DNA of 64,000 nt, taken from Alphaproteobacteria bacterium. Its GTDB lineage: Bacteria; Pseudomonadota; Alphaproteobacteria; Rs-D84. The translations under genes were made by a program, and so were the position numbers. The stretch covers positions 2,281 to 66,280 of the forward strand of contig JAFWZK010000058.1 of NCBI GenBank assembly GCA_017522445.1, in the 5' to 3' direction. The notes beneath the pieces are model-generated. The model saw only the letters and a program-made list of their open reading frames with translations. It was not told the origin of the DNA and did no database searches. The first letter of the stretch is position 1, and each line of letters begins with the position of its first letter. Positions 1 to 64,000 of this stretch are shown one piece after another.

Positions 1-2
1 TC

Positions 3-461
3 CATGACGGTGAAACACTGGGCGGATTTGCCATCGCACGGGCTGATGAAAACAGTGCCGCTAACTTCGACATCAATTCTGTGCCAGATGATGTGTGGCA
101 GCAGATTATCCCACAATTTACACCAAAACCATACACCGTAATTGAAACCGCCCCGTTCCCAATCAACAGTAGATGCAGTTACTTGGACTATATCATCGGC
201 GGAACACAAAAACCAATGTTTATCCAGGTGGCATTGATTTGTACCGGGCCACAGGCGGGATATAACACAGGGGACGAAGTTTGGGCATTTGGTATCGGAA
301 ATAAAACAAATCCACAACCAAACTGGGTTATAGACCAAGATGGTTTGCATGTGTGTCTGATGGTCGGAAAACAGAAATACTGGGCCAGCCATCGCGACAC
401 AGGTGAAACAACAGAACTGGATGATGAAAATTGGTCCGTTGTTTTCCGAGTTTACTGTTGA
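3..461 (+). CDS. tail-fibre-like protein, C-terminal part (5' end lies outside the window)
   Basis: The frame is open from the window edge to the stop at 459-461. The first residues HDGETLGGFAIARAD parallel VHDGTTPGGTPMARAD at the end of the N-terminal fibre domain of the 23965-24456 protein. The rest is unrelated to it. Confidence 0.45.
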   Translation, partial: HDGETLGGFAIARADENSAANFDINSVPDDVWQQIIPQFTPKPYTVIETAPFPINSRCSYLDYIIGGTQKPMFIQVALICTGPQAGYNTGDEVWAFGIGNKTNPQPNWVIDQDGLHVCLMVGKQKYWASHRDTGETTELDDENWSVVFRVYC

Positions 462-515
462 AAATAAAAAAATCCTTTGCTATGCTGTGCCCCGAAGAAA
501 CGAAAAGGATTTCAT

Positions 516-1757
516 ATGTATATACTTGCACTGAATTGTGGTTCTTCGTCATTGAAATACCAGGTCTTTGACGCAGACAGTAAATCTGCCATCGTTGGTG
601 GTAATGTCGAAAAAATCGGGCTGCCTGATTCTTTTGTTACACAGAAATACCCAGATGGAACAAAGCAAAAAAAAGAATGCAGTATGCAAAATCATAACGA
701 GGCATTAAATGTCGTTATGTTCATGCTGCGTGAAGCGTCCATCGATATGAACGAAATCAAAGGTGTTGGACATCGTGTCGTTCTGGGGGGTGAAAAGTTT
801 GCATCGTCCGTGGAAATTAACGATGAAGTTATTAAAACAATTGAAGAATTGTCCGCAATCGCACCACTGCATAACCCAGCCGCACTGGTCGGAATTGTCG
901 CGGCACAACAATTACTGCCAAATGCAAAGCAGGTCGCAGTGTTCGATACCGCATTTCATCAGACTATGCCAGATTATGCATATCGCTATGCGGTGCCACG
1001 TGCATGGTATACGGAACTGGGGGTTCGCAGATACGGATTCCACGGAACCAGCCACCTGTATGTGTCCAAAGTGGCCGCAAAAATGCTGGGCAAGCCGGCA
1101 AACGAATGCAACCTGATTACACTGCATATCGGTTCGGGCGCGTCTGCAACCGCAATCAAAAACGGTGTGTCGGTGGATACTTCACTGGGGATGACACCAC
1201 TGGCCGGTCTGACCATGGGCACACGTCCGGGTGATTTAGACCCAGGTATCGTTCTGTATGTAATGCAACGACTGGGCATCAGTGCAGACCAAATGCAAAA
1301 ACACCTGAACAAAGATTCAGGATTGCTGGGGCTGACCGAATGCTATGCCGACCGCCGCGATGTCGAAGGAAACAAAGATACAAATGATGCATGCCGCCTG
1401 GCCATTGAAATGGAAGCGCACAATGTAAAAAAATATATCGGTGCGTTTATGGCAGAACTGGGACATGTGGATGCAATCGTCTTTACAGCCGGTGTGGGCG
1501 AAAACGATGATTACCTGCGTGAAAAGTTCTGCGATGGTTTAGAAGAACTGGGTATCAAACTGGACAAAGAAAAGAACGCAACTGCACTGGCCCGCAAAGG
1601 TGTTGATGCGGCGGAAATCAGCACACCTGACAGTCGCGTCAAAATATTCATGGTGGCAACAAACGAAGAACTGGTTATCGTAGAAGATACACTGGCCATC
1701 ATGAACGGAACATATAATCCGAATCACTTGGAAATGGATTACAGTTTCGCAAAATAA
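516..1757 (+). CDS. ackA: acetate kinase
   Basis: N-terminus MYILALNCGSSSLKYQVFD and full-length acetate/propionate kinase pattern. ATG 516 is preceded by AAAGGA; the ORF-track start at 477 is probably too early. Confidence 0.93.
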   Translation: MYILALNCGSSSLKYQVFDADSKSAIVGGNVEKIGLPDSFVTQKYPDGTKQKKECSMQNHNEALNVVMFMLREASIDMNEIKGVGHRVVLGGEKFASSVEINDEVIKTIEELSAIAPLHNPAALVGIVAAQQLLPNAKQVAVFDTAFHQTMPDYAYRYAVPRAWYTELGVRRYGFHGTSHLYVSKVAAKMLGKPANECNLITLHIGSGASATAIKNGVSVDTSLGMTPLAGLTMGTRPGDLDPGIVLYVMQRLGISADQMQKHLNKDSGLLGLTECYADRRDVEGNKDTNDACRLAIEMEAHNVKKYIGAFMAELGHVDAIVFTAGVGENDDYLREKFCDGLEELGIKLDKEKNATALARKGVDAAEISTPDSRVKIFMVATNEELVIVEDTLAIMNGTYNPNHLEMDYSFAK

Positions 1758-1774
1758 TTACAGTCCCCATTATA

Positions 1775-1798
1775 AATCCCCCGGTCGGGGGATTTTTT
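1775..1798 (+). terminator. intrinsic terminator after ackA
   Basis: Hairpin AATCCCCC-GGTC-GGGGGATT followed by a T-run. Confidence 0.8.
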
Positions 1799-1850
1799 GC
1801 ATAATAACATAGTTAAAAAATATCCCCCAAATGGGGGATGTTTATTTCTT

Positions 1851-2000
1851 TTAGCAACCGCCGGTCATGTTGCCGATGATTTTTGATACAGAAATATCCT
1901 TGTGCAGCAAGAAATCATATTCGCAATTGCCAGATTTGTATGAACCTGTGCAGGCGGCCAATGTCATAACAGCAAATAATGCCAAGATTACTTTTTTCAT
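1851..2000 (-). CDS. small lipoprotein, unknown function
   Basis: MKKVILALFAVMTLAAC lipobox. Start refined to ATG 2000. A hairpin plus T-run lies downstream at 1815-1839 on the minus strand. Confidence 0.55.
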   Translation of the reverse strand: MKKVILALFAVMTLAACTGSYKSGNCEYDFLLHKDISVSKIIGNMTGGC

Positions 2001-2066
2001 GTTTTCTCCTTTTGTCTTAGATAACATGTAATTCATTATATAGGATTATTTTCATCCATGCAACAG

Positions 2067-2417
2067 CTAGATTGCATTTTTTATCCAATAAATACGAAAT
2101 CCGCATACCGCAATTATGTCAAAACGCGAGTCCCCAACCCAACCCGTACGCATCATATAGGTTTCTGCCGCACGACGAAGACGCATCGCCTGAACGCCAG
2201 AAACCGCGGCGGTCGCCGCCGAGATGGTCGGACGATTTTTTACCTCGATAAATACCAGTAAATTACCACGGCGGGCAATTATGTCCAATTCTGCACGGTG
2301 TGTGTGACGACCCGTGATATACCGTGAACTGACTATGCGAAATCCATGAAGGCGCAAATACATGCGGGCATAAAACTCGGATATTAAACCTGTGTTATAT
2401 GTTGTCCTAGAACGCAT
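2067..2417 (-). CDS. yraN: YraN/UPF0102 family endonuclease-like protein
   Basis: ELDIIARRGNLLVFIEVKNR core motif. Start refined to M35 of the tracked ORF, which gives a family-typical length of about 116 aa. Confidence 0.75.
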   Translation of the reverse strand: MRSRTTYNTGLISEFYARMYLRLHGFRIVSSRYITGRHTHRAELDIIARRGNLLVFIEVKNRPTISAATAAVSGVQAMRLRRAAETYMMRTGWVGDSRFDIIAVCGFRIYWIKNAI

Positions 2418-3189
2418 AGGATTTTGCCCGAAAGTTTTCACGTGCAGACTGGCTATTCTTGACCATGTCGGTCGCATTGCGACCATTGTCAACCAAATCC
2501 AACGCACCATAATATGCAATCAACATCGGATCGTAAGAGTTCGTGCTGGATATCCAATGGTCAGTGCCAGAATTCGGACCGCCATATTTATCAAGAACAC
2601 TTTGCCAGAAATATAATATCTTGTTTTCACGCTGCTTGGCAAACTTTTCGGCAGAACCTTCAACCTCGTTAACATCGTTATTGTAAACAACACGCCATAC
2701 ACGATTGTCGGTCGCATTGCTGGTGAAATATACAACAATCGTCTCGCCCGTGTTTTCACGAACCAAGTGTACCTGGGATGCATATAATAATCCACGATTG
2801 CGGGCCAAACTGTTTATGCAACGTTCCAGCGCATCCGGGGCAACCGTACCATTTTGACGACATTCATAATCCAAATTGTTTTTCCAATCGGTATTTATCG
2901 TGTATATGATACCATTTTTATCCCGCGGGGCATACAATCCATTTGAATGAAAAAATAAATCCTGGACATCTTCAAATGACATGCCCAACATTATCCCCGC
3001 AATGTCAAAACCACCAACGTCCGCAATTTCTGCATCGTCGTTCAGATATACGTCTTCGGGTAAAATATCACCATAGTCACCGTCAACAATCGCAAAATCA
3101 TTAAAATCAAACGATTCAGCCGCACTGGATGCAACCGGTGATGTCGCCAAGAATAAAACTGCAAAAATCAAAAATAAATTCTTTCTCAT
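2407..3189 (-). CDS. secreted protein, unknown function
   Basis: Signal peptide MRKNLFLIFAVLFLATSPVASSAAE. 260-aa intact ORF in an operon with the neighbouring genes. Confidence 0.6.
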   Translation of the reverse strand: MRKNLFLIFAVLFLATSPVASSAAESFDFNDFAIVDGDYGDILPEDVYLNDDAEIADVGGFDIAGIMLGMSFEDVQDLFFHSNGLYAPRDKNGIIYTINTDWKNNLDYECRQNGTVAPDALERCINSLARNRGLLYASQVHLVRENTGETIVVYFTSNATDNRVWRVVYNNDVNEVEGSAEKFAKQRENKILYFWQSVLDKYGGPNSGTDHWISSTNSYDPMLIAYYGALDLVDNGRNATDMVKNSQSARENFRAKSYAF

Positions 3190-3210
3190 ATTGATTATAT
3201 TATGAACCTT

Positions 3211-3855
3211 TTATTCCTGTAATACAATGTCAAAAACACCAAACCGAAATACCGCAGCAGGATCACCACCAGATTCTAGGTACCCTGATATGTCAAACGA
3301 ACCCGAACGCATCCCAGGGCGATAAAATATATCCATATACAATACACCACGCTGTGTAATCGGCGAAACAGAAAAATCATTCGGTCGTTCCCAGGTCTTT
3401 AATTCGTACACTATTCGCCAATATTCCCCATTTTCAGTTTTGCTTTGAAATTCGGCATCTATAACCGATGCTGTACGCAATACACCAGAGTTAGACAGAT
3501 TTTCTATGTCTGGTGCAACCGTGTCCAGCCATGTCTGAAATGTTTCAGAGGTAGACATGCGGGCCAGCGATGTGTCCCCTGCAATACGCCGTTTCGTCTC
3601 GTCAGGGTCGGGGGTTACATAAAAGAATTCCGTTATATACTTGGATATCAACATAGAACGCATCGCTTCGTCACCCAATTCCCCAGGTGTTTGCGGTTTG
3701 CCAATACGCCCAGTGTAATTGTCATTTGGCTGGAAAAAATACGGCTCTATCACGATTTTGGCAGACGTGTCGTATATCACACCAGTTGCCAATAATGATG
3801 CAAACATCAGTGCAAATAATATTAAGCCCACAAAGAATAATATCAACTTTCTCAT
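3211..3855 (-). CDS. bitopic membrane protein, unknown function (one N-terminal TM helix plus a periplasmic domain of about 180 aa)
   Basis: MRKLILFFVGLILFALMFASLLA anchor. Organisation recalls VirB8/DotI-type proteins, but this was not verified. Confidence 0.55.
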   Translation of the reverse strand: MRKLILFFVGLILFALMFASLLATGVIYDTSAKIVIEPYFFQPNDNYTGRIGKPQTPGELGDEAMRSMLISKYITEFFYVTPDPDETKRRIAGDTSLARMSTSETFQTWLDTVAPDIENLSNSGVLRTASVIDAEFQSKTENGEYWRIVYELKTWERPNDFSVSPITQRGVLYMDIFYRPGMRSGSFDISGYLESGGDPAAVFRFGVFDIVLQE

Positions 3856-4613
3856 CAGTTCATCTTGTACGCGTTAAAGGTTGAAACATAATATCCCAAT
3901 GTCTGGGGATATGAATCTAAATCCCGCGAAACCGTGGCATAGGCCATAATGTCCAATTGACCAGATGTGCTGGAATATACAGTCGCGTTAACCAGCCATG
4001 AACCACCAGATGCATTTATCTCGCCCAGGGGGGTAAAACTTATCAAGTCAGAATCAACCAGCCATGTCTCGCCCAGGGATACACGCGTCTGATACCCAGG
4101 AACAACGTTTTCAATAAAATTTGAATATACCCCTTCGCCAGACATGCAATAAATTGAACAAGACTGGATTTCTATGCCAGTTTTATTATCAGGATTACAT
4201 TCTGTTTCGCGTTCACACGATTTCCACATCGCTGTGTTTACAGCATCACTGGCCGATATCCAGAACCAATGGGAAACAAATTTGCTTAAAACAGATTCCT
4301 GAAGCGAGCGGTCCGTGGTCATTTCCGGAATACGGCTGTGGTGGTGCCCAACAACAGTCCATGCACCGGTTATTTTATTCACAGATACCAAAAATGGATG
4401 AATATGCACAGAACGATTGGCCCAGAATAAAAAACCACACATCACAATAATCAAAAAAAACAAAACCATTGTGATAATAGAAACCAACCGTGTCGCCGCA
4501 ATCGAACGACCCGCAGGAAATGCCGGTGTTTCAAATCCACCTGGATAGTCCAATGTGAAATCCCCCCCGTGCATATCTGTTATTATGCCTGGTATACCAT
4601 TATACAGGCACAA
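3855..4613 (-). CDS. bitopic membrane protein, unknown function; same architecture as the 3211-3855 product
   Basis: TM segment LVSIITMVLFFLIIVMCGFLFW followed by a periplasmic domain. Start uncertain (TTG 4613 or ATG 4574). Its stop overlaps the start of the next gene. Confidence 0.5.
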   Translation of the reverse strand: MCLYNGIPGIITDMHGGDFTLDYPGGFETPAFPAGRSIAATRLVSIITMVLFFLIIVMCGFLFWANRSVHIHPFLVSVNKITGAWTVVGHHHSRIPEMTTDRSLQESVLSKFVSHWFWISASDAVNTAMWKSCERETECNPDNKTGIEIQSCSIYCMSGEGVYSNFIENVVPGYQTRVSLGETWLVDSDLISFTPLGEINASGGSWLVNATVYSSTSGQLDIMAYATVSRDLDSYPQTLGYYVSTFNAYKMN

Positions 4614-4729
4614 GGACTGAGTTTCAATTCGTTGTTGTCATAGCCAACACCAACCGGTTCACGGTCATATACCTGGCCACAGCCGGCAAGTGCAATCGCA
4701 ACAAACAGACCCAAAATTATTTTCTTCAT
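4583..4729 (-). CDS. small lipoprotein, unknown function
   Basis: MKKIILGLFVAIALAGC lipobox with AAGGAG 7 nt upstream of ATG 4729. 48 aa. Confidence 0.55.
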   Translation of the reverse strand: MKKIILGLFVAIALAGCGQVYDREPVGVGYDNNELKLSPCACIMVYQA

Positions 4730-4790
4730 TTTGCCACTCCTTTCCCTGTGTACTTTCTGATTATAAAAATTTCTGCGTATCTGGTCAAGA

Positions 4791-7070
4791 CTAAAACTGG
4801 GTCTCGAACGATAACAAGAATCGCTGTTCACGGTCGTATTCATTCATCTTTAACGGCCAGCCCCATGAAAAGTTCATCGGCCCCATTGGTGTGTTCCAAT
4901 ATATACCAACACCCGCAGATGTACGCCAGTTGTCATCAATGTCGTTTGGATAGGTGATGGTGCCATAGGTAAATGTGTCTTCGGCGGCAGGCGGCTTGCC
5001 CAATACACCATAGTCCATAAATACAAAGCCCTTAATCTGATATTCGTCGGGAATAAAGATTGGGAAATTTAACTGGGTTGAACCATTTAATTTCCACAAA
5101 CCACCCAGTGCGTACGTCTGATACGCCCAGTTGCGTGACCCAACACCCGCAACGTCAAATCCACGCAGACTTTCCCCGCCCAGGAAATAACGATATACAC
5201 GCGACACATAGTCACCATCCAATGGCTGAATATAGCCAAAGTCCAACGATGAACGCAACTGCCACCGGTCAGACCAGAAGTTTACCATGCCAACAATGTC
5301 CGCCGTATAACGCATATAACTTTCCGTGCCACCAAACCCGGTATACGCAACCCCCAGGTTCGCAACAACGCCCGTGTGCGTATTCTGGGCAAAGTTTGTG
5401 TCCAGATTATAATATCTGAAATTAGTCCCCAGTGTGTACAGGCGGGCCTTGGTCCAATCAGGCGATACCTGGATATCATAGTTCTGGTCAAATGCCAATG
5501 ATAGACGGACGTTCTGGGTCCAATGGTCTGTCAATCGCCACCCCATGCGACCCGCAAGCGTTAAACTGTCGCGGTCATAGCCAAAACTGCCCAAACTGGA
5601 ATAATCATACATGGTATAGGATATGTCAAAACCACCAGATAACTGACGACCAAACAAATATGGCTCGGTAAAACTGAATAATGCCTGTTTCTGATACTCG
5701 GCAATCGAGGCACGCAATTGCACAATCTGACCGCGCCCCATGAAATTGTTTTCGGTAATGCCCGCATCAACCATAAAACCATTGATGTTAGACCAACCAA
5801 ACCCACCAGATAACTCGCCCGTGGGCTGTTCTTCTACACGAATGTCCAGATTCATCATGTTCGAATCCGCAACACGGGTCGGAACCATTTGGACATCCTT
5901 GAAATAGCGTGTACGCATTAAACGCTGACGCCCCTCCTCGATTGTCTGAAGCGAAAATGGATCGCCCGAACGCATTGGTATCAACTGTTCAATAACAGAA
6001 TCAAAAGTGCGTACGTTGCCCAAAATATTTATCGTATTCAGGTATATACGATTGGTCTTTTGAATCTTGAATACCAAATCAATTGTCTTGGTGTCATCGT
6101 TCTTGGTCGGGACAGGTTCAATGTTTATAAAGGCATAACCATGGTCGGCAATTGTACCGCGAATGGCGGACATGGTTTCTTCAACCTGGTCAACGTTATA
6201 TACACGGCCAGACTTCATAACAATCGAGTCAAGCAAAACATCATCGGGAATGTCCGGGAACGGATTGTCAACCGTTAATTTGCCAAATTTATACTGGTCG
6301 CCTTCGTCAACGGTAAATACAACAGAATAATATTCACGGTCCGGGGTAAAGGTGCCAACCGTATCACGCACAGCAAAATCAACATAGCCATTACGTAAAT
6401 AAAACTGACGCAACATTTGGCCATCATACTGGATTCTGTCTTCGTCAAACGTGTCAAACTGGGTCATGAAACGCCACCAGGCATGTTCACGTGATAAAAT
6501 TTCACCACGCAATGTTCTGTCGCTGAACCTGGTGTTGCCTTTGAATTTAATGTCTGTAATCCAGGTCGGATGCCCTTCGGTAATTTCGTAAACAATATTT
6601 ACACGATTGTCCGACAATTCTATCTTTTGCGGTTCAATCTTGGTACCAAAATAACCCTGGCGTTGATAGACCGTCAACATGCGTTGGACATCGGCACCAA
6701 TGGTTGACGCGTCGTACGATGAACGTTCGCGTGTCTTGATTTCCTTTTTCAAATCGTCCGTGGAAATTTCATCGTTGCCTTCGACCGTAACCATGTTGAT
6801 TATCGGTGATTCAGATACATCTATTTTTAGCACACTGCCAGACATGCGGACATTTATACGTGAAAAATAGCCGCTTTCCTGTAATTTCTTGGCAATGGCG
6901 TTCGTTCGTGTTTCGCCAACGTTGTCGCCAATCTGGACATCTGATAATATGCGTATCGATTCAGAATCCATACGACTGTTCCCCGATACGTCAATGCGAG
7001 AAACAGTCGCACCAGCAACCGGTGATATTATAAAATACGATAATAATGTTAATAATGACACTTTCTTCAT
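4791..7070 (-). CDS. bamA: outer membrane protein assembly factor BamA
   Basis: 759 aa with a signal peptide, POTRA-like repeats, a C-terminal Omp85 barrel ending in F, and the position next to rseP. Confidence 0.93.
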   Translation of the reverse strand: MKKVSLLTLLSYFIISPVAGATVSRIDVSGNSRMDSESIRILSDVQIGDNVGETRTNAIAKKLQESGYFSRINVRMSGSVLKIDVSESPIINMVTVEGNDEISTDDLKKEIKTRERSSYDASTIGADVQRMLTVYQRQGYFGTKIEPQKIELSDNRVNIVYEITEGHPTWITDIKFKGNTRFSDRTLRGEILSREHAWWRFMTQFDTFDEDRIQYDGQMLRQFYLRNGYVDFAVRDTVGTFTPDREYYSVVFTVDEGDQYKFGKLTVDNPFPDIPDDVLLDSIVMKSGRVYNVDQVEETMSAIRGTIADHGYAFINIEPVPTKNDDTKTIDLVFKIQKTNRIYLNTINILGNVRTFDSVIEQLIPMRSGDPFSLQTIEEGRQRLMRTRYFKDVQMVPTRVADSNMMNLDIRVEEQPTGELSGGFGWSNINGFMVDAGITENNFMGRGQIVQLRASIAEYQKQALFSFTEPYLFGRQLSGGFDISYTMYDYSSLGSFGYDRDSLTLAGRMGWRLTDHWTQNVRLSLAFDQNYDIQVSPDWTKARLYTLGTNFRYYNLDTNFAQNTHTGVVANLGVAYTGFGGTESYMRYTADIVGMVNFWSDRWQLRSSLDFGYIQPLDGDYVSRVYRYFLGGESLRGFDVAGVGSRNWAYQTYALGGLWKLNGSTQLNFPIFIPDEYQIKGFVFMDYGVLGKPPAAEDTFTYGTITYPNDIDDNWRTSAGVGIYWNTPMGPMNFSWGWPLKMNEYDREQRFLLSFETQF

Positions 7071-7072
7071 AA

Positions 7073-8140
7073 CTATAACCCAAATACACGCGCAATATCA
7101 TTCCACATAGTTAAAATAAATAAACCAAGAATAAATACCCAGCCAATCATTATCGCAACCTCCATCGCACGCCCCTGCAGTTTGCGACGGGTTATACCTT
7201 CGATAATCAATATCAGTAAATACCCACCATCCAGTACAGGCAATGGTAATAAATTCAATACACCCAAATTAACCGACAGTAATGCAATCAATGATAATAA
7301 TGTAAAGAAACCAGCCAACATTGCAGCACCAGAATACTGGGCAATTGTAATGAATGACCCCAACTGCTTAGATGAACGTTCACCCGTTACAATCTGTTTT
7401 AATACAACAACCAAGGTCTTGGACTCGTAATACGTTTTGCGGGCCCCAGAATACAATGCACGGAATAATCCCTGGCGTTCGGGGTCGGCACGACGGGCAC
7501 CGTCTGCAACCATCCCCCAGCGATCAGCCGGTGATAATTTGACGTTTAATAATTCATTGCCACGGACAATCAAAACATCTGCGTCACGGTTCGCCGCCAA
7601 TTCTTTGGCCAATATCAAATCACCCCAGTTCGATATTTTCGAATCATCAATGCGAACAATCGTGTCGCCTGGTTTTATGCCGGCGTTAAATGCAACAGAT
7701 TCCTGGATAACCTGGCCAATAACAGGCAGTTGAGAATTGGCAACCAAACGCGGCTGAAACATAAACAGCGACGTGTAAATCAGCCAGGCCAACAAAAAGT
7801 TCATACAGACACCCGCCGCAATAATTATGAACTGTTTCCAGGCGGGGGCAGATAAATAATGACCAACCTTTTTATCCGCCGGTAAATCCGCAAATTTTTT
7901 ACGATTGAACATGTCTTCCTGGCCATAGATGGAAACATAGCCACCCAGCGGCAGACAGGCAATCTTCCACAGGGTGCCACGTTTGTCGTGCCACTTTACA
8001 ATGGCGGGGCCAAAACCAATCGAAAATGTGTCAACACGAACCCCCGCCCAGCGGGCAGCCAAAAAATGCCCCAATTCATGCACAAAAACAACAATGCCCA
8101 AGACAATTAATAATGCAAATATGGTCAATAAAATATTCAT
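7073..8140 (-). CDS. rseP: RIP zinc metalloprotease RseP
   Basis: HELGHF motif in the first TM helix, a PDZ region and the C-terminal membrane domain. Start refined to MNILLTIF (ATG 8140), which removes the overlap with cdsA. Confidence 0.9.
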   Translation of the reverse strand: MNILLTIFALLIVLGIVVFVHELGHFLAARWAGVRVDTFSIGFGPAIVKWHDKRGTLWKIACLPLGGYVSIYGQEDMFNRKKFADLPADKKVGHYLSAPAWKQFIIIAAGVCMNFLLAWLIYTSLFMFQPRLVANSQLPVIGQVIQESVAFNAGIKPGDTIVRIDDSKISNWGDLILAKELAANRDADVLIVRGNELLNVKLSPADRWGMVADGARRADPERQGLFRALYSGARKTYYESKTLVVVLKQIVTGERSSKQLGSFITIAQYSGAAMLAGFFTLLSLIALLSVNLGVLNLLPLPVLDGGYLLILIIEGITRRKLQGRAMEVAIMIGWVFILGLFILTMWNDIARVFGL

Positions 8141-8169
8141 TTCCTGCCCTTTTCTGTTAATACGCGTGT

Positions 8170-8814
8170 TTATAACATCACCAACCAGACCAATGGCAAT
8201 ACATAAATCCAACCATCAAATCTATCTAAAATGCCACCGTGCCCCGGCAAAATCGTGCCAAAATCTTTGATGCCCAGTTTACGCTTAATCCAACTGGCCG
8301 TTAAATCACCGTACTGGGATAATAACGATACGCTGATACCAATCCACAGCAACTGTGGCATAAATGTGTCTGCCCCCAGCAACCCGTACATCACACCCGC
8401 AAAGGTGCCGCATAAAATGCCTGCTATCTGACCAGACCAGGTCTTGCCCGATGATAGACGTTCCCACATTTTATCCCCGCCAATCATACGCCCAAAAAAC
8501 CAGGCACCGATGTCTGCAGAACATATTATCATCAATAACAACAGCATTATCCATGGACGCATACCAACGTAATTTACAGACGCCAACATTAATAACAACA
8601 TCAACATAAAATACGAAAATGATAACCAATTCTGACGCAACGATGCCGATGGCGTGCGTACCAAACGCAGAACATATTCTGCAATCATTGAAATAACAAT
8701 AACCAGTCCCAAATATTTGACCGCAGAAATACCATGATATTCAGCAAATGCCGCCAATGCCGCAATTGTTGCCATTATAAATCCCACAACTATTCTTTGA
8801 CCCGTGTTTGACAT
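8170..8814 (-). CDS. cdsA: phosphatidate cytidylyltransferase
   Basis: SWIKRKLGIKDFGTILPGHGGILDRFD signature in a polytopic protein. Confidence 0.9.
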   Translation of the reverse strand: MSNTGQRIVVGFIMATIAALAAFAEYHGISAVKYLGLVIVISMIAEYVLRLVRTPSASLRQNWLSFSYFMLMLLLMLASVNYVGMRPWIMLLLLMIICSADIGAWFFGRMIGGDKMWERLSSGKTWSGQIAGILCGTFAGVMYGLLGADTFMPQLLWIGISVSLLSQYGDLTASWIKRKLGIKDFGTILPGHGGILDRFDGWIYVLPLVWLVML

Positions 8815-8831
8815 TGTTTCCCCCGTCCGTG

Positions 8832-9587
8832 TTATTTATTGCCCAGATAATTGGCCTTTTTCCCACCACCAAATCGGCGATTGCGTTTGGCAAATTCATC
8901 CAACACATGCTGCCACAGTTTTTCATTCTTGACCAAATCTGGCCAGTGTTCTGGAACAAACAACAATTCGGCATACGCCAATTTCCACAGCAAGAAATTC
9001 GATATCCGATTTTCATTGCTGGTTCGAACCATCAGGTCAATCGGTAATAAATCGCCTGTGTCCAAATATGTTTCAAATGTCGCCATGTCAACAGGTTCGC
9101 CCGCCGCAATCGCCAGGTTCACAGCATCAACAATTTCCTGCTGGCCACCATAGTTCAGGGCAAATGCAACCGTGCCGCCCGTATTCTCGGCCGTTTTGTC
9201 TTCCAGTTCATCACACAGCTTTGCCAATTTTTCGGGCAAACGTTCACGCGAACCAATCACACGATAACGCAGATTCTTGTCCAGGGCATTTTTCATGTTC
9301 TTGTTCAATTCCGTATAGAACAAGTCCATAAGAAAATCAACCTCTTCGGTGGTGCGCGACCAGTTTTCCGTAGAAAATACAAAAAACGTTATGGTCGAAA
9401 CACCACGCTTGAAAAACCATTCAACCAGATTTTCAAAGTTCGCAATGCCCGCCTGGTGCCCCATTAATGGCGGCAGTCCACGCATTTCCGCCCAACGGCG
9501 ATTGCCATCACAGATAAACGCAATGTGTTGTGGAACCTGGGTCGGTGCAGGTGTGGCAGATTGTTTTCGTTTGAATAATTTGAACAT
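8832..9587 (-). CDS. uppS: undecaprenyl diphosphate synthase
   Basis: HIAFICDGNRRWA and FSTENW motifs. Confidence 0.93.
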   Translation of the reverse strand: MFKLFKRKQSATPAPTQVPQHIAFICDGNRRWAEMRGLPPLMGHQAGIANFENLVEWFFKRGVSTITFFVFSTENWSRTTEEVDFLMDLFYTELNKNMKNALDKNLRYRVIGSRERLPEKLAKLCDELEDKTAENTGGTVAFALNYGGQQEIVDAVNLAIAAGEPVDMATFETYLDTGDLLPIDLMVRTSNENRISNFLLWKLAYAELLFVPEHWPDLVKNEKLWQHVLDEFAKRNRRFGGGKKANYLGNK

Positions 9588-9617
9588 TTTTCCTTTCCTG
9601 ATTTTTATGGTAAAACC

Positions 9618-10178
9618 CTAGACAGCCATGATGTCTGCTTCTTTTTCACGTGCCAGGGCATCAACCTCGGTCCCACGTTTGTCAAACACCTTTTGAATAT
9701 CGTCTTCGTATTTGCGCTGATCATCTTCGGAAATTTCTTTGTCGGCGACGGCACGTTTAATCTTGCCCATGGCATCTTGGCGAATATTACGCATGGAAAT
9801 CTTGGCCTCTTCGGCATATTTACCGGCAACCTTGGTCAATTCACGACGGCGTTCTTCGGTCAAAGGCGGCATGTTCAGACGAATTACACCACCCGCAGTC
9901 ATCGGATTTAACCCCAGACCAGAATCACGTATTGCCTTTTCAACAGCAGGCGCATTTGTTATATCCCAAACCGTCACAGATAATGTCTGATTGTCCGGTG
10001 TTGATACCGTTGCAACCTGGTTGATTGGCATTTCAGAGCCATAAACAGGTACACGAATTGCATCCAATAAATGAACAGATGCACGACCAGTGCGTAAACC
10101 TGCATATTCTGTCTTTAGAACTTCGATTGTTTGGGCGGTTTTCTGCTCGACTTCGGACTTTAATAACGAATAATCCAT
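9618..10178 (-). CDS. frr: ribosome recycling factor
   Basis: Full-length RRF pattern (LDAIRVPVYGSEMPINQVA ... PPLTEERRREL). Start refined to MDYSLL. Confidence 0.93.
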   Translation of the reverse strand: MDYSLLKSEVEQKTAQTIEVLKTEYAGLRTGRASVHLLDAIRVPVYGSEMPINQVATVSTPDNQTLSVTVWDITNAPAVEKAIRDSGLGLNPMTAGGVIRLNMPPLTEERRRELTKVAGKYAEEAKISMRNIRQDAMGKIKRAVADKEISEDDQRKYEDDIQKVFDKRGTEVDALAREKEADIMAV

Positions 10179-10256
10179 AATAAACACTCCTTGTTATATA
10201 CGCAGAGATTAGCAAATAGAAATATTATTTATCAAGTGGAAAGATAAAAAAGTTTT

Positions 10257-10308
10257 CCGAACCGCCCAAAATTAAAAATCCCGCAAACGCGGGATTTGTT
10301 AATGGGGC
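10257..10308. repeat. 52-bp direct repeat, left copy. Identical to 12062-12113, which spans the 3' tip of tRNA-His, its terminator and flanking sequence.
   Basis: CCGAACCGCCCAAAATTAAAAATCCCGCAAACGCGGGATTTGTTAATGGGGC is present identically at both positions. Confidence 0.9.
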
Positions 10309-10403
10309 CCCGAATTTGACACGGTTCTACCCGAAAATATACAACAAGTGCTTGATTTAGGCCCGTTGTTGAACGAGATATTAGCAGAAATTGAAACAGC
10401 AAG

Positions 10404-10901
10404 TTAGTACTTTACTTCATTTAATATTTTCCAAAATTCTGGGACGTTCTTTGGTGCCATTCCGTTCAGCAGTTGCACCGATGCGATTGAGCCAAATGGC
10501 GCATAAAAACCTTCGTCAAAATCATAGTATTTGCGGATACAGTTGTTTATCGCAACATCTATATCCGCCATTGACATATGTATCATCAAATCCCATACCC
10601 GTTCCAATATCTCGTCATACTTGTAATCACTAAATCTGTAATTATCCCAAAAATAATACAATATTTGTTCTGCCTGTGCATAACTCAAATCTTTGATATG
10701 TTCTGGGAAATTAAAACGTGGATGGGCCGCCCGATACATATCCAGTTTTTCCTGATTCACAGCGTATGCATTTATAAGTGCAGGGTTAGTTCTTTTATTA
10801 GCTGTTTCATATTCAATGATTTTATCAATCCAAGTGTCGATTGGATGCCCCCATGAAACCACAGGAATCAATAAAGTCAATAAAATCACCATCTTTTTCA
10901 T
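10404..10901 (-). CDS. secreted paralogue of the GH108-like domain of the upstream gene
   Basis: Signal peptide MKKMVILLTLLIPVVSWG. NPALI...HPRFNFPEHIKDLSYAQAEQI aligns with NPALI...HPNFNFPENVKDLSPEQVQQI of the 10934-11791 product. EGG is replaced by ETA. Confidence 0.6.
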   Translation of the reverse strand: MKKMVILLTLLIPVVSWGHPIDTWIDKIIEYETANKRTNPALINAYAVNQEKLDMYRAAHPRFNFPEHIKDLSYAQAEQILYYFWDNYRFSDYKYDEILERVWDLMIHMSMADIDVAINNCIRKYYDFDEGFYAPFGSIASVQLLNGMAPKNVPEFWKILNEVKY

Positions 10902-10933
10902 ACTGGCATTATTACAAATCAGATAATAAAAAA

Positions 10934-11791
10934 TCAATATCTATTTGTACGATTTGCCCAACCATCACCATATTTTCCCCAATCCGGCAGTCTCTGCAAA
11001 TATTCTAATCTGTTTTCTTTTAAGTCATCCATAAATTTATCGACTTTATTTTCTGGGATATTATTTAGTGCCCCAATTGTATTATTTCCAATCTTTCCAT
11101 CCACTTTCAAACTTTCACCCATTGAATCATTTAATGTTTCTTGAACCATTTTTCCTACGTTTCTAAAATTACTCATAAGTCCCATATCAAATATCGCCAT
11201 TGCAATTCTTTCGTTTTCAATTTCTCCTATACGGCGTTCATCATAATAATCCTCATTATATATTTGCTGCACTTGTTCAGGGCTTAAATCTTTTACATTT
11301 TCTGGGAAATTAAAATTTGGGTGGTCAGCATTATATTTATCCAATGTGGGTTGTGTTACGCCTATGTTTGTTGGTTGGTCTATTAAAGCAGGATTGTCAA
11401 CATATCCGCCCTCGTTTTTCATTCCCTGGCGGACTATTCTAGTTCGTCTTTCATCATTATTTAGCTCATCGCTATCATCTAATTCTATTTCTTCTATCCA
11501 ACAACGACAATTGGGGTGGTGAGGATTTTCTGGTATATCTTCCATATTTTCATAAATTGTATCAGCAAAATCCAAACAATCATCACACGTCCGCTCGTCT
11601 ACTTCTGTATGCCACCGCCATGCGGTTCTGACTGTAATATTACGCCCCGTTGCATCTGTACGACTGTTACCATATTTATTTTCAAAATAATCTTGTACCT
11701 GTTTGGCGACAGCAGCATGGTTGGGATTATTGCTGTTTGAATATGCGTCGCTGTGCATAAGGTTTAGTATATTGTTTGATAATTTGTTCAT
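10934..11791 (-). CDS. fusion of a MuF/SPP1-gp7-like head-morphogenesis domain to a GH108-type lysozyme with a PG_binding_3-like C-terminus
   Basis: WRWHTEVDERTCDDCLDFADTIYE...PHHPNCRCW is the MuF-type motif. NEGGYVDNP plus VDGKIGNNTIGAL...GWANR is the GH108/peptidoglycan-binding pattern. Start refined to MNKLSN (ATG 11791) behind AAAAGGA. Confidence 0.65.
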   Translation of the reverse strand: MNKLSNNILNLMHSDAYSNSNNPNHAAVAKQVQDYFENKYGNSRTDATGRNITVRTAWRWHTEVDERTCDDCLDFADTIYENMEDIPENPHHPNCRCWIEEIELDDSDELNNDERRTRIVRQGMKNEGGYVDNPALIDQPTNIGVTQPTLDKYNADHPNFNFPENVKDLSPEQVQQIYNEDYYDERRIGEIENERIAMAIFDMGLMSNFRNVGKMVQETLNDSMGESLKVDGKIGNNTIGALNNIPENKVDKFMDDLKENRLEYLQRLPDWGKYGDGWANRTNRY

Positions 11792-11807
11792 GTTTAATCC
11801 TTTTGGT

Positions 11808-11830
11808 AAAAAAACACCCGCGTGTGCGGG
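11808..11830 (-). terminator. leader terminator 2 upstream of the MuF-lysozyme gene
   Basis: On the minus strand: CCCGC-ACAC-GCGGG then TGTTTTTT, about 15 nt before the RBS. Confidence 0.6.
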
Positions 11831-11834
11831 CAAT

Positions 11835-11858
11835 AAAAAAAGACGACCCAATGTCGTC
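11835..11858 (-). terminator. leader terminator 1 upstream of the MuF-lysozyme gene
   Basis: On the minus strand: GACGAC-ATTGG-GTCGTC then TTTTTTT, a few nt after the predicted start site. Confidence 0.6.
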
Positions 11859-11872
11859 CGCTGAATGTGCGT

Positions 11873-11901
11873 ATTATATCATAAAATGTGCAAAAAATCA
11901 A
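11873..11901 (-). promoter_or_regulatory. sigma70-type promoter
   Basis: On the minus strand: TTGATT, a 17-nt spacer, then TATAAT. Confidence 0.55.
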
Positions 11902-11929
11902 TAAAAAACGCCCCAGATGGGACGTTTGA

Positions 11930-11949
11930 TAATGGGGCGGATAACCGGA
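11930..11949. repeat. 20-bp partial copy of the tRNA-His 3' end (identical to 12105-12124)
   Basis: TAATGGGGCGGATAACCGGA occurs at both positions. Confidence 0.8.
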
Positions 11950-12061
11950 TTGTATATTCCCATTTGCGGTGCGTCACCGCAATGGGCCCCTTTCCACACG
12001 CAACGGTTTCGCTGCACTTCGTTTGCAAAACCGGCTATCGTGTCGAACCTGCGGTTCTCGC

Positions 12062-12113
12062 CCGAACCGCCCAAAATTAAAAATCCCGCAAACGCGGGAT
12101 TTGTTAATGGGGC
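12062..12113. repeat. 52-bp direct repeat, right copy (overlaps the tRNA-His 3' end and its terminator)
   Basis: Identical to 10257-10308. Confidence 0.9.
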
Positions 12114-12185
12114 GGATAACCGGACTCGAACCGGCGACATTTGGTACCACAAACCAACGCTCTAACCAACTGAGCTATATCCGCC
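12108..12185 (-). tRNA. tRNA-His (GUG)
   Basis: Hand-folded cloverleaf GGCGGATATAGCTCAGTTGGTTAGAGC...TTGTGGT anticodon loop...GGTTCGAGTCC...TATCCGCCCCA. G-1 and C73 are encoded, and CCA is encoded. Confidence 0.9.
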
Positions 12186-12196
12186 ATACTGAATCT

Positions 12197-12270
12197 TGTC
12201 CGTACCACTTCGCCAAGGCTTCGTGGTACACTCAAATTCTCAACGCTCGCAAAGCTTGCTTGAGAATTTG
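12197..12270 (-). ncRNA. two-hairpin module immediately 3' of tRNA-Ala (homologous to 44936-45010)
   Basis: Stems GTACCAC/GTGGTAC around loop TTCGCCAAGGCTTC, plus CAAATTCTCAA/TTGAGAATTTG. The same layout with compensatory stem changes occurs 3' of tRNA-Leu. Confidence 0.45.
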
Positions 12271-12344
12271 GTGGAGCTGATCGGACTCGAACCGACGACC
12301 CCTTGCATGCCATGCAAGTGCTCTACCAACTGAGCTACAACCCC
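12269..12344 (-). tRNA. tRNA-Ala (GGC)
   Basis: GGGGTTGTAGCTCAGTTGGTAGAGC...ATGGCAT anticodon loop...GGTTCGAGTCC...CAGCTCCACCA. The G3:U70 identity pair is present. Confidence 0.9.
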
Positions 12345-12442
12345 ATGCAGGCCTTTATTTTATACCCAGGGGATTGAAAAGTCAACAAATATTCATAAAA
12401 AAATATATCTGTTGAATAACTGTCGTTTTTTTACTAAATTTT

Positions 12443-14506
12443 ATGGTGATGAAACGTGAATTGGTGGATTTTCTGAATACTGACCTGCAATTTATTCGGG
12501 GGGTGGGACCGGTATTGGCCGCACGGTTGGACGATGTGCTGGGCGGACGCAGGGTGTTGGATTTCTTAAAACACAGACCGTCTTATGTTCGGGCACGGGA
12601 TATTTCTGACAGCGTTTTGGACGCAACCCCAGGATGTACCATTACCATTCCACTGAATATCAAATCGCACAGGCGCGGGACGGTGTTCCGTGGACGCAGA
12701 CGACCAACACAAATTATCTGTGCCGACAGATTGAATAACACCGTTATTATCCAGTTCTTTAATGCAAACTTCCTGGATTATTGGTTGAAAAAAATGCCGG
12801 TCGGGTCATGGCGTATGGTTTCAGGAAAACTGGAAAAATCATCACGACCAACAATTAATCATCCGGACTTTATCGAAGAAATCGAAAACGCAAATAAAAT
12901 TCCAACCGCACAGGTCATCTATCCCGCAGGCGAAGGATTAACACAAAAGGTCTTTACAAATATTCGTGACCAGGTCTTTGCAACCCTGCCCGATAAACTG
13001 CGGGGCGAAACAGATGAACGAATAATCGAATTCTGCGAAGCACTGTATCGCGTGCATCATGCAAAATCTGATGCAGACCTGATGCCAAATGCAACATATA
13101 TGGCCAAGTTGGCGTACTGTGAATTACTGGCCCACCAATCCGCAATCGCAATCAGCAGAAAAAACAGGACTGATGTACGAAATCGCCGTGTGCCACGGGG
13201 CAAAAAATACGAACTGATGGAACGGTTCTGGCAAAATATCCCGTTCCAAATGACAAACGCACAACAAAATACATGCAATGATATCTTTGCCGATATGCAA
13301 AAAGATATTCCGATGATGCGACTGGTCCAGGGTGATGTAGGCAGTGGAAAAACAATTGTCGCAATGGCGGCGGCAATTAAAATGGCAGAATCCGGGGGAC
13401 AGACCGCACTGTTGGCACCAACAGATACACTGGCACAACAACACTTTGCCAAGTTAAAGCCACTGTGTGATAAAATCGGTGTCGTTTGCGAATGTCTGAC
13501 CGGACGAGATAAAGGTGTCGCACGGCGTGAAAAACTGATATCGCTGAAATCAGGACGGACACGGGTCGCAATTGGCACACATGCACTGTTTTCAGCAGAC
13601 GTAGAATACAAGGACTTGGGACTGGTTATCATTGACGAACAACACAGATTTGGTGTCGCACAACGCGAAGCGTTGCGTGCCAAGGGAAATAACCCCGATT
13701 TGTTGGCACTGTCGGCAACGCCAATCCCACGAACACTGTCGATGACAGTATATGGCGATATGGATGTGTCAATCATAAATGAAAAACCCGCCGGCAGAAA
13801 GCCAATTATAACAACAAAAATCCCAAAATTGCGGGTCAATGAACTGATGGAACGTATCAGACCCCAGGTTAATGCCGGGGCAAAAGTGTTTTGGGTTTGC
13901 CCGCTGGTCGAGGAATCTGAAAACGATAATGCAACAACCGCCGCAGAAGAAAGATTTGAATCTGTACAACAGCAATTTCCAGGTGCCGGGTTGGTCCACG
14001 GACAGATGGATAAAAAAGAACGTGATGCAGTTATGGAAAAATTCGCCGATGATAATTCAGGGATGCAAATACTGGTCGCAACAACTGTTATCGAGGTCGG
14101 AATTGACGTGCCACAGGCATCCATCATCGTAATCGAAAATGCAGAACGGTTCGGACTGGCCGCACTGCACCAACTGCGGGGACGTGTCGGACGCGGCAAT
14201 ACACAATCGTACTGCGTTTTGGTGTACGGATTTAATGTGTCCGAGGACGGATTAAAAAGACTGGATGTGCTGTGCGAAACAGATGATGGATTTGTTATTG
14301 CAGAACAAGACCTGATGATGCGGGGCGTGGGTGAATTACTGGGGACACGGCAAAGCGGTTGGATGCGATATCATTTCGTAGACTGGCGCGAACATCGTGA
14401 TTTGTTCAAACTGGCCGCAAATGCCGCACGAAATAACAGCACCGACAATTCATGGGTACGGGATTTGATGTTCATATTCGATCGGGGGGTGGTACTGGGT
14501 GCGTAA
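12443..14506 (+). CDS. recG: ATP-dependent DNA helicase RecG
   Basis: GDVGSGKT and DEQHRFG motifs, a wedge-domain N-terminus, 687 aa. Confidence 0.92.
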   Translation: MVMKRELVDFLNTDLQFIRGVGPVLAARLDDVLGGRRVLDFLKHRPSYVRARDISDSVLDATPGCTITIPLNIKSHRRGTVFRGRRRPTQIICADRLNNTVIIQFFNANFLDYWLKKMPVGSWRMVSGKLEKSSRPTINHPDFIEEIENANKIPTAQVIYPAGEGLTQKVFTNIRDQVFATLPDKLRGETDERIIEFCEALYRVHHAKSDADLMPNATYMAKLAYCELLAHQSAIAISRKNRTDVRNRRVPRGKKYELMERFWQNIPFQMTNAQQNTCNDIFADMQKDIPMMRLVQGDVGSGKTIVAMAAAIKMAESGGQTALLAPTDTLAQQHFAKLKPLCDKIGVVCECLTGRDKGVARREKLISLKSGRTRVAIGTHALFSADVEYKDLGLVIIDEQHRFGVAQREALRAKGNNPDLLALSATPIPRTLSMTVYGDMDVSIINEKPAGRKPIITTKIPKLRVNELMERIRPQVNAGAKVFWVCPLVEESENDNATTAAEERFESVQQQFPGAGLVHGQMDKKERDAVMEKFADDNSGMQILVATTVIEVGIDVPQASIIVIENAERFGLAALHQLRGRVGRGNTQSYCVLVYGFNVSEDGLKRLDVLCETDDGFVIAEQDLMMRGVGELLGTRQSGWMRYHFVDWREHRDLFKLAANAARNNSTDNSWVRDLMFIFDRGVVLGA

Positions 14507-15785
14507 GATATTGGTAATCTTGGTCGGAATATTGATGGCATTGCCAGGGTATGGGGCATCGCTGATTAATGACACAGAAACGGAACGGCTGCTGAATAAA
14601 CTGATTCAGCCATTGGCAGATGCCGCAAATATCCCAGATGGACGACTGAAAATTCATATCGTTGATGATAATGATTTTAATGCATTTGTCACAGGGGGCG
14701 AAGACGTCTATGTTTATACAGGACTGTTGAAACAAATAAAAAGCCCAAATGCATTCCAGGCCGTTATCGCACACGAAATGGCACATACAATCGGGGGACA
14801 CATGGCACAGATGGCCGACCGTATGGACGCAGAAATGAAACGTACCATGTTAATCCAGGCGTTGGGGGTGGGACTGATGGTGGCGGGGGGAAATCCGTCA
14901 CTGGGGGCCGGGGTGCTGGCGGGTTCTGGTGGTGTGGCCCGGCAATCAATGCTGGCATTTACGCGGGACGAAGAACGTATCGCAGATGATTTGGGGGTAA
15001 AACTGATGATGGATGCGGGGTTGAACCCAAACGGATTTGTTGATGTGCTGGAACAAATGCAGGAAATCACAGGTGCCGCAGAATCAAAAATTAATCCAAA
15101 TATGGTTAATCACCCACTGACCACAGAACGACTGAATAATGTACGGGAAAAAATAAAACATCTGGACATAAAAAAATCAAAAACACAATATGATGATGAA
15201 TTCAAACTGGTACAGGCAAAACTGGTCGGGTATCTGGATGATTTGCAACGGGTGCGGGAACTGTATCCAAATACAGATAAATCTGATGCAGGTTTGTATG
15301 CACGGGCAATCGCAAATATGCGGGGCGGAAACCTGGACGGGGCAAAAATGGGGGTTCAGACCTTGATTGCACGAAATCCAAACAATCCATATTTCTATGA
15401 ACTGATGGGGGATATTGAATATCAGTTTGGACACTTTGATGACAGTGTCGCGGCATATGAAAAATCATTAGCACTGGCGGGAAATGCACCACAGATTCAA
15501 ACCGCGTTGGCGTTGGTTTTAACCGAAAGAAACAAGCCAGGCGATACACAACAGGCAATCGAACTGTGCAAACGGTCAATCCTGGGTGAACCGGCACCAT
15601 TAACATACTGGGTTATGGGACGGGCGTACGGCGAAGATGACCCCGGACGGTCTGCGTGGGCAATGGCAGAATACTATAACCTGATTGGCAAGGATGACCA
15701 GGTAAAAAAATATGCCAAAATCGCACAGAAAAAACTGAAAAAAAACGACCCTGAATACATCAAGGCCGGTGATTTATTAAACTGA
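14499..15785 (+). CDS. M48 family metalloprotease with C-terminal TPR region (BepA/YfgC-like)
   Basis: Signal peptide, HEMAHTIGGH zinc motif and a TPR-like C-terminus. The GTG start overlaps the recG stop. Confidence 0.8.
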   Translation: MRKILVILVGILMALPGYGASLINDTETERLLNKLIQPLADAANIPDGRLKIHIVDDNDFNAFVTGGEDVYVYTGLLKQIKSPNAFQAVIAHEMAHTIGGHMAQMADRMDAEMKRTMLIQALGVGLMVAGGNPSLGAGVLAGSGGVARQSMLAFTRDEERIADDLGVKLMMDAGLNPNGFVDVLEQMQEITGAAESKINPNMVNHPLTTERLNNVREKIKHLDIKKSKTQYDDEFKLVQAKLVGYLDDLQRVRELYPNTDKSDAGLYARAIANMRGGNLDGAKMGVQTLIARNPNNPYFYELMGDIEYQFGHFDDSVAAYEKSLALAGNAPQIQTALALVLTERNKPGDTQQAIELCKRSILGEPAPLTYWVMGRAYGEDDPGRSAWAMAEYYNLIGKDDQVKKYAKIAQKKLKKNDPEYIKAGDLLN

Positions 15786-15796
15786 AAAAATCCACC

Positions 15797-16513
15797 CTAG
15801 TCCAAAACCTGGTTCTGCAAATCTGTTAATTTCCGGCATGCGGTTTGGGCCATGGCCATCAGTTCGGTTAACTGGGACGCGGTAAATGGATGCTGTTCGC
15901 CAGTGGCCTGGATTTCGATGAAATCGCCAGAACCAGAAACAACAAAATTTGAATCCAGTTCCGCTTCGCAGTCTTCGTCATAGTCCAGGTCCAATACCAA
16001 TTCACCATGCCACAAGCCCGCAGATACCGCCACAACATTGTCAGATATCGGATTTTCATGTATCCGACCATTCGCCAACAGCCAACGTACCGCCAATGAC
16101 AATGCAACAAAACCACCCGTTATGCTGGCACAGCGGGTGCCACCATCGCCCTGTAACACATCGCAGTCAATCGTTATCGTATGCCGCCCCAGTTTTTCCA
16201 TATCAACAACACTGCGAAGCGAACGGCCAATCAGACGTGAAATTTCAATCGCACGATTGTCGCGGGTCATGGCTTCGTGGCCACGGCGGGTACCATTGGC
16301 ACGGGGCAACATAGAATATTCCGCAGTTACCCAACCACCCGTTTTGTTCTGAATCCGTTTCCAGGTTGGCTGACTGAAATCAATCGATGCGGTACACAAT
16401 ACGTGCGTGCCGCCAATCTTTATCAAACAGGACCCTTCGGCCCATTTGTTAACCCCCGTTTCCATTGATACAGGACGCATTTGGTTCGATTTGCGCAATG
16501 ATGGACGTAACAT
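15797..16513 (-). CDS. rph: ribonuclease PH
   Basis: MRPVS..GVNKWAEGSCLIKIGGTHVLCTAS and DCDVLQGDGGTRCASITG motifs. Confidence 0.93.
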   Translation of the reverse strand: MLRPSLRKSNQMRPVSMETGVNKWAEGSCLIKIGGTHVLCTASIDFSQPTWKRIQNKTGGWVTAEYSMLPRANGTRRGHEAMTRDNRAIEISRLIGRSLRSVVDMEKLGRHTITIDCDVLQGDGGTRCASITGGFVALSLAVRWLLANGRIHENPISDNVVAVSAGLWHGELVLDLDYDEDCEAELDSNFVVSGSGDFIEIQATGEQHPFTASQLTELMAMAQTACRKLTDLQNQVLD

Positions 16514-16635
16514 TTTTATTCCCTTTGGTTATTATTTTTACTGATTATATATATGTGTATGTTTTTTGCAATCTGTTTTGATGGTTGCTTTTTATTTCAA
16601 ATGTTGCTAACCTGGGACCCGTCAAAAGGATTTTT

Positions 16636-17658
16636 ATGTCAGTACGGACAAAGCGCCTGATTAAAAAAATTATCAGTTATTCAGGTATTTTCTTTTTCAT
16701 CGTCGCCGCAGGTATGCTGTGGTGGCAGTTACGAGATTACAGCTTGTCGGATATCGCACATGCAATACTGGATATACCGTTTTTGAATCTGGCGATGGCA
16801 TGTGTGGCATGCCTGTTGGGATATTTGGCACTGTCGTTATACGACTATTTGGCGTTGAACTATGTCGGCGGACGGGTGTCATGGTGGAAATGGATGCTGG
16901 CCGGGATGCTGGGGTTTGCAATCAGCAATAACGCAGGACACGCAGTCGTCAGTGGTGGTGCAATTCGATACAGATTATATACACGGTGGCGTATCCGGGG
17001 TGGCGATATTTTGAAAATGCTGACAATTTCAGGTTTTACATATTTCCTGGGGGCGTCCGCAATCGTGGTTATCAGCTATTTCTTGGTACCACATCAGCTG
17101 TTCGAAGGGTCTGTGGGGGCCAGCGTGGGAATAAATGCACTGTTTATATTCTGTTTGGCGGCACTGTTGGCATACTTTGCATCGACAATTATATTTTATG
17201 GCAAAAGTATTAAAATTGGTGAAATAAAATTCCAAATCCCATCAACAAAAATGGCATTTACACAAACAATCCTGGGAATTACAGACAGTGTACTGGCAGG
17301 GCTGGTGTTGTATTGCTGTCTGGTGCCATTTGTGCAGATTCCGTTCGTTGTGTTTATCGGACTGTTCGCAATCGCACAATCAACCGGTGTGTTCAGCCAG
17401 GTACCAGGTGGTATCGGCGTGTTCGAAAGTGTGTTCTTAATCGCCCTGCCCGATACCGTGGACAAGGCAAATATTTTCGGGGCACTGTTGGCATATCGGA
17501 TAATTTACTATGTGTTCCCACTTATCGGAATGGGCGGCCTGTTCGTGGTTTATGAACGATGGTTGCGTTCGCGCATGAAGCGTTGGATTAACGAGGCAAA
17601 AGAAAAAATCCCAGCAAAAATCAAAAGCATAAAATCTGAAATAAAAATCAGAAAATAA
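16636..17658 (+). CDS. UPF0104 / lysylphosphatidylglycerol-synthase-TM-region family membrane protein
   Basis: Polytopic protein with the family-typical PGGIGVFE motif. Start refined to MSVRTKRL behind AAAGGA. Confidence 0.7.
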   Translation: MSVRTKRLIKKIISYSGIFFFIVAAGMLWWQLRDYSLSDIAHAILDIPFLNLAMACVACLLGYLALSLYDYLALNYVGGRVSWWKWMLAGMLGFAISNNAGHAVVSGGAIRYRLYTRWRIRGGDILKMLTISGFTYFLGASAIVVISYFLVPHQLFEGSVGASVGINALFIFCLAALLAYFASTIIFYGKSIKIGEIKFQIPSTKMAFTQTILGITDSVLAGLVLYCCLVPFVQIPFVVFIGLFAIAQSTGVFSQVPGGIGVFESVFLIALPDTVDKANIFGALLAYRIIYYVFPLIGMGGLFVVYERWLRSRMKRWINEAKEKIPAKIKSIKSEIKIRK

Positions 17659-17864
17659 ATACCTTGATAAATCATATATGCTCGTGTTAAAATAGCCCCT
17701 GTGCATAATATAGGGTTATAAGTAAGTGTTTGTATTATCACTGTTTTCAACAATCCGATTGGTGCTGATGATTATCGTGGCACAATCCCTTGGCATGGGC
17801 ATGGACGCCCCATGGGGACGGAATGTTGCCGTTATATGCACCCGCAAAACAAAAGGATTATTAT

Positions 17865-19658
17865 ATGTCAAAAAAAATATACGTGGATGCAGTCCACCCA
17901 GAAGAAACACGTGTTGTTGTTGTTGATACTGCAACAAATCGTGTCGCGGACTTTGACGTTGAAACCACAACAAAACCACAAATCAAAGGCAATATCTATC
18001 TGGCCAAGGTTATTCGTGTGGAACCGTCTTTACAGGCCGCATTCGTTGATTATGGCACAGGAAAAAATGGTTTTCTGCCGTTTTCAGAAATTCATCCAGA
18101 CTATTACCAGGTCAGTGCAGAACAAAAGAAAAAGTTGCTGGAACTGGCACATGCAAATATCGTCGATGATGATGATGACCCAAATGACGAAGAAGACGAA
18201 GTCGCAGAATATGATGACCACAGTGCAGGCGAAGATAACAAAGAGTTCGCAAAACGTGCACGGGAATTTAAAATCCAGGACGTTATCAAACCAAAACAAA
18301 TACTGCTGATTCAAGGTGTCAAGGAAGAGCGCGGTCAAAAAGGTGCGTCAATGACAACATATCTGTCGTTGGCGGGACGGTTTGCCGTATTGATGCCTAA
18401 TTCACGCAAAAGAAACAGCTATGGTATTTCCAAGAAAATTTCTGACAAGGCAGAACGTGCCAGATTGCGCGAGATTCTGCATGAACTGAAAATACCAAAG
18501 GGAATGACCGTTGTTCTGCGTACGGCGGCAATGGGGGCAACACCTGCGGATATTACGGCAGACTATGAGTACCTGGTAAACCTGTGGAATGAAATTCGCA
18601 AAACAACACTGGAATCGGTCGCACCCGTTACAATTCATACCGAAGATTCTCTGCTGAGACGCGTTGTGCGTGACTTTGTCAGTGATAAAGAGGATGTTCT
18701 GATTATCCAGGGCGAAGATGCATACGATGCCGCCAAACAATATTTCCAGCAAATGTACGGCAAGGCACCACGTAAACAGTTGGTACACTATAAAGACACA
18801 GCTGTGCCATTGATGGTCAAGGCCGGGGTAGAAAAACAACTGGAAGGATTGCACGGTCCATACGTGACACTGCCATCTGGGGGATCGCTGGTTATCAACC
18901 AGACCGAAGCAATGGTGACAATTGATGTTAACTCGTCCAGGGCAATCAAAGAAAAAGATATCGAACAGACCGCACTGAATACCAACCTGGAAGCCGCAGA
19001 GGAAATCGCACTGCAGTTGCGTCTGCGTGATTTGGCAGGTATCGTGGCGGTTGACTTTATCGATATGGAAGAAGAAAAAAATAACCGTAAACTGGAAATG
19101 AAAATGCGCGAGGTTATGAAACGTGACCGTGCACGCACCCAGGTGGCAAAAATTAATAACTTTGGGGTGCTGATGCTGTCACGACAAAGATTGCGCAGCA
19201 GCTTTATGGAATCGTCGTATGTGGCATGTCCACACTGTATGGGGGCCGGGGTTGTGCCATCAATTCAGACGGCGGCAGTTATCCTGTTCAGACATTTACA
19301 GGAAAAACTGCTGGCTAAATCTGCACAAAAAATAATCATGACAGTGCCAACAGATGTCGCAATCTATTTGCTGAACCATAAACGGGCAGAACTGGCCGAG
19401 ATGGAGGCAAAGTTCGAAACAGAAATCGTTATCGTGGGTGATGACAGCCTAATGAATATTGACCAATATTCTATCCAGCGGGTCGCACCAGAACAAAATA
19501 AAACAGACGAACTGTTGAATGCGTATGCACCGTCGACAGATGTTAAAAAGAAAAATGCCCAGCATATAGATGCAAAAAAAACAACTGTTAACGCACAACG
19601 CAGAAAACGTAAAAAACAGCAAAAGAAAAAAACATTCTGGCAAAAGCTGGTCAGCTAG
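17865..19658 (+). CDS. rne: ribonuclease E/G family protein (RNase E-like)
   Basis: S1 domain start MSKKIYVDAVHPEETRVVVVD, an acidic insertion, the CPHCMGAGV zinc-link and a Lys/Arg-rich tail. Start refined to ATG 17865. Confidence 0.88.
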   Translation: MSKKIYVDAVHPEETRVVVVDTATNRVADFDVETTTKPQIKGNIYLAKVIRVEPSLQAAFVDYGTGKNGFLPFSEIHPDYYQVSAEQKKKLLELAHANIVDDDDDPNDEEDEVAEYDDHSAGEDNKEFAKRAREFKIQDVIKPKQILLIQGVKEERGQKGASMTTYLSLAGRFAVLMPNSRKRNSYGISKKISDKAERARLREILHELKIPKGMTVVLRTAAMGATPADITADYEYLVNLWNEIRKTTLESVAPVTIHTEDSLLRRVVRDFVSDKEDVLIIQGEDAYDAAKQYFQQMYGKAPRKQLVHYKDTAVPLMVKAGVEKQLEGLHGPYVTLPSGGSLVINQTEAMVTIDVNSSRAIKEKDIEQTALNTNLEAAEEIALQLRLRDLAGIVAVDFIDMEEEKNNRKLEMKMREVMKRDRARTQVAKINNFGVLMLSRQRLRSSFMESSYVACPHCMGAGVVPSIQTAAVILFRHLQEKLLAKSAQKIIMTVPTDVAIYLLNHKRAELAEMEAKFETEIVIVGDDSLMNIDQYSIQRVAPEQNKTDELLNAYAPSTDVKKKNAQHIDAKKTTVNAQRRKRKKQQKKKTFWQKLVS

Positions 19659-19663
19659 GCAAA

Positions 19664-19695
19664 AAATCCCCAATTTATGGGGATTTTATTTTTGA
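19664..19695 (+). terminator. intrinsic terminator after rne
   Basis: ATCCCC-AATTTAT-GGGGAT hairpin followed by a T-rich tract. Confidence 0.7.
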
Positions 19696-19767
19696 ATACT
19701 TGACTGAATATGAATTTACTTTTATCATACCCCTGATAGTAAGTATAATTTAAGGATTTAAATAAAT

Positions 19768-20874
19768 ATGCCAAAAATTTCAGTGATTGTACCATGTTAT
19801 AATGTAGCGCCTTATGTTGGGGCGTGCCTGGATTCCATCTTGTCACAATCTTTGCGTGATATTGAAATAATTTGCGTGAATGACAAATCATCGGACAACA
19901 CATTAGATGTATTGACAGAATATGCACAAAAAGATAGTCGCATAAAGATTATTAATCAGCCAACAAATATGGGGGTGGCAGTTGCACGCAACACAGCCAT
20001 GGATATGGCAACGGGCGACTTTATTTCATTCATGGATGCGGATGACATGTTGCCTGATGATGATGTTCTGGCGGATATGTATAATGCAGCGATAAAACAT
20101 GACGTGAAAATCTGTGGTGGGTCTGTTATCATGTGGAACCCAAACACAGATACCGAAGAAACTCATAATTTAACGGTCAGCAAGTTCAACGAAAATACAA
20201 TCATGCACTATGCAGAATGGCCAAATGATTATGGTTTCTGGCGGTTTATTTATGATAGACAATGGCTGATTGAAAACAAAATTTATTTCCCAAAATATAT
20301 TCGCCAGGAAGACCCAGTGTTCTTTGTTCGTGCAATGTGTCTGGCGGGTAAATTCTATGCGTTAAAACGTCCAACATACAAATATCGCATATCATATAAA
20401 CCCATAAACTGGACCAATCAAACAATCAAGGATGTTTTTTGTGGTCTGCGTGATTGTCTGAATATTGCACGCGGATATAAGATGCACGATTTATATCTAA
20501 ACATAGCAGAACACACAAACCACTTTATTGCAGGCATTCGCGCCATTGACAGAAAAACAGCAATCCGTGAAATATGCGATGTAATTGAAATGCTGGCGGA
20601 TTATGCGCCGAATGATTTTGTGCCGGATAAGTTCTTTTTAGATATTGTAAAGTTCCACAGATATCGTGTGTATGATAAGTATGCACATGAAATGATTGCC
20701 AGCAAGCGTATCTATCTGTTTAATCTGATACCAATTTGTCGTATTAAAACCACCAGATTATTTACGTATGTGCAACTGTTAGACCTTGTGCCATTGTTAC
20801 GTATCCGTCGTGACAGTCGTGCGACACGATATTATTTATTCAACCTGATTCCATTACTAAAAATCAAGGGGTAA
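19768..20874 (+). CDS. family 2 glycosyltransferase with a repeated C-terminal peptide motif
   Basis: MPKISVIVPCYNVAPYV...VNDKSSDNT GT2 N-terminus. The C-terminus carries YLFNLIPICRIK / LLDLVPLLRIR / YLFNLIPLLKIK repeats. Confidence 0.85.
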   Translation: MPKISVIVPCYNVAPYVGACLDSILSQSLRDIEIICVNDKSSDNTLDVLTEYAQKDSRIKIINQPTNMGVAVARNTAMDMATGDFISFMDADDMLPDDDVLADMYNAAIKHDVKICGGSVIMWNPNTDTEETHNLTVSKFNENTIMHYAEWPNDYGFWRFIYDRQWLIENKIYFPKYIRQEDPVFFVRAMCLAGKFYALKRPTYKYRISYKPINWTNQTIKDVFCGLRDCLNIARGYKMHDLYLNIAEHTNHFIAGIRAIDRKTAIREICDVIEMLADYAPNDFVPDKFFLDIVKFHRYRVYDKYAHEMIASKRIYLFNLIPICRIKTTRLFTYVQLLDLVPLLRIRRDSRATRYYLFNLIPLLKIKG

Positions 20875-20877
20875 TGC

Positions 20878-22821
20878 ATGCCAAAAATATCGGTTATTGT
20901 TCCTATTTATAATGTAGAAAAATATATATCCACGTGTCTGGAATCTTTGTTAAATCAGACATTATCAGATATTGAAATTATTTGTGTTGATGATTGTGGT
21001 ACAGATGAATCAATGCGAATTGTAAAAAAAATCGCTAAAACAGATAAACGAATCAAAATCATTCACAATGAACAAAACAGTGGCCTGTCTGAAAGTCGCA
21101 ATAACGGAATGAAGTGTGCAACTGCACCATATATTATGTTCTGCGATTCCGATGACTGGTTTGCACCAGATATGTGCGAAAAAATGTACAACGCAATTAC
21201 CGCAGATGGGGCAGATTTGGCAATTTGCGGAACCGAAGTTATATATGAGGCAGACCATAACAGAAAGGAAAGTGATGATAACTACTTTGCAATTCGGCAC
21301 ACAGGAACAGTTGAACTGACCCAAGATATCCAAAATACATATTCTGTATGCGCATGGAATAAAATCTATAGACGCGATATAATTGAACAGCATGATGTAA
21401 AGTTTCCGCGTGGTCTGAAATACGAAGATAACTATTTTTATAATGCATATTGCCTGTGGGTAAACAAGACAGCGTTTATCAATGATAAACTGTATAAATA
21501 TCGCAGACGCACGGGTTCAATTATGAATAATACATATGGAAACAAAGTTCTGAATCTGGATACAATAAAAATTGCGATTGCATGGTTTGAATATGCCAAA
21601 ACATATGGGAAACTAAATAAAAAGTTAAATTGGTTTTGGGGCAAGTTCTTTTATGAATTAGTGTGCAATTCATTGGATTATTCCAGCAAGGACAATCACA
21701 AAAAATGCTATGAAACGGCACAAAAGTTTATCCAGGAAAATCTGGATATCACAATACTGGACAATCATGCAAGACGAAATATCGCACAGATTATGCACCG
21801 CACAATAAAGCCACGACGTATGCTGGGTGGACTGATAAAAATCCAAACAACACCAGATGAAACATTCCTGCGTGTGTTTGGGATTAAGGTTGTCAGGGCA
21901 AGATATGACACGTATAAGACAAAGTATTATCTGATGGGGATGCGTGTGTTTCATAAATCACCAACTGCAAAAATTGATATTCCCGAATTGATAAACAAAC
22001 CAGATTTTGACGATACAAATCTGTTGAGAGAATTAAAAAATCTGGGACGGTTTACATACATTCCAAACCCAGGAAATATCGGTGATATGCTGATTGCGTC
22101 TGCGACATACGACTTTTTTGACCGCAACGGATTGAAATATCAGCCATATAATAAGCATAAAAAAATGCGCAAAAATATTGTCTATGGTGGTGGTGGAATC
22201 TGGACAGCTGATTACGAAAAAGATTGGTGCAAGTTTCTGCCTTGGTTCCAAAAGGCAGAGCGTGTTGTGATTCTGCCTGGCTCTTTTAACAACTGCCAAA
22301 AATTGATAGATATATTGGATGAAAGATTTGTGGTATTCTGTCGTGAAAAACGCAGTTATGATTATTTGCAGCAAGCAAATACAAAGGCAAAGATTTTGCT
22401 GGACCACGATATGGCGTTTAGGTTGAAACAGATGCCAAAGCATATGCGTATCACCGGCAAGGGTGCAACAGTATTAAAATCTGTTTCATTTCAATCTATT
22501 CCACAAACTGCATTTTTTATGCGTGTTGATCGTGAAAGTGCAGGAAAATATAAAACTGATTTGGACGTGTCAGATATTACATATGGGATGCATTATGACA
22601 AACGTGATTGGATTGATTTCTGTACAGGTTTAATGTTGGCGGTGGTGAATCGGGCGGATGTTGTTGTAACGGACCGACTGCACGTTGCAATTGCGGCACA
22701 TTTGTTGAACAAGCAGGTTTACATGTTGGACAACACATACGGCAAGTTGTCCGCAGTGTATGAACATTCAATGAAGCAATTTACAAATGTGCATTTCTGT
22801 TCTGAAATGCCGAAACTGTAA
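20878..22821 (+). CDS. fusion of a GT2 glycosyltransferase to a polysaccharide pyruvyl-transferase-like domain
   Basis: N-terminus MPKISVIVPIYNVEKYI...VDDCGTDES. The C-terminal half has IPNPGNIGDMLI and VVTDRLHVAIAA patterns typical of pyruvyl transferases. Confidence 0.75.
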   Translation: MPKISVIVPIYNVEKYISTCLESLLNQTLSDIEIICVDDCGTDESMRIVKKIAKTDKRIKIIHNEQNSGLSESRNNGMKCATAPYIMFCDSDDWFAPDMCEKMYNAITADGADLAICGTEVIYEADHNRKESDDNYFAIRHTGTVELTQDIQNTYSVCAWNKIYRRDIIEQHDVKFPRGLKYEDNYFYNAYCLWVNKTAFINDKLYKYRRRTGSIMNNTYGNKVLNLDTIKIAIAWFEYAKTYGKLNKKLNWFWGKFFYELVCNSLDYSSKDNHKKCYETAQKFIQENLDITILDNHARRNIAQIMHRTIKPRRMLGGLIKIQTTPDETFLRVFGIKVVRARYDTYKTKYYLMGMRVFHKSPTAKIDIPELINKPDFDDTNLLRELKNLGRFTYIPNPGNIGDMLIASATYDFFDRNGLKYQPYNKHKKMRKNIVYGGGGIWTADYEKDWCKFLPWFQKAERVVILPGSFNNCQKLIDILDERFVVFCREKRSYDYLQQANTKAKILLDHDMAFRLKQMPKHMRITGKGATVLKSVSFQSIPQTAFFMRVDRESAGKYKTDLDVSDITYGMHYDKRDWIDFCTGLMLAVVNRADVVVTDRLHVAIAAHLLNKQVYMLDNTYGKLSAVYEHSMKQFTNVHFCSEMPKL

Positions 22822-22839
22822 TTTTTTGGGAGGCGCTGT

Positions 22840-23934
22840 ATGCAAAAATTTCATAAATATGTAGATATAACAATCCCTGTAGAAGCATGTAATTTCCGTT
22901 GTCATTACTGCTATATATGGCAATGCAAGAATATGGACAGAAATAAAAGTGTCTTCAAATATTCTGCCGAGCATGTTGCCAAGGGGCTATCCAAGGAACG
23001 GCTTGGAGGCACATGCTTGATGAATGTTTGTGGTATTGGCGAAACATTGTTTTCGCAATTCACAATTGATTTAGCAAAACTTTTGTTGGAACAGGGGCAT
23101 TTTGTCATTATCGTAACAAACGGATGTGCCCAAGATAGCTCTTATGAACAATTGGCGAATTTCCCAGGTGAATTAAAACGCAGGCTGTTGGTAAAGTTTT
23201 CGTTCCACTATCTGGAACTAATGAGATTAAACTTGTTTGAAAAATACTGGCAACATGTTCATACAGTAAAAGATTCTGGTTGCTCTATTTCCATAGAGTT
23301 TTGCCCCTCTGATGAGGCAATGCCATATAAAGAAGACATCAAAACCATGTGCCTTAACGAGGTAGGCGCATTACCACATGTAACAAACGCACGTGTAAAT
23401 ACCAGCAAAGAATTTGAACTGATGACAAAATTGTCCGTTGAAGAATATAAAGCCTTTTGGAGTGATTTCTGCAGCGAAATGTTTGATATAAAAATTGAAT
23501 CTTTTGCTAAAAAACACTCTACCTTTTGTTATGCGGGGGACTGGTCTGTCTATCTAAACGCAGGAACAGGACATATGTTCCAATGCCATTGTGGAGAAAC
23601 AATATCTGACGACGTATTTCAAGATATAAATAAACCATTCCCAACAAAAACTGTGGGACAGTGCCGTGCGCCATACTGCATAAATGCTCATTGCGGAATG
23701 TGTATGGGATGTTTGCCAGATGTTGATGTTCAAACATTCTGTTCAACACGTGATCGTGTTTGCGCCGATGGGACACATTGGCTGTCGCCGGAATGGATAG
23801 AGTTCAGTTCACAAAAACTGTATGATAACAACCCACGATTGCCCGCAGAAGAAGAACAAAAAATCATGCAGTTATCAAAAAGAAAAAAGCACAACCATTC
23901 GTTTTGGTGGCATGTGCGACACTTTAAGTTCTGA
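22840..23934 (+). CDS. radical SAM protein with a Cys-rich C-terminal domain
   Basis: CNFRCHYC (CxxxCxxC) near the N-terminus. Additional clusters CYAGD..QCHCG..CRAPYCINAHCGMCMGC resemble SPASM/twitch auxiliary-cluster regions. Confidence 0.8.
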   Translation: MQKFHKYVDITIPVEACNFRCHYCYIWQCKNMDRNKSVFKYSAEHVAKGLSKERLGGTCLMNVCGIGETLFSQFTIDLAKLLLEQGHFVIIVTNGCAQDSSYEQLANFPGELKRRLLVKFSFHYLELMRLNLFEKYWQHVHTVKDSGCSISIEFCPSDEAMPYKEDIKTMCLNEVGALPHVTNARVNTSKEFELMTKLSVEEYKAFWSDFCSEMFDIKIESFAKKHSTFCYAGDWSVYLNAGTGHMFQCHCGETISDDVFQDINKPFPTKTVGQCRAPYCINAHCGMCMGCLPDVDVQTFCSTRDRVCADGTHWLSPEWIEFSSQKLYDNNPRLPAEEEQKIMQLSKRKKHNHSFWWHVRHFKF

Positions 23935-23935
23935 T

Positions 23936-23966
23936 TAAAAAACCTGGGGTGACGCCCCAGGTTTTT
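23936..23966. terminator. bidirectional terminator between the radical SAM gene and the phage-like cluster
   Basis: A-run, CCTGGGG-TGACG-CCCCAGG, then T-run, between convergent genes. Confidence 0.75.
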
Positions 23967-24456
23967 ATTCGGCGGACATGCCATATGCAACCCACATACC
24001 AGACATGTCCATCACCCAAGTATGCCATGTGTCGGCAATCTGGGTTCTGTGTCCAGAAAAACCAGTGGTTGTTATGTCGTATATGTTGATTGTAACTGCA
24101 CATATAGTTGCTGAGTCGCTAGACGATATGCTGACTGTTGGCGGTACCGCAAATGCTACGGGAAAATTTACACTGCGTCCTGATAATCGTCCACCCTGTT
24201 CCACCCAACCACTGCGATATTTGCGATACCATGTATAGTTGTTTTCAGATGTCGGCATTTGCCAGGCAATCACATAATCTGCCCCAGACATATCGGTAAT
24301 CGCATCTGCACGCGCCATTGGTGTGCCACCAGGTGTCGTGCCGTCGTGTACGCGAAGTGTGTTGTTCGTGGTGTCAACCGTTATTTCACCAACGGCACCT
24401 GTAAAGTTTTCGTGTTCGGCGGCCGTTCCACGCCGAAATTGTATTTGTCGTGACAT
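23965..24456 (-). CDS. tail fibre protein
   Basis: N-terminus IQFRRGTAAEHENFTGAVGEITVDTTNNTLRVHDGTTPGG is the widespread fibre N-terminal (Mtd_N-type) pattern. The C-terminus YTWYRKYRSGWVEQGG...VNFPVAF is a common fibre-tip pattern. Confidence 0.75.
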   Translation of the reverse strand: MSRQIQFRRGTAAEHENFTGAVGEITVDTTNNTLRVHDGTTPGGTPMARADAITDMSGADYVIAWQMPTSENNYTWYRKYRSGWVEQGGRLSGRSVNFPVAFAVPPTVSISSSDSATICAVTINIYDITTTGFSGHRTQIADTWHTWVMDMSGMWVAYGMSAE

Positions 24457-24484
24457 AAGAATATATTCCTTTGGTTATAAATAG

Positions 24485-24721
24485 TTATTTGATAACTGCA
24501 CCCTTAATCAGGGTCAGGTCTTCTTTGATATCGTCAATCTTGATTTGTATCTGGCCGATACCTGTTTCCAATATCGTTGTCCGATTTTCCAGCGATGTTA
24601 TGCGGGTGTCAAAACTTTCGTGTTCGGCAACAGATAAATCTTGGCGGGCCGCCCAATAGACCAGCCCACCAATGAAAACAATCAAAAACCAACTGTTACG
24701 AAGAAAATCTAGGATGTTCAT
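24485..24721 (-). CDS. small membrane-anchored coiled-coil protein (phage-type)
   Basis: N-terminal TM helix WFLIVFIGGLVYWAA followed by a heptad-like region. 4-nt overlap with the upstream gene. Confidence 0.5.
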   Translation of the reverse strand: MNILDFLRNSWFLIVFIGGLVYWAARQDLSVAEHESFDTRITSLENRTTILETGIGQIQIKIDDIKEDLTLIKGAVIK

Positions 24722-24921
24722 GACTTGTCCCCCCTGCCCCGTGAAATCAGTGATTCTATCTGACGAACCAGGGCACGTTGGGATTCAAGCCAGCGCAACT
24801 CGTTATCTGTGGCGTTCGGCCCCAGGGTGCGAGAAATAGTTATTTTCCGCAGGTAATCCAATACCTGCCCACCCGATGGCGTGCCAAAACAACGGGCAAA
24901 ACTTTGTTCAATTTCTGTCAC
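24718..24921 (-). CDS. small conserved portal-adjacent phage protein (Bbp19-like pattern)
   Basis: FGTPSGGQVLDYLRKITISRTLGPNATDNELRWLESQRALV resembles, from memory, the small proteins encoded next to portals of BPP-1-like podoviruses. Confidence 0.45.
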   Translation of the reverse strand: MTEIEQSFARCFGTPSGGQVLDYLRKITISRTLGPNATDNELRWLESQRALVRQIESLISRGRGDKS

Positions 24922-26159
24922 AGCGCATCACCCCCCAGTACACTTTCAATTGCTGTCATCTGGGCAATCGGGGCAATGTATTTTAATTCTGCATCGCCAT
25001 TTAGCTGGATTGGTGCTATCAAACCGCGGCGTGCCAATATCTGTAATCCACGGTCGCATAATGGACGAATAAACTCGTGCAATAAACGGCCATAGGTCGC
25101 ACCCAATATTCGCATCATGTCTGCATTGCGGGCCATGATTTCAGTGGCGGTCATTTCTTTTTCAGACAGCAATCCCAATCGGTCCGCCAACATGGCATGA
25201 CGAATGCGTTCACGTAAATCTTTCAGTATTAACTGGGATACGTCAAAGTTGGCAGCACTGTTCAATGGGGTCAAACCTGTTGAACCCACCGCCTTGGGGA
25301 TAATCGCCCCAGGGGTCAGGTTGATATTGTTCAGGTTAATCACACCATCATCGTCTGCCTGCCAGATGCCGGTAACCGCAATAGTTGCATTTTTTAAAAC
25401 CAGTTCAACAACCTTGTTCGCGGTTTTTATGTCCGGTAATGCACGCAGTACAGGTCCACGACCGTATAACTCGCCAGATGCCAATGACCAACGAAAGATT
25501 ATGTATGGATTCGTTTCAAATGTGCCACGGGACACAATGTTGTTTTCCAGTTCCCCACCAACATCCAACCAGGCCGTGAATTCAGTACCAACCAAGCTTT
25601 GAACCAAATTTAATGGGGCGTTTGGATTCTGGGTTATCATGTCACGTATATTTGATGGTGGCGTCCAGGTGGGATAACGTTCCAGAACCTCGTACAGGGG
25701 GATGGATGTGGTATGAAAAACAGCATCCGGTAAAATCGCAATATCTGTCATAGGCACCGCTGTAAATGTAAAGGCAGAGGACGAACCAAGGGGGGCCTCG
25801 GCCATAAATAGGCATGCGGTGCCATTTATCACCAAATCCATATAGCACTGGTGTATCGTGGTGTAAAAATTGGAATCGTTCAAATTAGCACGCAAAACAG
25901 CGGTCGCAATGTCTGCGTTCTGGGACATTTCACTTTCGCCCACCAGTTGCAGCCATAATGATTCTGGCGGTGTCAGCAATGTATAAATAGATGCCGCCAG
26001 ATTGTCCGCCGCATCTGATGCCGTGGCATCGTACAGTGTGGCTGTGTCTGAATCTGTGGCAGGTATCGTATAACGACGGGCATCGTCCCAGCGTGTCAAC
26101 CAGGGGGAACGCATGTCCAATGCACGTTTATACAGGTTTTGCAGGTTGTTTGGTTGCAT
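24918..26159 (-). CDS. portal (head-to-tail connector) protein, T7 gp8-type
   Basis: 413 aa. The N-terminal pattern LYKRALDMRSPWLTRWDDARRYTIP...AADNLAASIYTLLTPP matches the podovirus connector family as I recall it. It lies directly downstream of the terminase. Confidence 0.7.
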   Translation of the reverse strand: MQPNNLQNLYKRALDMRSPWLTRWDDARRYTIPATDSDTATLYDATASDAADNLAASIYTLLTPPESLWLQLVGESEMSQNADIATAVLRANLNDSNFYTTIHQCYMDLVINGTACLFMAEAPLGSSSAFTFTAVPMTDIAILPDAVFHTTSIPLYEVLERYPTWTPPSNIRDMITQNPNAPLNLVQSLVGTEFTAWLDVGGELENNIVSRGTFETNPYIIFRWSLASGELYGRGPVLRALPDIKTANKVVELVLKNATIAVTGIWQADDDGVINLNNINLTPGAIIPKAVGSTGLTPLNSAANFDVSQLILKDLRERIRHAMLADRLGLLSEKEMTATEIMARNADMMRILGATYGRLLHEFIRPLCDRGLQILARRGLIAPIQLNGDAELKYIAPIAQMTAIESVLGGDAL

Positions 26160-26189
26160 AAAAAAACTCCTTTGTGTGTGTTTTGTTTG

Positions 26190-27059
26190 TTAAACCGTAA
26201 AGTTTGTGTTTGCAGAATATGTTGTAATGGCACGACCACTGGGACGTACAATAAATGGCGTGTGCGCTATTGCACCGGCAACCGCGTCCAGACCATCATC
26301 GTGCATGCCAGATACACCGGCCGGTGACCAACCCAACATTTCTGATAAAAATGGGGTCTGACGAATGCGCATGTGGGCGTGCAGGCGACCTGTTGATAAA
26401 ACGGGCTCGATTGCGGACAGGATGCGGTCCGATTTGCTGCGACTGTTCTGAATCTTTGTTATGCGTACAGTAAAACCACGAGTGGCAGCACAATTACGCA
26501 TAATCTCGGGCAAGCCGCCACCAATGCCGTTGGTTTCCAAAACCAGATTATGCAAATTGCGACGCGACATAAAATCTAATACCTGGTCACACTGGTGCGA
26601 CAAAGGATATTGGATGCCGTCCGATACTGTTAAATACAAAATGTCATCAATAAAAATATGACGACTGTTATCATCACGATACAACAATACACAGGCACTG
26701 TTGTCACGATTGCGGCGACCAGATGATGGGTCCCAATACAGCACATGACCCGTTATCGTAAAATCCCCAATACTTGCAGTTCGCGGATTAAACTCGTCAG
26801 AATAAAATATAAGCGAACCAGGATCCAGACGTGTTCGTTCGGGCGGTATAAATTCCAATAGCATCTGAGATGAAAAATGACGATGACCAACCAAAGTACG
26901 CATCTGTTCTATGCGGGCAGCAGAAAATAATTCAGGCCAGGCAGAGGTACCGTCCGCATTAACTAGCGGAATTTTCAGGACTTTGTACCCAGATAAAAAA
27001 GGCGTTGAAAAAGCATTTTTTTCATATACCATGGGCATAGAAGAAAAGGATTGTGACAT
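26190..27059 (-). CDS. terminase large subunit, C-terminal (nuclease) fragment
   Basis: WPELF..IEQMR...FSSQMLLEF, then WDPSSG...LETNGIGGG...MHDDGLDA (RNase-H-like nuclease signature). It lacks any Walker motif. A possible own start at ATG 27059 is preceded by AGGGG. Confidence 0.7.
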   Translation of the reverse strand: MSQSFSSMPMVYEKNAFSTPFLSGYKVLKIPLVNADGTSAWPELFSAARIEQMRTLVGHRHFSSQMLLEFIPPERTRLDPGSLIFYSDEFNPRTASIGDFTITGHVLYWDPSSGRRNRDNSACVLLYRDDNSRHIFIDDILYLTVSDGIQYPLSHQCDQVLDFMSRRNLHNLVLETNGIGGGLPEIMRNCAATRGFTVRITKIQNSRSKSDRILSAIEPVLSTGRLHAHMRIRQTPFLSEMLGWSPAGVSGMHDDGLDAVAGAIAHTPFIVRPSGRAITTYSANTNFTV

Positions 27060-28623
27060 GGATTTTACCCCTAAGACATTACCAACCAATTTAGAAGCAG
27101 AACAGGCCGTGTTGGCCGCTGTGTTGATGAAAAACCGCGCACTGGAACAGGTGGGTGAATTCCTGAATGCAAAACACTTTTCACACCCCGCACACCAAGA
27201 AATCTATCGGTTGGCGGAAAAACAATTCGCAGCAGGTATACCGTTTGATATTATTACCGCAAAAAACTATCTGGACCAACAGGGGGTTCTGGAATCAGTG
27301 GGCGGTGTTGAATACCTTAGCCAGCTGGCCAGTGCAGGCACAACAGTTGTAAATGTTGAACAATATGGACGAATAGTTTATGAAAATGCACTGCGACGCG
27401 ATTTAATCGCACTGGGCCAGGAAATCACAGACAAGGCATTCATAGAAGACCTGGATAATCCCGTGGCACGACAAATCGAAGCCGCAGAACAAAAACTGTT
27501 CGATATGGCAACCACAGGTGCATCAGAACGTGAAATTACATCTATTTCAAGTGCACTGGATGCCGCCATGGCCGAAGCAGAAATCGCATACAAGGCAGAT
27601 GGACAATTGTCTGGTTTAACAACTGGACTGAATGCACTGGATACATCAATCAGCGGTCTGCATCATTCTGACCTGATTATTATCGCAGGACGACCCGCAA
27701 TGGGAAAAACAACACTGGCAATGAATATCGCATTTAATGCAGCAAATGCAATCGCACATGGACGGGCCAATAAAAACTATACAGGGGCGGTCGTATTTTT
27801 CAGTCTGGAAATGTCCGCGTCCCAGCTGGCGGCACGTGTGCTGTCTTCGCAATCGCGGGTCAAGGCATCGTCTATGCGTGAAGGTACGCTGACCGATGAA
27901 GATTTCCTGAAAATGTCCCAGTATGCCGCAGCCATTTCCAAGGTGCCACTGTTCATAGATGATACCGCAGGTATGTCTGTGCCAATGATGCGTACACGGG
28001 TGCGGCGACTGGCCAGAAAACATGGTGGTATCGCATTGATTGTTATTGACTATTTACAATTGATGACATCACCCGGCGGTAAACACAATGATAATCGTGT
28101 CCAGGAAATTTCCGAGATTACACGTGGCCTTAAAATGCTGGCCAAAGAAATGGATGTGCCAGTTATCGCACTGTCTCAGTTATCGCGTAGCGTGGAATCA
28201 CGTGATGATAAACGACCAATGTTGTCAGATTTGCGTGAATCAGGTTCAATCGAACAGGACGCCGATATCGTTATGTTTACATATCGCGAAGAATACTATT
28301 TGCAAAACCGCGATCCAAATGAACGAATTTCAAATAATACCAACGATAAAATGCATGATTCTTGGCAAAACAGAATGGATCGTGCACGCGGCAAGGCCGA
28401 TATAATCATCGGTAAAAACCGCCATGGAAGACCCGAAACCGTCAGAACCGCTTTCTTTGGCGATTTCAGCTTGTTCGATAACCTGGAAGAGTTCGAGGCA
28501 CGCGGTGAAAACGAATACGCTCAGCCCGCCCCCACAATCTCGGCAGCCAGTCTGATGAACGAAGACGATGTAATGCCAACACCAATCGATGATGATGCAA
28601 TTCCAGATGATATGCCGTTGTAA
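27058..28623 (+). CDS. dnaB: replicative DNA helicase DnaB with an acidic C-terminal extension
   Basis: LPTNLEAEQAVLAAVLM N-terminal domain, GRPAMGKT Walker A and a RecA-like core ending DIIIGKNRHGRP. Start refined to MDFTPK (ATG 27058) behind AAAGGA. Confidence 0.92.
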   Translation: MDFTPKTLPTNLEAEQAVLAAVLMKNRALEQVGEFLNAKHFSHPAHQEIYRLAEKQFAAGIPFDIITAKNYLDQQGVLESVGGVEYLSQLASAGTTVVNVEQYGRIVYENALRRDLIALGQEITDKAFIEDLDNPVARQIEAAEQKLFDMATTGASEREITSISSALDAAMAEAEIAYKADGQLSGLTTGLNALDTSISGLHHSDLIIIAGRPAMGKTTLAMNIAFNAANAIAHGRANKNYTGAVVFFSLEMSASQLAARVLSSQSRVKASSMREGTLTDEDFLKMSQYAAAISKVPLFIDDTAGMSVPMMRTRVRRLARKHGGIALIVIDYLQLMTSPGGKHNDNRVQEISEITRGLKMLAKEMDVPVIALSQLSRSVESRDDKRPMLSDLRESGSIEQDADIVMFTYREEYYLQNRDPNERISNNTNDKMHDSWQNRMDRARGKADIIIGKNRHGRPETVRTAFFGDFSLFDNLEEFEARGENEYAQPAPTISAASLMNEDDVMPTPIDDDAIPDDMPL

Positions 28624-28695
28624 TTATTTTACTTGCACCATAATTAAAAATTGACTATTATTTTGTCAAGAAACAATAGTTTTAGGAGTTTTATT

Positions 28696-29703
28696 ATGGC
28701 CCAAGAAGAAATTATATTTCCAAATAATATACGCAATATTCGCCTGGCCAAGGGAATGAAAATGACCGACCTGGCCAGACGGGCAGATTTATCGTTGTCT
28801 GCGGTTTCTAAAATCGAAAAGGGTGTTCGCAGACTGAACCAAAAACAATTACTGCGTATCTGCAATATCTTGGGATGCAAGTTGTCCGATGTGTTTATCA
28901 AAGAATCTGATGCCGTCGCCGACCAATGGCAAAGCGAAATTAAACGCAGATTAAGCGACAATGAAAACAGCGGATTAAAAGTCTTTGGCAGCGGAATGCG
29001 TAAAATTCGCCAGCAGTCCGGAAAAACTATTGCACAGGCCGCAAAAGACGCAGGTATGACACTGTCTGTGTACCATAAAATCGAGGTTGGACAACGCGAA
29101 ATCTATAAAAATGAAATCGAACCGTTGGCGGCTTCGTTCGCAATGAAAACAGAAGAACTGTTCGATAAAATCGCAAACTTGTACAAATCCGGTGAATTGA
29201 ATAAACATATCAGCAAGGTCAAGGAACGTGTTAAATCTGTTCTGGTGCCGGGAAATCCGTTGTCGGGTATCGATATGCAGGGCAGTTTATATGGCGCAAA
29301 ACTGTATGACAGTGCACGTAAAAAACTGGTGCCAGTGTTCGGAACCCCGTCCGGTAAAGCAATCGCATTTAATAAATCTGACTCTGCAATGATTATCGCA
29401 CCATCCGAACTGGAAGGACGAAAAGGTATCTATGCCATTATGCCCAATACCAAAAGAATGGGGGGGATGATACCAGAAAAATCATACATCTTTGCAGATG
29501 CACTGACACAGGCAAAACCAGGTGATTTGGCCGTGTGTCTGGATGTGGACTTTGATACGCTGGGGACCGATGAAACCGTTAATGCACAAGTTGCAATCAT
29601 TAAACAGGATTCCAGGGGTAAAGTTCTGGGACACATCCTGGGGCCTGATGAAAAAATTACACCAAAAACAATGCACAAAGTTATTATGGTTGTCATGGAA
29701 TAA
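28696..29703 (+). CDS. transcriptional regulator with two XRE-type HTH domains and a degenerate S24/LexA-like C-terminal domain
   Basis: IRNIRLAKGMKMTDLARRADLSLSAVSKIEKG and MRKIRQQSGKTIAQAAKDAGMTLSVYHKIEVG. The C-terminus has a LexA-like fold pattern, with MGGM where GxSM is expected. Start refined to MAQEEI behind AGGAG. Confidence 0.75.
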   Translation: MAQEEIIFPNNIRNIRLAKGMKMTDLARRADLSLSAVSKIEKGVRRLNQKQLLRICNILGCKLSDVFIKESDAVADQWQSEIKRRLSDNENSGLKVFGSGMRKIRQQSGKTIAQAAKDAGMTLSVYHKIEVGQREIYKNEIEPLAASFAMKTEELFDKIANLYKSGELNKHISKVKERVKSVLVPGNPLSGIDMQGSLYGAKLYDSARKKLVPVFGTPSGKAIAFNKSDSAMIIAPSELEGRKGIYAIMPNTKRMGGMIPEKSYIFADALTQAKPGDLAVCLDVDFDTLGTDETVNAQVAIIKQDSRGKVLGHILGPDEKITPKTMHKVIMVVME

Positions 29704-29733
29704 TTCAAACAATATACCCAGAGAGAGAATACA

Positions 29734-30375
29734 ATGAATACAAAATCCAGTGCAACAGCATTAAAACTGTTAAATCTGTACCGCCAAGAACACGTTATAA
29801 TCGGCGGTTGGGCCGCCGTCAATCAGGTCTTTGTCGCACAGGCAAATGATGATGTTATCCGGGAACTGAAAAATATGCCAACAGGTAAATCACTGGTTCA
29901 ACACATAGAAAACCTGAGAAGCGGCAAAACACCAATGGATTCAATCGAACGTGATTTAATGCCATATGGCGGAATGATGCTGGATTCAACTGTGCCTTCA
30001 ATCAAACTGGATGATAATCAGTGGCAGGAACTGGAATATGGTATCGATAACTTTACACCAGATCAGGCAGGATTGGAAACCTTTACCGCACTGGGGGTGG
30101 TGCAAAAGTTCGGAACAGAATGGATTACCGCAATCGCAGATGCAATAAACCAAAAACCATACCTGCGAGATAAATGGAATATCATAACCCAGACATATAA
30201 TGCATATCGACTGTGGAATACAGCAAATGAAATTATCGCAACCCCAATTTCAGAACGCGTCCGCGGTCAGGTCCAGGCCGATATGCCAGAATACGAAACA
30301 TATCTGCCAATGTTCGGTGATGCGGGTATGCAATTGCTGGAAAAATTAAGAACCATTATCAGCAGTTTAAAATAG
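29734..30375 (+). CDS. hypothetical protein (213 aa)
   Basis: Intact ORF, last gene of the plus-strand insert. Its end overlaps the stop of the terminase ATPase fragment by 9 nt. No motif recognised. Confidence 0.5.
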   Translation: MNTKSSATALKLLNLYRQEHVIIGGWAAVNQVFVAQANDDVIRELKNMPTGKSLVQHIENLRSGKTPMDSIERDLMPYGGMMLDSTVPSIKLDDNQWQELEYGIDNFTPDQAGLETFTALGVVQKFGTEWITAIADAINQKPYLRDKWNIITQTYNAYRLWNTANEIIATPISERVRGQVQADMPEYETYLPMFGDAGMQLLEKLRTIISSLK

Positions 30376-30987
30376 TTCCCCCTGCCCCGTATCTGTGCGA
30401 TATATCGTATCGTGTGTGTGCGGTGTTCCTATGTATACCATGGCACCGGTGGGCGATAATATAAAATCCAGTTCACGTAATCGTTCACGCAGGTCTGCAC
30501 GCTTTTGCAGGGTGTTTGATGTGTTTGGAACCTCGACGTCATCACATATAATTAAATCTGCACGCATGCCAGTGATGTTGCCGTGTATGCCCTGGCATAT
30601 GACAGACGGCTCGCGGATGCCAATGGGGCGATTGACCGTTATTCGACCCATCGACCATTCTTTTTTATTCGATGGAACCAAATTGCTGCACCAGGGATGA
30701 TTTTCCAATATGTGACGAATGTGCGATACCATACGGGTCGACAACCCTGATTCCGCAGATAATATTAATATACGTGTTTGGGGATATAAATACAAAACAC
30801 AGGCCGCAAAAATCCCAACAACCGTGGATTTGCCCGAATGACGAAATGCCATCAGCAATCCACGATGCGGTGAATCACACAATACACCATACAGAAATTC
30901 CAATATCTGACGATGATGACGTGGCGTTTTTAACCCCAATACTCGATTCCATTCGTCCAAAAAATCATAAAATACCGTAATCATCAC
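30367..30987 (-). CDS. terminase large subunit, N-terminal (ATPase) fragment
   Basis: Walker A-like FRHSGKST, Walker B DLIICDD and the coupling motif IGTP. The stop comes 21 codons after IGTP. Confidence 0.75.
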   Translation of the reverse strand: MMITVFYDFLDEWNRVLGLKTPRHHRQILEFLYGVLCDSPHRGLLMAFRHSGKSTVVGIFAACVLYLYPQTRILILSAESGLSTRMVSHIRHILENHPWCSNLVPSNKKEWSMGRITVNRPIGIREPSVICQGIHGNITGMRADLIICDDVEVPNTSNTLQKRADLRERLRELDFILSPTGAMVYIGTPHTHDTIYRTDTGQGELF

Positions 30988-31516
30988 GATTTTCGTTCGG
31001 TGCAGGTTCTGTTATGACACCATAGTCATTTATCAATTTCGGCAACGCATTTTCCAATACACCCAACAGATTTCTGTACAACCCCATTACCGACCCGCCC
31101 GATAATTTGTCATTTATTACAGAATGGGTATAGTCAATTAACGATTTAATGTTATCATGACGGTTCGCCCATTGCGATAAATCAATGTTGACCGAATGTA
31201 AATCCTGGAATGCAGATAACAAAAAGTTAAAGTCAGAGTTTAAATCTTCGGGATCTATTTGGGCCGTTGGCTGATAGTCAATCGTACGTGATAATGATAT
31301 TTGTCTGAAAATGTCCAGACGTGTGCCTGTTTCCGGGGCAATATCAAAAACAACATTGCCACCAGAAAAATCAGAGTTTGGTATCACAGTAAAATTAGCC
31401 CCGTGATTATCTAAAACCTCGTTTATCGCAACGCAAATGTCCGCGACCTGAAAAAACGGAAAGGAAAATGCAAACTCGGTCGTCGTGCCGTCCGCAATAT
31501 AAGATATTTTGTACAT
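30965..31516 (-). CDS. tail-fibre adaptor protein with a T7 gp17 N-terminal-like domain
   Basis: YIADGTTTEFAFSFPFFQVADICVAIN...IDYQPTAQIDPEDLNSDFNFLLSAFQDL follows the Y..DG....F.IPF...V pattern of podovirus fibre N-termini. Confidence 0.55.
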   Translation of the reverse strand: MYKISYIADGTTTEFAFSFPFFQVADICVAINEVLDNHGANFTVIPNSDFSGGNVVFDIAPETGTRLDIFRQISLSRTIDYQPTAQIDPEDLNSDFNFLLSAFQDLHSVNIDLSQWANRHDNIKSLIDYTHSVINDKLSGGSVMGLYRNLLGVLENALPKLINDYGVITEPAPNENRDDYGIL

Positions 31517-31539
31517 ATTTATACCCCCATGACCTGTTC

Positions 31540-31887
31540 CTAGCCAACCAAATCATCAAATCTGGATAAAATTGATCGCAGCAAGTTTGGCTTTTTAGCA
31601 GTACTTTGTTTTAACTTTTTCAAATTATTACGACGTTTTTCTTCGTATGGGGCCGCGGTTTCAGAACGCAAACGTTCCAATACGCGACCGGCGGTCATGC
31701 CTGATGCAGATACACCAGACGAACCATACTTGGCGCGCTGGGCGGCCAAGACTTTTTTCACCAGATTCGTCTTTTCTGTGTTATCTGTCGCCATCTGGGC
31801 AAGAATTTCTTTGCGTTGGCTTTTTGCCTGCTTCTTGGCATCTTTATAGTCCAAGATTTCTGTCACATCTGATACAAGTTGTCCCAT
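31540..31887 (-). CDS. small basic virion-associated-type protein, unknown function
   Basis: 115 aa, Lys/Arg-rich and predicted helical. It sits between tail genes. Confidence 0.4.
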   Translation of the reverse strand: MGQLVSDVTEILDYKDAKKQAKSQRKEILAQMATDNTEKTNLVKKVLAAQRAKYGSSGVSASGMTAGRVLERLRSETAAPYEEKRRNNLKKLKQSTAKKPNLLRSILSRFDDLVG

Positions 31888-31950
31888 GTGTTTTCCTTTG
31901 CTTTGTTTGATTTGTTTTATGTGTTATTAAAATTGTTGGCACAATGATAA

Positions 31951-33666
31951 CTAGATCATGTACCAGCCATGTAAACTGACCGATAAAACAGTCAGCGGAT
32001 ATGATTCTGTACCGTGAATTGTCCATGGCGGGCGTATACAGTCATGTGCTGTACCCAATAAATTCAGCGAAACATCACCACTGAAACCAGGTGAATCCGC
32101 GGCATATATCACATTAGGTAAACTGATGCGTTGATTGTTAATGTGTAATGATTTGGAATCCAATAATCGGGCAACCAGTTTTCTTAACCGTATCCGACGT
32201 GGATTATGCCCCGATGCCCGCAACGGTAAACCAGAGGCAATATATGCAAAACTGAACGTGCCACAATCGTCCTGACAATCTGAATCAAAGTATTCCAGAC
32301 TGATTACCCCTGAACGCTTGACCGCGACGTATGTGCGACCATCTGTAACCGCAACCGATAAAAAATCGCCCGCTGTGCGGTATGTGCACCATGCAGAAAT
32401 ACCAACCGATGAATTCTGGTTTAAAACGGCCATAATACCATCTGAACGAACAATGTACAGTCTGCGTTCAGTCGCGTTATAGCACATGTCAACAGGAACC
32501 TGCATCAGGTGCTTGGCCATAACAGATAAATCATTGGCGTTATAGTTTTCACCTAACTCGTCCAGCCCCAGTTCGCGCAAATCACAACCACTGGCGGAAA
32601 TAAAGATTGTCGAACCTTCGATTTTCTGGGGTGGCAAATATCGCGATGTGTACGAGCCAACTGATGTGTGCTGCTTGATATCAACAGACGATGGGGTCAG
32701 CGGTTTGCTGGATATCGCCCATTCGCCCGCATTCGTCAATATCTGCAAATTTTCACTGCTGACCAGGGTGCAAATCTGTTGACGCTGTTGCGATAATAAT
32801 GATATGAAAATCGCTTCGTCATCCAGGCCTGTGCCACCGTCAAAATTGTTGTGACGCCCAACCTGGGACATCCAAATGCCCGCAGGCCAATCGCGCGAAC
32901 CACCAAATACCAATCTGTCCTGGTGAAATGTGATACTGCGGGGCCATCCACGGCGGGAACCAAAGGCCGCCTCGGACCAAGATGATACCGGGGATGATGG
33001 TAATGAATACGAACCGTTTGTGTGGGCAACAATCTGGGTGGAAGATATATATTCCGCAACCGTCCATTGGCGATCCAATAAATACAGCCGACCATTTACA
33101 TTATCAGGTGTCCAAAAATCACGATTGGTCGTAAATGTCGCATAATTATTGCCAGAACTGTTGGCTGTGACGGTTATCGTAATGTCCGATGCATCATCAA
33201 AGCGAACAAACGGTATGTTCAGCGTCATGTCCGAATCATTGCGGGAAAATGTAAAGTCCGAAATGTAAAATCTGTCCGGATGTTTGACCAGCGTCTGGGG
33301 ACAATGGTCAGGATGAACAAATATCATCGTACCAAAACGCTGGGCATACTGCAGATTGGATAAATCTGCAACTGACCATGGTGTTATCAAATCCTGGACC
33401 AAATCGCCCCCCAGATATATGTCCATGTGAAAATCCGTCAGGGCAAGCAAATATTCCGCACCGTCCGATACCGAAAATGATATCAGGCGTGCTTGCCCAA
33501 CCAAATTGTCAATGTGACGCAACCCATAACGACGCGATAAACCACCACCAGATATAACATTCATATTCTCTAAACGGGACAGACCATTTATATTATCACT
33601 GGTGTAAAATTCTGGGGCAACTTCGCCGTTTGCAAACGAGTTTTGTGTCTTTATAAAATCTGTCAT
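31951..33666 (-). CDS. large tail protein (tail tubular protein B / nozzle-like)
   Basis: 571 aa directly after the tubular-A-like gene. The N-terminus FANGEVAPEFYTSDNINGLSRLENMNVISGGGLSRRYG resembles podovirus tail-tube/stabilisation proteins as I recall them. Confidence 0.5.
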   Translation of the reverse strand: MTDFIKTQNSFANGEVAPEFYTSDNINGLSRLENMNVISGGGLSRRYGLRHIDNLVGQARLISFSVSDGAEYLLALTDFHMDIYLGGDLVQDLITPWSVADLSNLQYAQRFGTMIFVHPDHCPQTLVKHPDRFYISDFTFSRNDSDMTLNIPFVRFDDASDITITVTANSSGNNYATFTTNRDFWTPDNVNGRLYLLDRQWTVAEYISSTQIVAHTNGSYSLPSSPVSSWSEAAFGSRRGWPRSITFHQDRLVFGGSRDWPAGIWMSQVGRHNNFDGGTGLDDEAIFISLLSQQRQQICTLVSSENLQILTNAGEWAISSKPLTPSSVDIKQHTSVGSYTSRYLPPQKIEGSTIFISASGCDLRELGLDELGENYNANDLSVMAKHLMQVPVDMCYNATERRLYIVRSDGIMAVLNQNSSVGISAWCTYRTAGDFLSVAVTDGRTYVAVKRSGVISLEYFDSDCQDDCGTFSFAYIASGLPLRASGHNPRRIRLRKLVARLLDSKSLHINNQRISLPNVIYAADSPGFSGDVSLNLLGTAHDCIRPPWTIHGTESYPLTVLSVSLHGWYMI

Positions 33667-33691
33667 TTGTTGTTTTCCCTTTGGTAAATTG

Positions 33692-34210
33692 TCAAAAACG
33701 GCTGGTGATTAATGAAAAGTCAGTCAAACACGAAGGGGCAGATGTTGTGCTGTCCAGATATTTTGCAGTCTGTAATTCCGTTTCATACAACGCCGCCAAC
33801 ATGCGAAATACCGTTTGATCACCCAACAAGGGAATACAAAATTCCATCGCCAAACGCGTCACCGCCAATGATATAAAATAACTGGGGAACTGTTCCGGTG
33901 ATACACGCCGAAGAACAACAACAGACACACTGTCTGAATCAGATATAATCCGATTGCCTGTAATATCACCGTCCGAACGTAATACACGCAATACATCCGA
34001 TGGAATCAAAAAATCGCCATCTGTATTGCGAACCAAATCCAATTGGGCCGTCGCAAAACGCCATGGATGCAGCGATATCAAAGAATCTGTGATAACATCA
34101 AACAATGTACGTGAAAGTTTGGCGGCCGCACTGTCGTCCGTCAATGACTGGATTGGCTGTTCCCCCAGTTTTAACAGTGCCATAGAACATAAATCTATTT
34201 TGGTTAGCAT
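33692..34210 (-). CDS. tail tubular protein A / head-tail adaptor-like
   Basis: MLTKIDLCSMALLKLGEQPIQSLTDDSAAAKLSRTLFDVITDSLISLHPWRFA matches the widespread podovirus pattern (..AL..LG...I.SL.D.S..A......Y......LL....W.FA). Confidence 0.55.
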   Translation of the reverse strand: MLTKIDLCSMALLKLGEQPIQSLTDDSAAAKLSRTLFDVITDSLISLHPWRFATAQLDLVRNTDGDFLIPSDVLRVLRSDGDITGNRIISDSDSVSVVVLRRVSPEQFPSYFISLAVTRLAMEFCIPLLGDQTVFRMLAALYETELQTAKYLDSTTSAPSCLTDFSLITSRF

Positions 34211-34287
34211 TTTTTGACCCTTTGGTTATGTTATGAATAAAATTGGGCCGAAATTAATCGGCCCGAACATAAGAAAATAAAAAACAT

Positions 34288-34521
34288 TTATGCCAATGCA
34301 ACCGTAGTCACATTTAATTCAGTGATATTAATTCTTTTAATCGCCGTGTTGTCAGATGCGTTAATAATTACAATATCACCAATGTTCATCAGCGTTTTTA
34401 CACCATTAAAATACCCGTTCGCAGTAATAGTAGACATCGTTTCAGATGCACTGCAATAGTGCCACAATGTAAAACCATTTGCATATGCAATCACGGATAA
34501 GTTTTTGTTCTGAAATGCCAT
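34288..34521 (-). CDS. small phage protein downstream of the capsid gene (possible decoration/accessory head protein)
   Basis: MAFQNKNLSVIAYANGFTLWHY... Start refined to ATG 34521 behind AAAGGA. Function unknown. Confidence 0.45.
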   Translation of the reverse strand: MAFQNKNLSVIAYANGFTLWHYCSASETMSTITANGYFNGVKTLMNIGDIVIINASDNTAIKRINITELNVTTVALA

Positions 34522-34556
34522 TTGTGTTTTCCTTTTGGTTAATGATGATATTAATT

Positions 34557-35384
34557 TTATGCGCTCAAAGAATCTGAACATTTAACGCGAACAATACCTG
34601 TGTCGTCTATTAACACCGCACCCTGAGACATGCTGTTGCTGATAAAGTGGGCAGCACGCTCTCCGTGCCATGAAATGTCAGTCTTGACATCCTGACCACA
34701 GGCATGACCAATGCTGGACGCATGATAGATAAAGCAGTCACGATTTGTACCCGATACGGGCAAACCATTGTGCAGAACCCATGTAATGCCCAACCATTTG
34801 CGGGCAATACCACCATTTAACAACGGGGCAGTATTACCAACATAATCCGCCGAGACAAACTCGTCCAGCGACAACAGCTCGTTCCACTGGTGTACGCCAA
34901 CAACTGCAAAGCGGCGGCCATCATCTGGAACGTCGTTTGTATTTAATACCTCGACTGCAGATAAAATCAATTCTTTGGTCAGCCCTGTTGAATAATCCCC
35001 AACTGTTGCCGTTGCATCATTCATTGCCGAGATAATCAATTCATCTGTTTTACGCCCCAATGCGTATGCACCCGCAGATGCAACAACACGACGTTCGTCT
35101 ATGTTCGTTTTTAATTCATCCAATGCGTCAACCCAATCGCCCGCATAGTAATCCATCAGCATGCATTCAACAGGTTCATGATTTAAATTCATAACAGGTA
35201 CAATGCCATGACGTGATTTTGTGCTGGCTGTGCCACGCCCAACCTTTTGAAACGTGGTAGATGCACCAATTACACCAGATTTACTGCGAACAGTTGAACG
35301 CAGTTTCGTGCCCATTTGCTGGTACGCCAAATGAACATCCGCTTCGAATTGTTTCACAAATACATTATCTATGGAAACAGACAT
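34557..35384 (-). CDS. major capsid protein
   Basis: 275 aa downstream of the scaffold-like gene. VFVKQFEADVHLAYQQMGTKLRSTV...GRKTDELIISAM resembles podovirus capsid proteins as I recall them. Confidence 0.6.
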   Translation of the reverse strand: MSVSIDNVFVKQFEADVHLAYQQMGTKLRSTVRSKSGVIGASTTFQKVGRGTASTKSRHGIVPVMNLNHEPVECMLMDYYAGDWVDALDELKTNIDERRVVASAGAYALGRKTDELIISAMNDATATVGDYSTGLTKELILSAVEVLNTNDVPDDGRRFAVVGVHQWNELLSLDEFVSADYVGNTAPLLNGGIARKWLGITWVLHNGLPVSGTNRDCFIYHASSIGHACGQDVKTDISWHGERAAHFISNSMSQGAVLIDDTGIVRVKCSDSLSA

Positions 35385-35592
35385 ACAATAATCCTTTTGG
35401 TTAAGTAAAAATTAAATTGCAGTATTTATAAAATAAACACTGCAGGTGTATTTTGTGTTCTGGTTATGCATAACTGCGCCATAAAACAAAAAAGGTTATT
35501 TCGGGTTCACACCAATGTGTGAATTGTCCGATAAAAAATGAAAGAAAAAATATCAGTCAGACTGTGCACGTTAATCTGACTGATACTGATTC

Positions 35593-35615
35593 AAAAAAAC
35601 CCCGCAATCGCGGGG
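35593..35615 (-). terminator. intrinsic terminator after the Lys/Ala-repeat gene
   Basis: On the minus strand: CCCCGC-GATT-GCGGGG followed by TTTTTTT. Confidence 0.7.
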
Positions 35616-35623
35616 AATATTTA

Positions 35624-36100
35624 TTATTTTTTCTTGCACACTTTCTTGGCAACAGGTTTTTTTGCAACCGGTTTTTTAATTGCGGCTTTTTTTACAACTG
35701 GTTTTTTCACCGCAACTTTTTTTGCAGGTGCAGCTTTCTTTGCGACTGGTTTTTTCACCGCAACTTTTTTCGCAGGTGCAGCTTTCTTTGCAACTGGTTT
35801 TTTCACCGCAACTTTTTTCGCAGGTGCAACTTTCTTTGCAACTGGTTTTTTTACCGCAACTTTTTTCGCAGGTGCAACTTTCTTTGCAACTGGTTTTTTC
35901 ACCGCAACTTTTTTCGCAGGTGCAGCTTTCTTTGCGACTGGTTTTTTCACCGCAACTTTTTTCGCAGGTGCAGCTTTCTTTGCAGCCGGTTTTTTCACTG
36001 CAACTTTTTTCGCAGGTGCAGCTTTCTTTGCGACTGGTTTTTTTTCTTCTGCTTTTTTGACCGCTTCTTTTTTGCGTATTCTTAAAAATGGAAATGCCAT
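35624..36100 (-). CDS. Lys/Ala/Pro-repeat, histone H1-like basic protein
   Basis: 158 aa made almost entirely of KKPVAKKAAPAKKVAV units. Own RBS (AAGGAGAG) and terminator. The three plus-strand ORFs over the same DNA are repeat artefacts. Confidence 0.7.
   Translation of the reverse strand: MAFPFLRIRKKEAVKKAEEKKPVAKKAAPAKKVAVKKPAAKKAAPAKKVAVKKPVAKKAAPAKKVAVKKPVAKKVAPAKKVAVKKPVAKKVAPAKKVAVKKPVAKKAAPAKKVAVKKPVAKKAAPAKKVAVKKPVVKKAAIKKPVAKKPVAKKVCKKK
35697..36032. repeat. tandem repeat, 7 x 48 bp, in frame
   Basis: Unit ACTGGTTTTTTCACCGCAACTTTTTTCGCAGGTGCAGCTTTCTTTGCA starts at 35697, 35745, 35793, 35841, 35889, 35937 and 35985, with only point differences. Degenerate partial copies lie on both sides. 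Confidence 0.95.
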
Positions 36101-36211
36101 TCTTCTCTCCTTCTAGGTGTTTTGTTTGAATAGAACAAATCCGTTTTGTTCTTGGTTTCTATTTTATCATGAAACATGAAACCGAGTAAAGCAGAAAAGT
36201 AATTTTTTTCA

Positions 36212-36868
36212 TCATGAATATAATTTTTTAAATCCATTTTCTATTTTACGTATGTATTCAACATCGTTATCACGCCAGTATTTTGGGTCACGCATCATAC
36301 GACGTAAATCAGAATCTGTCAGATTGTCGGATGCAGAGTTTTCCGTATGAACATTTGGTTCCATTGATTGCATCATTTTGTAAATGCTTTGTATTCCCTG
36401 GGGTGTAGAACATAACTCGGTAAATGCATCGTGTGGTAAAAATCGTTCACCAAATGTGTTTATTTCACGTAATGCATGTTGCATTTTTTCATTTCCACCA
36501 AAAAAATTCTGCAGCTGAGTTATTGCATTGCTTTCATCCTGGACAGAAAATATTTCTGATATCAATGGTGATAAAAATTCGTTCGCAATGTTATAAATTT
36601 CAGAAACCTGATTACAAGTTAACCCTAGGTCAAAAAATTTCTGACGCAACATTTCATCATCGTATAGTTCATTTGTTGGATACTCGGACGCAGATGATGG
36701 GACGCCAATTGCACGATTAAACTTTTGACGTGTTTCATCGTCTGCATCGGCCGATGGAATTGATACCATACCACCAATCTTTTTTTCTAATTCTTTGTAC
36801 GAACGTACCAACGCGTCTGTATTCAACGTACCATCATTGTTTAAAAATTTTTCTGGGATATTATCCAT
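36212..36868 (-). CDS. scaffolding protein-like
   Basis: MDNIPEKFLNNDGTLNTDALVRSYKELEKKIGG resembles the N-termini of phage scaffolding/capsid-assembly proteins. It is helical and acidic and lies upstream of the capsid gene. Start refined to ATG 36868. Confidence 0.5.
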   Translation of the reverse strand: MDNIPEKFLNNDGTLNTDALVRSYKELEKKIGGMVSIPSADADDETRQKFNRAIGVPSSASEYPTNELYDDEMLRQKFFDLGLTCNQVSEIYNIANEFLSPLISEIFSVQDESNAITQLQNFFGGNEKMQHALREINTFGERFLPHDAFTELCSTPQGIQSIYKMMQSMEPNVHTENSASDNLTDSDLRRMMRDPKYWRDNDVEYIRKIENGFKKLYS

Positions 36869-37058
36869 TATCTTTTCCTTTGGTTTCATTTGAACGGCGT
36901 AAAAAATAAATTCCAGCCAATGTGAATATTGCCTGCAACATTGTAAACAGATCTGTGTCACCAACCAGGTATGCCCCCAGTGCCGATACAATACCAGTTG
37001 CAGAAATTATATATGTTCGATACCCAGACAGATATCCACCACGTATAAACTTGCGCAT
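36861..37058 (-). CDS. holin-like small membrane protein (two TM segments)
   Basis: MRKFIRGGYLSGYRTYIISATGIVSALGAYLVG..LQAIFTLAGIYFLRR with a charged C-terminus, directly after the cell-wall hydrolase gene. Confidence 0.45.
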   Translation of the reverse strand: MRKFIRGGYLSGYRTYIISATGIVSALGAYLVGDTDLFTMLQAIFTLAGIYFLRRSNETKGKDNG

Positions 37059-37074
37059 ACTGTGCACCCCGCGA

Positions 37075-37485
37075 CTAAAGATAAAACAGTACATTGTCTA
37101 TGTCCGCAATGTATCCACGTGCAATCGCCCAGTCGGGTAATATATCGGCGTGATGAAATGCGGTCGCACCATTACAACAATCAGGTAACATACCAGATAA
37201 CATTCGCTTTGCCGTGCGAACACACATCTGAAAATGACGCGAATCCGCAGGAACAGTTAATCGTTCGTGATGCGGAGAACTTTCGTCCAGTACAGAAAAA
37301 ATTTTCATGTCACGAATTATTTCATGCATTGAACGGTTCGTCTTGATGGACAGGTTCCTTATCATCGTGGTCATTGCTTCGACCAACCGCAGCGACGTGC
37401 CACCTGTTTGTGCATAAACAACACGTGCAATCTGATACGCCAATGATGCAGATGCATCCGGATTCGGTATAATAGTTAACTGCAT
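37075..37485 (-). CDS. cell wall hydrolase (SleB/Hydrolase_2-like)
   Basis: LAYQIARVVYAQTGG...VEAMTTMIRN...NGATAFHHADILPDWA...FY follows the SleB-family pattern. Confidence 0.6.
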   Translation of the reverse strand: MQLTIIPNPDASASLAYQIARVVYAQTGGTSLRLVEAMTTMIRNLSIKTNRSMHEIIRDMKIFSVLDESSPHHERLTVPADSRHFQMCVRTAKRMLSGMLPDCCNGATAFHHADILPDWAIARGYIADIDNVLFYL

Positions 37486-37512
37486 TGCAATACCTTTTTA
37501 TGTCTGAGTATG

Positions 37513-37537
37513 AAAAAACCACGTGATGGACACGTGG
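37513..37537 (-). terminator. leader terminator 2 upstream of the phage-like cluster
   Basis: On the minus strand: CCACGTG-TCCAT-CACGTGG then TTTTTTC. Confidence 0.6.
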
Positions 37538-37541
37538 AAAT

Positions 37542-37568
37542 AAAAAAACGCCACAACCTTTGTTGTGG
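37542..37568 (-). terminator. leader terminator 1 upstream of the phage-like cluster
   Basis: On the minus strand: CCACAAC-AAAG-GTTGTGG then CGTTTTTTT. Confidence 0.6.
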
Positions 37569-37595
37569 ACACAATCTTTGCTGTTTATGTCGTGC

Positions 37596-37624
37596 AGTAT
37601 ACCATATTTTCAGCACAAAGTCAA
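37596..37624 (-). promoter_or_regulatory. sigma70-type promoter of the phage-like cluster
   Basis: On the minus strand: TTGACT, a 17-nt spacer, then TATACT. Confidence 0.55.
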
Positions 37625-37635
37625 GAACTTTTTTT

Positions 37636-37662
37636 AAAAAACGCGATTTTCCGCGTTTTTTT
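37636..37662. terminator. bidirectional terminator after birA
   Basis: AAAAAACGCG-ATTTTC-CGCGTTTTTTT. Confidence 0.6.
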
Positions 37663-38326
37663 ATACCCCTATCTCGTCGCCATAAACCAATAAATATCGC
37701 GTATCACGACGTAAAACCAAGGCACCATTTTCATTTATACCAACCAAAACTGCCGATTCGCCCCTGTATCGAACAGGACGGTTTATACATGCCGCCAATT
37801 CCAACCAACGTTCCCGAACACTGCGAAAATCCGCACGTCGCCATACATCAATATTTCGCATTAAACGTGCCAGTAATTCATTTAATGGTGTCTGGGAATA
37901 GTCTTTCATCCGGGTCGTCTGGTGACGTTCAACGGTCGGATTTGAATTGACATTTATCCCAATACCCACGATTACAAAACGACCTGAATACTCGATCAAA
38001 ATACCTGCGATTTTCTTGCCGTCAACCAAGATATCGTTGGGCCACTTTATTGTCGGATGAATGCCAAACGATGCAATCGTTTCCGCAACCGCAACCGCAA
38101 CCGCATAAGACAGACGTGCGTCACGCTGGGGACAGGAAAAAATAAAACTGGTGTATAAATTACCGTGATGTGAAACCCATGTTCGACGAAAACGGCCCCG
38201 CCCTGCACTTTGTGCCGCCGCCAACACAACAGTTCCATCACGTGCACGGCCAGTCGATATCAAATCATGGGCACAGTCCTGGGTGCTGGGGATTTTATCA
38301 AACGAAAGCAGCTTATAATTCGCCAA
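37661..38326 (-). CDS. birA: biotin--[acetyl-CoA-carboxylase] ligase (group I, no HTH)
   Basis: GRGRFRRTW motif and KWPNDILVDGKKIAGIL. The start is uncertain: TTG 38326 behind AGGGGG is proposed, since the tracked start at 38440 would overlap the upstream gene by 128 nt. Confidence 0.8.
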   Translation of the reverse strand: MANYKLLSFDKIPSTQDCAHDLISTGRARDGTVVLAAAQSAGRGRFRRTWVSHHGNLYTSFIFSCPQRDARLSYAVAVAVAETIASFGIHPTIKWPNDILVDGKKIAGILIEYSGRFVIVGIGINVNSNPTVERHQTTRMKDYSQTPLNELLARLMRNIDVWRRADFRSVRERWLELAACINRPVRYRGESAVLVGINENGALVLRRDTRYLLVYGDEIGV

Positions 38327-38768
38327 TACTGTATACCCCCTTGGTATTTCTGATAAAATTATGCCCGTATGTTTTTCGTAACTGGTAAATCGCCGTATCA
38401 ACTGTGTGCGTTGCCGCATCGGGTGCATAGCCCAATGCATGTTTTAACTGATTGGCGGTCATGCCACCACTTTTATACAACAGCACCAACAGCTGGCTTT
38501 GAATCTGGGGCAGCGATACATTTTTCCCAAAGATTTCGTATAAAACACGACCAATGTCGGCCGCATCCAGAATTAAAGACTTAAGTTCCAGCAACCCAAC
38601 AGACGGTGGAACAGATAAATCATCAAAATTTATAACGGAAATGCTGGGCTTTTCATGAACAGTCGCATTCAGGTCAGAAAATATCTGGCGCCATATTGGG
38701 TCTGAACTGAATATTTGAATGCCCGTAAACATATATAAATGGTAAACAATCTGCAATAAAATGTCCAA
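38313..38768 (-). CDS. OmpR/PhoB-type winged-helix DNA-binding protein with a short, degenerate receiver-like N-terminus
   Basis: C-terminus HTVDTAIYQLRKTYGHNFIRNTKGVYSIGEL. The N-terminus has IQIFSSDP where a receiver would have hhhhDDDP and is too short for a full REC domain. Confidence 0.55.
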   Translation of the reverse strand: MDILLQIVYHLYMFTGIQIFSSDPIWRQIFSDLNATVHEKPSISVINFDDLSVPPSVGLLELKSLILDAADIGRVLYEIFGKNVSLPQIQSQLLVLLYKSGGMTANQLKHALGYAPDAATHTVDTAIYQLRKTYGHNFIRNTKGVYSIGEL

Positions 38769-38830
38769 TAAAAAACCACAACATCTGACGATATCGTGGT
38801 TTGGGGATGTCGAAAACCTGAAACTAAAAT

Positions 38831-39076
38831 CTAATCACGTTCGGTGGCCGACTGTTCTATGAACTTGGTAAAGTCTTGGATGCGGGCACCTGTGGACGAT
38901 AAAATTTTAGAAATACTGTTGGTCGATGGCCAACGTGGCTGTCCTTCTTTGGACCAACGCTTGCTTTTGTTAAATGTGGTCGGGTCCAGCCCACTGCATT
39001 TGGCCAACCCAGAACAGGACATCCCATGCTCGGTGGCAAACTTTTCTATTGCACGCCAGACATCATCATGTGTCAT
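38831..39076 (-). CDS. small HTH DNA-binding protein (phage-repressor N-terminal-domain type, no S24 domain)
   Basis: MSCSGLAKCSGLDPTTFNKSKRWSKEGQPRWPSTNSISKIL resembles the N-terminal domain of alphaproteobacterial S24-family repressors. Confidence 0.6.
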   Translation of the reverse strand: MTHDDVWRAIEKFATEHGMSCSGLAKCSGLDPTTFNKSKRWSKEGQPRWPSTNSISKILSSTGARIQDFTKFIEQSATERD

Positions 39077-39235
39077 TTTTCTCTCCCTCGGTTACTGATA
39101 TGCCAGAAAATTTTTCCCATCTGACACACCTTGACTTTATTCCAAAAATACAGTAAAAACAATAAGTCCTATTTCCTAGGAATCATATGACAGCAAAAAT
39201 AATAATAAATACCAAATTTTTTTTTGACAAAACAC

Positions 39236-39264
39236 TTGACAAATCGTTTTTTGTATACTATATT
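39236..39264 (+). promoter_or_regulatory. sigma70-type promoter of the candidate sRNA
   Basis: TTGACA, a 17-nt spacer, then TATATT. Confidence 0.5.
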
Positions 39265-39270
39265 CGAATC

Positions 39271-39462
39271 GTCAAAGGGACAAAACCCAATGACCAGATG
39301 TAAAAGTCTGTATGGGAACCAGAGGTTCAGACTCCCTCCTACATTCTCTCTCCTCTGGACTCTGGTTCTCTCCAATCTTGGTTTAGAGTGTCCAATTTCT
39401 TTTTCTCCTTTCCTTCCTTTCGGGACACTCGAAACAACCGCCGGAAACGGCGGTGTTTTTTT
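39271..39462 (+). ncRNA. candidate trans-acting sRNA (~190 nt) with CU-rich loops
   Basis: It has its own promoter. Hairpin 39319-39358 has a loop containing CUCCCUCC. Hairpin 39386-39430 has a loop UUUCUUUUUCUCCUUUCCUUCCUUUC. The terminator ACCGCCG-GAAA-CGGCGGT plus T7 ends at 39462. No plus-strand gene lies downstream. Confidence 0.5.
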
Positions 39463-39473
39463 ATTTAATACCT

Positions 39474-41672
39474 TTACATAAAATTGATTGGATTAACGTC
39501 TATTTTAACACGTATGTTGGCGGGTTGTTTTATGCGCGACAACCATTTCGATACAATCGGCTGCAGGGCCGCATTCTGGCCGCCCGCAACCAAAAATCGC
39601 ATGCGATACCAATTGCGTACCTGGTATATCTGGGCCGGAATTGGCCCCATTATCTTGCCACCGGTCAATTTCGGGGCCGCCGCCGACAAATCTGTGCAAT
39701 ATTTTTGCAGAACTGATTCACGTTGTCCTTCGACAATTACTGCAATTAACTGGCCAAAGGGGGGCATTTGGGCCGCACGCCGCCCTGCCATATCAGTCGC
39801 CATAAAACTGTCACGGTCAGATGCACATATCGCAGTTAAAACAGGATGGTCGGGCTGGTACGTCTGCAACAATACCGTACCAGGGTGTTCGCCACGACCC
39901 GCACGACCCGCAACCTGGAATAATTGTTGAAATGTATGCTCGGCCGCACGAAAATCTGTTCCAAACAGCCCCATATCACTGTCCACCACACCAACCAATG
40001 TCAAATTTGGAAAATGATGACCTTTGGCTAAAATCTGTGTACCAATCACTATGTCTAAATCACCAGATTCCATCTTATCAACCAGACGTTCCAATGACTG
40101 ACGCGAAGTAATTATATCACTGGACACCAAAGCCGTTCGGGCAGATGGAAAACGGGCGGACACTTCCTGTTGTATCTGTTCCAGACCAACACCACGCATG
40201 GAAACATCTGTCCCGCAATCTGGACATGCAGTATTTAATGGGGCTGTGCGACCACATATGTGACACAGCAATTTACCCAATCTTTTATGGTACGTCATAC
40301 CAACACTGCAATCAGTGCACGTCGCAGTCCAACCGCATTTTTTACACTGAACAATCGGGGCAAAACCACGGCGATTTATAAACAACATTGCCTGGTGACC
40401 AGATGACAGGGTTTGACCAATCGCATCACACAATTGGGACGACAGATGACCGGGAAACTCGTTACCCCGAAACGTATATGAATCTGGGTGATTTTCACGC
40501 AAATCAATTGTCTTGATTTCAGGCAATTGGGCACCACCAAAACGCGATGTCAATTTCAAATGCACGTATTTGCCCAGATTTACATTTTCCAATGTCTCGG
40601 CCGCGGGGGTCGCAGATGCCAAAACAACCGGAATCCGTGCAATAGACGCACGTAAAATCGCCATGTCACGGGCATGATAATTACCCATATCTTCCTGTTT
40701 ATAGGATGTGTCATGTTCTTCGTCAATTACAATCAGCCCCAAATCCTGCCATGGTAAAAACAATGCACTGCGTGTGCCAACAACCATGCGAATTTTTCCA
40801 TTTAATACACCACGCCATATTTGACGGCGGCGGGCCGCGGTTAAATTACTGTGCCAAACAACCGGTGACATACCAAAACGCGATGCAAAGCGGTGCATAA
40901 ACTGGGCCGTTAATGCAATTTCAGGCATCATCAGTAATACAGATTTCCCCGAACTGTATGCGCGCCATGCAGAATCAAAATAAACCTGGGTTTTACCACT
41001 GCCCGTGATACCGTCCAGCAGGTGTACACTGAAACCACCACGTGATATCGCATCGCCAATTGTGTCCGCCGCAACCTGCTGACCCGCGTTCAGAACAATA
41101 TCCCCTGAATCGCAATAGTTTAAATTATCGTACGCGTTTTCACATGGCACCGTTCCCGATGGCACCAGTGTCTGATTCTTAATCAACGACCGAACAACCG
41201 CAGAGCTGACATGGGCGATATTTTGAATATCTGATGCGGTCATGGGTTCATTATCATTTGATGAAAAAGCGTCCGAAACCGCCAAACGATTGTCCGTCAT
41301 ACGGGCAGTCGTTGAAAAGTTGAACGAATACAGCTGGTCCGTGCGGGGGGGCGAAAACGCATCCTGAACATTCACAATTAAACGCAAAATCATCCCAGGC
41401 GGCATCAGCGTCCATGATGACATGCGGGCAATCCACTGTAAATCAGTGATGTTTAACCCAGAATCATAAACCGCAGATACATTTTTTATTTTATTTTCTG
41501 GTAAATCACTGTCGCCCAGCCCCCAAATAACCCCAATACATGGTCGGTTCATAACATGCACACACACAAATGTGCCAATTTCAGCAGCCGCAGTCAGGCG
41601 ATAATCATAACCGCCATTTGGAATATTGGATACAAGTACTTTTACAACTGTGCCAGGTTCAAACATGACCAT
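39474..41672 (-). CDS. priA: primosomal replication restart helicase PriA
   Basis: GITGSGKT and DEEHD motifs with a Cys4-Cys4 zinc region CKKCGW..CTDC..CHICG..CPDCG. Start refined to MVMFEPGTVV. Confidence 0.9.
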   Translation of the reverse strand: MVMFEPGTVVKVLVSNIPNGGYDYRLTAAAEIGTFVCVHVMNRPCIGVIWGLGDSDLPENKIKNVSAVYDSGLNITDLQWIARMSSWTLMPPGMILRLIVNVQDAFSPPRTDQLYSFNFSTTARMTDNRLAVSDAFSSNDNEPMTASDIQNIAHVSSAVVRSLIKNQTLVPSGTVPCENAYDNLNYCDSGDIVLNAGQQVAADTIGDAISRGGFSVHLLDGITGSGKTQVYFDSAWRAYSSGKSVLLMMPEIALTAQFMHRFASRFGMSPVVWHSNLTAARRRQIWRGVLNGKIRMVVGTRSALFLPWQDLGLIVIDEEHDTSYKQEDMGNYHARDMAILRASIARIPVVLASATPAAETLENVNLGKYVHLKLTSRFGGAQLPEIKTIDLRENHPDSYTFRGNEFPGHLSSQLCDAIGQTLSSGHQAMLFINRRGFAPIVQCKKCGWTATCTDCSVGMTYHKRLGKLLCHICGRTAPLNTACPDCGTDVSMRGVGLEQIQQEVSARFPSARTALVSSDIITSRQSLERLVDKMESGDLDIVIGTQILAKGHHFPNLTLVGVVDSDMGLFGTDFRAAEHTFQQLFQVAGRAGRGEHPGTVLLQTYQPDHPVLTAICASDRDSFMATDMAGRRAAQMPPFGQLIAVIVEGQRESVLQKYCTDLSAAAPKLTGGKIMGPIPAQIYQVRNWYRMRFLVAGGQNAALQPIVSKWLSRIKQPANIRVKIDVNPINFM

Positions 41673-41812
41673 AATGTACTTGTTTTTTTGGTTTTTTTCA
41701 ATATCATTATTATGGATAAACACGGGGATTTTATATGTGGAAACTTTTCTTTGAGTTTTGTTATGCAATATCATATCTGATACCAATCAAAAAAGTGCGA
41801 AACGCGTTCAGA

Positions 41813-42475
41813 ATGAACAAACTGTTTGACTATAAAAACAAACTGAACGCAATTAAAAGTGCATGCCCAAATCTGAACTGGAAAAATATGCGACTGGCCA
41901 AGGGTGGTGGCAGTTTGGCATTTATCGTTGATAACACTGTGTTCAAGGTGCGCAAATTTCACCTGACGGATAAGTGCCAGGAAAAATTCGAACGTGAAAA
42001 ACGTATCACAGATGCGATTGCACCGGTTCTGCCAATCGCTGTGCCACATATCGAATTAATTTGGGCGGGCGGTTATTTGTTCTATAAAACAGTGTTTATC
42101 CCAGGTCGAGTCCTGATGGATTTGCCGTTGAAAAAAATACTGAAACACCGTGAAAAAATCGGAAAACAAATTGGCGATGTTATATGCGTACTGTTTAATA
42201 CCAAATTTCCAGAATTAAACGATTTGCGACCATCAGACTGCGGTAAAAACGATTGTGGTTTGACGCACGGCGATATGTGCAGCAATATTATCGTTAACCC
42301 AGATACCATGGATGTTGTGGGAATCATTGACTGGGAATACGCCGGATTTACATCGTTGAAACGGGAATTCTTTGGTATATTCCGTGTCCGCAGAAAAATG
42401 CGTAAAACAGATATTGCACCAATCGCAATGTGGACATACTTTGAAAAATGTGTTCTGAATAAGAAATCTAGATAA
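41813..42475 (+). CDS. APH-family phosphotransferase/kinase-like protein
   Basis: LTHGDMCSNIIVNPDTMDVVGIIDWEYAG (HGD..N..IDWE pattern). Start refined to MNKLFDY. Confidence 0.65.
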   Translation: MNKLFDYKNKLNAIKSACPNLNWKNMRLAKGGGSLAFIVDNTVFKVRKFHLTDKCQEKFEREKRITDAIAPVLPIAVPHIELIWAGGYLFYKTVFIPGRVLMDLPLKKILKHREKIGKQIGDVICVLFNTKFPELNDLRPSDCGKNDCGLTHGDMCSNIIVNPDTMDVVGIIDWEYAGFTSLKREFFGIFRVRRKMRKTDIAPIAMWTYFEKCVLNKKSR

Positions 42476-43352
42476 TCATATCAATATCCGAATCAGACGG
42501 CACATGATTAATTATCACATCTGGATTATACTGGGTACGAAACCAGGTTCGCTGACGCTTGGCATACTGGGCGGTTTTGGTTATCCAGTTTTCAATACAT
42601 TCAGATTCACTGATTTCACCACGAATAAAACGACATAACTGGGATGCACCAATTGCACGACTTTCATCCCAACCAGATTCAATTATACGTTTGGCCTCGA
42701 CAATAGCACCACCAGATAACATCATTGGTACGCGGGCCGCAATTCGTTTACGCAAAATATCTGCATCGGGATTTATCAAAATACGTGTTGCGTGTGGAAT
42801 CACCGCACCAGTTCGTGGCAGCCCATGAAATTCATATATATGATGACCGGTTTCCAGAAAAACTTCCAATGCACGGGCAATACGCTGGGGGTCGGTGAAC
42901 GCAAAGTCCGCCGGCAACAGCCCACGGGCAGATTCAATATCGTCCTGCACCATTTGACGGGCACGGATGCGATTTTCATCAGATATATCAGGCATGGGTG
43001 ATATACCATTTATCAGTGCATTTATATAATATCCTGTACCACCAACAAATATCGGGGTGCGGCCAGATGCCAGTGCCGCATCGTATTCGCGACGTGCCAT
43101 GCCCAGATAGTCAACCACAGATATTTGTTCTGATAATGGTAATATGGAAAACAGACGATATGGCACGCCATCAATTTCATCTGATACGGTGCGATTTGCA
43201 AATGGACTGGCGGCGATATTTTCAATGCCTGAATAGATTTGCACACTGTCGCAATTTATTATCGTGCCATTTATACGCAATGCCAGACGATGGGCAAAGT
43301 CCGATTTGCCCGATGCAGTTGGCCCTGTGATAATGTACGCAGTCTGTGTCAT
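42468..43352 (-). CDS. miaA: tRNA dimethylallyltransferase
   Basis: ITGPTASGKS P-loop and family pattern throughout. Confidence 0.9.
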   Translation of the reverse strand: MTQTAYIITGPTASGKSDFAHRLALRINGTIINCDSVQIYSGIENIAASPFANRTVSDEIDGVPYRLFSILPLSEQISVVDYLGMARREYDAALASGRTPIFVGGTGYYINALINGISPMPDISDENRIRARQMVQDDIESARGLLPADFAFTDPQRIARALEVFLETGHHIYEFHGLPRTGAVIPHATRILINPDADILRKRIAARVPMMLSGGAIVEAKRIIESGWDESRAIGASQLCRFIRGEISESECIENWITKTAQYAKRQRTWFRTQYNPDVIINHVPSDSDIDMII

Positions 43353-43465
43353 GTGTGTAATTATACCTGGTGATTTTTCGTTGTAAATAAAATATTGTAA
43401 AAATCAAATCAATGGTGCTAAGATACCAAATGTCTGATTAAGAATAAACGAAAGGAATATATAAT

Positions 43466-44467
43466 ATGTCAAAAGTAAGAGTTGCAATTAACGGTTTCGG
43501 TCGTATTGGTCGTTTGGTTCTGCGGGCGGCACTGGAATCAGGACGTGATGATATTGAATTTGTTGCAGTAAATGACTTGGCACCGGCCGAACAAAACGCA
43601 TATTTGTTAAAGTATGATTCTGTGCATGGGAATCTGCCAATGGATGTAAAACTGGATGGCGAATATATCATCGCAGGAAATCAAAAGATTAAATGTCTGT
43701 CTGAACGCGACCCCGCAAAATTACCATGGGGCGAAATGAATATCGATATTGTTATGGAATGCACAGGTATCTTTACCGCCGCAGACAAGGCACGTGTTCA
43801 CCTGGATGCGGGTGCAAAACGTGTACTGGTTTCGGCACCGTCGGCGGGGGCAGATAAAACAATCGTATACGGTGTTAACCAAGATACACTGACCCCAGAT
43901 GACCTGATTGTGTCAAACGCATCATGCACAACAAACTGTCTGGCACCGGTGGTTCAGGTTCTGAATAACACATTCGGTGTTGTGTCGGGTTGGATGACAA
44001 CTGTGCATGCATATACCGGTGACCAGCAATTATTGGATAAAAACCACAAAGATTTTCGACGTGCACGTGCGGCAAACCTGTCCATGATTCCAACCAGCAC
44101 AGGTGCCGCCAAGGCAATTGGACTGGTACTGCCGGAATTGGCGGGTAAATTGGATGGCATGGCAATTCGCGTACCAATACCGGACGTATCGGTGGTTGAA
44201 CTGGTCGCAAATCTGGAACGCAATGCCACCGTTGATGAAATTAACAGTGCAATGCGTGCCGCACAATCAAAAACATTTGGATATAACGATTTGCCACTGG
44301 TGTCAATTGACTTTACCCACGATGCACACAGTTCAATCTTTGATGCCGGCCAGACCAAGGTTCTGGGGGATAAATTAGTTCATGTGACCGCATGGTATGA
44401 TAACGAGTGGGGCTTTTCAAACCGTATGAACGACACCGCCGTTGCAATGGGAAAACTGATAAAATAA
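43466..44467 (+). CDS. gap: type I glyceraldehyde-3-phosphate dehydrogenase
   Basis: INGFGRIGR and SNASCTTNCLAP motifs. Confidence 0.95.
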   Translation: MSKVRVAINGFGRIGRLVLRAALESGRDDIEFVAVNDLAPAEQNAYLLKYDSVHGNLPMDVKLDGEYIIAGNQKIKCLSERDPAKLPWGEMNIDIVMECTGIFTAADKARVHLDAGAKRVLVSAPSAGADKTIVYGVNQDTLTPDDLIVSNASCTTNCLAPVVQVLNNTFGVVSGWMTTVHAYTGDQQLLDKNHKDFRRARAANLSMIPTSTGAAKAIGLVLPELAGKLDGMAIRVPIPDVSVVELVANLERNATVDEINSAMRAAQSKTFGYNDLPLVSIDFTHDAHSSIFDAGQTKVLGDKLVHVTAWYDNEWGFSNRMNDTAVAMGKLIK

Positions 44468-44472
44468 AAAAC

Positions 44473-44495
44473 ATCCCCCGTTTGGGGGATTTTTT
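44473..44495 (+). terminator. intrinsic terminator after gap
   Basis: ATCCCCC-GTTT-GGGGGAT followed by TTTTT. Confidence 0.8.
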
Positions 44496-44600
44496 AGTTG
44501 TAGGTGGTTAGTGTAAGTGGTTAGTAATGGTCCCTGCGGGGCAATGGATACCGGCCGCCGCCGGTATGACGAGAGAGCGGATGTATCTGACACTTTTAGA

Positions 44601-44797
44601 TTGCGTTTCAGGTTTGTTTATCATATAATATGTTGGCATTGGGAAAACTGGTGTGGGGTGTAAAAACCCGTAAGTAAGTAAATAATATTTCTCCGACCAT
44701 ATTGGTTGGAGGGTTGTGAATATGTTGAATAAACAACACTACTCTTACTTGTAGTCTTTAACCTCCAACCGCCTTTTGTGCGGTTTTTTTGTTTTTT
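44601..44797 (+). ncRNA. candidate short transcript / attenuator-like leader with a 10-codon mini-ORF
   Basis: TTGCGT, a 17-nt spacer, then TATAAT at 44601-44629. Long stem GGTTGGAGG (44704-12) / CCTCCAACC (44762-70) encloses the mini-ORF 44722-44754 and its GGAGG. The terminator stem 44767-44785 plus T-runs competes with the 3' arm of that stem. Confidence 0.3.
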
Positions 44798-44816
44798 TAA
44801 CAAATGGAGGAATAAA

Positions 44817-44972
44817 ATGGGTATTGTATTAGTAGACAGCAAATATTTTGGCCAGTATTTGGCCCGTGCGCGCAAAACGGTAAACCTGCGCCGGGCAGAT
44901 GCCATAATGACTCAACTGACTGCCGCGCAAAAACAAATTGTCCCACTTCGCCAAGGCTTCGTGGGACACTAA
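44817..44972 (+). pseudogene. 51-codon ORF, possibly the remnant of an XRE-type HTH gene
   Basis: GGAGGA RBS. KYFGQYLARARKTVNLRRADA resembles the start of an HTH domain. The ORF runs into the repeated hairpin module 3' of tRNA-Leu. Confidence 0.25.
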
Positions 44973-45010
44973 ATTTTCCTAGTCGGCAAAGCCGATAAGT
45001 AAAATTTGTG
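44936..45010 (-). ncRNA. two-hairpin module immediately 3' of tRNA-Leu (homologous to 12197-12270)
   Basis: GTCCCAC/GTGGGAC stem around the identical loop TTCGCCAAGGCTTC, plus a second hairpin abutting the tRNA CCA end. Confidence 0.45.
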
Positions 45011-45093
45011 GTGCGGGTAAGGAGAGTCGAACTCCTATGGGTTGCCCCACTGGAACCTAAATCCAGCGCGTCTACCAGTTTCGCCATACCCGC
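45009..45093 (-). tRNA. tRNA-Leu (UAG)
   Basis: GCGGGTATGGCGAAACTGGTAGACGC...TTTAGGT anticodon loop, a long variable arm, then GGTTCGACTCTCC...ACCCGCACCA. Confidence 0.9.
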
Positions 45094-45129
45094 TTTTGAA
45101 CAGTTTTTCTATTTTATGATAAAATTTAC

Positions 45130-45158
45130 TTGATTTCCAGTAAAAATTAACATACAAT
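45130..45158 (+). promoter_or_regulatory. sigma70-type promoter of rpmG
   Basis: TTGATT, a 17-nt spacer, then TACAAT. Confidence 0.45.
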
Positions 45159-45188
45159 CCCACCCAGAATAATTAAAAGGCAAATAAA

Positions 45189-45368
45189 ATGGCATCAAAA
45201 AAAGGTAGCAAAGAAGTTGTTCAGTTAAGAAATAATGAAACTGGCGTCTTCTATATCACAACAAAAAATACAAAATCTGAAAATACCCAGGGTAAAATGA
45301 AATTCCGCAAGTATGATAAAAAACTGCGTAAACATGTCGTTATGACAGAGGCAAAGGTTTCACACTAA
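45189..45368 (+). CDS. rpmG: 50S ribosomal protein L33 (below the ORF-track size cut-off)
   Basis: Hand translation gives MASKKGSKEVVQLRNNETGVFYITTKNTKSENTQGKMKFRKYDKKLRKHVVMTEAKVSH, which matches the L33 pattern (..FY.T.KN......K...RKYDP..RKHV.F.E.K). AAAAGG precedes the ATG. Confidence 0.85.
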   Translation: MASKKGSKEVVQLRNNETGVFYITTKNTKSENTQGKMKFRKYDKKLRKHVVMTEAKVSH

Positions 45369-45403
45369 TCATATTTGTGTCTTGTTTTTTGGTTGTAAAA
45401 AAA

Positions 45404-45427
45404 TACCCCAATCGGGGTGTTTTTTTA
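45404..45427 (+). terminator. intrinsic terminator after rpmG
   Basis: ACCCC-AATC-GGGGT followed by a T-run. Confidence 0.7.
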
Positions 45428-45433
45428 TTGTTC

Positions 45434-45507
45434 TTGACACAAAAAAATACATTTTGCATAAAAACTTCTACAAAACGCTTGACTTTTATATAAAAAAACA
45501 TACAATT
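45434..45507 (+). promoter_or_regulatory. tandem duplicated promoters upstream of rplU-rpmA
   Basis: Two related ~45-bp units, each with CTTGAC(A/T) and ..ATACA(T/A)TTTGCATAAA. The second reads TTGACT, a 16-nt spacer, then TACAAT. Confidence 0.4.
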
Positions 45508-45572
45508 TGCATAAACTTTTCGCCAAACGGCGTAAAAAAATGTAAACAAACAACAAAAGTAAGAGAAAGAAA

Positions 45573-45872
45573 ATGAGCGATTTTGCAATCTTTCAAACCG
45601 GCGGCAAACAATATCGCGTGGCAAACGGCGATATTATCAAGGTTGAAAAACTGAATGCCGAAGGTACGGTCGAATTTGACCAGGTATTAATGGTCGGCGA
45701 TAAAATCGGTACCCCATTCGTAGAAGGGGCAAAGGTCGTCGCAGAAGTAATTGAACAGAAACGCGCTGACAAAATTTTGGTATTCAAGAAAAAACGTCGC
45801 CAGAATTATCGCCGCACAGCCGGCCATCGTCAGTTCATTACTGTTTTGAAAATCAAAGAAATCAAGGCATAA
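45573..45872 (+). CDS. rplU: 50S ribosomal protein L21
   Basis: [24 protein letters not shown] pattern. Confidence 0.95.
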
Positions 45873-45884
45873 GGGGGCAGAACT

Positions 45885-46154
45885 ATGGCACATAAGAAAG
45901 CGGGTTCCGCATCAATGAACGGACGCGACTCGGAAGGGCGCAGATTAGGTATTAAAAAATCTGGTGGCAGCCGCGTTATCCCAGGAAACATCATCATTCG
46001 CCAACGTGGTACATCTGTACACCCAGGTCTGAATGTTGGTATGGGTAAAGACCACACAATATTTGCAAAAATTGCCGGTATTGTGAAGTTCAAAAAGGGT
46101 AACGGCGACCGTAAAACTGTTTCCGTAATCCCAGAAGAAACAGACGCAAAATAA
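45885..46154 (+). CDS. rpmA: 50S ribosomal protein L27
   Basis: [34 protein letters not shown] pattern. Confidence 0.95.
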
Positions 46155-46155
46155 T

Positions 46156-46181
46156 AAAATCCCCCAATCGGGGGATTTTTT
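46156..46181. terminator. bidirectional terminator between rpmA and lpxI
   Basis: AATCCCCC-AATC-GGGGGATT with flanking A- and T-runs. Confidence 0.8.
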
Positions 46182-47019
46182 ATTCGTCCATGGCCAAGAT
46201 AAATATGCCGCGTTCGTTCGCGGCCGATATTACCGCAGGTTTGTTTACAACAAAACACGTTTTCGTATTAACAACAATCCCACGCAATTTGGCATCTGCA
46301 ACCGCATTTACCGTATCGACACCAATCGCAGGGATATCTATGCGTAAATCCTGGCCCGGTTTGGTCATCTTGGCAAAAACACCGCTGGATTTCCGTTTCG
46401 CAGAACGCATGTCAACAACACGCGATAACATTTTGGCGGTGCCTTCGGCCGCCTCGACCGCAATTACCTGGGAATCAACAACAACCGATGCACCAATGTC
46501 CGCAGAACCAATTGTGTGTGAAACATCTATGGCACGTTCAATATTCTTGGTATCAGATTTGCTGGGCTGGGCCCGTGTCTGAACCCCCGCCGTTTCAAAC
46601 GTCAATTCCGGTGCCAAATCCTGGGCCGCAACAATTTCAAACCCCTGCCCTTCAAGAACTTTATTTAACGCAACTGCCATTGAATCATACCCCCGTTGAT
46701 GTCTTAATAATTTCAGCAATATTCGCAACGACCAAAAATCAGGCCGAACGTCAGATAAATTTGGATGCCCCAAGGCACCAACAAATACCAATTTACGTAT
46801 CCCACGCCGCCGAACCGCACGGGCCGCACGACCACCACCCCCCAGGCGAATGACCATATCGGGATTCAGACGCATATCTACGAACCCACGCAACCCAATC
46901 ACAAATACGTCCCAGCCCGCACGCCGCAGTGCATCGCGTGTGAAAAACGGTAAATCCAACGCACCTGCAATCAGGGCGATTTTCTTATCCGATTTGTTTT
47001 CTGTTTTCTTTTTGCACAT
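46180..47019 (-). CDS. lpxI: UDP-2,3-diacylglucosamine pyrophosphatase LpxI (DUF1009 family)
   Basis: IALIAGALDLP start and GADIGASVVVDSQVIAVEAAEGT pattern. Confidence 0.75.
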   Translation of the reverse strand: MCKKKTENKSDKKIALIAGALDLPFFTRDALRRAGWDVFVIGLRGFVDMRLNPDMVIRLGGGGRAARAVRRRGIRKLVFVGALGHPNLSDVRPDFWSLRILLKLLRHQRGYDSMAVALNKVLEGQGFEIVAAQDLAPELTFETAGVQTRAQPSKSDTKNIERAIDVSHTIGSADIGASVVVDSQVIAVEAAEGTAKMLSRVVDMRSAKRKSSGVFAKMTKPGQDLRIDIPAIGVDTVNAVADAKLRGIVVNTKTCFVVNKPAVISAANERGIFILAMDE

Positions 47020-47103
47020 GGTGTAATAGTACGATTAAATCAGACTGGAATCAAGTCGCAATTTATGATACAATTAAATGTAATGATAATATACGGATGA
47101 AAA

Positions 47104-47877
47104 ATGAAAAAAATATCTTGGTTCGCAATGCTGTTGGCAACATGTTCAGGAATCTCAACCGCAAATGCAAAATTAGATGACGATATATTCCAACGCGAAA
47201 TTATGACGGGATTGGACCTGGTCGGGGTACGTGAAACAATTGACACCATTACAGAAAATGCACCAGGTGAACTGGGACGCGAGGTATATGAAACAGCAAG
47301 TGCCGTCCAGACCAAGGATACACAACTGTTTATCCCAACGTCTATGTACCTTAGGATGGGTGGGGGATTAAACCTGGGGTTTGCGACAGATTCAGCACAG
47401 CTGGACGAAAACGAATATGAAAGTTCGGGCAGTTATTCAGCAATCATCGGACTGGGGTGGAACCTGTCATCGTATGTTCGGGCGGAATTAGATTTCCAGA
47501 ATACAATGTTTAAGTTTTCAGACCTGGATAATCATCAGGCAGTATATCAGACCATTGGCGGAATGCTGTATTTCGACCTGGCAAAACGATACGTGCAAAA
47601 CGGTGATATTACGCACCGCAGAACATTTGTGCCATTTATTGGCGTGGGGGCCGGAATGGGAACCTATGAATTCCAAGGAGTCGGCGGGGCAGATGGATTT
47701 GTTATCGCAGCACCACGTGCAACCGCAGGATTTAACATAATGTTTAACGATTTGATTGGACTGGATATAGAATACCAATATCAACTGATGATTGGAAATG
47801 GTTTCGGATGGAATACAAATAACAAGGGTGCCAATAGTGTCAGCAATATAATGGCATTAATTCGGGCAAATTTCTAG
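47104..47877 (+). CDS. outer-membrane beta-barrel protein (porin/OmpA-like barrel family)
   Basis: Signal peptide, alternating amphipathic strands, C-terminal ...IRANF. Confidence 0.7.
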   Translation: MKKISWFAMLLATCSGISTANAKLDDDIFQREIMTGLDLVGVRETIDTITENAPGELGREVYETASAVQTKDTQLFIPTSMYLRMGGGLNLGFATDSAQLDENEYESSGSYSAIIGLGWNLSSYVRAELDFQNTMFKFSDLDNHQAVYQTIGGMLYFDLAKRYVQNGDITHRRTFVPFIGVGAGMGTYEFQGVGGADGFVIAAPRATAGFNIMFNDLIGLDIEYQYQLMIGNGFGWNTNNKGANSVSNIMALIRANF

Positions 47878-47903
47878 AATAGAAAAAAACAGGGGTTAAC
47901 ATT

Positions 47904-48551
47904 ATGAAATTAAATCTTATTTTGCCATTAATGTGTATGATGCCAATGGTCGCCAATGCAGCAATCACATATCGCGTAGAACAAGTGAAAATGCCTGCAC
48001 CAACTTCAGGATACGATAACGAAGCGTTTGCCAGAAATCACAGGTTTTATGTCGGCGGAATGTACAACTTTGCCATGTGGCAGGACTTTACAGACGATAA
48101 CGGTATCAGTATTAATGGAAAAAATGCTTCTTCGTTCGAAGTAATGACCGGTGTTCGCGTTTTTGATACATTCAGAACCGAGCTGAACTATGTTCGAACA
48201 AATGCCGAATGGAATACAATGTCGTTTGATGGGGATACATTTATGATTAACGCAATATTAGATGCACGGTTTGATAATATTTATCGATCTTTTCGTGGGC
48301 AAAATATTGTGCCATACGTTGGCGTGGGGGCTGGATTATCGTGGAACTCGGCCAATGATGGGGTAAAATTGGATAAAAAAATCGCCCCGGCATTGGCAGC
48401 ACTGGCAGGTATTGGATTTGAACTGAGCGATTGGTTCGCACTGGATATGGGATACAGATATTTTTGGATGAACAACCCAGGAACAAATGTAATCGATCGA
48501 CTGAATCCGGCCGCACACCAATTCCGTGTGGGGGCACGCGTAAATTTCTGA
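47904..48551 (+). CDS. outer-membrane beta-barrel protein (paralogous type)
   Basis: Signal peptide MKLNLILPLMCMMPMVANA, shared VPYVGVGAG motif, C-terminal ...GARVNF. Confidence 0.7.
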   Translation: MKLNLILPLMCMMPMVANAAITYRVEQVKMPAPTSGYDNEAFARNHRFYVGGMYNFAMWQDFTDDNGISINGKNASSFEVMTGVRVFDTFRTELNYVRTNAEWNTMSFDGDTFMINAILDARFDNIYRSFRGQNIVPYVGVGAGLSWNSANDGVKLDKKIAPALAALAGIGFELSDWFALDMGYRYFWMNNPGTNVIDRLNPAAHQFRVGARVNF

Positions 48552-48552
48552 C

Positions 48553-49479
48553 ATGACCAGTACATGCCCCTTTTTTGGTAAATGCGGTGGGTGTCAGTTC
48601 GATATAACGGCAGATGATTATCCTGACAAAAAACGTGCCACACTGCCAAAAAACCTGATTACACACAGTCCAATTTGGATTGCACACGGACAACGCAGAC
48701 GTGCCGACGCCGCATTCGCAGGAAATCAGTTCGGATTCTTTCAGCATGGAACAAAAAATATTGTCCCTGTCAGATTCTGCCCAAATCTGGTAGCAGAAAT
48801 AAACGCTGTTTTGCCAATGCTGGCAAACATGCCATGGATTGGGGCTGGGGCATGCCTGATAACCCTGTGCGACAATGGAATAGATATCGCAATTACGTCC
48901 AGTGTACCCTTTTTTACCCCGGAATTTAAAAATGCCGCAAATAATATTCCAGCAATCCGAATAACGTGGAACAACAAAATTGTTAAGCAGACACAACAAC
49001 CAATTGTAAAGTTTGGCGAACATGCGGTGCAATACCCATCAAATGCATTTCTGCAGCCCAGTATTATCGGGGCAGATACTTTGCGTAATCTGGTTATATC
49101 ACGGGCATCAGGTGCAAAACGGGTGGCGGATTTGTTCTGTGGATTGGGAAATTTTACATTTGCACTGAAGGCCGATGGATTCGATATTGTTGGAACAGGT
49201 GTTAAACGCGACCTGTTCAAAAAACCGCTGACGGTTGGGATGCTGAACAATTATGACTGCGTCGTTATGGACCCACCACGTGCAGGTGCAGACGCACAGT
49301 GCAAGGAAATAATCAAAAGCAACGTAAAACGAATTATCTATGTATCCTGTAATCCAAATACTTTTATTCGCGATAAAGCAACACTGGAAAGTGGTGGATA
49401 CAAAATGGTCGAAGTAATCCCAGTTGACCAATTTGCGGGCAGTAATCACTGGGAACTGTTCAGCGTGTTCGAAAAATAA
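48553..49479 (+). CDS. SAM-dependent RNA (uracil-5-)methyltransferase, RlmD/TrmA family (short form)
   Basis: N-terminal Cys cluster CPFFGKCGGC, DPPRAG motif and SCNPNTFIRD. Confidence 0.75.
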   Translation: MTSTCPFFGKCGGCQFDITADDYPDKKRATLPKNLITHSPIWIAHGQRRRADAAFAGNQFGFFQHGTKNIVPVRFCPNLVAEINAVLPMLANMPWIGAGACLITLCDNGIDIAITSSVPFFTPEFKNAANNIPAIRITWNNKIVKQTQQPIVKFGEHAVQYPSNAFLQPSIIGADTLRNLVISRASGAKRVADLFCGLGNFTFALKADGFDIVGTGVKRDLFKKPLTVGMLNNYDCVVMDPPRAGADAQCKEIIKSNVKRIIYVSCNPNTFIRDKATLESGGYKMVEVIPVDQFAGSNHWELFSVFEK

Positions 49480-49501
49480 AAATCGCCCAGTTGGGCAATT
49501 T

Positions 49502-51733
49502 TTATTTACTGAATTTTCCACTGCGTGGGAATCCGACCGGGATTGTGCGTCCCTGGGATGCACGTTTGGCACGCCATGGCGACCAATCATCCATCTTGGT
49601 CGTGCCACGACCTGTCGTCCAACCAAATCCGTTCGCCGCATCAAAGAACATAACATCCAATACATATGTACGTTCGGCATTATACTTTTGCAGTATTACC
49701 CCCTTGCCACGGGTCATTTCAGGTATTTCAGATGTCGCAAATATCAACAATTTGTCATTAGAACCAGACATCGCAACCATATCACCAGATACCAATACAC
49801 ACATGTGTGCCGGATTGCCAGGTTCTGTGTTCATAACCTGTTTACCATTGCGGGTCTGGGCCAGACAATTTTCACCAGATATTATAAACCCATTGCCATG
49901 ACGTGATACCAACAGATACCGTGCATTAACATCCAGAACAAATGCACGGACAATATCTTCATCCGCCGCAATATCCGCCATCATGCGAACTGATTCTCCA
50001 AAACCACGTGCAGACGGCAATTCGTTCGCAGCCAGGGTAAACATCTTGCCTGATGTGCCGAACAGGTTTATCTTGTCAGTTGACTGGGCATGGAACGCAG
50101 TATGCAATTCGTCCCCTTCTTTGAATTTCAAATCCAGTGAGTTTAAATCCAAATGTCCCTTGGCCGCACGTATCCAGCCCATTGTCGATAAAATTATGGT
50201 CAGTGGTTCTTTTTCAATAAATTCATCGGCGTTAACTGTGATTTCTTCGGTCTGTTCCGCCCAGGTTGTGCGGCGGCGACCCAATTTAGTCTTTTTATCA
50301 TACGTCTTTTTAATGTCATTAAACCATGCCTTTAACTGAGCATTTTGGATTTCAGGACTGGCCAGCAGTGCCATTAACTGTTCCTGCTCGGCACGCAGGG
50401 CAGCATCTTCACGCTTGATTTCCATCTCTTCTAATTTGCGCAGTGAACGCAGGCGGGTGTTTAATATCGCCTCGACCTGAACCTCGGTCAAATTAAATTC
50501 CGCCATTAATACCGATTTTGCATCGTCTTCGTTGCGAATAATCTCGATAACACGGTCCAGATTCAAATACACAACCAATAAACCACCCAATATCTCTAGT
50601 CGGCGGGCAATGTTCGATAGGCGCCAACGCGTCCGACGCTGTAAAACATTTGTTTGATGGGCAACAAACTCTCGCAAGACATCACCAATCGGCATAACAC
50701 GGGGAACACCACGCGAATCAATCACGTTAAAGTTCATGTTAAAGCGATATTCTAAATCCGTCATCGCAAACAGATGTGCCATCATCTTGTCCGCAGGGAT
50801 GTTGCGCGACTTTGGCGTAATCACAATCCGAACATCTGTCGTAGATTCATCAATAATATCGTCAACCAATGGCAATTTCTTGGCGTCAATCAATCCGGCA
50901 ATCTGTTCAACCAGTTTAGACTTTACAATCCCATACGGAATTTCTGTTATTACGGCCTGCCAGCCGCCACGTTCCAGATTCTCGATTTCCCAGCGGGCAC
51001 GAATGCGAAATGCACCACGACCTGTTTCATAATTCTTGACAATGGTGTCAAAGCTGTCAATCAATATGCCGCCTGTCGGAAAATCAGGACCAACCAGCTT
51101 TTTCATTATCTGGGATGTGGTTGCATCTGGATTGTCAACAACCAGATTCAGGGCATCACAAACCTCGGCCACGTTATGGGTCGGGATATTCGTTGCCATA
51201 CCAACCGCAATACCCATGCCACCATTGGCCAACAAGTTCGGAAACGCACCAGGCATTACAACAGGTTCAACCGTCGTACCATCAAAATTCGGCATCATGT
51301 CAACACTGTCTTCGTCCAGACCGTCCATAATGGACATGGCCGCCGCTGTCATCTTGGATTCAGTGTAACGATATGCCGCCTGGGGGTCGCCATCTATGTT
51401 GCCAAAATTACCCTGACCATCAATCAAAGGATAACGAACGGAAAAATCCTGGGCCAGACGAACCATCGCATCGTAAACAGAACTGTCCCCGTGGGGATGA
51501 TAATGACCCAATACATCACCAACAACCGTCGCACATTTGCGAAATGCCGCACTGGGGGACAGTTTCTGACGCAACATCGAATATAAAATGCGACGATGTA
51601 CGGGCTTTAACCCATCGCGAACATCGGGCAATGCACGTGATACAATCGTGCTGACCGCATAGGATAAATAACGTTCCGACAATGCGTCTGAAAGTTGCTG
51701 TGAAAAAATGTTTTCTGATATTTCTTTTCCCAT
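49502..51733 (-). CDS. parC: DNA topoisomerase IV subunit A
   Basis: [19 protein letters not shown] and the AAYRYTE active-site region. 743 aa, with no GyrA-box (QRRGGKG) in the C-terminal domain. Confidence 0.85.
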
Positions 51734-51799
51734 AATGCTAGAAACTTAGAACATTTCAAAAAAAATAACAACTGAAAAAAATCAGTTGCTGAAAAAAAA

Positions 51800-52078
51800 C
51801 TATTGCGATATTTTATTCTTAATCTCGCGTATGCGGGCAAGAATTTCTTTCAGGTCCGCATCAGTCGCGGCGGGGGCGGGTCTGTTCTGAATCTCGTCCG
51901 CCAGGACAATACATAATGTCGCCAATAATGCATTTTCAGGCAGCGGACCAATCTTATCCAATATCTGACGGGCACGTGCATCAACCATTTTACCCAATTC
52001 AGCCAAACGCATTTCTTGGCCATCTTCACAGCCCATAGGATAATTCTTGTTCACAATTGGTATAGATACAACACTCAT
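51800..52078 (-). CDS. zapA: cell division protein ZapA
   Basis: 92 aa with a family-like pattern, in the conserved pairing with the upstream coiled-coil gene. Confidence 0.7.
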   Translation of the reverse strand: MSVVSIPIVNKNYPMGCEDGQEMRLAELGKMVDARARQILDKIGPLPENALLATLCIVLADEIQNRPAPAATDADLKEILARIREIKNKISQ

Positions 52079-52287
52079 TTTTTCAGTTTCCTTAGTATAG
52101 ATATTGACCGATTAATCATTTCCGTTGCACGGGTGTTCTTGTCCCGCAAAGAACGAACCTGTTCGGTCAGAATTGCAACCTCTAAATCTGTTTGTTTACC
52201 CGCGTGTATGGCGGTGCCACGTAAACGAGCAGCCGCTTCTTCTAGATGTGTCAGTTCTTGAAAAATTTGTTGTTTTATATCTGCCAT
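52075..52287 (-). CDS. DUF4164-type coiled-coil protein
   Basis: 70-aa coiled coil whose stop overlaps the zapA start. This arrangement is typical of alphaproteobacteria. Confidence 0.5.
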   Translation of the reverse strand: MADIKQQIFQELTHLEEAAARLRGTAIHAGKQTDLEVAILTEQVRSLRDKNTRATEMINRSISILRKLKK

Positions 52288-52370
52288 GCTGTCAGTTTAA
52301 GATATTTTTTATGTGCGTTCAACCCTAAAATGTGATATACTGTACCAATGTATTGTGGGGGTTAAGGTAC

Positions 52371-53510
52371 ATGAAAACAAAAATCATTTATATTTCCGGG
52401 GGCGAAACCTTTGAAATGACACAAATTCGTGCCGCGTTGGACGAAGTGCGTACTGTGTTGGGACTGGATAAAAATACCATACTGTTTGGCGTACCCGTCG
52501 ATGATGACAGTGCAATTAACACAGAAACGTTAAATGCCAAAACAGAATCTTTGACCGAATCTGATGCGGAACCGTTAATAAACCAGGAACAATCGCTGAA
52601 TACATATATTGATGCAGATGGTACACTGGCAAATGATGATTTTGTCCAAATAGACCAAGCTGACCCATCTGTTCAACCAGACGCAGAAATATCTGCAGAC
52701 GATGTTACCACGGAAATCGATAATGAAACATCAGAAAAAATTATACCAATCCTGTCGATTTTGTCCGCCCAGGAAGAAATAACTGACCCCGCAGAACAGG
52801 ATGAAGAAATTGTCACGGAATTGGCCGACAACACCAATCAAGCGGTTGATGCTGAACAAGACAAAGCAACAGTTGTCGAAGAAATCGCAGAAGAATCTAT
52901 TGACTTAAACGAAGCTGAACAGGCAGTCGTCGTCAACATAACAGAAACTGTCCAGGAATATGACAGTGACCCAACCAACCCCGGCGATACAACACAAATA
53001 TTTGATATCAGTGTCGATACAGAACTGACCACACCAATTGCCGATGATGAAATGCCCGTCACACCGCAGACCGTCACAATTGGCGATATGATTTCAGATG
53101 ACGTGCCAGAAATGCCGGCAGAAAAAACACTGGAACAGTTACTGGAAAGCATGAAACCATTACGTGAAGATTTGCATAACGAACAAGATGAGATTGCCCC
53201 CGTTGTCCCAGACGAGGAAGTCAGTACACTGGGGACCGATACTGATGCGACACTGGCACAACTGGCGACAGAGTTTGCAAAAAACCAAGATAAAATTGCA
53301 AAAAACAGCAAATCTGGAACAACTGGCAAAATCGGTAAACTGAAAAATATTTTGCCCCTGCCCTTTTCTAAACAAAAAAACAAAGACAGTGGACTGATGG
53401 GCGACCTGTTCGGATGGGCCGGAATCGCGGCAAATGATGATGAAATTACTTTGCCAGGTTTCTTTACAACAAACATGTCAGCCAACAAGGTACATAATGA
53501 CCAAGAATGA
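52371..53510 (+). CDS. highly acidic low-complexity protein with small ordered termini
   Basis: N-terminus MKTKIIYISGGETFEMTQIRAALDEVR, about 280 aa of D/E/T/Q-rich sequence, and a basic/hydrophobic C-terminus GKIGKLKNILPLPF...DLFGWAGIAANDDEITLPGFF. Start refined to ATG 52371. Confidence 0.6.
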   Translation: MKTKIIYISGGETFEMTQIRAALDEVRTVLGLDKNTILFGVPVDDDSAINTETLNAKTESLTESDAEPLINQEQSLNTYIDADGTLANDDFVQIDQADPSVQPDAEISADDVTTEIDNETSEKIIPILSILSAQEEITDPAEQDEEIVTELADNTNQAVDAEQDKATVVEEIAEESIDLNEAEQAVVVNITETVQEYDSDPTNPGDTTQIFDISVDTELTTPIADDEMPVTPQTVTIGDMISDDVPEMPAEKTLEQLLESMKPLREDLHNEQDEIAPVVPDEEVSTLGTDTDATLAQLATEFAKNQDKIAKNSKSGTTGKIGKLKNILPLPFSKQKNKDSGLMGDLFGWAGIAANDDEITLPGFFTTNMSANKVHNDQE

Positions 53511-54487
53511 ATACAGACACAATTCTTAGGTTGCTGGAAAATGCAGGATTCCGTAATTTGTCTGCGGATGCAGAGTTTTTGTATGCCGAAGACCCATCGT
53601 GCATCCTGCGCAGTTTTGAAACGTTTGCCGAGTATGCATGGATTATCATCGCCGTATTCACAGGACTGATGCTGTTCGGATGGAGTATATCTTTGCTGCG
53701 GGGGGCAAAAAATGATATATTTTCAAATCTGACTAATTTAATACTTATTTTCGGAACACTGACAATCAGCAAACCTATTCTGAATTTCATATATGGGGGC
53801 AATCTGTTTGGGCAAGGATGCAAAACTATTCAAATACCACTGGGGGATGTTCATAAACTGCTGGATAAACAAAAATCTGGTTTTGCAAAACAAAATAACG
53901 AACTGTACGAAGATATAACCATTGTTGATTCCGGCCCAATCGGTGACACAAATATCACAGAAACACAGACCGCCAGTGTTGAAATAAATGCCGAAACACG
54001 CGTGAACGAATACCACACAACAAATATGGTTAATGTGGGTGACCTGCCAATCGCAGCCGCAGAATCTGGCAAGGATGTTATATACACTATGCCAAATGGA
54101 CAAAAAATCAGAAAAACAGGCGGATATCGATCCTGGCGTAATAATAACCCAGGTAATATCAGATACAGCGAATTTACACGAAAAGTCGGTGCCATCGGTC
54201 AGGCAGGCGGTTTTGCAGTGTTCCCCAATGAAGATATTGGTATGTATGCAATCAAGGCACTGCTGCGAACAGACAGTTATAATAAATTGACCGTGGCAGG
54301 TGCAATCAGCAGATATGCACCACCGTCGGAAAATAATACGTCTGCATACCACAGAAATATCGAAAAACTGACCGGATTGTCCATCAACAAAAGGATGTCC
54401 GAACTGACCGAAGCCGAACTGGATGCGGTGGCAAATGCAATTAAAAAAATCGAGGGCTGGAAAGTCGGAACCATTACAAAGGCATAA
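53507..54487 (+). CDS. membrane protein with a conserved-looking C-terminal domain (WRNNNPGNIRY motif)
   Basis: Two N-terminal TM segments. The C-terminus reads GGYRSWRNNNPGNIRYSEF...GFAVFPNEDIGMYAIKALL. 4-nt overlap with the upstream gene. Confidence 0.55.
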   Translation: MNTDTILRLLENAGFRNLSADAEFLYAEDPSCILRSFETFAEYAWIIIAVFTGLMLFGWSISLLRGAKNDIFSNLTNLILIFGTLTISKPILNFIYGGNLFGQGCKTIQIPLGDVHKLLDKQKSGFAKQNNELYEDITIVDSGPIGDTNITETQTASVEINAETRVNEYHTTNMVNVGDLPIAAAESGKDVIYTMPNGQKIRKTGGYRSWRNNNPGNIRYSEFTRKVGAIGQAGGFAVFPNEDIGMYAIKALLRTDSYNKLTVAGAISRYAPPSENNTSAYHRNIEKLTGLSINKRMSELTEAELDAVANAIKKIEGWKVGTITKA

Positions 54488-54492
54488 CACAA

Positions 54493-55098
54493 ATGAAGTC
54501 AAAACTGCTGGGCACAATTACAATTATTTTAGTTGCTTTGATTGGAATACTGGGGTGGATGCTGTGGAAAAAACAATCTGACCCAGACATAACAACACAC
54601 GGAACAGAATATATTCAACCCGCACCCACAAATATGCCCGCCATGTTTTCAGACGGACTGGCGCTGCCAGATGTCAGTACAGATGGTAAACTGGATGAAA
54701 CAGGTGCAGGAATTGAAAAAACAGATGTCTTTTATCGCGACCTGAACCAGGATAAGCTGACCGATAAAATTACACGTGTAAAACACGAAAATGGAACCAG
54801 TCATTTTTGGTATGAATACAAAATCGAACTGCAACGCAATAATAATACATGGAATAATGTAACACCAAATGGATTCAGAACAACCGAAGGGGCCGAATGT
54901 GCATTGCAAAAACTGCAATTCATATTTAAACCAAGATTCCAAGTAATCAAAATATCGCGACCATGGAAAGACTCGTGGGATACACCAACCATGGCAACAA
55001 AGACTGTTTGGGAACTGAAAAATAATGTAATCCATCAGACCAAATCAGAACAGGTCGGCCACGTTTGTGATGTAACTGAACTATTTTTCAAAAAATGA
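54493..55098 (+). CDS. bitopic membrane protein, unknown function
   Basis: TM anchor LLGTITIILVALIGILGWMLW. Third gene of the operon. Confidence 0.5.
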   Translation: MKSKLLGTITIILVALIGILGWMLWKKQSDPDITTHGTEYIQPAPTNMPAMFSDGLALPDVSTDGKLDETGAGIEKTDVFYRDLNQDKLTDKITRVKHENGTSHFWYEYKIELQRNNNTWNNVTPNGFRTTEGAECALQKLQFIFKPRFQVIKISRPWKDSWDTPTMATKTVWELKNNVIHQTKSEQVGHVCDVTELFFKK

Positions 55099-55785
55099 TG
55101 ATTTGTTGGCCCATGGCTGGGCCCAATATGAATGTACTATGCCACCAGATGTTACCAATAAATGGTCAACCAAACGTACATGAACCAACCTTAGTAATGA
55201 ATTTAAATCCGCAGTCGCCTGGATGTCCGCAGATGAAAAACTGTTGTTTGACATAGGATGATTGTGAACCAAAATTACACCCGTCGCATTTAATGCCATG
55301 GCACGTTGCAGAATTTCACGCGGGTATACCAAAGACTCGTCAACTGTGCCACGACTGTGTACCTCGTCAGATATCAGTTTGGATTCTGCCCCCAGATATA
55401 AAACATGCATTTCTTCAACACGACAATCAGAAACCAAATCACGGCAATAATTGTTTCTGTACATCTCGTCAGATAAATATGTGCCACTCTTGGCCATCTG
55501 CATGTGTGAAATGTTATTCAAATCATGAAATAACTTTATCAATATCGCCGCACTGCGACCAATTCCCGACACAGACATCAATTCAGAAATCGGGGCATGC
55601 AGAATATTATAAATACTTTCAAACCGTGCCAACAAGGTGCGTGCCAGAACACGAACGTCACGCCGTGGAATCGCATAGGTCAACAGTAATTCTAACTTCT
55701 CGTAATCTGACAGTTTGCCATCCAAGAATTTGTCTTTTAATCGCTCTCTGTGACCAACATGAAATAACGCGTCTGTTTTCGACAT
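55081..55785 (-). CDS. radC: RadC-family JAMM-domain protein
   Basis: LVHNHPMSNNSFSSADIQ (HNHP..S..D JAMM motif) with an HhH-like N-terminus. Start refined to MSKTDALF. Confidence 0.85.
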   Translation of the reverse strand: MSKTDALFHVGHRERLKDKFLDGKLSDYEKLELLLTYAIPRRDVRVLARTLLARFESIYNILHAPISELMSVSGIGRSAAILIKLFHDLNNISHMQMAKSGTYLSDEMYRNNYCRDLVSDCRVEEMHVLYLGAESKLISDEVHSRGTVDESLVYPREILQRAMALNATGVILVHNHPMSNNSFSSADIQATADLNSLLRLVHVRLVDHLLVTSGGIVHSYWAQPWANKSSFFEK

Positions 55786-55790
55786 CAGAA

Positions 55791-56552
55791 CTAGGCCATT
55801 TTTTCCGTGAATATTATCGCACCATCTTCGGTAATACCAATGGTATGTTCCCACTGGGCCGATAAACCACCATCAACAGTACGGGCCGTCCAACCATCTG
55901 CATCTATTTTACATTCGGGGGAACCTGTGTTTATCATCGGCTCTATGGTAAATACCAAACCTGGAACCATTTTTACCCTGTCCCATTGTTTGTCATAAAA
56001 ATGATAAATTTGCGGTTCATCATGCATTACTTTGCCTATGCCATGACCAACAAAATCACGCGATATAGAAAAACCATGTGGCGATACAACCGCTTCGATG
56101 GTTTTGCCAATCTCGGACAGCGGAACACCAGGTGCACACACAGATATCGCCGCATGCAGTGCGTCCTGGCATACCTGGACCAACCTGCGTGCGGTGGGCG
56201 ATACATTGCCAATCATGAACATACGTGATGCATCACCGTGGAAACCTTTGTATTCGGCCGTCAAATCAATGTTTACAATATCGCCGTCTTTTAAAATACA
56301 ATCGTCACTGGGAATACCATGCACAATAACATCATTAACCGATGTACAAATATGCCGGGGATATCCCTGATATCCCAAATCAGATGAACGTGCACCGTTT
56401 TCATGTAAAAACTGGGCCACCATGCGATCTATCTCGCCCGTGGAAATACCCGCATGAATGTGCGGCGATATAAAATCAAAACAACGCGCAACCAGGTCGC
56501 CAACAGTACGTAAACGTTTGAAATCTTTGGGTGCATAGACAGATGCCAACAT
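55791..56552 (-). CDS. map: type I methionine aminopeptidase
   Basis: VIVHGIPS, DIVNIDL, GHGIG and FTIEPM motifs. Confidence 0.93.
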   Translation of the reverse strand: MLASVYAPKDFKRLRTVGDLVARCFDFISPHIHAGISTGEIDRMVAQFLHENGARSSDLGYQGYPRHICTSVNDVIVHGIPSDDCILKDGDIVNIDLTAEYKGFHGDASRMFMIGNVSPTARRLVQVCQDALHAAISVCAPGVPLSEIGKTIEAVVSPHGFSISRDFVGHGIGKVMHDEPQIYHFYDKQWDRVKMVPGLVFTIEPMINTGSPECKIDADGWTARTVDGGLSAQWEHTIGITEDGAIIFTEKMA

Positions 56553-57544
56553 TATTTATTCCTTTTTCTAATCGACAGTTTTGCTGCACGAACCGACAGT
56601 TTCAGTGCAAAATCACGCAATAATATCTCGGCCGGCATGCCAGTCGTACGCAACTGGCGTTCCAATTCGTTCAATCGTATCAAGACAGCCGTGATTTCAG
56701 ATTCTGGCCAGATGCGAATTGCCATTTTAAATTTATCTTCGACCTTCCAAAACAGCTTGGGAACCTGACCGTTAACAACCGCATTCTGTAATTTCTTGAA
56801 GTGCATCACCAACATGCGAACCAGCATGTTAGATTCCTTGTTATCGTATAATAAACGGTCCAGTGCCATCATAGTCTGCGGAACATGACCCGCCGTTAAT
56901 GAATACAAAAAGTCATCTATGTCAGATGCACCGGTATCTGGTAAACACTTTTCAACATCGGACAGCTCTACAATGTGTTTGTCATCAACATACAGTGCAA
57001 TTTTCGCCAAAAAACCACGTGTAATCCCACGATCGCCCCCCAGGTGAGTCGTCATGTATGCCATCGCATCCGGGGTTATCTGATGAATGCCCGCAGCAGC
57101 AGACAATTCGGCACGAATTAAGGCAGCCAATGTTTTCGCGTCATCGGTATAACACGCCAAGGCCGCCATGTTGTCCGCACACTCGAACATAGAACGCAGC
57201 CCACCGCCCGCACGTAATTCAGCAGCCGTAACAATAACGGTCGCACATAATCCAGGATGTTCAACCAATTCTGCAATCGCCTTGGCCCAGGCATCGCCCG
57301 CATTAGACAATACAACCATTTTATGACCACCAAACATAGATGGGGTACAGGCCTCGGCAAAAAGGGCATCCTGTTTTTCGCGCAACTCGTCACAATCCAG
57401 TGCAAACAGGTTATCTTTTTCAATCCCCAGTTTCTTTATCGACAGGTCGCAATACTCGTCAACCTGGCCCGCGTCGGGCCCGTATATTAAAACAGCACGA
57501 ACTTTGTCTATGCCAGATTTAAAATCAGAATCTTTCCACTTCAT
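56552..57544 (-). CDS. holA: DNA polymerase III subunit delta
   Basis: 330 aa, with VLIYGPDAGQV near the N-terminus, in the conserved lptE-holA pairing. Confidence 0.75.
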   Translation of the reverse strand: MKWKDSDFKSGIDKVRAVLIYGPDAGQVDEYCDLSIKKLGIEKDNLFALDCDELREKQDALFAEACTPSMFGGHKMVVLSNAGDAWAKAIAELVEHPGLCATVIVTAAELRAGGGLRSMFECADNMAALACYTDDAKTLAALIRAELSAAAGIHQITPDAMAYMTTHLGGDRGITRGFLAKIALYVDDKHIVELSDVEKCLPDTGASDIDDFLYSLTAGHVPQTMMALDRLLYDNKESNMLVRMLVMHFKKLQNAVVNGQVPKLFWKVEDKFKMAIRIWPESEITAVLIRLNELERQLRTTGMPAEILLRDFALKLSVRAAKLSIRKRNK

Positions 57545-58032
57545 TACTTTTGCGTGTCCATTTCACTGGTATGCGAATGTTTATATGTTTCGGCAATTAC
57601 ACGAGTGCCAATTTGTTCGGCCAATACACGTATCGTATTTTGAACCGCGTTATTGTACGATGCGTTCGATGCAACCAAATAGCGAACAAATGTATAGGAT
57701 TCAGATGCACTGGCCGTGCCAGACGCAATTTCTGTGCCGTTGTACGATAATACATACGTTGCAGTCAATATTATTTCCTGCCACCTGGCATCACCCGTTT
57801 GTTCCAATGCCTTGTACTGGGTAATCGGATTTTTTAGCGATACTTCCAATGTATATGGAACAGTTGATTCATGCTGGCCACCAAAACGGGCCCACAGTGC
57901 ATTTCGCAAATCTATGCCGTTGACACCACTGATTGGGGCAACATAAATATCTGTATCTTGGCCAGAAAACATGGGTTTGAAACCGCATGCCGTTATGAAT
58001 AACAATGATAAACACAGTAAATTTTTTTTCAT
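57544..58032 (-). CDS. lptE: LPS-assembly lipoprotein LptE
   Basis: MKKNLLCLSLLFITACGFKP lipobox, in the position upstream of holA. The tracked ORF's 145-codon N-terminal extension is rejected. Confidence 0.7.
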   Translation of the reverse strand: MKKNLLCLSLLFITACGFKPMFSGQDTDIYVAPISGVNGIDLRNALWARFGGQHESTVPYTLEVSLKNPITQYKALEQTGDARWQEIILTATYVLSYNGTEIASGTASASESYTFVRYLVASNASYNNAVQNTIRVLAEQIGTRVIAETYKHSHTSEMDTQK

Positions 58033-58101
58033 GGACGTATCCGTTTTCCTGTTGCTTTTTTTTGTTATATTACCTAGACTTTTTATAAATCGCAAGGGGG
58101 A

Positions 58102-59349
58102 ATGATGAATATTTTTATCATTATTTTGGTTACATTGTTTATGGCGGGATACTTTATGATGGACAGCCCCAGCCAATATATCAAAAAACACGATACTCAG
58201 TACGCCATAACTCAGGCCGATTTGCGGGCAATCGCACAATGTGCAACCGCAATGCATAACGCACAAATAAACGGTTTCGAATTTAATGATATCTGTACAG
58301 AACAAAATCAAATACGCAGCGACTTTGTTTGTCTGGATAATAATATGAGAATTACCAACTGTGATGCAGGACGAAACAGAAAACCAATGTACAGCTATAT
58401 TGTTACTGCAACAGGTGCACTGGATGAAAATAACTATAATGATATGATGCTGGTGCTGGAAAAACATTTCGCAGACGCTGGAACATTTGGAATGTTCCGA
58501 AATAATGAAATCGTGGCCGGCGGAACATCAACTAAACGCAGGGTGCCAGACGCAATCATAGAAAAAATGGAACTGACAGATAATCAATTGGTATACTTTA
58601 CACAATACGAGATACCATCACCAGGGGAACAGGTGGTTGTTAACGTTCAACCAGATATAGTATGCCCAACAGGAACCGCAAAAACATACAAATTTGGACG
58701 TTGGCAATGCGTTGCATTTAATCCAAAAACCAACTGTGGTGGCGATATGATTTGGGATTCTGATTTGTATGAATGTGTGCCAGATGAATCCAGAAAGCAA
58801 CTGTGCGGAACAAATCAAACCGCAATACTGGTTGACAGTGTTTGGGAATGTGTGGAACCGTTTCCAGATAAACAATGCCCTGTAAATATGGTGGCACGAT
58901 TGAACTATAATACACTGGAATGGGAATGCGTTATCGACCCAACAATGGATAAAAATATCAAGAAATGCAATAACGTAATTCGTGGTGCAATATCTGGAAC
59001 ATTGGGGGCAACACTGCGAATTCCCCAGTCGCCTTGTACAGACTGTGAACGTATGATTGTCGACCCAGAAACATGCAAGACAACATGCCTGCCCGACCCG
59101 GCAAAAATAGATGACGTCAAATGCTATCCAGGGCCAACCGCAGAGTGCAGTGGCCCAACACGTGCGTTCTTTTTCGGTTTTCCAAACGCAGAATATGCGG
59201 AAAATGTTGAATCGATTCGCGGAATGGATATACCACTGGACGGAACACGGGCACAAAACAGACGCTTTAATTGTATGGACTGTGCCGTGTCAGGTCAAAT
59301 AATAGATACAGAAAAATCACGCCCACCTTATGTGGTGGTGTGCAAGTAA
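58102..59349 (+). CDS. membrane-anchored cysteine-rich protein, unknown function
   Basis: TM anchor IFIIILVTLFMAGYFMM. The C-terminal half has repeated W-x-C-V modules (GRWQCVAF, SVWECVEP, LEWECVID) and many further Cys. Confidence 0.55.
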   Translation: MMNIFIIILVTLFMAGYFMMDSPSQYIKKHDTQYAITQADLRAIAQCATAMHNAQINGFEFNDICTEQNQIRSDFVCLDNNMRITNCDAGRNRKPMYSYIVTATGALDENNYNDMMLVLEKHFADAGTFGMFRNNEIVAGGTSTKRRVPDAIIEKMELTDNQLVYFTQYEIPSPGEQVVVNVQPDIVCPTGTAKTYKFGRWQCVAFNPKTNCGGDMIWDSDLYECVPDESRKQLCGTNQTAILVDSVWECVEPFPDKQCPVNMVARLNYNTLEWECVIDPTMDKNIKKCNNVIRGAISGTLGATLRIPQSPCTDCERMIVDPETCKTTCLPDPAKIDDVKCYPGPTAECSGPTRAFFFGFPNAEYAENVESIRGMDIPLDGTRAQNRRFNCMDCAVSGQIIDTEKSRPPYVVVCK

Positions 59350-59374
59350 CCCCCAAAAAAATGGGGGACTTATT

Positions 59375-59938
59375 TTATTTGTGCTGTAATTGTGCCATTT
59401 CGTTGCAGATGGATGTCAGCTGTCCCGCCAATTCGGCATATTCGGCTTCATATTTCAACATGTCGCCGGTATATTGGACCGCAATATCAGAACCACGCTG
59501 GGACGCGTCCACGTTTTCACTGCAGGCAAATATACGCTCGGACAATTTATCCATGCGATCTTCGATATTTTGGCGTGCGTGTTCCAGCTGTGCCATCTTG
59601 GGGGCAGTAATAATTTTATCATAATTTTTGTAAAATTGATTGACATACTGCAATTGTTCCGCGGCAGATTTGCCACGTGCCATTTTCTTTGAAACGCCGG
59701 CTGCCTGTGCCTCGTAATCACACAAGTCGCGTTCTGCATCTAATACAGTTTCACGGTCATAGCGATTGTTCGTTATATAAAAATGCAAATCCGTCATCTG
59801 ACGTTCTATAACCTTGTACTCGTCAGATGCACGTTCGCCAGATTCAACAAAAGCACGCAACTGGGCGGCCGATTTGTCAATAATCGGTTTCAAAGTCTGA
59901 TATACATATTCTAACGTCTGCGTTTTCTTGAACACCAT
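59375..59938 (-). CDS. coiled-coil protein, unknown function
   Basis: 187-aa helical/heptad-like sequence, convergent with the Cys-rich gene across a shared hairpin. Confidence 0.45.
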   Translation of the reverse strand: MVFKKTQTLEYVYQTLKPIIDKSAAQLRAFVESGERASDEYKVIERQMTDLHFYITNNRYDRETVLDAERDLCDYEAQAAGVSKKMARGKSAAEQLQYVNQFYKNYDKIITAPKMAQLEHARQNIEDRMDKLSERIFACSENVDASQRGSDIAVQYTGDMLKYEAEYAELAGQLTSICNEMAQLQHK

Positions 59939-60052
59939 TTGTACCCCCTGTTACCCACTATATCTTATATAGGACAAAATTGTGTAATTGTCAACCATTA
60001 AAAAATAGTGGGGAACAAATGTCCCCACCATAAAAAACATAACCACAATGAA

Positions 60053-61636
60053 CTAGGCACGGGTAAACGCACCATCATCCAACATATCACGAACGGCAAA
60101 GTGTTTAACCTTTTTCGCGGATGTTGATGGCAATTCTTCTTCGGTAATCGCAAAGTGTTTAACCCATTTATACTGGGCAATTTGCATATTAGACTTCTTT
60201 AACAAAAATGCAACGCGTTCAACCGTTGTGCCGGGTTTAACCTGGAATACAGCAAAGGGAACCGTTTTCCCCTTAATCACATATTCAAAAACAGCAGCAT
60301 TCAAGATTTCTTCGTTTTGCAGATATAAATCTTCCAGTTCGTCCGGATAGACATTTTTACCGCTGTCCAGGACAATAACCTGTTTCTGACGGCCCTTGAC
60401 CGTTAAACGACCGTATTTGTCCAGACAACCAATATCACCCGTCTTGAACCAGCCCTGTTCAAACGCCTCGGCGTTGGCGGTGTCGTTGTCCAAATACCCA
60501 GGCATTACCATGTTGCCACGTACCCAAATTTCACCAACACCCTTTTTATCAGGATTATGAATCTGGATTTCGTTACCCAATAATGGTCCCGCATAGTACA
60601 TCGAACCATTGGCACGGCGAAACGCAAAGTTAAAATTCGCAGGACCAGTCGTTTCTGTTAACCCATAACAGTCCCCAACCACAAAACCCATGCTCTCGTA
60701 AAATTTCCGAATAGATGGCTTTAACGTTGCACCCGCAGATATCAAAACCTTGGTATTGCCACCAAAGGCATCGCGGACAGGTTTTGTAACCTTGTCAACC
60801 AGCCACCCCAGACCAATCGCACGCAAAATATGCCGCATCGATACAATTACACGCATCAATGTCCAAACATGCTTTTCACGGGCAGAACCAACTATCTTTT
60901 TATAGAATACTTCCCAAATGCGAGGAACCGCAGGGATAACTTCGGGTTTGTACTGTTTAAAGTCTTTGATAAATTCCTGGGGCTTTAAGACAGGTTGCAA
61001 CAACAATTTGCCCTGCAACGCAACAGGTACAATAATATTAATCACAACACCGTATATATGATACAGCGGCAGAAATCCATAAAATGTATAGCCAGGATGT
61101 ATCACGTCTGCATAAAACTGGGCACCATCACGCAATGATATCAAATTGCCATGCGTCAAACCAACCACCTTGGGGTTGCCGGTTGAACCAGATGTAAATG
61201 ACAATTGGGCAATGTCTTCGCGGTCCGTTTCTGCCATGACAAAATTATTTTCGTCTGTGTCATCAATGCTTTCGATGTCAAACATTTCACATGGTGCGTT
61301 TTCGATAAACAGAGAATGCTGGGCCAGTGCCAGTTTACAATCCGTACGCTTCATCATGTTGATGTGTTCCGTGGTATTCAACCCAGTATCCAACATCAAT
61401 GCACGGGCACCAATGGACGTAATCGCAAAGTATGACCGTACAAAGTCGGGTGTGTTGCCCGATAAAATTGCGACTGTGTCACCCTTTTTAATACCAAAAC
61501 GTTGCGCCAATAAAACAGCACGTTGTTTTACACGTTTTAACAAATCTGCATAGGTTTCGTTCTGGCGCACAAAGAAAATACTGTCTTTGTTACGGGAACA
61601 TACGTCCTGCAGCATTTCATAAATATTCTTTATCAT
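60053..61636 (-). CDS. AMP-dependent synthetase/ligase (long-chain acyl-CoA synthetase-like)
   Basis: SFTSGSTGNPKVVGLTHGN AMP-binding motif, plus YGLTET and GWFKTGDIG. Start refined to MIKNIYEML. Confidence 0.85.
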   Translation of the reverse strand: MIKNIYEMLQDVCSRNKDSIFFVRQNETYADLLKRVKQRAVLLAQRFGIKKGDTVAILSGNTPDFVRSYFAITSIGARALMLDTGLNTTEHINMMKRTDCKLALAQHSLFIENAPCEMFDIESIDDTDENNFVMAETDREDIAQLSFTSGSTGNPKVVGLTHGNLISLRDGAQFYADVIHPGYTFYGFLPLYHIYGVVINIIVPVALQGKLLLQPVLKPQEFIKDFKQYKPEVIPAVPRIWEVFYKKIVGSAREKHVWTLMRVIVSMRHILRAIGLGWLVDKVTKPVRDAFGGNTKVLISAGATLKPSIRKFYESMGFVVGDCYGLTETTGPANFNFAFRRANGSMYYAGPLLGNEIQIHNPDKKGVGEIWVRGNMVMPGYLDNDTANAEAFEQGWFKTGDIGCLDKYGRLTVKGRQKQVIVLDSGKNVYPDELEDLYLQNEEILNAAVFEYVIKGKTVPFAVFQVKPGTTVERVAFLLKKSNMQIAQYKWVKHFAITEEELPSTSAKKVKHFAVRDMLDDGAFTRA

Positions 61637-61799
61637 TATAATAACCTTGTTATTTTGTATTGTCTGTGCCGGTATCACCATAATGCCGACACAGGTAATA
61701 TATCCATTTTGTCCAGGAAAAACAACCTAATAATACAAATCTGTGCCACCAGGAACTAAATCCAACAAATACAAGATATAGTAAAAAATTGTTTTGCCG

Positions 61800-61815
61800 T
61801 CTCTATATTTTGTGT
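61800..61815. promoter_or_regulatory. NrdR-box-like palindrome (distal)
   Basis: TCTCTATATTTTGTGT compared with the recalled NrdR consensus acaCwAtATaTwGtgt. Confidence 0.3.
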
Positions 61816-61996
61816 TTTTGCGAATCTAGCGAATCGCCAAGGGCAACAAAAAATGACTTTTTTTTACACAAAAGAAATATTGGTATCAAGACACCGATTC
61901 TGTTTTTCGTCTGTAATATGCAGAAATTCCCCTTTTTTAAAAGTAAAGCAAAAAATAATTTTTTTTGCGTTTTTCATAGTTGATAGTATTTTTACA

Positions 61997-62012
61997 AAAC
62001 TATATATTGTTA
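61997..62012. promoter_or_regulatory. NrdR-box-like palindrome 1 upstream of nrdD
   Basis: AAACTATATATTGTTA compared with the recalled consensus. Confidence 0.3.
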
Positions 62013-62029
62013 GTAAACAAATAGAACAA

Positions 62030-62045
62030 CCACTATATGTTGTGT
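62030..62045. promoter_or_regulatory. NrdR-box-like palindrome 2 upstream of nrdD
   Basis: CCACTATATGTTGTGT compared with the recalled consensus. It lies 33 bp from box 1 and 25 bp upstream of the nrdD ATG. Confidence 0.35.
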
Positions 62046-62069
62046 TTTTACAAGATTGGAGTAAGAAAA

Positions 62070-64000
62070 ATGTCAGAAACACAAAATAAAATTACAATTC
62101 AAATAACACCTACACTGACCACACGACTGGTCGCAGTCCAAAAACGCAGTGGCGAAACTGTCCCGTTTGATGTGAAAAAGATTTATGAAGCTATCAAAAA
62201 GGCAGTGGCAGTCACAACCGAAATATCGGACGTGGAAATAGTGAAAATTACACAGGAAGTGTTGAAAAGACTGGATGAAAACTTTGCAAATAGAACACCA
62301 ACAGTCGAGGCAATCCAGGATACTGTCATCCAAACACTGATGGATGCACATGCATATAAAACAGCCGAGGCATACATTATTTATCGTCAAAAACGTACAG
62401 AAATTCGCGAATCTATGGTCGATGCGGTCGAAGTTATCGAAGGATATGTTGGTGGTTCAAACTGGCGTATCAAAGAAAATGCAAATGTGGGCTATTCCAT
62501 CGGTGGCCTGATTTTGCGTACCAGTGAACGTGTTACCGCGGAATATTGGTTGAACCTGTATCCGCGGGCCGTTGCTGAGGCACATAAGACGGCCGCAATC
62601 CATGTACATGATTTGGGATGGTTGACCGGTTATTGTGCAGGATGGTCACTGCGTGAACTGTTGTACGAAGGTTTTAATGGCGTGGATGGTTATCTGCAAT
62701 GCGAACCTGCACGACACATGGCGACGGCAATTTCACATATGGTTAATTTCTTGGGAACATTGCAGAATGAATTCGCAGGGGCACAGGCATTTTCATCCGT
62801 GGATACATATTTGGCACCATACGTCAGAATCGATAACCTGAGCTATGCAGACGTGAAAAATGCAATGCAAACATTGGTCTTTAACTGTGCGGTGCCATGT
62901 CGCTGGGGAACACAGACACCATTTATTAACTTTACATTCGACTGGACATGCCCCGAGGATTTAAAACCACAACGTCCATTTATCGGCAAAGAACAAGTTG
63001 ACTTTACATACGGTGATTTGCAGGCAGAAATGGACATGATTAACAAGGCATTTCTGGAAGTTATGACCGAAGGTGATGCACTGGGACGACCATTCACATT
63101 CCCAATTCCAACATACAACATCACACCGGATTTCCCATGGGAACACCCAAATGTAAAACCACTGTTTGAATTGGCGGCAAAGTATGGAATTCCAAACTTC
63201 CAAAACTTTCTGAATTCCGACTTGAACCCAACAGATGTGCGTTCAATGTGCTGTCGGTTGCGTTTGGATGTACGCGAATTATTAAAACGCGGTGGTGGAC
63301 TGTTTGGTTCGGCGGAAAAAACCGGTTCAATCGGTGTTATCACAATTAACCTGGCACGGCTGGGGTATATCCATCGTGGAAATCGCGAGGGACTGTTCAC
63401 AGAATTGAAACGGTTACTGGATTTGGGGCGTGATGCGTTGGAAATTAAACGCAAAATTATTACAAAAAATATGGAACGTGGGCTGTATCCATTTACACGC
63501 AGATATTTGGGTGATTGGAATCATCACTTTTCAACAATCGGTGTAAATGGTGCGAATGAAATGGTACGCAACTTTACGGGCGATCGTGAAAATATCGCAT
63601 CACCAATGGGTAAAAAATTGGTGCTGGATGTGATGGACTTTATCCGTGAAAACCTGGCCACATTCCAGGAACAGACCGGAAACCTGTATAATCTGGAGGC
63701 AACACCAGCCGAAGGTTGTTCATATCGGTTTGCCAAGACGGACGTCAAAAACTTTCCAGATATTATCACCGCAGGAACGCCAGATGCACCATATTATACA
63801 AACTCTACACAGTTGCCAGTGAACTTTACAGACGACCCGTTTGTCGCACTGGAACACCAGGAAGAACTGCAACGTAAATATACGGGTGGGACAATGTTGC
63901 ACCTGTATATGGGTGAACCTGTATCCAGCGGAGATGCCGCACAGAAAATCGTGCGGACAATATTTGAAAACTACAAGGTGCCATATATGACACTGACACC
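62070..64000 (+). CDS. nrdD: anaerobic ribonucleoside-triphosphate reductase, N-terminal ~643 codons (3' end outside the window; absent from the ORF track)
   Basis: Hand translation gives MSETQNKITIQITPTLTTRLVAVQKRSGETVPFDVKKIYEAIKKAV (ATP-cone), then HVHDLGWLTGYCAGWSL...NEFAGAQAFSSVDTYLAPYV. The frame is open to the window end. GGAG lies 8 nt upstream of ATG 62070. Confidence 0.85.
   Translation, partial: MSETQNKITIQITPTLTTRLVAVQKRSGETVPFDVKKIYEAIKKAVAVTTEISDVEIVKITQEVLKRLDENFANRTPTVEAIQDTVIQTLMDAHAYKTAEAYIIYRQKRTEIRESMVDAVEVIEGYVGGSNWRIKENANVGYSIGGLILRTSERVTAEYWLNLYPRAVAEAHKTAAIHVHDLGWLTGYCAGWSLRELLYEGFNGVDGYLQCEPARHMATAISHMVNFLGTLQNEFAGAQAFSSVDTYLAPYVRIDNLSYADVKNAMQTLVFNCAVPCRWGTQTPFINFTFDWTCPEDLKPQRPFIGKEQVDFTYGDLQAEMDMINKAFLEVMTEGDALGRPFTFPIPTYNITPDFPWEHPNVKPLFELAAKYGIPNFQNFLNSDLNPTDVRSMCCRLRLDVRELLKRGGGLFGSAEKTGSIGVITINLARLGYIHRGNREGLFTELKRLLDLGRDALEIKRKIITKNMERGLYPFTRRYLGDWNHHFSTIGVNGANEMVRNFTGDRENIASPMGKKLVLDVMDFIRENLATFQEQTGNLYNLEATPAEGCSYRFAKTDVKNFPDIITAGTPDAPYYTNSTQLPVNFTDDPFVALEHQEELQRKYTGGTMLHLYMGEPVSSGDAAQKIVRTIFENYKVPYMTLT

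What the first reader, a model, noticed from the sequence alone, without database searches (positions are those of the whole stretch)
10404..11791. MuF head-morphogenesis domain fused to a GH108-type lysozyme, followed by a signal-peptide-bearing paralogue of the lysozyme domain
Seen:
- The N-terminal half carries the MuF/SPP1-gp7 motif (W..H...D.R.C..C......Y.......PHHPNCRC).
- The C-terminal half carries NEGGYVDNP plus a DGKIGNNT...GW.NR peptidoglycan-binding pattern.
- The next gene encodes a Sec-signal protein that aligns with the lysozyme core (NPALI, HP.FNFPE.(I/V)KDLS) but reads ETA where EGG is expected, and lacks both the MuF part and the binding part.

Established: MuF-domain proteins are packaged into capsids. 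Phage-encoded MuF polymorphic toxins have variable C-terminal effector domains and are followed by a cognate immunity gene. Podoviruses need an ejected murein hydrolase (T7 gp16).

Inference: this looks like a capsid-packaged, ejected cell-wall-degrading effector for the particle system, which itself lacks gp16-like genes. The periplasmic paralogue could be an immunity, inhibitor or decoy protein.
Basis: partly seen in the sequence, partly recalled or inferred. Interest (0 to 1): 0.6.

Follow-up and report, generated by a model that had tools for sequence, protein, structure and literature searches.

The report
MuF-tagged lysozyme plus exported paralogue
A gut bacterium with a tiny genome (Candidatus Enterousia) encodes a cell-wall-cutting enzyme fused to a phage "get-into-the-capsid" tag, followed by an exported, probably inactive copy of that enzyme, and the pair looks like a particle-delivered wall-breaching enzyme with its own periplasmic protector, though nothing here has been tested at the bench.

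Summary
Gene A (11791-10934, minus strand, 285 aa) is a short MuF/SPP1-gp7-type domain fused to a GH108 N-acetylmuramidase with a PG_binding_3 domain. Its closest solved relatives are Brucella SagA and Salmonella TtsA. Gene B (10901-10404, 165 aa) has a signal peptide and is a diverged paralogue of the whole muramidase module, without the catalytic Asp/Thr loop.

The host is Candidatus Enterousia (order Rs-D84, genomes under 1 Mb). The pair is flanked by a perfect 52-nt repeat at tRNA-His and is under purifying selection. B directly follows A in 32 of 55 MuF-fused genome loci.

The locus is a variable cassette site. Relatives keep the same N-terminal domain but carry other GH108 subtypes, GH24 lysozyme or an SLT-like domain. 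Each has its own exported partner gene and shares a conserved promoter and leader hairpin.

T7-like capsid, portal, tail and split-terminase genes lie in the same window. In one complete genome they lie directly upstream of A.

Best reading (about 0.4): a particle-packaged, ejected muramidase with a periplasmic protective partner. Packaging and inhibition are inferred only. The claim that the particle system lacks a gp16-like hydrolase is doubtful, because 53507-54487 carries such a domain.

The parts
10934..11791 (-). Gene A: a 285-aa fusion protein (short MuF domain, acidic linker, GH108 muramidase, PG_binding_3). It has no signal peptide.
   Evidence: AlphaFold2 model has mean pLDDT 86.5.
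11477..11791 (-). N-terminal short MuF/SPP1-gp7-type domain (aa 1-105). It comprises three helices, a beta hairpin, and the C69-x2-C72...H92-x2-C95-x-C97 motif ending CRCWIEE.
   Evidence: PHROG head-morphogenesis hits. Pfam PF04233 scores 23.5 bits, below cut-off. Relatives score above cut-off. Invariant Cys/His residues. A canonical short MuF in viral contig L100 ends in the same CRCWIEE.
11177..11452 (-). GH108 N-acetylmuramidase catalytic domain (aa ~114-205), with E127 in NEGGY, invariant D138 and invariant T141.
   Evidence: Pfam E 2.6e-15. Foldseek top hit is SagA 7dnp at E 5.6e-7. The profile against SagA gives E 2e-22 with aligned Glu and Thr. SagA catalytic residues are taken from PMC8334348.
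10937..11152 (-). PG_binding_3 peptidoglycan-binding domain (aa ~214-285).
   Evidence: Pfam 28.7 bits, above the 24.6 cut-off. It aligns with the SagA C-terminal domain.
10404..10901 (-). Gene B: a 165-aa exported paralogue of the muramidase module. It has a signal peptide at aa 1-18, lacks the Asp/Thr catalytic loop (3-residue deletion, with N44 where A has D138), and lacks the last ~26 residues of the binding domain.
   Evidence: dN/dS is 0.04-0.37. B is adjacent to A in 32 genome loci.
11873..11901 (-). Promoter-like site TTGATT-17-TATAAT with an extended -10 TG, upstream of A.
   Evidence: A homologous sequence lies upstream of other cassettes.
11815..11859 (-). 5' leader with two tandem terminator-like hairpins between the promoter and the A start codon. 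The first hairpin (GACGACATTGG(G)TCGTC followed by a T run) is conserved across cassettes.
   Evidence: Exact matches occur in 12 loci, including three copies in L021, each in front of a different cassette.
12062..12113 (.). Left copy of the perfect 52-nt direct repeat. It covers the last 6 nt of tRNA-His plus its terminator hairpin.
   Evidence: D3.
10257..10308 (.). Right copy of the 52-nt direct repeat, preceded by a degenerate tRNA 3'-end-like sequence. Together the two copies bracket the A-B cassette (1805-nt spacing).
   Evidence: The same right flank is found in the alternative cassette, L011.
11900..11949 (.). A third, partial copy: the last 17 nt of tRNA-His plus a different terminator hairpin. 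It is an att-like remnant.
   Evidence: D1, D4.
12108..12184 (-). tRNA-His (GTG), the anchor of the cassette site.

Best explanation
A is a cytoplasmically made, two-module enzyme. Its short MuF-type domain is the head-incorporation module that in SPP1 and Mu places a minor protein at the portal or DNA end. This domain carries an active GH108 N-acetylmuramidase with its murein-binding domain.

In cells that make the T7-like particles encoded by the same genome, A is loaded into the capsid. It leaves with the DNA and opens the recipient's murein locally.

B is transcribed with A and exported by Sec. It is a catalytically degenerate copy of the same muramidase module. In the periplasm it acts as a protective partner, either occupying the murein sites or binding the enzyme. 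This would protect producers and kin from the incoming enzyme, much as T4 Spackle blocks the gp5 tail lysozyme.

The pair is one cassette of a variable cassette site at tRNA-His. Each cassette has its own promoter and a terminator-containing leader, which suggests expression only under antitermination or induction.

Shown: the domain identities, the paralogy, the signal peptide, the loss of the catalytic loop in B, purifying selection, module shuffling, the cassette structure, and linkage to T7-like genes.

Inferred: packaging, ejection, enzymatic activity, and the protective role of B.
For: - MuF-type N domain.
- Invariant Cys/His motif ending exactly where canonical short MuF proteins end.
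- GH108 fold and aligned catalytic Glu and Thr.
- The N domain is rare (139 representatives among 1.84 billion). Its divergent relatives scanned with Pfam (10) or seen are mostly fused to muramidases of two unrelated folds, GH108 or GH24; three scanned relatives showed no C-terminal Pfam domain.
- A third arrangement, SLT-like domain plus MuF motif, occurs in L021.
- A has no signal peptide, while B has a conserved one.
- B lacks the Asp/Thr loop.
- dN/dS is about 0.04-0.45 for all three modules, with discordant dS between them.
- B is adjacent to A in 32 of 55 MuF-fused loci.
- Other variants have other exported partners, namely the C family, a 326-aa lipoprotein and a 132-aa protein.
- Strains with an identical Frr protein carry a different cassette at the same site with shared flanks.
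- T7-like portal, capsid, scaffold, tail tube/nozzle, fibre and split terminase are in the window.
- The portal is at least 83% identical across 120 clusters.
- In L045 the portal ends ~1 kb upstream of A.
- The portal is on the same contig as A or B in at least five further cases.
- Mtd_N fibre-like genes lie within 4-7 kb of A in nine loci.
- Precedent for a virion lysozyme with a periplasmic inhibitor: T4 gp5 and Spackle, PMC7677548.
Against: - No T7-type phage is known to use a MuF protein, and nothing here shows binding to a PF12236 portal.
- A lies 13 kb from the portal in this window, with housekeeping genes between.
- In L045, att-like tRNA-His fragments lie between the portal cluster and A. 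The adjacency may therefore reflect a shared integration hot spot rather than shared function.
- 24 of 79 related loci have the muramidase without MuF. A stand-alone GH108 sits behind the same leader in L027.
- B persists next to a GH24 variant, and its divergence does not track that of A's C domain.
- B keeps a nearly invariant Glu at the end of helix 1, so a single-Glu lytic-transglycosylase activity cannot be excluded.
- The B structure model is poor, with mean pLDDT 62.
- No phage in GenBank/INPHARED or IMG/VR carries the fusion, so there is no phage genome context from which to infer its role.
Confidence: 0.4

Rival explanations
1. Lysis cassette. A is the endolysin that releases the T7-like particles, a holin-dependent cytoplasmic muramidase. 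B is an accessory lysis or envelope factor. The MuF-like domain would be a regulatory or Zn-binding appendage.
For: - The C half of A resembles phage GH108 endolysins (197 phage records, all stand-alone; phrog_315 'endolysin' at 9e-29).
- NCBIfam's best hit is 'holin-associated N-acetylmuramidase', at 67 bits, which is far below its cut-off of 240.
- A has no signal peptide.
- Stand-alone versions without MuF share the same leader.
- A conserved 78-85-aa protein with a transmembrane segment and a coiled coil follows the portal, and in L045 it lies ~500 nt upstream of A.
- The terminator-containing leader fits late or induced expression.
Against: - A MuF domain has no known role in endolysins, yet it is invariant and under purifying selection.
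- It recurs on two unrelated muramidase folds.
- No holin or spanin gene is adjacent in the window.
- An endolysin does not explain the recurrent, diverse exported partner genes or the allelic cassette replacement.
Confidence: 0.2
2. Interbacterial weapon. The cassettes are polymorphic toxin-immunity pairs. The particle delivers the muramidase to kill competing strains, and B and the other partners are true immunity proteins.
For: - A shared N-terminal trafficking domain carries swapped C-terminal wall-degrading domains, each with its own exported partner.
- L021 has a tandem cassette array.
- Alternative alleles occur in strains with identical Frr.
- Retention of B beside a new GH24 module with its own convergent partner in L006 looks like an orphan immunity gene.
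- The architecture matches the MuF toxins of PMC5576092.
Against: - Every C-terminal domain identified by Pfam is a murein hydrolase, not the nucleases, ADP-ribosyltransferases and similar domains typical of polymorphic toxins; several scanned relatives carry no recognisable C-terminal domain.
- A few packaged copies per particle are unlikely to kill. This rests on own knowledge of the low copy number of SPP1 gp7.
- The C-family partner also accompanies stand-alone muramidases without MuF.
Confidence: 0.13
3. Specialised autolysin. Like Brucella SagA with PhiA, or Salmonella TtsA, A opens the cell's own murein for an envelope-spanning machine or for secretion. B would be its periplasmic modulator. 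On this reading there is no connection to the particles.
For: - The closest solved structures are SagA, NMB1012, TtsA and Sen1395.
- SagA is paired with a periplasmic putative inhibitor (PMC8334348).
- The genomic context is chromosomal and not a prophage.
- Weak VirB8-like genes lie near bamA on the same contig.
Against: - It does not explain the MuF domain.
- It does not explain the att-like repeats.
- It does not explain the allelic cassette replacement or the linkage to portal and fibre genes.
Confidence: 0.12
4. Decaying remnant of an integrated phage at tRNA-His, with no present function.
For: - A perfect 52-nt repeat and further tRNA-His 3' fragments flank the genes.
- There is no integrase.
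- GC content is lower here (0.376 against about 0.45).
Against: - Both genes are intact, with dN/dS well below 1.
- They are conserved across dozens of species with genomes under 1 Mb.
- Fragments of both genes appear in metatranscriptome-run contigs.
Confidence: 0.03

Closest known systems
MuF polymorphic toxins of temperate phages (Jamet et al. 2017, PMC5576092)
   Same: An N-terminal MuF domain carries a C-terminal extension with an enzymatic effector. The C-terminal module is swapped among relatives, and a small downstream gene is a candidate protector.
   Different: - The MuF part here is only ~105 aa.
- The gene is chromosomal and lone, in a tRNA-His cassette site, not in a prophage head module.
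- The extensions that Pfam could identify are murein hydrolases. Lysozyme, peptidoglycan and muramidase are not mentioned in that paper's main text.
- The partner is exported, and in this cassette it is a paralogue of the effector.
Short MuF / minor head proteins (SPP1 gp7, Mu gpF; PF04233, TIGR01641)
   Same: The conserved C-terminal motif is the same, ending ...HPNCRCWIEE. The PHROG head-morphogenesis families match.
   Different: The window protein scores below the Pfam cut-off and matches only the C-terminal half of the model. It is not next to an SPP1- or Mu-type portal. The only portal in view is T7-type (PF12236).
Virion-associated murein hydrolases: T7 gp16 N-terminal transglycosylase, the T4 gp5 tail lysozyme with its periplasmic inhibitor Spackle (PMC7677548), and cystovirus phi8 P5
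   Same: The proposed job is the same, namely local wall digestion at DNA entry. T4 also encodes an exported protein that neutralises its own virion lysozyme. phi8 P5 is a GH108-type relative of the C half of A, at 29% identity (H16).
   Different: There is no homology to gp16, gp5 or Spackle. Delivery would be through a MuF tag rather than as part of a tail spike or core protein. B is a paralogue of the enzyme, which Spackle is not.
Brucella SagA/PhiA and Salmonella TtsA (GH108 muramidases for secretion)
   Same: These are the best structural and sequence matches for residues 114-285. Catalytic Glu and Thr are conserved. SagA has a neighbouring exported putative inhibitor.
   Different: Those enzymes have no MuF domain. 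PhiA has an MliC/PliC-like beta barrel and is not a paralogue. They serve type IV secretion or toxin export.
Type VI secretion muramidase or amidase effectors with periplasmic immunity proteins (for example Tse3/Tsi3; own knowledge, not checked here)
   Same: A wall-degrading effector is paired with an adjacent gene for an exported or lipoprotein protector, and the pairs vary between strains.
   Different: The delivery route is different. No type VI secretion genes were seen here.

Membership tests
Phage_Mu_F / SPP1 gp7 minor head protein (PF04233, TIGR01641) | Profile match above the curated cut-off | tested here: inconclusive
   The window protein scores 23.5 bits against a cut-off of 29.6 and has no TIGR01641 hit. 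Relatives with the same architecture do pass: P0443 48.9, P0340 38.8, P0349 35.8 and P0363 30.1 bits. Seven PHROG head-morphogenesis or minor-head families match, the best at 1.2e-8.
Phage_Mu_F / SPP1 gp7 minor head protein (PF04233, TIGR01641) | Conserved C-terminal Cys/His motif (C-x2-C ... H-x2-C-x-C) | tested here: met
   C69, C72, H92, C95 and C97 are invariant in 33 homologues. The ending is the same as in a canonical short MuF in L100.
Phage_Mu_F / SPP1 gp7 minor head protein (PF04233, TIGR01641) | Gene sits in a head module beside terminase and portal | tested here: not met
   In the window, A lies between tRNA-His and frr, 13 kb from the portal. In L045 it is ~1 kb downstream of the portal, but separated by att-like remnants and with its own promoter.
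Phage_Mu_F / SPP1 gp7 minor head protein (PF04233, TIGR01641) | Protein is present in capsids and bound to the portal or DNA | not testable with these tools
   This needs particle proteomics or binding assays.
MuF polymorphic toxin (Jamet 2017) | MuF domain plus a C-terminal extension that varies among relatives | tested here: met
   GH108 subtypes, GH24, and an SLT-like domain with MuF are all found. dS is discordant between modules.
MuF polymorphic toxin (Jamet 2017) | Encoded within a temperate phage or prophage | tested here: not met
   The cassette is lone and chromosomal with no integrase. The fusion is absent from 50,697 phage records and from IMG/VR.
MuF polymorphic toxin (Jamet 2017) | Small downstream ORF as candidate immunity gene | tested here: met
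   B (165 aa) lies 32 nt downstream, and is adjacent in 32 loci. The protective function is untested.
GH108 N-acetylmuramidase with PG_binding_3 (gene A, C half) | Profile matches above cut-off, and the fold | tested here: met
   57.1 and 28.7 bits. Foldseek gives SagA 7dnp at E 5.6e-7 with target TM-score 0.78. The profile against SagA gives E 2e-22.
GH108 N-acetylmuramidase with PG_binding_3 (gene A, C half) | Catalytic Glu/Asp/Thr (SagA Glu17, Asp26, Thr31) | tested here: met
   E127 and T141 align with Glu17 and Thr31. The invariant D138 lies two columns after the Asp26 column. Enzymatic activity itself is not testable here.
GH108 N-acetylmuramidase (gene B) | Profile match above cut-off and the catalytic triad | tested here: not met
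   Pfam scores 12.5 bits against a cut-off of 21.2. No GH108 chain appears in the PDB profile search. The Asp/Thr loop is deleted, and the EGG motif is variable or absent among homologues. Homology to the A module is nevertheless firm, at 98.6%.
Phage lysis cassette endolysin | Adjacent holin and/or spanin genes | tested here: not met
   There is no membrane-protein gene between tRNA-His and frr. A TM and coiled-coil gene lies next to the portal instead, at 24485-24721.
Periplasmic inhibitor of a virion lysozyme (T4 Spackle-like function) | Exported protein that binds and inhibits the cognate lysozyme | not testable with these tools
   A signal peptide is present and conserved.

The most novel reading that the evidence does not exclude
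Candidatus Enterousia keeps a domesticated T7-like particle, a podovirus-derived gene-transfer or killer particle. Its wall-breaching enzymes are not built into a core protein. They are supplied from a hypervariable cassette site at tRNA-His as short-MuF-tagged muramidases of interchangeable folds. Each comes with an exported protector. In this cassette the protector arose by duplication and catalytic inactivation of the effector domain itself.
Probability: 0.22. Interest if true: 0.8.

Novelty: new variant of a known kind. Interest (0 to 1): 0.6.

Why it matters
- It would extend the MuF cargo-delivery principle from phage toxins to a modular wall-breaching enzyme in a chromosomally fixed, T7-type particle system.
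- It would give the first example I know of in which the protector of a delivered muramidase is an inactivated copy of that enzyme.
- It would point to how DNA or particles cross the wall in an uncultured, genome-reduced gut lineage that still retains these genes in under 1 Mb.
- The cassette site is also a ready-made natural library of muramidase and partner pairs for biochemical study.

Tried and rejected
- **Scaffold-like capsid-targeting peptide.** phrog_3742 matched both A residues 6-40 (E 1e-4) and the window's T7-type scaffold. However, an HMM of the A-family N terminus searched against all 1205 six-frame ORFs of the window did not retrieve the scaffold, and BLASTP gave E 0.11. I dropped this as unsupported.
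- **Phage genomes carrying the fusion.** None was found in INPHARED with the whole protein or the N domain. None was found in IMG/VR with the single sequence or the family alignment. There is therefore no phage context to read the function from.
- **Fold of B.** The model is poor (pLDDT 62), so I ran no fold search on it. The profile search of the PDB gave only a spurious thioredoxin-like hit.
- **LprI identity of the convergent C-family proteins.** There is no Pfam hit at E up to 0.1. An LprI fragment does lie in one related locus, L008.
- **Leader hairpin elsewhere in the window.** I looked for it upstream of the particle genes and found only the one copy. No Rfam family matches the leader.
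- **Contig-level co-occurrence of A and the portal.** I tried matching longest-contig lengths. The portal list saturates at 83% identity, so only two extra matches were found: contig lengths 271,421 and 17,621.
- **Metatranscriptome contigs.** Fragments of A and B, including the A/B junction, appear at depths similar to frr. DNA carry-over cannot be excluded, and no transcript ends can be read.
Full report
**What is at the coordinates**

Two co-directional genes lie on the minus strand between tRNA-His and frr.
- Gene A runs from ATG 11791 to the stop at 10934 and is 285 aa. The longer TTG-started ORF in the mechanical list is an upstream extension. Most homologues are 285 aa, and the public gene call agrees.
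- Gene B starts 32 nt after the A stop, at ATG 10901, ends at 10404, and is 165 aa.
- The 10-12 kb bin has GC 0.376, against about 0.45 in the flanks.

**Gene A**

Pfam finds GH108 (E 2.6e-15) and PG_binding_3 (E 1.5e-6), both above their cut-offs. It also finds Phage_Mu_F at E 9.7e-5, which is below cut-off and matches only model positions 57-110.

The MuF assignment is nevertheless sound:
- The first 115 residues hit seven PHROG head-morphogenesis or minor-head families, the best at 1.2e-8.
- Divergent relatives pass the Pfam cut-off.
- A related locus gives TIGR01641 at 2.7e-9.
- C69, C72, H92, C95 and C97 are invariant.
- A canonical 200-aa short MuF, sitting between portal and scaffold in viral contig L100, ends with the same CRCWIEE. 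In A, this is exactly where the acidic linker and the enzyme begin.

The AlphaFold2 model is confident, with mean pLDDT 86.5. Its C half superposes on Brucella SagA, Neisseria NMB1012 and Salmonella TtsA/Sen1395. The family profile finds SagA at E 2e-22. SagA's catalytic residues are Glu17, Asp26 and Thr31 (PMC8334348). A's E127 and T141 align with the Glu and the Thr. The invariant D138 sits two columns after the Asp column. A has no signal peptide or membrane segment.

**Gene B**

B has a conserved cleavable signal peptide. It is a true paralogue of the muramidase module:
- BLASTP gives E 4e-13.
- An 84-nt DNA repeat is 73% identical.
- The profile-profile comparison gives 98.6% probability over A residues 114-259.

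It lacks the Asp/Thr loop through a three-residue deletion, with N44 where A has D138. The EGG motif reads ETA here and is variable or missing in homologues. A Glu at the end of helix 1 is nearly invariant.

B fails the GH108 profile and finds no GH108 chain in the PDB. Its structure model is poor. It is more uniformly conserved than A, with mean column identity of 63% against 43%. It is under purifying selection.

**Organism and distribution**

The window is part of an 88.6-kb metagenome scaffold. Genome records with the closest relatives are Candidatus Enterousia MAGs from animal guts. This genus belongs to order Rs-D84 and has genomes mostly under 1 Mb (PMC12306168).

Among 79 genome loci:
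- 55 have the MuF-fused form.
- In 32 of those, B follows directly.
- In 6 of the 55, a convergent small exported Cys-containing protein (the 'C' family) follows instead.
- 24 loci have a stand-alone muramidase without MuF.

The N domain is rare, with 139 representatives among 1.84 billion proteins. Of the divergent relatives I scanned, seven of ten are again fused to muramidases, either GH108 or the unrelated GH24/T4-type fold; the other three show no recognisable C-terminal domain. No deposited phage and no IMG/VR contig carries the fusion.

**A variable cassette site**

A perfect 52-nt direct repeat brackets A-B (10257-10308 and 12062-12113). It covers the last 6 nt of tRNA-His and its terminator. 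A further copy of the last 17 nt of the tRNA lies at 11933-11949. These are att-like remnants, and no integrase is present.

Strains whose Frr protein is identical to the window's carry a different cassette at the same site. It comprises a 397-aa long-MuF plus GH24 lysozyme and a convergent 326-aa lipoprotein. The promoter/leader and the ~80-nt right flank are the same as in the window.

The cassette has a promoter-like TTGATT-17-TATAAT followed by two terminator-like hairpins before the start codon. The first hairpin is conserved in 12 loci. It occurs three times in L021, each time in front of a different cassette:
- a truncated long-MuF with another GH108 subtype, plus a convergent exported protein;
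- A with B;
- an SLT-like domain carrying a MuF motif, plus a lipoprotein.

In L027 a stand-alone GH108 follows A-B behind the same leader. A 387-aa variant in L073 is followed by yet another exported protein.

Synonymous divergence differs several-fold between A's N domain, A's C domain and B within single loci. In L025, for example, dS is 1.19, 0.18 and 0.41. The modules are therefore shuffled by recombination.

**Link to a particle system**

The window holds T7-type genes interspersed with housekeeping genes such as dnaB and lipB:

| Gene | Coordinates |
|---|---|
| Mtd_N/H-lectin fibre-like gene | 23965-24456 |
| Portal | 24918-26159 |
| Terminase nuclease half | 26190-27089 |
| Terminase ATPase half | 30367-30987 |
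| Fibre N-terminal protein | 30965-31516 |
| Nozzle | 31951-33666 |
| Tail tube | 33692-34210 |
| Capsid | 34557-35384 |
| Scaffold | 36212-36991 |

The portal is at least 83% identical across 120 protein clusters. That level of conservation indicates vertical inheritance under strong constraint.

In the complete 958,618-bp MAG (L045), the order is tube, nozzle, terminase ATPase half, then three minus-strand genes including an HTH regulator and dnaB, then terminase nuclease half, portal and two small genes. Two reversed tRNA-His 3' fragments follow, then the cassette promoter/leader, A, B, tRNA-His, tRNA-Ala and frr. The portal is at the edge of three other A loci and shares contigs with A or B in two more cases. 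Fibre-like Mtd_N genes lie within 4-7 kb of A in nine loci.

This linkage is suggestive but not proof. The att-like fragments between the portal and A in L045 allow for two independent insertions at one hot spot.

The window is not devoid of gp16-like hydrolase domains. The 326-aa product of 53507-54487 has two membrane segments. Its C-terminal domain matches the N-terminus of a 1295-aa phage protein (PDB 9vvp Gp29, E 2e-9). It also matches PHROG families labelled 'endolysin' (the best hit, in PHROG's head-and-packaging category) and, more weakly, 'tail injection transglycosylase'.

It sits in a conserved three-gene operon (52332-55098). Paralogues of two of its genes lie just after A-B in L021 and L064, and elsewhere on the A-bearing locus in L023.

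**Interpretation**

The best-supported mechanism is a particle-packaged, ejected muramidase with an exported protective partner (about 0.4). The arguments for it are:
- a head-incorporation domain kept invariant on interchangeable muramidase folds;
- cytoplasmic synthesis of A against export of the partner;
- loss of the catalytic loop in B;
- cassette-style diversification;
- linkage to T7-like genes.

T4 offers a working precedent. Its tail lysozyme gp5 is neutralised by the exported Spackle protein (PMC7677548). The MuF-effector idea is established by comparative genomics (PMC5576092, PMC5512222). However, lysozyme cargo on MuF is not described in the former's main text.

The arguments against it are:
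- MuF is unknown in T7-type systems.
- A third of related cassettes lack MuF.
- B persists beside a GH24 variant (L006).
- B keeps a candidate catalytic Glu.
- Nothing is shown biochemically.

The rivals are an endolysin or lysis cassette (0.2), a killing toxin-immunity system (0.13), a SagA/TtsA-like autolysin with a modulator (0.12) and a dead remnant (0.03). The last is contradicted by selection and conservation.

**Expression**

Contigs of metatranscriptome runs cover parts of A, of B and of the A/B junction, at depths similar to frr. One contig crosses the leader hairpins. DNA carry-over cannot be excluded.

**Verdict**

The feature is a new variant of known kinds: a MuF C-terminal-extension protein, and a virion-type murein hydrolase with a periplasmic partner. 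It sits in an unusual setting, and the wider T7-like particle system of Candidatus Enterousia is probably the larger story.

Noticed in passing
window 23965-36991 (fibre-like gene 23965-24456, portal 24918-26159, terminase nuclease half 26190-27089, terminase ATPase half 30367-30987, fibre N-terminal protein 30965-31516, nozzle 31951-33666, tube 33692-34210, capsid 34557-35384, scaffold 36212-36991): T7-type structural genes are interleaved with essential host genes (dnaB, an HTH regulator, lipB) in a bacterium with a genome under 1 Mb. The portal is at least 83% identical across 120 clusters (4600 hits at E<1e-20). This looks like a domesticated podovirus-type particle system. I found no paper describing it.
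   Followed up: partly
window 26190-27089 and 30367-30987 (both minus strand): The large terminase is split into separate nuclease and ATPase genes about 3.3 kb apart, with dnaB and other genes between them. The same split and order are seen in the complete MAG, L045.
   Followed up: partly
window 52332-55098 (+): This is a three-gene operon. It encodes a 392-aa highly acidic, low-complexity protein. It also encodes a 326-aa two-TM protein whose C-terminal domain resembles the N-terminus of a 1295-aa phage protein (PDB 9vvp Gp29) and PHROG 'endolysin' and 'tail injection transglycosylase' families. The third product is a 201-aa membrane protein. The operon is conserved in other Enterousia loci. 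Paralogues of the last two genes lie next to A-B in L021 and L064, and elsewhere on the same locus in L023.
   Followed up: partly
L021 7599-12556: Three tandem cassettes lie behind the same leader hairpin at tRNA-His. One of them is a 146-aa protein with the hydrolase-like domain first and a MuF motif last, which is the reverse domain order (TIGR01641 at 2.7e-9).
   Followed up: partly
L011 3557-5727: An alternative cassette occupies the same chromosomal site in strains with an identical Frr protein. It comprises a 397-aa long-MuF plus GH24 lysozyme and a convergent 326-aa lipoprotein. At least four further contigs carry this allele.
   Followed up: yes
L004 11206-11619 (-), L006 6836-7210 (-), L008 2222-2737 (-), L009 10879-11325 (-): A family of small exported Cys-containing proteins is encoded convergently just downstream of muramidase genes, with or without MuF and of either GH108 or GH24 type. 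It has no Pfam assignment. An LprI (lysozyme inhibitor) fragment is called in L008 at 1990-2172.
   Followed up: partly
window 24485-24721 (-): A 78-aa protein with one transmembrane segment and a coiled coil lies directly after the portal. It is conserved in L025, L039, L045 and L058. It is a holin- or spanin-like candidate with no family match.
   Followed up: no
window 11815-11901 (-): A strong promoter-like site is followed by two tandem terminator-like hairpins before the A start codon. This suggests expression dependent on antitermination. There is no Rfam match.
   Followed up: partly
L003 1203-4376 and nine other loci: Extra Mtd_N fibre-like genes, paralogues of window 23965-24456, lie within a few kb of A in many genomes. 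In L003 one lies beside an 829-aa coiled-coil protein and LrgA/LrgB genes.
   Followed up: no
window 2407-4613 (L001 17218-19385): Genes with weak VirB8-like Pfam hits lie downstream of bamA on the same contig. I did not examine them.
   Followed up: no

Follow-up and report, generated by a model that had tools for sequence, protein, structure and literature searches.

The gene transfer agent (GTA) FpGTA of Faecalibacterium has been described as podovirus-like (PMC12946183), which makes the statement in the original prediction that no GTA of podovirus type is known outdated. A precedent for antitermination is BaGTA, whose capsid operon is reported to be antiterminated by BrrG, a Q21-like protein (bioRxiv 10.1101/2024.11.20.624540). 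A sister family of the locus described here, with an intact large terminase (TerL) and at fixed sites, is found in cultured Roseomonas/Muricoccus and also in Rhodospira and Hwanghaeella. The Roseomonas/Muricoccus cluster (two species) occupies a fixed site and contains neither integrase nor replication genes. The nearest phages are pelagiphages of the HTVC010P type, and the label "T7/BPP-1-type" previously given to the locus is therefore a loose one. The locus itself spans 13.6 kb from its birA end to its radical-SAM end, within an analysed stretch of 64,000 nucleotides (the window), and belongs to Candidatus Enterousia (order Rs-D84), an uncultured gut bacterium with a tiny genome. It is predicted to encode full gene sets for the head, the DNA-packaging motor, the short tail and lysis, and this complete short-tailed-phage set together with a terminase gene split by dnaB points to a new, unproven kind of GTA-like particle.

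The left boundary of the locus is a perfect bidirectional intrinsic terminator (AAAAAACCTGGGGTGACGCCCCAGGTTTTT; 23939..23968, unstranded) that separates the fibre gene from the radical-SAM gene. Bidirectional terminators had been proposed for both ends; this holds for the left one, whereas the pair on the birA side lies downstream of a conserved promoter and acts on the cluster's own transcript, not merely as a boundary. The locus had also been read as one minus-strand array, but a gap of 3.3 kb separates one TerL half (30367-30987) from the other (26190-27059), and three plus-strand genes in this gap had been missed. This 3.3-kb cassette comprises a host-type dnaB, the gene of a lambda-CI-like regulator and a 213-aa gene, the rest of the locus genes being located on the minus strand. 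At both cassette borders the gene ends overlap, which leaves no space for terminators there. Of the proposed lack of lysogeny and replication genes, the absence of integrase and polymerase was confirmed, but a host-type dnaB and a repressor-type regulator are present inside the locus; means of its own for replication, integration or excision are absent from it. No integrase, recombinase or DNA polymerase was found in the other approximately 50 kb of the window (within ±24 kb), and no contiguous full prophage complement lies beside the locus there. Neither a small terminase nor gp14-16-like ejection proteins were recognised in the locus. All of its ORFs are intact and none is broken, and its GC content is close to that of the host, both as originally described.

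The N-terminal half of TerL (206 aa; 30367..30987, minus strand) contains the Walker A, Walker B and GTPH motifs. It matches positions 2-196 of the NCBIfam model termin_lrg_T7 (228 bits), positions 273-459 of phrog_38 and residues 46-211 of T7 gp19 (8dgc), and its FRHSGKS and DLiiCDD.EVPNT motifs are invariant in 44 sequences. The C-terminal half (289 aa; 26190..27059, minus strand) comprises the rest of the ATPase domain and the RNaseH-type nuclease, matches positions 332-500 of termin_lrg_T7 and 468-704 of phrog_38, and has YWDPS and hDDG.DA motifs which are invariant in 36 sequences. All catalytic motifs of TerL are thus invariant (36-44 sequences). The split lies at about residue 208 and, judged from the alignments, is clean against intact homologues: residues 12-208 of the Roseomonas TerL align to the N-terminal half and residues 210-463 to the C-terminal half, and one tblastn piece from an intact homologue covers residues 6-480 of the joined halves. 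PHROGs also holds half-size TerL families (phrog_4758 and phrog_5573). It appears that a T7-type TerL is made here in two separate chains, one with the ATPase core and the other with lid and nuclease, which represent a candidate working enzyme. The stop-codon ends of the N-terminal half and the 213-aa gene overlap by 9 nt, and the start ATGs of the C-terminal half and dnaB overlap in a CATG palindrome, a junction that is conserved.

Within the split terminase gene lies dnaB (27058..28623, plus strand), encoding a host-type replicative helicase that scores 612.6 bits against NCBIfam NF006606 (cutoff 540) and stays under the cutoff of the phage_DnaB model; its identity among 34 loci is 72-97%. 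A consensus scan and nucleotide conservation indicate a putative dnaB promoter (TTGAAA-16-TACCAT) with a Shine-Dalgarno sequence inside the first codons of the C-terminal TerL half (27005..27050, plus strand). In codons 1-36 of this half the fraction of identical codons is 0.64/0.90/0.79, compared with about 0.45-0.5 in the background (29 species), a synonymous constraint that would mark the promoter. Nothing comparable was found inside dnaB, which argues against a conserved antisense promoter there. The CI-like regulator (335 aa; 28696..29703, plus strand; dN/dS 0.08) consists of two XRE-type HTH domains, both detected as stretches of Pfam HTH_3, and an all-beta C-terminal domain. Its AF2 model, which is of low confidence (pLDDT 58), matches best to the full-length lambda repressor (3bdn, E=5e-5) and also resembles LexA C-domains. 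The third cassette gene (29734..30375, plus strand) encodes an all-helical, lineage-restricted protein of 213 aa and is linked to the N-terminal TerL half and the regulator without exception. This protein has no match in Pfam, PHROG or NCBIfam, none of its 1273 homologues is named, and its AF2 model (pLDDT 77.7) yielded no fold match, Q proteins included.

The structural assignments of the original prediction gained support from profile matches for the portal, scaffold, capsid, tubular proteins A and B, fibre adaptor, fibre and both TerL halves. By these matches, the head would be built from scaffold, capsid, a small decoration-like protein and portal. The scaffold is of T7 type (36212..36889, minus strand; Pfam PF05396, E=1.7e-6) and shares 34% identity with the Roseomonas scaffold (E=2e-53); its ORF extends to 36991, with the start probably at 36889 or 36868. 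The major capsid protein (275 aa; 34557..35384, minus strand; Pfam PF19821, E=4e-72; phrog_3437) is 79-98% identical across species (dN/dS 0.067). Behind its gene, as in related phages, a small protein is encoded (about 77 aa from a conserved ATG; 34288..34521, minus strand; phrog_18004, E=1.4e-10; dN/dS 0.056), which is a candidate decoration protein. The portal, a podovirus head-to-tail connector (24918..26159, minus strand; Pfam PF12236, E=5e-82; phrog_332), exhibits 74-91% identity and a dN/dS of 0.078. It is followed, again as in related phages, by a Bbp19-like small virion protein (24718..24921, minus strand; Pfam PF25181, E=2.9e-9). A 78-aa protein (24485..24721, minus strand), with an N-terminal hydrophobic segment of membrane type by eye, has no family match in Pfam, PHROG or NCBIfam and is highly conserved (68-97% identity in 29 loci, dN/dS 0.11). 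The 158-aa Lys/Ala/Pro repeat protein (35624..36100, minus strand) is histone-H1/HC2-like (Pfam HC2, E=1.4e-15; NCBIfam H1-like, 79 bits against a cutoff of 80); it occurs in all loci with 83-164 aa and a conserved N-terminus (MAF.FLK), and is missing in the Roseomonas cluster. The podovirus internal-protein position is occupied by a basic 115-aa protein (31540..31887, minus strand; 42 loci; dN/dS 0.16) without family match in Pfam, PHROG or NCBIfam.

The predicted tail comprises tubular protein A, the adaptor (33692..34210, minus strand; phrog_394, E=6e-30; weak Pfam Tube match), and tubular protein B, the nozzle (31951..33666, minus strand; phrog_376, E=2e-82; 51-90% identical among 43 loci), together with a fibre adaptor and a fibre of the Mtd_N type. 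The fibre adaptor (183 aa; 30965..31516, minus strand; phrog_1640, E=7e-12; weak match to Pfam Phage_T7_tail) is of the T7 gp17-N type without a distal domain and aligns to the N-terminus of the 760-aa Roseomonas tailspike; it is missing in at least ten species-level loci, including L010, L011, L027, L030 and L034. The short tail fibre or receptor-binding protein (163 aa; 23965..24456, minus strand) combines Mtd_N (Pfam, E=1.9e-17) with an H-type lectin-like C-terminus (H_lectin, E=9e-5; phrog_9648 tail) and is found at this position in just 13 of 30 species. Its dN/dS of 0.26 is the second-highest in the cluster after that of the hydrolase gene (0.29). The latter, first in the operon (37075..37485, minus strand), encodes a SleB/Hydrolase_2-type cell-wall hydrolase with a weak Pfam Hydrolase_2 match (23 bits, under the cutoff of 27) and a match to the endolysin family phrog_938 (E=1.7e-7), and is homologous to the hydrolase at the end of the Roseomonas cluster. 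The lysis set would be completed by a small protein with hydrophobic segments (36861..37094, minus strand; conserved in 26 loci), which has no family match in Pfam, NCBIfam or PHROG and may be holin-like, judging from its position only.

Beside birA, a near-consensus sigma-70 promoter (TTGACT-17-TATACT, extended -10 TG) and a leader box (CATAAACAGCA.AGATT) are located at 37573..37624 (minus strand), followed by two tandem intrinsic terminator hairpins in the operon leader (37519..37568, minus strand). In 25-26 species the -35 hexamer does not vary and the leader box is conserved, and 23 of 26 species have at least two hairpin-plus-T-run terminators in the leader, with stems that vary in sequence by species and show covariation. 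A strong bidirectional terminator (CCCCGCGATTGCGGGG, then a T-run; 35600..35615, unstranded) lies after the Lys/Ala gene, and the scaffold-capsid gap contains a terminator-like hairpin in 29/29 loci. Another intrinsic terminator, internal to the cluster, follows the capsid gene and that of the small protein (34245..34264, minus strand); it has strong equivalents in 18 of 40 loci, tight gene junctions having none. The positions of the internal terminators are fixed across loci. This order of promoter, leader and two tandem terminators before lysis and structural genes resembles the layout of the lambda late operon. The strong promoter would fire into the short leader and transcripts would halt at the tandem terminators, a layout that is conserved. 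RNA polymerase may then be made termination-resistant by a postulated antiterminator, whose control would lie with either the CI-like regulator or the neighbouring OmpR-type protein. The late transcript could get past the terminators after the Lys/Ala and capsid genes and cross the 213-aa gene, regulator and dnaB in antisense (3.3 kb) to the C-terminal TerL half, portal and fibre, for which no conserved promoter of their own was found. Alternatively, the C-terminal TerL half may be expressed from a weak or non-conserved promoter of its own. Antisense read-through would work against the expression of dnaB and of the regulator simultaneously and might commit the cell to terminal particle production and lysis.

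A scan by exact peptide patterns recovered the full arrangement, with constant gene order and the split TerL, at 43 loci from 42 Candidatus Enterousia MAGs of species level. It is also present in 14 IMG/VR contigs. All but one of the loci that reach the birA flank adjoin birA. The cluster is hence not strain-specific, and ORF lengths are constant, none being frameshifted in relatives. Purifying selection is indicated by dN/dS values of 0.06-0.29 (birA: 0.225), and dS between the window and L001 is 0.27-0.87 for cluster genes (fibre gene: 1.83), broadly like that of birA (0.79). Capsid distances follow DnaB distances (Spearman 0.89) and are smaller (mean p-distance 0.14 against 0.18), and capsids with 85-92% identity were found on chromosomal contigs up to 969 kb. 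As far as sequences can tell, it appears reasonably probable that the locus is a vertically inherited, selection-kept and podovirus-derived particle locus, a GTA-like "viriform" of Candidatus Enterousia/Rs-D84. CI-like regulators such as the one inside the locus are also typical of prophages and PBSX-type defective phages; a decaying prophage remnant is strongly disfavoured by the shared gene order, intact ORFs and low dN/dS across the 42 MAGs, by a capsid that tracks DnaB while diverging more slowly, and by the lack of integrase and polymerase nearby. The originally proposed domesticated particle locus is strongly supported by this conservation, the intact ORFs, purifying selection and the profile matches. 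The gene set has been retained for a very long time in Candidatus Enterousia. As the host genomes are smaller than about 1 Mb (PMC12306168), the locus takes up about 1.5% of the genome.

Since neither a recognisable small terminase nor its own replication is encoded, the domesticated locus might produce particles filled with host DNA. The lack of recognised small terminase and gp14-16-like proteins makes DNA delivery into a recipient doubtful. Should the head have a capacity of about 35-40 kb, the whole locus could fit, unlike in the classical GTA definition. Accessory parts may be encoded elsewhere in the genome, and two genes previously suspected to be detached parts gain support. A MuF-like domain is fused to a GH108 lysozyme and a PG-binding domain at 10934..11851 (minus strand; Pfam GH108, E=2.6e-15; PG_binding_3; weak Phage_Mu_F); residues 45-153 match PHROG minor-head/head-morphogenesis families, and the endolysin family phrog_315 is also matched. 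This protein, a candidate capsid-borne and ejected muralytic protein, presumably belongs to the particle system. The second Mtd_N-type fibre gene (3..461, plus strand; C-terminal 152 aa) is real and adjoins ackA, unlinked to the cluster. Its product is 52% identical to a full-length 188-aa homologue in L128 (Pfam Mtd_N, E=8e-12) and shares the motif HDG.T.GG..ARAD with the cluster fibre.

Profile searches bore out the gene list that the original prediction had drawn up for positions 23965-37625, between the radical-SAM gene and birA. The locus encodes a portal (PF12236, E = 5e-82), a capsid (PF19821, E = 4e-72), a T7-type scaffold (PF05396), the tubular proteins A (phrog_394, E = 6e-30) and B (phrog_376, E = 2e-82), a T7-gp17-N-type fibre adaptor of 183 aa, a Bbp19-like protein (profile match), a fibre of 163 aa with Mtd_N and H-lectin-like domains, an endolysin with a weak Hydrolase_2 match, an HC2-like Lys/Ala protein and a T7-type large terminase in two halves, TerL-N (30367-30987) and TerL-C (26190-27059). 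Two further statements had to be corrected. The cluster is not a single minus-strand array, as three plus-strand genes (dnaB, a regulator and a gene for a 213-aa protein) interrupt it, and it is not devoid of replication and lysogeny genes, as the dnaB is of host type and the regulator of repressor type. The remainder of the 64-kb window consists of housekeeping genes (BamA, RseP, RRF, RecG, RNase E/G, PriA, MiaA, GAPDH, ParC and others), and no integrase, recombinase or polymerase was found across it. With phage-derived structural, packaging and lysis genes and without replication, integration or excision genes of its own, the cluster has the gene content of a gene transfer agent (GTA). The lack of a recognisable small terminase at the locus and of own replication hints at a GTA-type packaging of host DNA. 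Literature searches turned up no account of this locus from Enterousia or Rs-D84.

The capsid family and the podovirus-type portal and tail genes place the locus outside the Rhodogtaviriformidae, and profile searches of the locus gave no match to RcGTA-type families. The locus does not belong to the Autographiviridae either. What it has in common with them is limited to the families of TerL, scaffold, portal, tubular proteins and fibre adaptor, and neither a single-subunit RNA polymerase nor T7-type replication genes nor a gp14-16 internal core were found in the locus or the window. Judged by these genes, the module is neither of RcGTA type nor a T7-like phage proper. Its nearest free relatives are marine podophages of the HTVC010P group, with a capsid 45% identical to that of Pelagibacter phage Hodr and 33% to that of HTVC010P, a portal at 32%, and Bbp19, scaffold and tubular A and B proteins. 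The order in these phages (portal, Bbp19, scaffold, capsid, small protein, tubular A, tubular B, large internal proteins) is in relative terms the same, although the Enterousia order is circularly permuted. The pelagiphages are, however, full phages of 32-35 kb with replication genes and large internal virion proteins, whereas the Enterousia locus measures 13.6 kb and lacks the latter; a 115-aa protein alone occupies the position where related phages encode proteins of 784 and 1248 aa. A GTA head would be expected to be too small for its own locus, and the figures bearing on this are the 13.6 kb of the locus and the 32-35 kb held by related phages. The TerL of Hodr gave no match to that of Enterousia at E ≤ 1e-2.

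Among known systems, alphaproteobacterial GTAs and PBSX-type defective phages come nearest. To our knowledge, the genetically defined GTAs of Alphaproteobacteria all go back to two phage lineages, and neither of these was shown to be podovirus-type, so that a GTA at this locus, if real, would represent a third, podovirus-type lineage. RcGTA is likewise a compact head-tail cluster (about 14-15 kb) of Alphaproteobacteria without integrase or replication genes, and it shares vertical inheritance, an evolution slower than that of phage homologues, accessory loci and release by lysis, all of which are here read from the genes. RcGTA is, however, siphovirus-like with an HK97-type capsid and a protease, and any resemblance between genes of the two ends at the fold level. 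Only the Enterousia locus has a split TerL with an embedded dnaB. BaGTA of Bartonella (Bartogtaviriformidae) is also a domesticated alphaproteobacterial element with a tie to DNA replication, by run-off replication in BaGTA and by dnaB in Enterousia. Yet BaGTA is coupled to a phage-derived replication origin and not to a host helicase gene, and no split terminase is reported for it, a distinction drawn from its description. In the gut bacterium Faecalibacterium prausnitzii, a probably podovirus-like GTA (FpGTA) has its genes distributed over two loci and its packaging was shown experimentally (PMC12946183). FpGTA thereby resembles the Enterousia locus in its gut host, its podovirus-like character and its multi-locus genes. 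Its host is, however, a Firmicute, its packaging is demonstrated while the Enterousia locus is known from genes alone, and, compared by description, no split terminase is reported for it.

The most unusual part of the locus concerns the large terminase. TerL-N covers positions 2-196 and TerL-C positions 332-500 of the 500-position NCBIfam T7-terminase model; on phrog_38 the halves cover 273-459 and 468-704, and residues 46-211 of T7 gp19 (8dgc) align with TerL-N. Joined in silico, the halves match intact phage TerLs in one tblastn piece (residues 6-480), and the intact 480-aa TerL of Roseomonas aligns with its residues 12-208 to TerL-N and 210-463 to TerL-C. The ATPase motifs (Walker A FRHSGKS, Walker B DLiiCDD.EVPNT, and GTPH) and the acidic motifs of the nuclease (YWDPS, hDDG.DA) are invariant in 36-44 orthologues, and dN/dS is 0.11 for TerL-N and 0.17 for TerL-C. 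The split is clean, and both halves look functional. All motifs of a T7-type terminase are present but reside on two ORFs 3.3 kb apart instead of one polypeptide, which makes the enzyme a two-gene variant of the T7-type large terminase. As PHROGs holds half-size terminase families (phrog_4758 and phrog_5573), large terminases of two polypeptides are not without precedent. What is unusual are the 3.3 kb of opposite-strand genes separating the halves and the tightness of the junctions. The stop of TerL-N and the stop of the 213-aa gene overlap by 9 nt, and a CATG palindrome holds the overlapping, head-to-head start codons of TerL-C and dnaB, with the Shine-Dalgarno sequence of each gene lying within the coding sequence of the other. 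This latter junction is kept in about 30 species.

Several ways of reuniting the two halves were considered and rejected. Rfam at gathering thresholds yielded only three tRNAs and thus no intron, the unaligned residues (3 in TerL-N, about 20 in TerL-C) are not intein-sized, and no direct repeats that could mediate a programmed rearrangement were found at the cassette borders. A 15-nt inverted repeat (27053-27067 / 30462-30476) has 3-6 mismatches in other species, where about 6 are expected by chance. With neither an intron nor an intein nor a recombination site detected, two TerL polypeptides are to be expected. The herpesvirus gene UL15 also carries a terminase ATPase in two parts flanking opposite-strand genes. 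In contrast to the Enterousia halves, the parts of UL15 are joined by splicing. Distant relatives retain the split with other inserts. In one of them (L059, 4731-10749) TerL-N is followed directly by dnaB, then by an 834-aa gene and then by TerL-C, and in a locus from termite gut (L038, 5366-7662) TerL-N, the 213-aa gene and the regulator stand together and are followed by unrelated genes (a BamA block), with dnaB and TerL-C located elsewhere. These arrangements imply that the split predates the present cassette. A terminase gene split by a probably essential host gene, with overlapping start codons, is a new architecture, and it raises testable questions about two-piece packaging motors, antisense control of the 'excludon' type and the undeletability of domesticated elements.

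The dnaB (27058-28623, plus strand) scores 612.6 bits against the alphaproteobacterial replicative-helicase equivalog NF006606 (cutoff 540) and stays below the cutoff of the phage_DnaB model, which marks it as host-type; its product is 72-97% identical across loci. The neighbouring regulator of 335 aa (28696-29703, plus strand) contains two XRE-type HTH domains and is the best-conserved non-structural gene (dN/dS 0.08). Its AF2 model, which is of low confidence (pLDDT 58), combines the two HTH domains with an all-beta C-terminal domain, and the top matches of the model were the full-length lambda repressor (3bdn, E = 5e-5) and LexA C-domains. This fold search, and the fold search alone, hints at a CI-like architecture; Pfam S24 gave no match in the regulator. 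Homology to the S24 repressor of Roseomonas was rejected, as BLASTP found nothing and hhalign returned a probability of 1.6%; in this non-significant alignment the regulator has an Arg at the position of the catalytic Ser of the S24 repressor. The third gene of the cassette (29734-30375, plus strand) encodes a 213-aa protein that is all-helical in its AF2 model (pLDDT 77.7). No family assigns a function to it, neither Pfam nor PHROG nor NCBIfam matched, and Foldseek found no match at E ≤ 0.001 in PDB or BFVD. The idea that it is an antiterminator is unsupported, as it showed no match to a Q-like family or fold.

The spacer between birA and the hydrolase gene has a layout that is fixed across 25-26 species. 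In these, an invariant -35 hexamer TTGACT and an extended -10 come before a conserved leader box (CATAAACAGCA.AGATT), and two terminators in tandem then lead to the Shine-Dalgarno sequence and start codon (ATG) of the hydrolase gene. In 23 of 26 species at least two hairpin-plus-T-run terminators were detected, and their stems vary in sequence with pairing being kept (at one pair, 10 species have CG and 9 AU). At 37624-37519 a promoter with a short terminated leader thus precedes lysis and morphogenesis genes, which is the layout of the lambda late operon (PR'-tR'-Q), where a strong promoter and a short terminated leader also stand before lysis and structural genes. The late genes of lambda are, however, read by a polymerase antiterminated through Q, whereas no Q-like family or fold was found here. 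In BaGTA, the Q21-like antiterminator BrrG controls the capsid operon, whose leader attenuates expression, and bypasses a termination site (bioRxiv 10.1101/2024.11.20.624540). Adjacent to birA and the cluster promoter, in every locus extending that far, lies a gene for a 151-aa protein (38313-38768) with a weak OmpR-type winged-helix match (Trans_reg_C, E = 1e-3), which is a candidate regulator of the locus. The conserved promoter-leader-terminator layout, the OmpR-type gene and the presence of a second fibre gene and a MuF-lysozyme elsewhere in the window are features that bear on two traits of GTAs in general, cellular control of expression and a spread of genes over several loci.

Further terminators lie within the cluster, at a fixed place after the Lys/Ala gene in all 29 loci and, by a strict rule, after the pair of capsid and small protein in 18 of 40, and none was found at the tight gene junctions. 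A scan of synonymous sites revealed that codons 1-36 of TerL-C are strongly constrained (identical-codon fraction 0.64/0.90/0.79 vs a background of about 0.45-0.5), and this stretch coincides with a promoter-like site and the Shine-Dalgarno sequence of dnaB (27005-27050). The 5' part of dnaB displayed no constraint (0.54/0.47/0.58 vs 0.52) and no conserved antisense promoter for TerL-C was visible. From the terminators and the lack of such a promoter we infer that TerL-C, the portal, Bbp19, the 78-aa protein and the fibre may be reached only by read-through, that is by termination-resistant transcription from 37.6 kb, which would run antisense through the cassette.

These observations can be joined in one reading, which we put forward as tentative. 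The locus would belong to an old, so far unrecognised family of podovirus-type alphaproteobacterial GTAs, spanning Rs-D84/Enterousia, Roseomonas/Muricoccus, Rhodospira/Roseospira and Hwanghaeella, of which the Rs-D84 members have their TerL split around dnaB with antisense-coupled expression. TerL-C, portal and fibre would be expressed only when an antiterminated polymerase passes antisense through dnaB, so that commitment to particle production would be mechanically coupled to a shut-down of chromosome replication. The entanglement with dnaB might moreover shield the locus against deletion in a shrinking genome.

A rather unlikely alternative is that the conserved locus forms a PBSX-like killer particle, which packages random host DNA, cannot inject it and acts against competing strains or in another surface-directed role instead of gene transfer. 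The absence of gp14-16 equivalents, with only the 115-aa protein in place of the large proteins of related phages, would fit such a particle, and so would the XRE/CI-type regulator. PBSX of Bacillus is also a chromosomally fixed, conserved particle locus with an Xre/CI-type repressor, and it packages host DNA and is released by lysis, features whose Enterousia counterpart is known from genes alone. PBSX is, however, myovirus-like and SOS-induced, its particles kill and do not transfer DNA, and the Enterousia regulator seems to be without the catalytic serine in the non-significant alignment. The fibre, which is the fastest-evolving structural part and which no more than 13 of 30 species have after the 78-aa gene of the locus, would likewise suit a killer particle. 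The strong constraint on the packaging motor argues against it, as does a protein encoded elsewhere in the window that could act as an ejected muralytic protein. The original prediction had taken this protein for a MuF-lysozyme, and this assignment stood, with a MuF/minor-head-like segment, a GH108 domain and in addition a peptidoglycan-binding domain (10934-11851); its membership in the same system is presumed. A capsid-borne muralytic role appears plausible from these domains. A metagenome scan for it returned four loci, too few for judging conservation.

Still less probable is a domesticated particle that serves another purpose than transferring host DNA, in which the terminase is kept for a specialised substrate and, for example, the histone-like Lys/Ala protein or other cargo is delivered to neighbouring cells or a eukaryotic host. 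The reduced, dependent life-styles of the hosts would be compatible with this, as would a histone-H1-like gene that all Rs-D84 loci carry between scaffold and capsid and that the related clusters of the Roseomonas family lack. The strong constraint on portal and terminase favours DNA packaging instead. DNA condensation and capsid cargo are both possibilities for the role of the Lys/Ala protein. This Lys/Ala/Pro repeat protein (35624-36100) ranges in length from 83 to 164 aa, depending on the number of repeats, with its MAF.FLK N-terminus being kept, and a strong terminator comes after its gene.

With the tubular-B protein as query, a survey in which each GTDB species was represented by a single genome yielded 43 loci (42 species-level MAGs), all from Candidatus Enterousia or other gut and termite Alphaproteobacteria. 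Order and orientation are the same in every sufficiently long locus, including the succession of TerL-N, the 213-aa gene, regulator, dnaB and TerL-C, and the birA flank is common to all but one of the loci reaching that far. Across as many as 42 loci the ORFs are intact and of constant length; all 30 portals, for instance, measure 407-413 aa and 40 tubular B proteins 567-580 aa. For the capsid, over 120 clusters at 85-92% identity were counted, and the contigs carrying them reach 969 kb. Nei-Gojobori dN/dS values of the cluster genes range from 0.06 to 0.29 (capsid 0.067, portal 0.078, tubular B 0.12, hydrolase 0.29), with birA at 0.225. Between the window and its nearest relative, dS is 0.27-0.87 for most cluster genes, around the 0.79 of birA. 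Pairwise distances of capsid and DnaB are correlated (Spearman 0.89), and the mean p-distance is lower for the capsid (0.14) than for DnaB (0.18). That the capsid evolves at a lower rate than the replicative helicase is a striking indication of a function, in hosts whose genomes are below 1 Mb and in which useless DNA is soon lost; genome sizes of 0.75-1.0 Mb are reported for Enterousia/Rs-D84 (PMC12306168). As expected for a GTA, the locus is thus vertically inherited and slowly evolving under purifying selection. A syntenic, intact, constrained and DnaB-tracking locus of this kind excludes a decaying remnant as well as a recently acquired prophage. The original prediction of a domesticated particle locus is well supported in every test open to sequence.

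A minimal temperate phage or satellite, which borrows replication and integration functions and spreads horizontally, is a very improbable explanation and is largely refuted. It could account for the complete virion, packaging and lysis set with a repressor-like regulator and for entries of such loci in IMG/VR as viral contigs. Against it stand the single chromosomal site and order in all 43 loci, the co-divergence with dnaB and birA, the host-type and probably essential dnaB inside, the GC content, which resembles that of the host, and the fact that no integrase, att-like direct repeats or replication module were found. A decaying prophage remnant with its deletion merely pending is hardly credible and is refuted by the conservation data, for the interrupted TerL, the missing internal-core genes and the loss of the adaptor gene in some species could be read as decay, but the constant ORFs, the low dN/dS, the invariant catalytic motifs of both TerL halves, a capsid slower than DnaB and the reduced genomes of the hosts speak against it.

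A scan of IMG/VR uncovered a second family, with a capsid 56-60% identical, in the form of compact one-strand clusters of 12-13 kb that have an intact TerL of 480 aa. With loci from genomes included (L061-L074, L126, L132-L134), the clusters span 12-13.5 kb and also carry an S24 repressor. Exact look-ups place this sister family in cultured Roseomonas/Muricoccus, Roseospira/Rhodospira and Hwanghaeella, with at least eight named Roseomonas/Muricoccus species within one capsid cluster at 90% identity. In M. roseus and M. pecuniae the cluster lies at the same site (catalase, asd, lysS, mprF, then the S24 repressor) and ends in a Hydrolase_2 gene, and no integrase or replication genes were found at it. 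The clusters of Rhodospira and Hwanghaeella are permuted versions, the latter with a weak match to GTA_holin_3TM. A leader with tandem terminators was not found in the Roseomonas cluster. The Enterousia locus is thus the derived representative of a broader family of Alphaproteobacteria that evolves slowly. No literature on GTAs in Roseomonas, Rhodospira or Roseospira was found. The cultured Roseomonas/Muricoccus species make the particle question testable at the bench, and the Roseospira/Rhodospira and Hwanghaeella relatives may likewise be tractable. Together with the dnaB-entangled split terminase and the lambda-like attenuated late operon, these testable sister systems are the grounds for a high interest in the locus. 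IMG/VR files the chromosomal loci of the Enterousia type as viral contigs (L046-L059), including pieces with birA and dnaB, which is a matter of database hygiene. A 5-kb GenBank scaffold from human faeces labelled 'Bacteriophage sp.' (MT838907.1), whose capsid is 65% identical, may be a related element rather than a phage.

The fibre-side boundary of the cluster is a rearrangement hotspot. The detached fibre paralogue that the original prediction had placed at 3-461 proved to be the C-terminus of a second Mtd_N fibre, as its product is 52% identical to a full-length 188-aa homologue with an Mtd_N match of E = 8e-12; this second gene adjoins ackA in both genomes. The two Mtd_N genes (3-461, plus strand; 23965-24456, minus strand) are inverted and about 23.5 kb apart, and they flank a segment whose position varies among species. 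Recombination via their conserved 5' parts could swap the receptor-binding ends. Abutting the fibre gene, a stretch of low GC content (19000-24000; 0.37-0.40) carries glycosyltransferases and the radical-SAM gene and is poorly conserved, being 27-39% identical or absent in other species. Where the fibre gene is lacking, the cluster abuts a block of o260, VirB8-like and BamA genes, which in the window lies at 2.4-7 kb. Directly upstream of the fibre paralogue, another locus (L128, 4337-6730) encodes a 797-aa protein without a family match, which might be a missing large virion protein; its counterpart would fall just beyond the left end of the window. In several loci, small genes occupy the gaps between TerL-C and portal or between portal and Bbp19 (L012, 17626-17961; L037, 11434-11859; also L017, L025 and L006). 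By eye their products have signal-peptide- or lipoprotein-like N-termini, some are Cys-rich, and the genes, which sometimes have their own terminator, look like moron-type insertions.

Follow-up and report, generated by a model that had tools for sequence, protein, structure and literature searches.

Two separate genes probably encode the large terminase of a GTA-like element in Candidatus Enterousia

Why should the large terminase gene (terL) of a phage-derived cluster lie in two pieces on either side of a dnaB operon that runs on the opposite strand? We analyzed a 64-kb stretch of DNA (the window) from Candidatus Enterousia, gut bacteria of the alphaproteobacterial order Rs-D84 with genomes of ~0.75–1 Mb. 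A preliminary description of the window offered three answers: an inactivating insertion, a functional two-piece terminase, or an excisable element. Conservation, selection and motif integrity strongly support the second at the level of sequence, and the locus probably encodes a functional two-subunit terminase, split into two separate genes, within a hitherto undescribed GTA-like element.

A particle-gene cluster inherited with its host

Both parts, terL-N and terL-C, belong to a 13.5-kb cluster of T7/BPP-1-like head, tail and packaging genes (Table 1), which is flanked by housekeeping genes and in which we found no integrase or replication module. A GH108 lysozyme at 10.9–11.9 kb, away from the cluster, is a candidate lysis gene, and family-profile searches identified no small terminase (TerS). 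Since head, tail, packaging and lysis genes thus occur without replication or integration genes, we regard the element as GTA-like. Gene order is the same in all 80 species-level Enterousia loci (GTDB species), counting the species-level genomes whose contig extends far enough to cover the region, and relatives are encoded in at least 570 genomes. The same split with the same insert in 80 of 80 loci far exceeds a chance origin.

Cluster genes co-diverge with host lipB and dnaB (Spearman rho 0.4–0.84). In IMG/VR relatives with an intact TerL, the phage order is portal, scaffold, capsid, tube A, tube B, fibre, TerL and hydrolase; the Enterousia order is rearranged. These data are best read as a T7/BPP-1-like podovirus module that has been domesticated and vertically inherited, and the cluster may produce particles and package DNA. 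The major capsid protein is 81–98% identical between species, and the receptor-binding fibre is 51–79% identical to its relatives or not detected. At the head of the structural operon, a TTGACN...TANNNT motif recurs in 63 of 63 Enterousia loci and in sister-clade loci L177–L179. Both leader hairpins are kept across species, with the stem sequence altered on both sides in several loci, and may serve attenuation, antitermination or the production of a short RNA.

Table 1 Features of the particle-gene cluster and the enclosed dnaB operon (window coordinates)
Feature	Coordinates	Strand	Remarks
Strong sigma-70-type promoter TTGACT-17-TGgTATACT	37596..37624	-	Heads structural operon; 10/12 match, extended -10
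Two tandem intrinsic-terminator hairpins	37519..37568	-	Leader, between promoter and first structural gene
Cell-wall hydrolase	37075..37485	-	First gene of cluster; Pfam Hydrolase_2 (weak); PHROG endolysin; syntenic in all loci
T7-type scaffolding (capsid assembly) protein	36212..36868	-	Pfam Phage_T7_Capsid; gene-caller coordinates from 100%-identical locus L001
Lys/Ala/Pro-rich repeat ORF (HC2-like), putative gene	35624..36100	-	48-nt tandem repeat; copy number 6 units apart from otherwise identical L001
Major capsid protein	34557..35384	-	Pfam Phage_capsid_2, E 4e-72
Tail tubular protein A	33692..34210	-	Pfam Tube (weak); synteny
Tail tubular protein B	31951..33666	-	phrog_376 tail protein, E 2e-82
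Conserved 115-aa protein	31540..31887	-	No family match; kept in all loci; dN/dS 0.18
Protein resembling T7 tail fibre N-terminal domain	30965..31516	-	Pfam Phage_T7_tail (below cut-off); PHROG tail families
terL-N	30367..30987	-	Walker A, Walker B and C motif of T7-type large terminase
213-aa ORF (unk213)	29734..30375	+	Last gene of plus-strand operon
Regulator with two XRE-type HTH domains	28696..29703	+	Pfam HTH_3 x2; C-terminal domain without family assignment; dN/dS 0.075
Perfect palindrome TTGAC-N9-GTCAA	28651..28669	.	Upstream of HTH gene; candidate operator
dnaB	27058..28623	+	521 aa; NCBIfam NF006606, TIGR00665
Predicted dnaB promoter TTGAAA-16-TACCAT	27005..27032	+	Antisense within terL-C
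terL-C	26190..27059	-	Last ATPase strand, lid helices, RNase-H-like nuclease
Portal protein	24918..26159	-	Pfam Head-tail_con, E 5e-82; dN/dS 0.07
Bbp19-like small protein	24718..24921	-	Pfam Phage_Bbp19, precomputed on identical gene in L001
Conserved 78-aa protein	24485..24721	-	dN/dS 0.11
Receptor-binding fibre, Mtd_N and H-type lectin	23965..24456	-	Most variable gene of cluster

Position of the break and independence of the halves

TerL-N (205–206 aa, starting at 30987 or 30984) carries the Walker A (FRHSGKST), Walker B (LIICDDVE) and C (IGTPH) motifs that identified it initially; it ends 17 residues past IGTP, correcting an earlier count of 21 codons. Its profile matches are confined to the N part of TerL, covering positions 273–459 of 760 in phrog_38, positions 2–196 of 500 in NCBIfam termin_lrg_T7 (228 bits against a cut-off of 150) and only 60% of Pfam Terminase_6N. 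It aligns to residues 46–211 of the PDB 8DGC chain, and its best phage matches are Autographiviridae. TerL-C, taken from the outset as the rest of the protein including the nuclease, indeed covers the remainder (phrog_38 positions 468–704; a Pfam Terminase-T7_RNaseH-like match), although alone it scores 93 bits, below the curated T7-terminase cut-off of 150.

The division into an ATPase half and a nuclease half did not hold, as the ATPase fold itself is divided. Alignment to intact relatives (480–505 aa, 45–53% identity) puts the break in a variable loop within the ATPase domain, after the C-motif strand, and not at the ATPase/nuclease boundary: TerL-N ends in the variable loop following GTPHxxxxIY, and the nuclease in TerL-C is preceded by ~95 residues of the ATPase domain, which comprise one strand and the lid helices. 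Together, the halves (205 + 289 aa) equal the intact length with no residues lost, confirming the near-seamless junction noted previously. For a relative whose TerL is uninterrupted at the junction, an AF2 model (pLDDT 82) that matches TerL ATPase-domain crystal structures places a loop after the C-motif strand (195–205), followed with high confidence by a strand (233–237) and helices (254–273), and then by nuclease strands from ~297. Because the ATPase fold is divided between two polypeptides, a working packaging motor would require their non-covalent assembly. TerL-N would give strands 1–4 of the ASCE ATPase core with all three motifs, and TerL-C, besides the RNase-H-like nuclease, the strand that follows and the lid helices; the two would probably associate physically.

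Selection on the split halves is purifying (dN/dS 0.10 for terL-N and 0.17 for terL-C, with synonymous sites saturated across the compared loci); comparison values are 0.18 for lipB, 0.06 for DnaB, 0.065 for the capsid and 0.07 for the portal. In the TerL-N alignment, 85 of 203 columns are invariant; Walker A, Walker B and the C motif are invariant across loci, and the TerL-C nuclease motifs YWDP, ETNG and DDGLDA vary little or not at all. The two ORFs are uninterrupted in 82 of 83 and 73 of 75 loci, respectively, and the closest 120 of 905 TerL-N homologues are all 190–221 aa long.

Other lineages show the same split in other layouts. The halves are adjacent in loci L174–L176, in different frames with stop and start translationally coupled, and adjacent halves in other lineages are two ORFs, each with its own SD and ATG. 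In L177–L179, terL-N is followed on the same strand by ftsZ or other genes, the portal gene and then terL-C. Sister clades couple TerL-C translation to that of the portal gene and have the cell-cycle genes ftsZ and mipZ interleaved with the cluster. The TerL-C start directly precedes the FLxG[FY]xxLKIP strand in every split lineage. The terL halves therefore behave as independent genes, and since the same-loop split is seen elsewhere without any insert, the dnaB operon more likely landed between pre-existing genes; contrary to the earlier proposal, terL was probably not split by the insert. Insertion between already separate terL genes is thus most likely, and the comparison of layouts suggests that the split came first and the insertion later. 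In a neighbour-joining tree of N domains, the split lineages do not come out as a single clade, and it is conceivable that this loop was broken more than once independently or that the Enterousia split is a later one. The cell's dnaB-HTH-unk213 operon would have been placed in reverse orientation between two independent terL genes, and genome streamlining may afterwards have compacted the junctions into a shared start-codon palindrome, a dnaB promoter inside terL-C and overlapping terL-N and unk213 3′ ends.

The dnaB operon between the halves

The coordinates of the preliminary description hold, and the insert genes named there are present, comprising a bacterial-type DnaB (NCBIfam), a double-HTH regulator (Pfam) and unk213; an S24-like domain ascribed to the regulator is supported neither by Pfam nor by hhalign comparison with LexA and an S24 protein. 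DnaB is of the cellular, alphaproteobacterial type (NF006606, 612.6 bits, cut-off 540; TIGR00665, 507 bits, cut-off 385) and scores under the cut-off of the phage_DnaB model. For unk213, no match was found in Pfam, PHROG or NCBIfam, the listed homologues (67–100% identity) are all hypothetical proteins, and an all-helical AF2 model (pLDDT 78) has no PDB match.

Both tight junctions reported earlier are real: a single CATG palindrome holds the overlapping start codons of dnaB and terL-C, and the unk213 and terL-N stops overlap by 9 nt in the window. The predicted dnaB promoter lies antisense over terL-C codons 10–19 (counted from the ATG at 27059), in a block where synonymous variation falls to 0.04–0.35 (mean over the gene, 0.73) and the nucleotide sequence hardly changes. 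In lineages without a 15–18-nt SD-bearing segment, the dnaB ATG lies 7 nt past the -10, and dnaB would be leaderless. The TTGAC-N9-GTCAA palindrome, at least 97% conserved in 77 loci and present in one exact copy in the window, is a candidate operator that would overlap the HTH-gene promoter.

Could the reverse operon have been kept for its orientation? Transcription of the structural operon, starting from the strong promoter at 37.6 kb after the leader terminators are overridden, would have to run antisense through dnaB-HTH-unk213 to terL-C and the portal gene. Once committed to particles, the cell would thereby shut down its replicative helicase and the regulator; in growing cells, dnaB transcription would in turn prevent expression of terL-C and portal. 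We consider this extension of the two-subunit terminase, which does not compete with it, unlikely. In its favour, the overlapping start codons leave the terL-C and dnaB promoters room only within the opposite gene or farther upstream, and we found no conserved terL-C/portal promoter signature in the first 70 codons of dnaB, the proximal antisense region. The stop overlap, 4 nt in 46 of 79 loci, leaves no space for a terminator, the minus strand across the insert has weak hairpins only, the conserved promoter and double-terminator leader suggest processive antitermination, and ftsZ and mipZ are likewise interleaved in sister clades. However, sister-clade ftsZ is co-oriented with the cluster, so the antisense logic is not general; the gene order of the whole cluster is frozen, so that the insert's conservation does not speak for this reading in particular; and terL-C may have a weak, poorly conserved internal promoter.

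Remaining explanations and comparison with known systems

Instead of DNA packaging, the cluster might serve the delivery of proteins or signals by a particle, or act as a structural or lytic device, with the halves diverged to separate functions (e.g., a stand-alone nuclease and a stand-alone ATPase). The failure to find a TerS, the separability of the halves in the genome and the ~2-fold faster non-synonymous change of TerL-C (median dN 0.31 vs 0.15, alongside its higher dN/dS) would fit such a role. We nevertheless judge it improbable, because the ATPase and nuclease catalytic motifs are all invariant, portal, capsid and scaffold are equally strongly constrained, TerL-N alone lacks two elements, the strand and the lid, with which the modelled intact relative completes its ATPase fold, and sister-clade TerL-C is coupled to the portal, its expected docking partner.

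Rejoining of the halves by DNA excision, group I/II intron splicing or a split intein is far less plausible still, despite the junction that is seamless at the protein level and the precedent of split terL genes restored by introns (PMC12880540). As initially noted, the insert holds no recombinase, nor was one found among the larger ORFs scanned in the 64-kb window; direct repeats are absent from the insert borders, intron models gave no match, and halves that sum to the intact length leave no intein-sized extensions. Each half keeps a conserved stop or start of its own, adjacent halves elsewhere stay two ORFs, and another clade has the portal gene between them; we therefore rejected the excisable element, the intron and the intein. 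Destruction of terL in a decaying prophage by the dnaB-region insertion is scarcely credible and was also rejected: 3.3 kb on the opposite strand does separate the halves, but dN/dS is low at saturated dS, motifs are invariant, ORFs are intact in ~80 species, the junction is complete and the entire cluster is conserved in genomes of at most 1 Mb. The split terminase thus appears to be an old, working arrangement, neither damage nor an excisable element.

Among genes seemingly interrupted by a multi-gene insert, the sigK skin and nifD elements bring their own recombinase and flanking repeats, and excision restores the ORF; none of these was found in Enterousia. In Jug phages, group I intron splicing or inteins restore a terL that lies in several co-transcribed ORF fragments (PMC12880540). 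In contrast, the Enterousia gene has no intron or intein, and what separates its parts is a host operon read from the opposite strand. The herpesvirus UL15 terminase gene has UL16 and UL17 antisense in the intron between its two exons, which mRNA splicing joins to yield one protein. It resembles Enterousia terL in having coding parts several kb apart with unrelated opposite-strand genes between them, but the break position differs, and each Enterousia part has its own start and stop and no splicing signal. T7-type large terminases (T7 gp19; PhiV-1 TerL, PDB 8DGC; NCBIfam NF033889) share all ATPase and RNase-H-like nuclease motifs with Enterousia; known members are single polypeptides of ~480–590 aa, whereas in Enterousia the chain breaks off after the C-motif strand and resumes ahead of the following strand of the ATPase core.

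Late genes of phage lambda are controlled by Q-dependent antitermination at PR′-tR′. The likeness is limited to the Enterousia leader, which also combines a near-consensus promoter with intrinsic terminators within ~100 nt, ahead of lysis and morphogenesis genes; we identified no Q-like or GafZ-like factor for a putative antitermination at this leader. The leader with its terminators also recalls CcGTA, which is under antitermination control (PMC11150451). The GTAs (RcGTA, BaGTA, CcGTA, FpGTA) are likewise chromosomal phage-derived head, tail and packaging clusters without replication or integration genes, inherited vertically with the host under purifying selection and with a candidate lysis gene at a separate locus. 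RcGTA and CcGTA have an HK97-type siphovirus structural module, whereas that of Enterousia is T7/BPP-1-like; FpGTA of Faecalibacterium is podovirus-like (PMC12946183). In the Enterousia cluster, unlike in the GTAs, random packaging of host DNA is putative. The cluster further differs from them in encoding TerL in two genes, in being interleaved with essential host genes (dnaB, and ftsZ and mipZ in the sister clade) and in residing in a genome of at most 1 Mb.

Two genes for a T7-type large terminase

The window contains a tightly packed group of phage structural genes on the minus strand (~37.6 to 24.0 kb), in which the large terminase comes in two pieces with plus-strand genes between them (see table); lipB, priA, miaA, gap, recG and the genes for RNase E/G, RNase PH and glycosyltransferases flank the cluster. 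The split around an opposite-strand insert, as described from the sequence beforehand, proved to be real. TerL-N corresponds to positions 273–459 and TerL-C to positions 468–704 (E 2e-30) of the profile phrog_38, so the two are contiguous on it. The NCBIfam model for T7-type terminases (NF033889) matched TerL-N at 2–196 with 228 bits (cut-off 150) and TerL-C alone at 332–500 with 93 bits, below that cut-off, and the nuclease domain of TerL-C scored 27.4 bits against Pfam PF22530 (cut-off 27). Instead of a single polypeptide of ~480–590 aa, we thus find ORFs of 205 and 289 aa lying 3.3 kb apart. The Walker A motif, the Walker B motif with the catalytic Glu, and the C (coupling) motif are invariant in 82 TerL-N orthologues, and the nuclease motifs YWDP, ETNG and DDGLDA are invariant or nearly so in those of TerL-C. 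The database form of TerL-N is the 205-aa version with an ATG start; a 206-aa version starting at GTG had no exact-sequence match. No small terminase (TerS) family match was obtained among the small ORFs.

Features of the cluster, its surroundings and related loci (window positions unless a locus is named)
Feature	Position	Strand	Remarks
Promoter TTGACT-17-TGgTATACT	37624-37596	-	heads structural operon
Leader with two tandem intrinsic terminators	37519-37624	-	between promoter and first structural gene
Cell-wall hydrolase	37485-37075	-	first in order
T7-type scaffolding protein	after hydrolase	-	
Lys/Ala/Pro-rich ORF	35624-36100	-	between scaffold and capsid; Pfam HC2, 58 bits
48-nt tandem repeat	35681-36043		7.6 copies, 94% matches
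GC-rich hairpin terminator	35600-35615	both	upstream of capsid
Major capsid protein	35384-34557	-	Pfam Phage_capsid_2, E 4e-72
GC-rich hairpin terminator	34245-34264	-	after capsid/77-aa gene pair
Tail tubular proteins A and B	after capsid	-	
115-aa unknown protein (p115)	after tail tubular protein B	-	
Protein resembling T7 tail fibre N-terminal domain (fibre-N)	before terL-N	-	
terL-N	30987-30367	-	205 aa
Unknown 213-aa ORF (unk213)	29734-30375	+	in gap
Protein with two XRE-type HTH domains	28696-29703	+	in gap
Palindrome TTGAC-N9-GTCAA	28651-28669		dnaB-HTH intergenic
dnaB	27058-28623	+	in gap
Promoter-like site TTGAAA-16-TACCAT	27005-27032	+	
terL-C	27059-26190	-	289 aa; 3.3-kb gap after terL-N
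Portal	after terL-C	-	Head-tail_con, E 5e-82
Bbp19-like protein, then 78-aa protein (p78)	after portal	-	
Mtd_N/H-lectin fibre	24456-23965	-	last of cluster
GH108 lysozyme and adjacent 177-aa ORF	10404-11851	-	PG_binding_3 domain; beside tRNA genes
ftsZ	L177 11659-13242; L178 14018-15772	as structural genes	between terL-N and portal
mipZ (MipZ/ParA gene)	L177 16763-17578; L178 19709-20521		closes cluster

To locate the break, we aligned both halves with six intact relatives; the nearest non-split proteins, obtained from an exhaustive profile-free search, share 45–53% identity and are 450–510 aa long. The end of TerL-N and the start of TerL-C lie in a length-variable, unconserved loop bounded by '...GTPHxxxxIY' and 'FLxG[FY]xxLxIPxxxxxGxSxWPE[RK]F'. 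No conserved residue is missing at the junction, and 205 plus 289 aa equal the intact length. TerL-N tails differ freely between species (IYRTD, IYQTGD, IYRTAIGN and others), as would be expected of a loop. The preliminary description had put the terL-N stop 21 codons after IGTP and the break at the ATPase/nuclease boundary; both points need correction, since TerL-N ends 17 residues after IGTP and the break falls inside the ATPase domain. In the AlphaFold2 model of P0132 (a relative continuous across the junction; pLDDT 82), the Walker-B strand (161–167) and C-motif strand (195–205) precede the loop, which is followed by a further strand (233–237) and helices (254–273; all these elements pLDDT ~87–94) before the nuclease strands begin at ~297. 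The model agrees with T7-type TerL and with crystal structures of the ATPase domain alone from P74-26 and T4 TerL. In the standard ASCE layout, the core sheet includes the strand that follows the C-motif strand, so TerL-C supplies part of the ATPase fold together with the lid. Judging from the model, the two proteins would have to assemble for a working motor, and the split thus appears to imply an obligate heterodimeric packaging motor. The position of the break bears on communication between ATPase, lid and nuclease, and may be useful for engineering split terminases.

Among solved structures, TerL-N aligned to residues 46–211 of the PhiV-1 T7-like terminase (PDB 8DGC), TerL-C alone found no match in the PDB by sequence search, and a profile of the intact relatives aligned with solved T7-type TerL only across the N domain and a short part of the nuclease, the junction lying outside. 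The closest entry, 8DGC, shows the PhiV-1 terminase in complex with Avs3, a defence sensor that recognises TerL, and one may speculate that a two-piece TerL could escape Avs3-like sensors.

Inheritance of the split and its layouts in other lineages

Homologues of TerL-N are numerous: the closest 120 of 905 are all 190–221 aa long, 77–100% identical and from MAGs labelled 'Alphaproteobacteria bacterium'. Scanning one genome per GTDB species yielded at least 570 relatives, of which we examined the best 80 (76–95% identity). These are gut MAGs, many named Candidatus Enterousia, including one circular chromosome of 958,618 bp; Enterousia belongs to the uncultured order Rs-D84, with genomes of ~0.75–1.0 Mb (PMC12306168). 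The locus lies beside lipB in all 80 species, and its order is fixed wherever the contig reaches: lipB, hydrolase, scaffold, capsid, tail tubular proteins A and B, p115, fibre-N and terL-N, then unk213, the HTH gene and dnaB on the other strand, then terL-C, portal, Bbp19 and p78, as found in every sufficiently long locus. Identity of the cluster genes to the window tracks that of host lipB and dnaB (Spearman rho 0.4–0.84), which indicates vertical inheritance. In orthologue codon alignments, whose synonymous sites are saturated in most pairs (pS ~0.72), median dN/dS was 0.10 for TerL-N and 0.17 for TerL-C, next to 0.065 for the capsid, 0.07 for the portal, 0.06 for DnaB, 0.075 for the HTH regulator and 0.18 for lipB; all cluster genes fell between 0.06 and 0.29. 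Uninterrupted ORFs were present for TerL-N in 82 of 83 loci and for TerL-C in 73 of 75, the exceptions being a contig end, a gapped locus (L018) and an HSP extending beyond the natural stop.

Further lineages were reached through homologues of the 210-aa representative P0151; a metagenome scan with this protein returned distant relatives only (27–29%). At two of these loci (L174 and L175, the latter on a 1.47-Mb contig) and at L176, terL-N and terL-C are neighbours on one strand but in different frames, with coupled stop and start codons (GGAG...ATGGGTGA in one, TAAAAATG in the other). The terL pair of L174/L175 sits with three or four small ORFs among housekeeping genes (9.5–13 kb), and no capsid or portal gene occurs within 10 kb of it; the element in this lineage may be multi-locus or partly lost. 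A large sister clade (~50% identity), in which every TerL-N ends in '...IYKV', has the same structural cluster, again near lipB in L179. There, portal comes first and terL-C is coupled behind it, the stretch from terL-N to portal contains ftsZ or two other genes, and mipZ lies at the cluster end; both ftsZ and mipZ are essential cell-division genes. Given these varied layouts, the halves behave as independent, movable genes. In every split lineage seen, TerL-C starts just before the FLxG[FY]xxLKIP strand. The N-domain tree is star-like (neighbour joining, 199 columns, 60 bootstraps) and accommodates one as well as several origins of the split. A single origin is plausible, and the dnaB operon of Enterousia likely came to lie between terL genes that had been separate beforehand.

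Of the three readings offered beforehand, a functional two-piece terminase is the one that the sequences support well, through conserved motifs, low dN/dS and a break at which nothing is missing. The second, an intervening element of the skin or nifD type whose excision rebuilds terL, is rejected. As had been observed, the insert holds no recombinase (it encodes DnaB, the HTH protein and the all-helical unk213), and a scan of the larger ORFs throughout the 64-kb window turned up neither recombinase or integrase genes nor a second dnaB or terL. Direct repeats at the insert borders are at chance level, and both halves have stop and start codons of their own and remain separate ORFs even where adjacent. 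Excision in the sister clade would moreover delete the portal gene, which rules out rejoining by this route. An intein would have no room, as the halves sum to the intact length, and an intron-split gene was discarded for lack of any match to a group I/II intron or other Rfam family at gathering threshold or E ≤ 1. Precedents for intron-split terL genes exist, among them those of Jug phages (PMC12880540); their pieces share one orientation and are spliced together, unlike the Enterousia halves. An inactivating insertion, the remaining reading, is excluded by the low dN/dS, the conserved motifs and the uninterrupted ORFs.

Every intact relative found here has TerL as one chain or rejoined by splicing. 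To our knowledge, the same holds for all characterised phage TerL proteins. A break within the ATPase core that selection has long kept across hundreds of species marks a permissive split site.

Insert genes, shared junctions and variable parts of the cluster

The insert dnaB is complete and of bacterial type, as initially proposed: its product exceeds the cellular equivalog cut-offs (NF006606, 612.6 vs 540; TIGR00665, 507 vs 385) and fails the phage_DnaB model TIGR03600 (400.8 vs a cut-off of 498.65), with a best phage identity of 49%, which identifies it as the replicative helicase of the cell. The HTH regulator equals DnaB in conservation. The S24-like domain ascribed to it found no support at sequence-profile level, either in Pfam (no match at E ≤ 0.01) or in hhalign comparisons of 78 orthologues with LexA and an S24 protein (probability ~1%). 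The perfect palindrome between dnaB and the HTH gene (TTGACTATTATTTTGTCAA), with at least 97% conservation across 77 species, is a candidate operator for autoregulation by the double-HTH protein; a search for further copies in the window, which could have tied it to the structural promoter, found none. For unk213, no Pfam, PHROGs or NCBIfam family was found, its listed homologues are all close (67–100%) and unnamed, and its AlphaFold2 model, which is all-helical, resembles no PDB fold at E < 1.

Both junctions are as tight as the preliminary description stated. The stops of terL-N and unk213 overlap by 9 nt in the window and by 4 nt in 46 of 79 loci. At the other end, the ATG of dnaB overlaps an in-frame ATG of terL-C within CATG in 77 of 79 loci, followed by a spacer of 7, 22 or 25 nt, always in frame, to the conserved 'VYEKN'. 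We take this as the general terL-C start because the internal Met chosen by the gene caller is Ile in 34 loci. Synonymous variation falls to near zero over 'VYEKNAFSTPFL' (terL-C codons 11–22 from ATG 27059), where window means of 0.04–0.35 compare with a gene mean of 0.73 and nucleotides are nearly invariant. This block coincides with the plus-strand promoter-like site, from which we infer that a promoter of the essential gene dnaB is embedded in terL-C. Lineages with the 22- or 25-nt spacer have an AAGGA Shine-Dalgarno sequence within it; in those with 7 nt, the dnaB ATG lies 7 nt after the -10 element, and dnaB would be leaderless. The search for a reciprocal terL-C promoter inside dnaB gave only mild, non-contiguous dips in synonymous variation.

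Other parts of the cluster are more variable. No other gene varies nearly as much as that for the Mtd_N/H-lectin receptor-binding fibre (51–79% identity or undetectable); some relatives carry additional genes inserted ahead of it (L005/L007, ~16.5–20.3 kb), and its surroundings showed neither a reverse transcriptase nor a DGR template. The ORF between scaffold and capsid (PAKKVAVKKPVAKKAA...) matches HC2, a histone-H1-like family, and is encoded by the tandem repeat. Copy number differs between strains, as the scaffold–capsid spacer of L001, otherwise 100% identical to the window, is 289 nt (~six units) shorter. The strong hairpins around the capsid gene fit differential capsid expression within the operon, as in T7-like phages. 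Twelve kilobases from the cluster, the phage-type lysozyme gene (PHROG endolysin) adjoins a 177-aa unknown ORF and could represent a detached lysis module of the element.

A podovirus-type element and its possible role

Taken together, these are chromosomal genes for head, tail and packaging, inherited vertically with the host and under purifying selection; as far as the scanned ORFs show, the cluster has no module of its own for replication, integration or lysogeny. Intact relatives in IMG/VR show the phage order portal, Bbp19, scaffold, capsid, tail tubular proteins A and B, fibre, TerL and hydrolase, relative to which the Enterousia order is rearranged. A T7/BPP-1-like element has thus become fixed in an uncultured, minimal-genome gut lineage and, with its two-gene terminase and its entanglement with dnaB (ftsZ in relatives), this domesticated particle cluster is apparently undescribed. 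Among the papers searched, none connects Enterousia, Rs-D84 or RF32 with a phage-like cluster, nor does any describe a terL split other than by introns.

The element makes up ~1.5% of the ~0.9-Mb genome, and this share, together with a capsid dN/dS close to that of DnaB, argues for an important cellular function. That function is probably gene transfer, a role as gene transfer agent (GTA) being suggested by gene content and mode of inheritance; GTA particles package essentially random host DNA, in amounts too small to carry the encoding genes. Minimal-genome gut hosts are thought to depend on partners. Overlapping starts, the putative embedded promoter of an essential gene, and the presence of ftsZ or dnaB illustrate how a domesticated virus can come to be physically inseparable from core cell-cycle genes, and suggest that the production of particles may be tied to replication or division. 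The interleaving of dnaB and terL may itself have regulatory meaning. Transcription offers one scheme, in which an antiterminated late transcript would start at the leader (37.6 kb) and cross dnaB, the HTH gene and unk213 in antisense to reach terL-C and portal. Commitment to particles would then shut off the presumed sole replicative helicase through collision and antisense RNA, and during growth helicase transcription would insulate the packaging genes. As a complete proposal, that of a regulatory device within an order-wide, undescribed podovirus-type GTA entangled with dnaB, ftsZ and mipZ, we consider it rather unlikely.

The near-consensus promoter and its double-terminator leader were found in 63 of 63 Enterousia loci, with stems whose two sides both vary from species to species, and the sister clade has a recognisably similar leader. 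Its architecture looks like that of an antitermination or attenuation leader, or of a short RNA gene. It resembles lambda PR'-tR' and the antitermination-controlled Caulobacter GTA, although no antitermination factor was found. The Faecalibacterium element FpGTA has been termed the first podovirus-like GTA-like element (2026 paper, PMC12946183).
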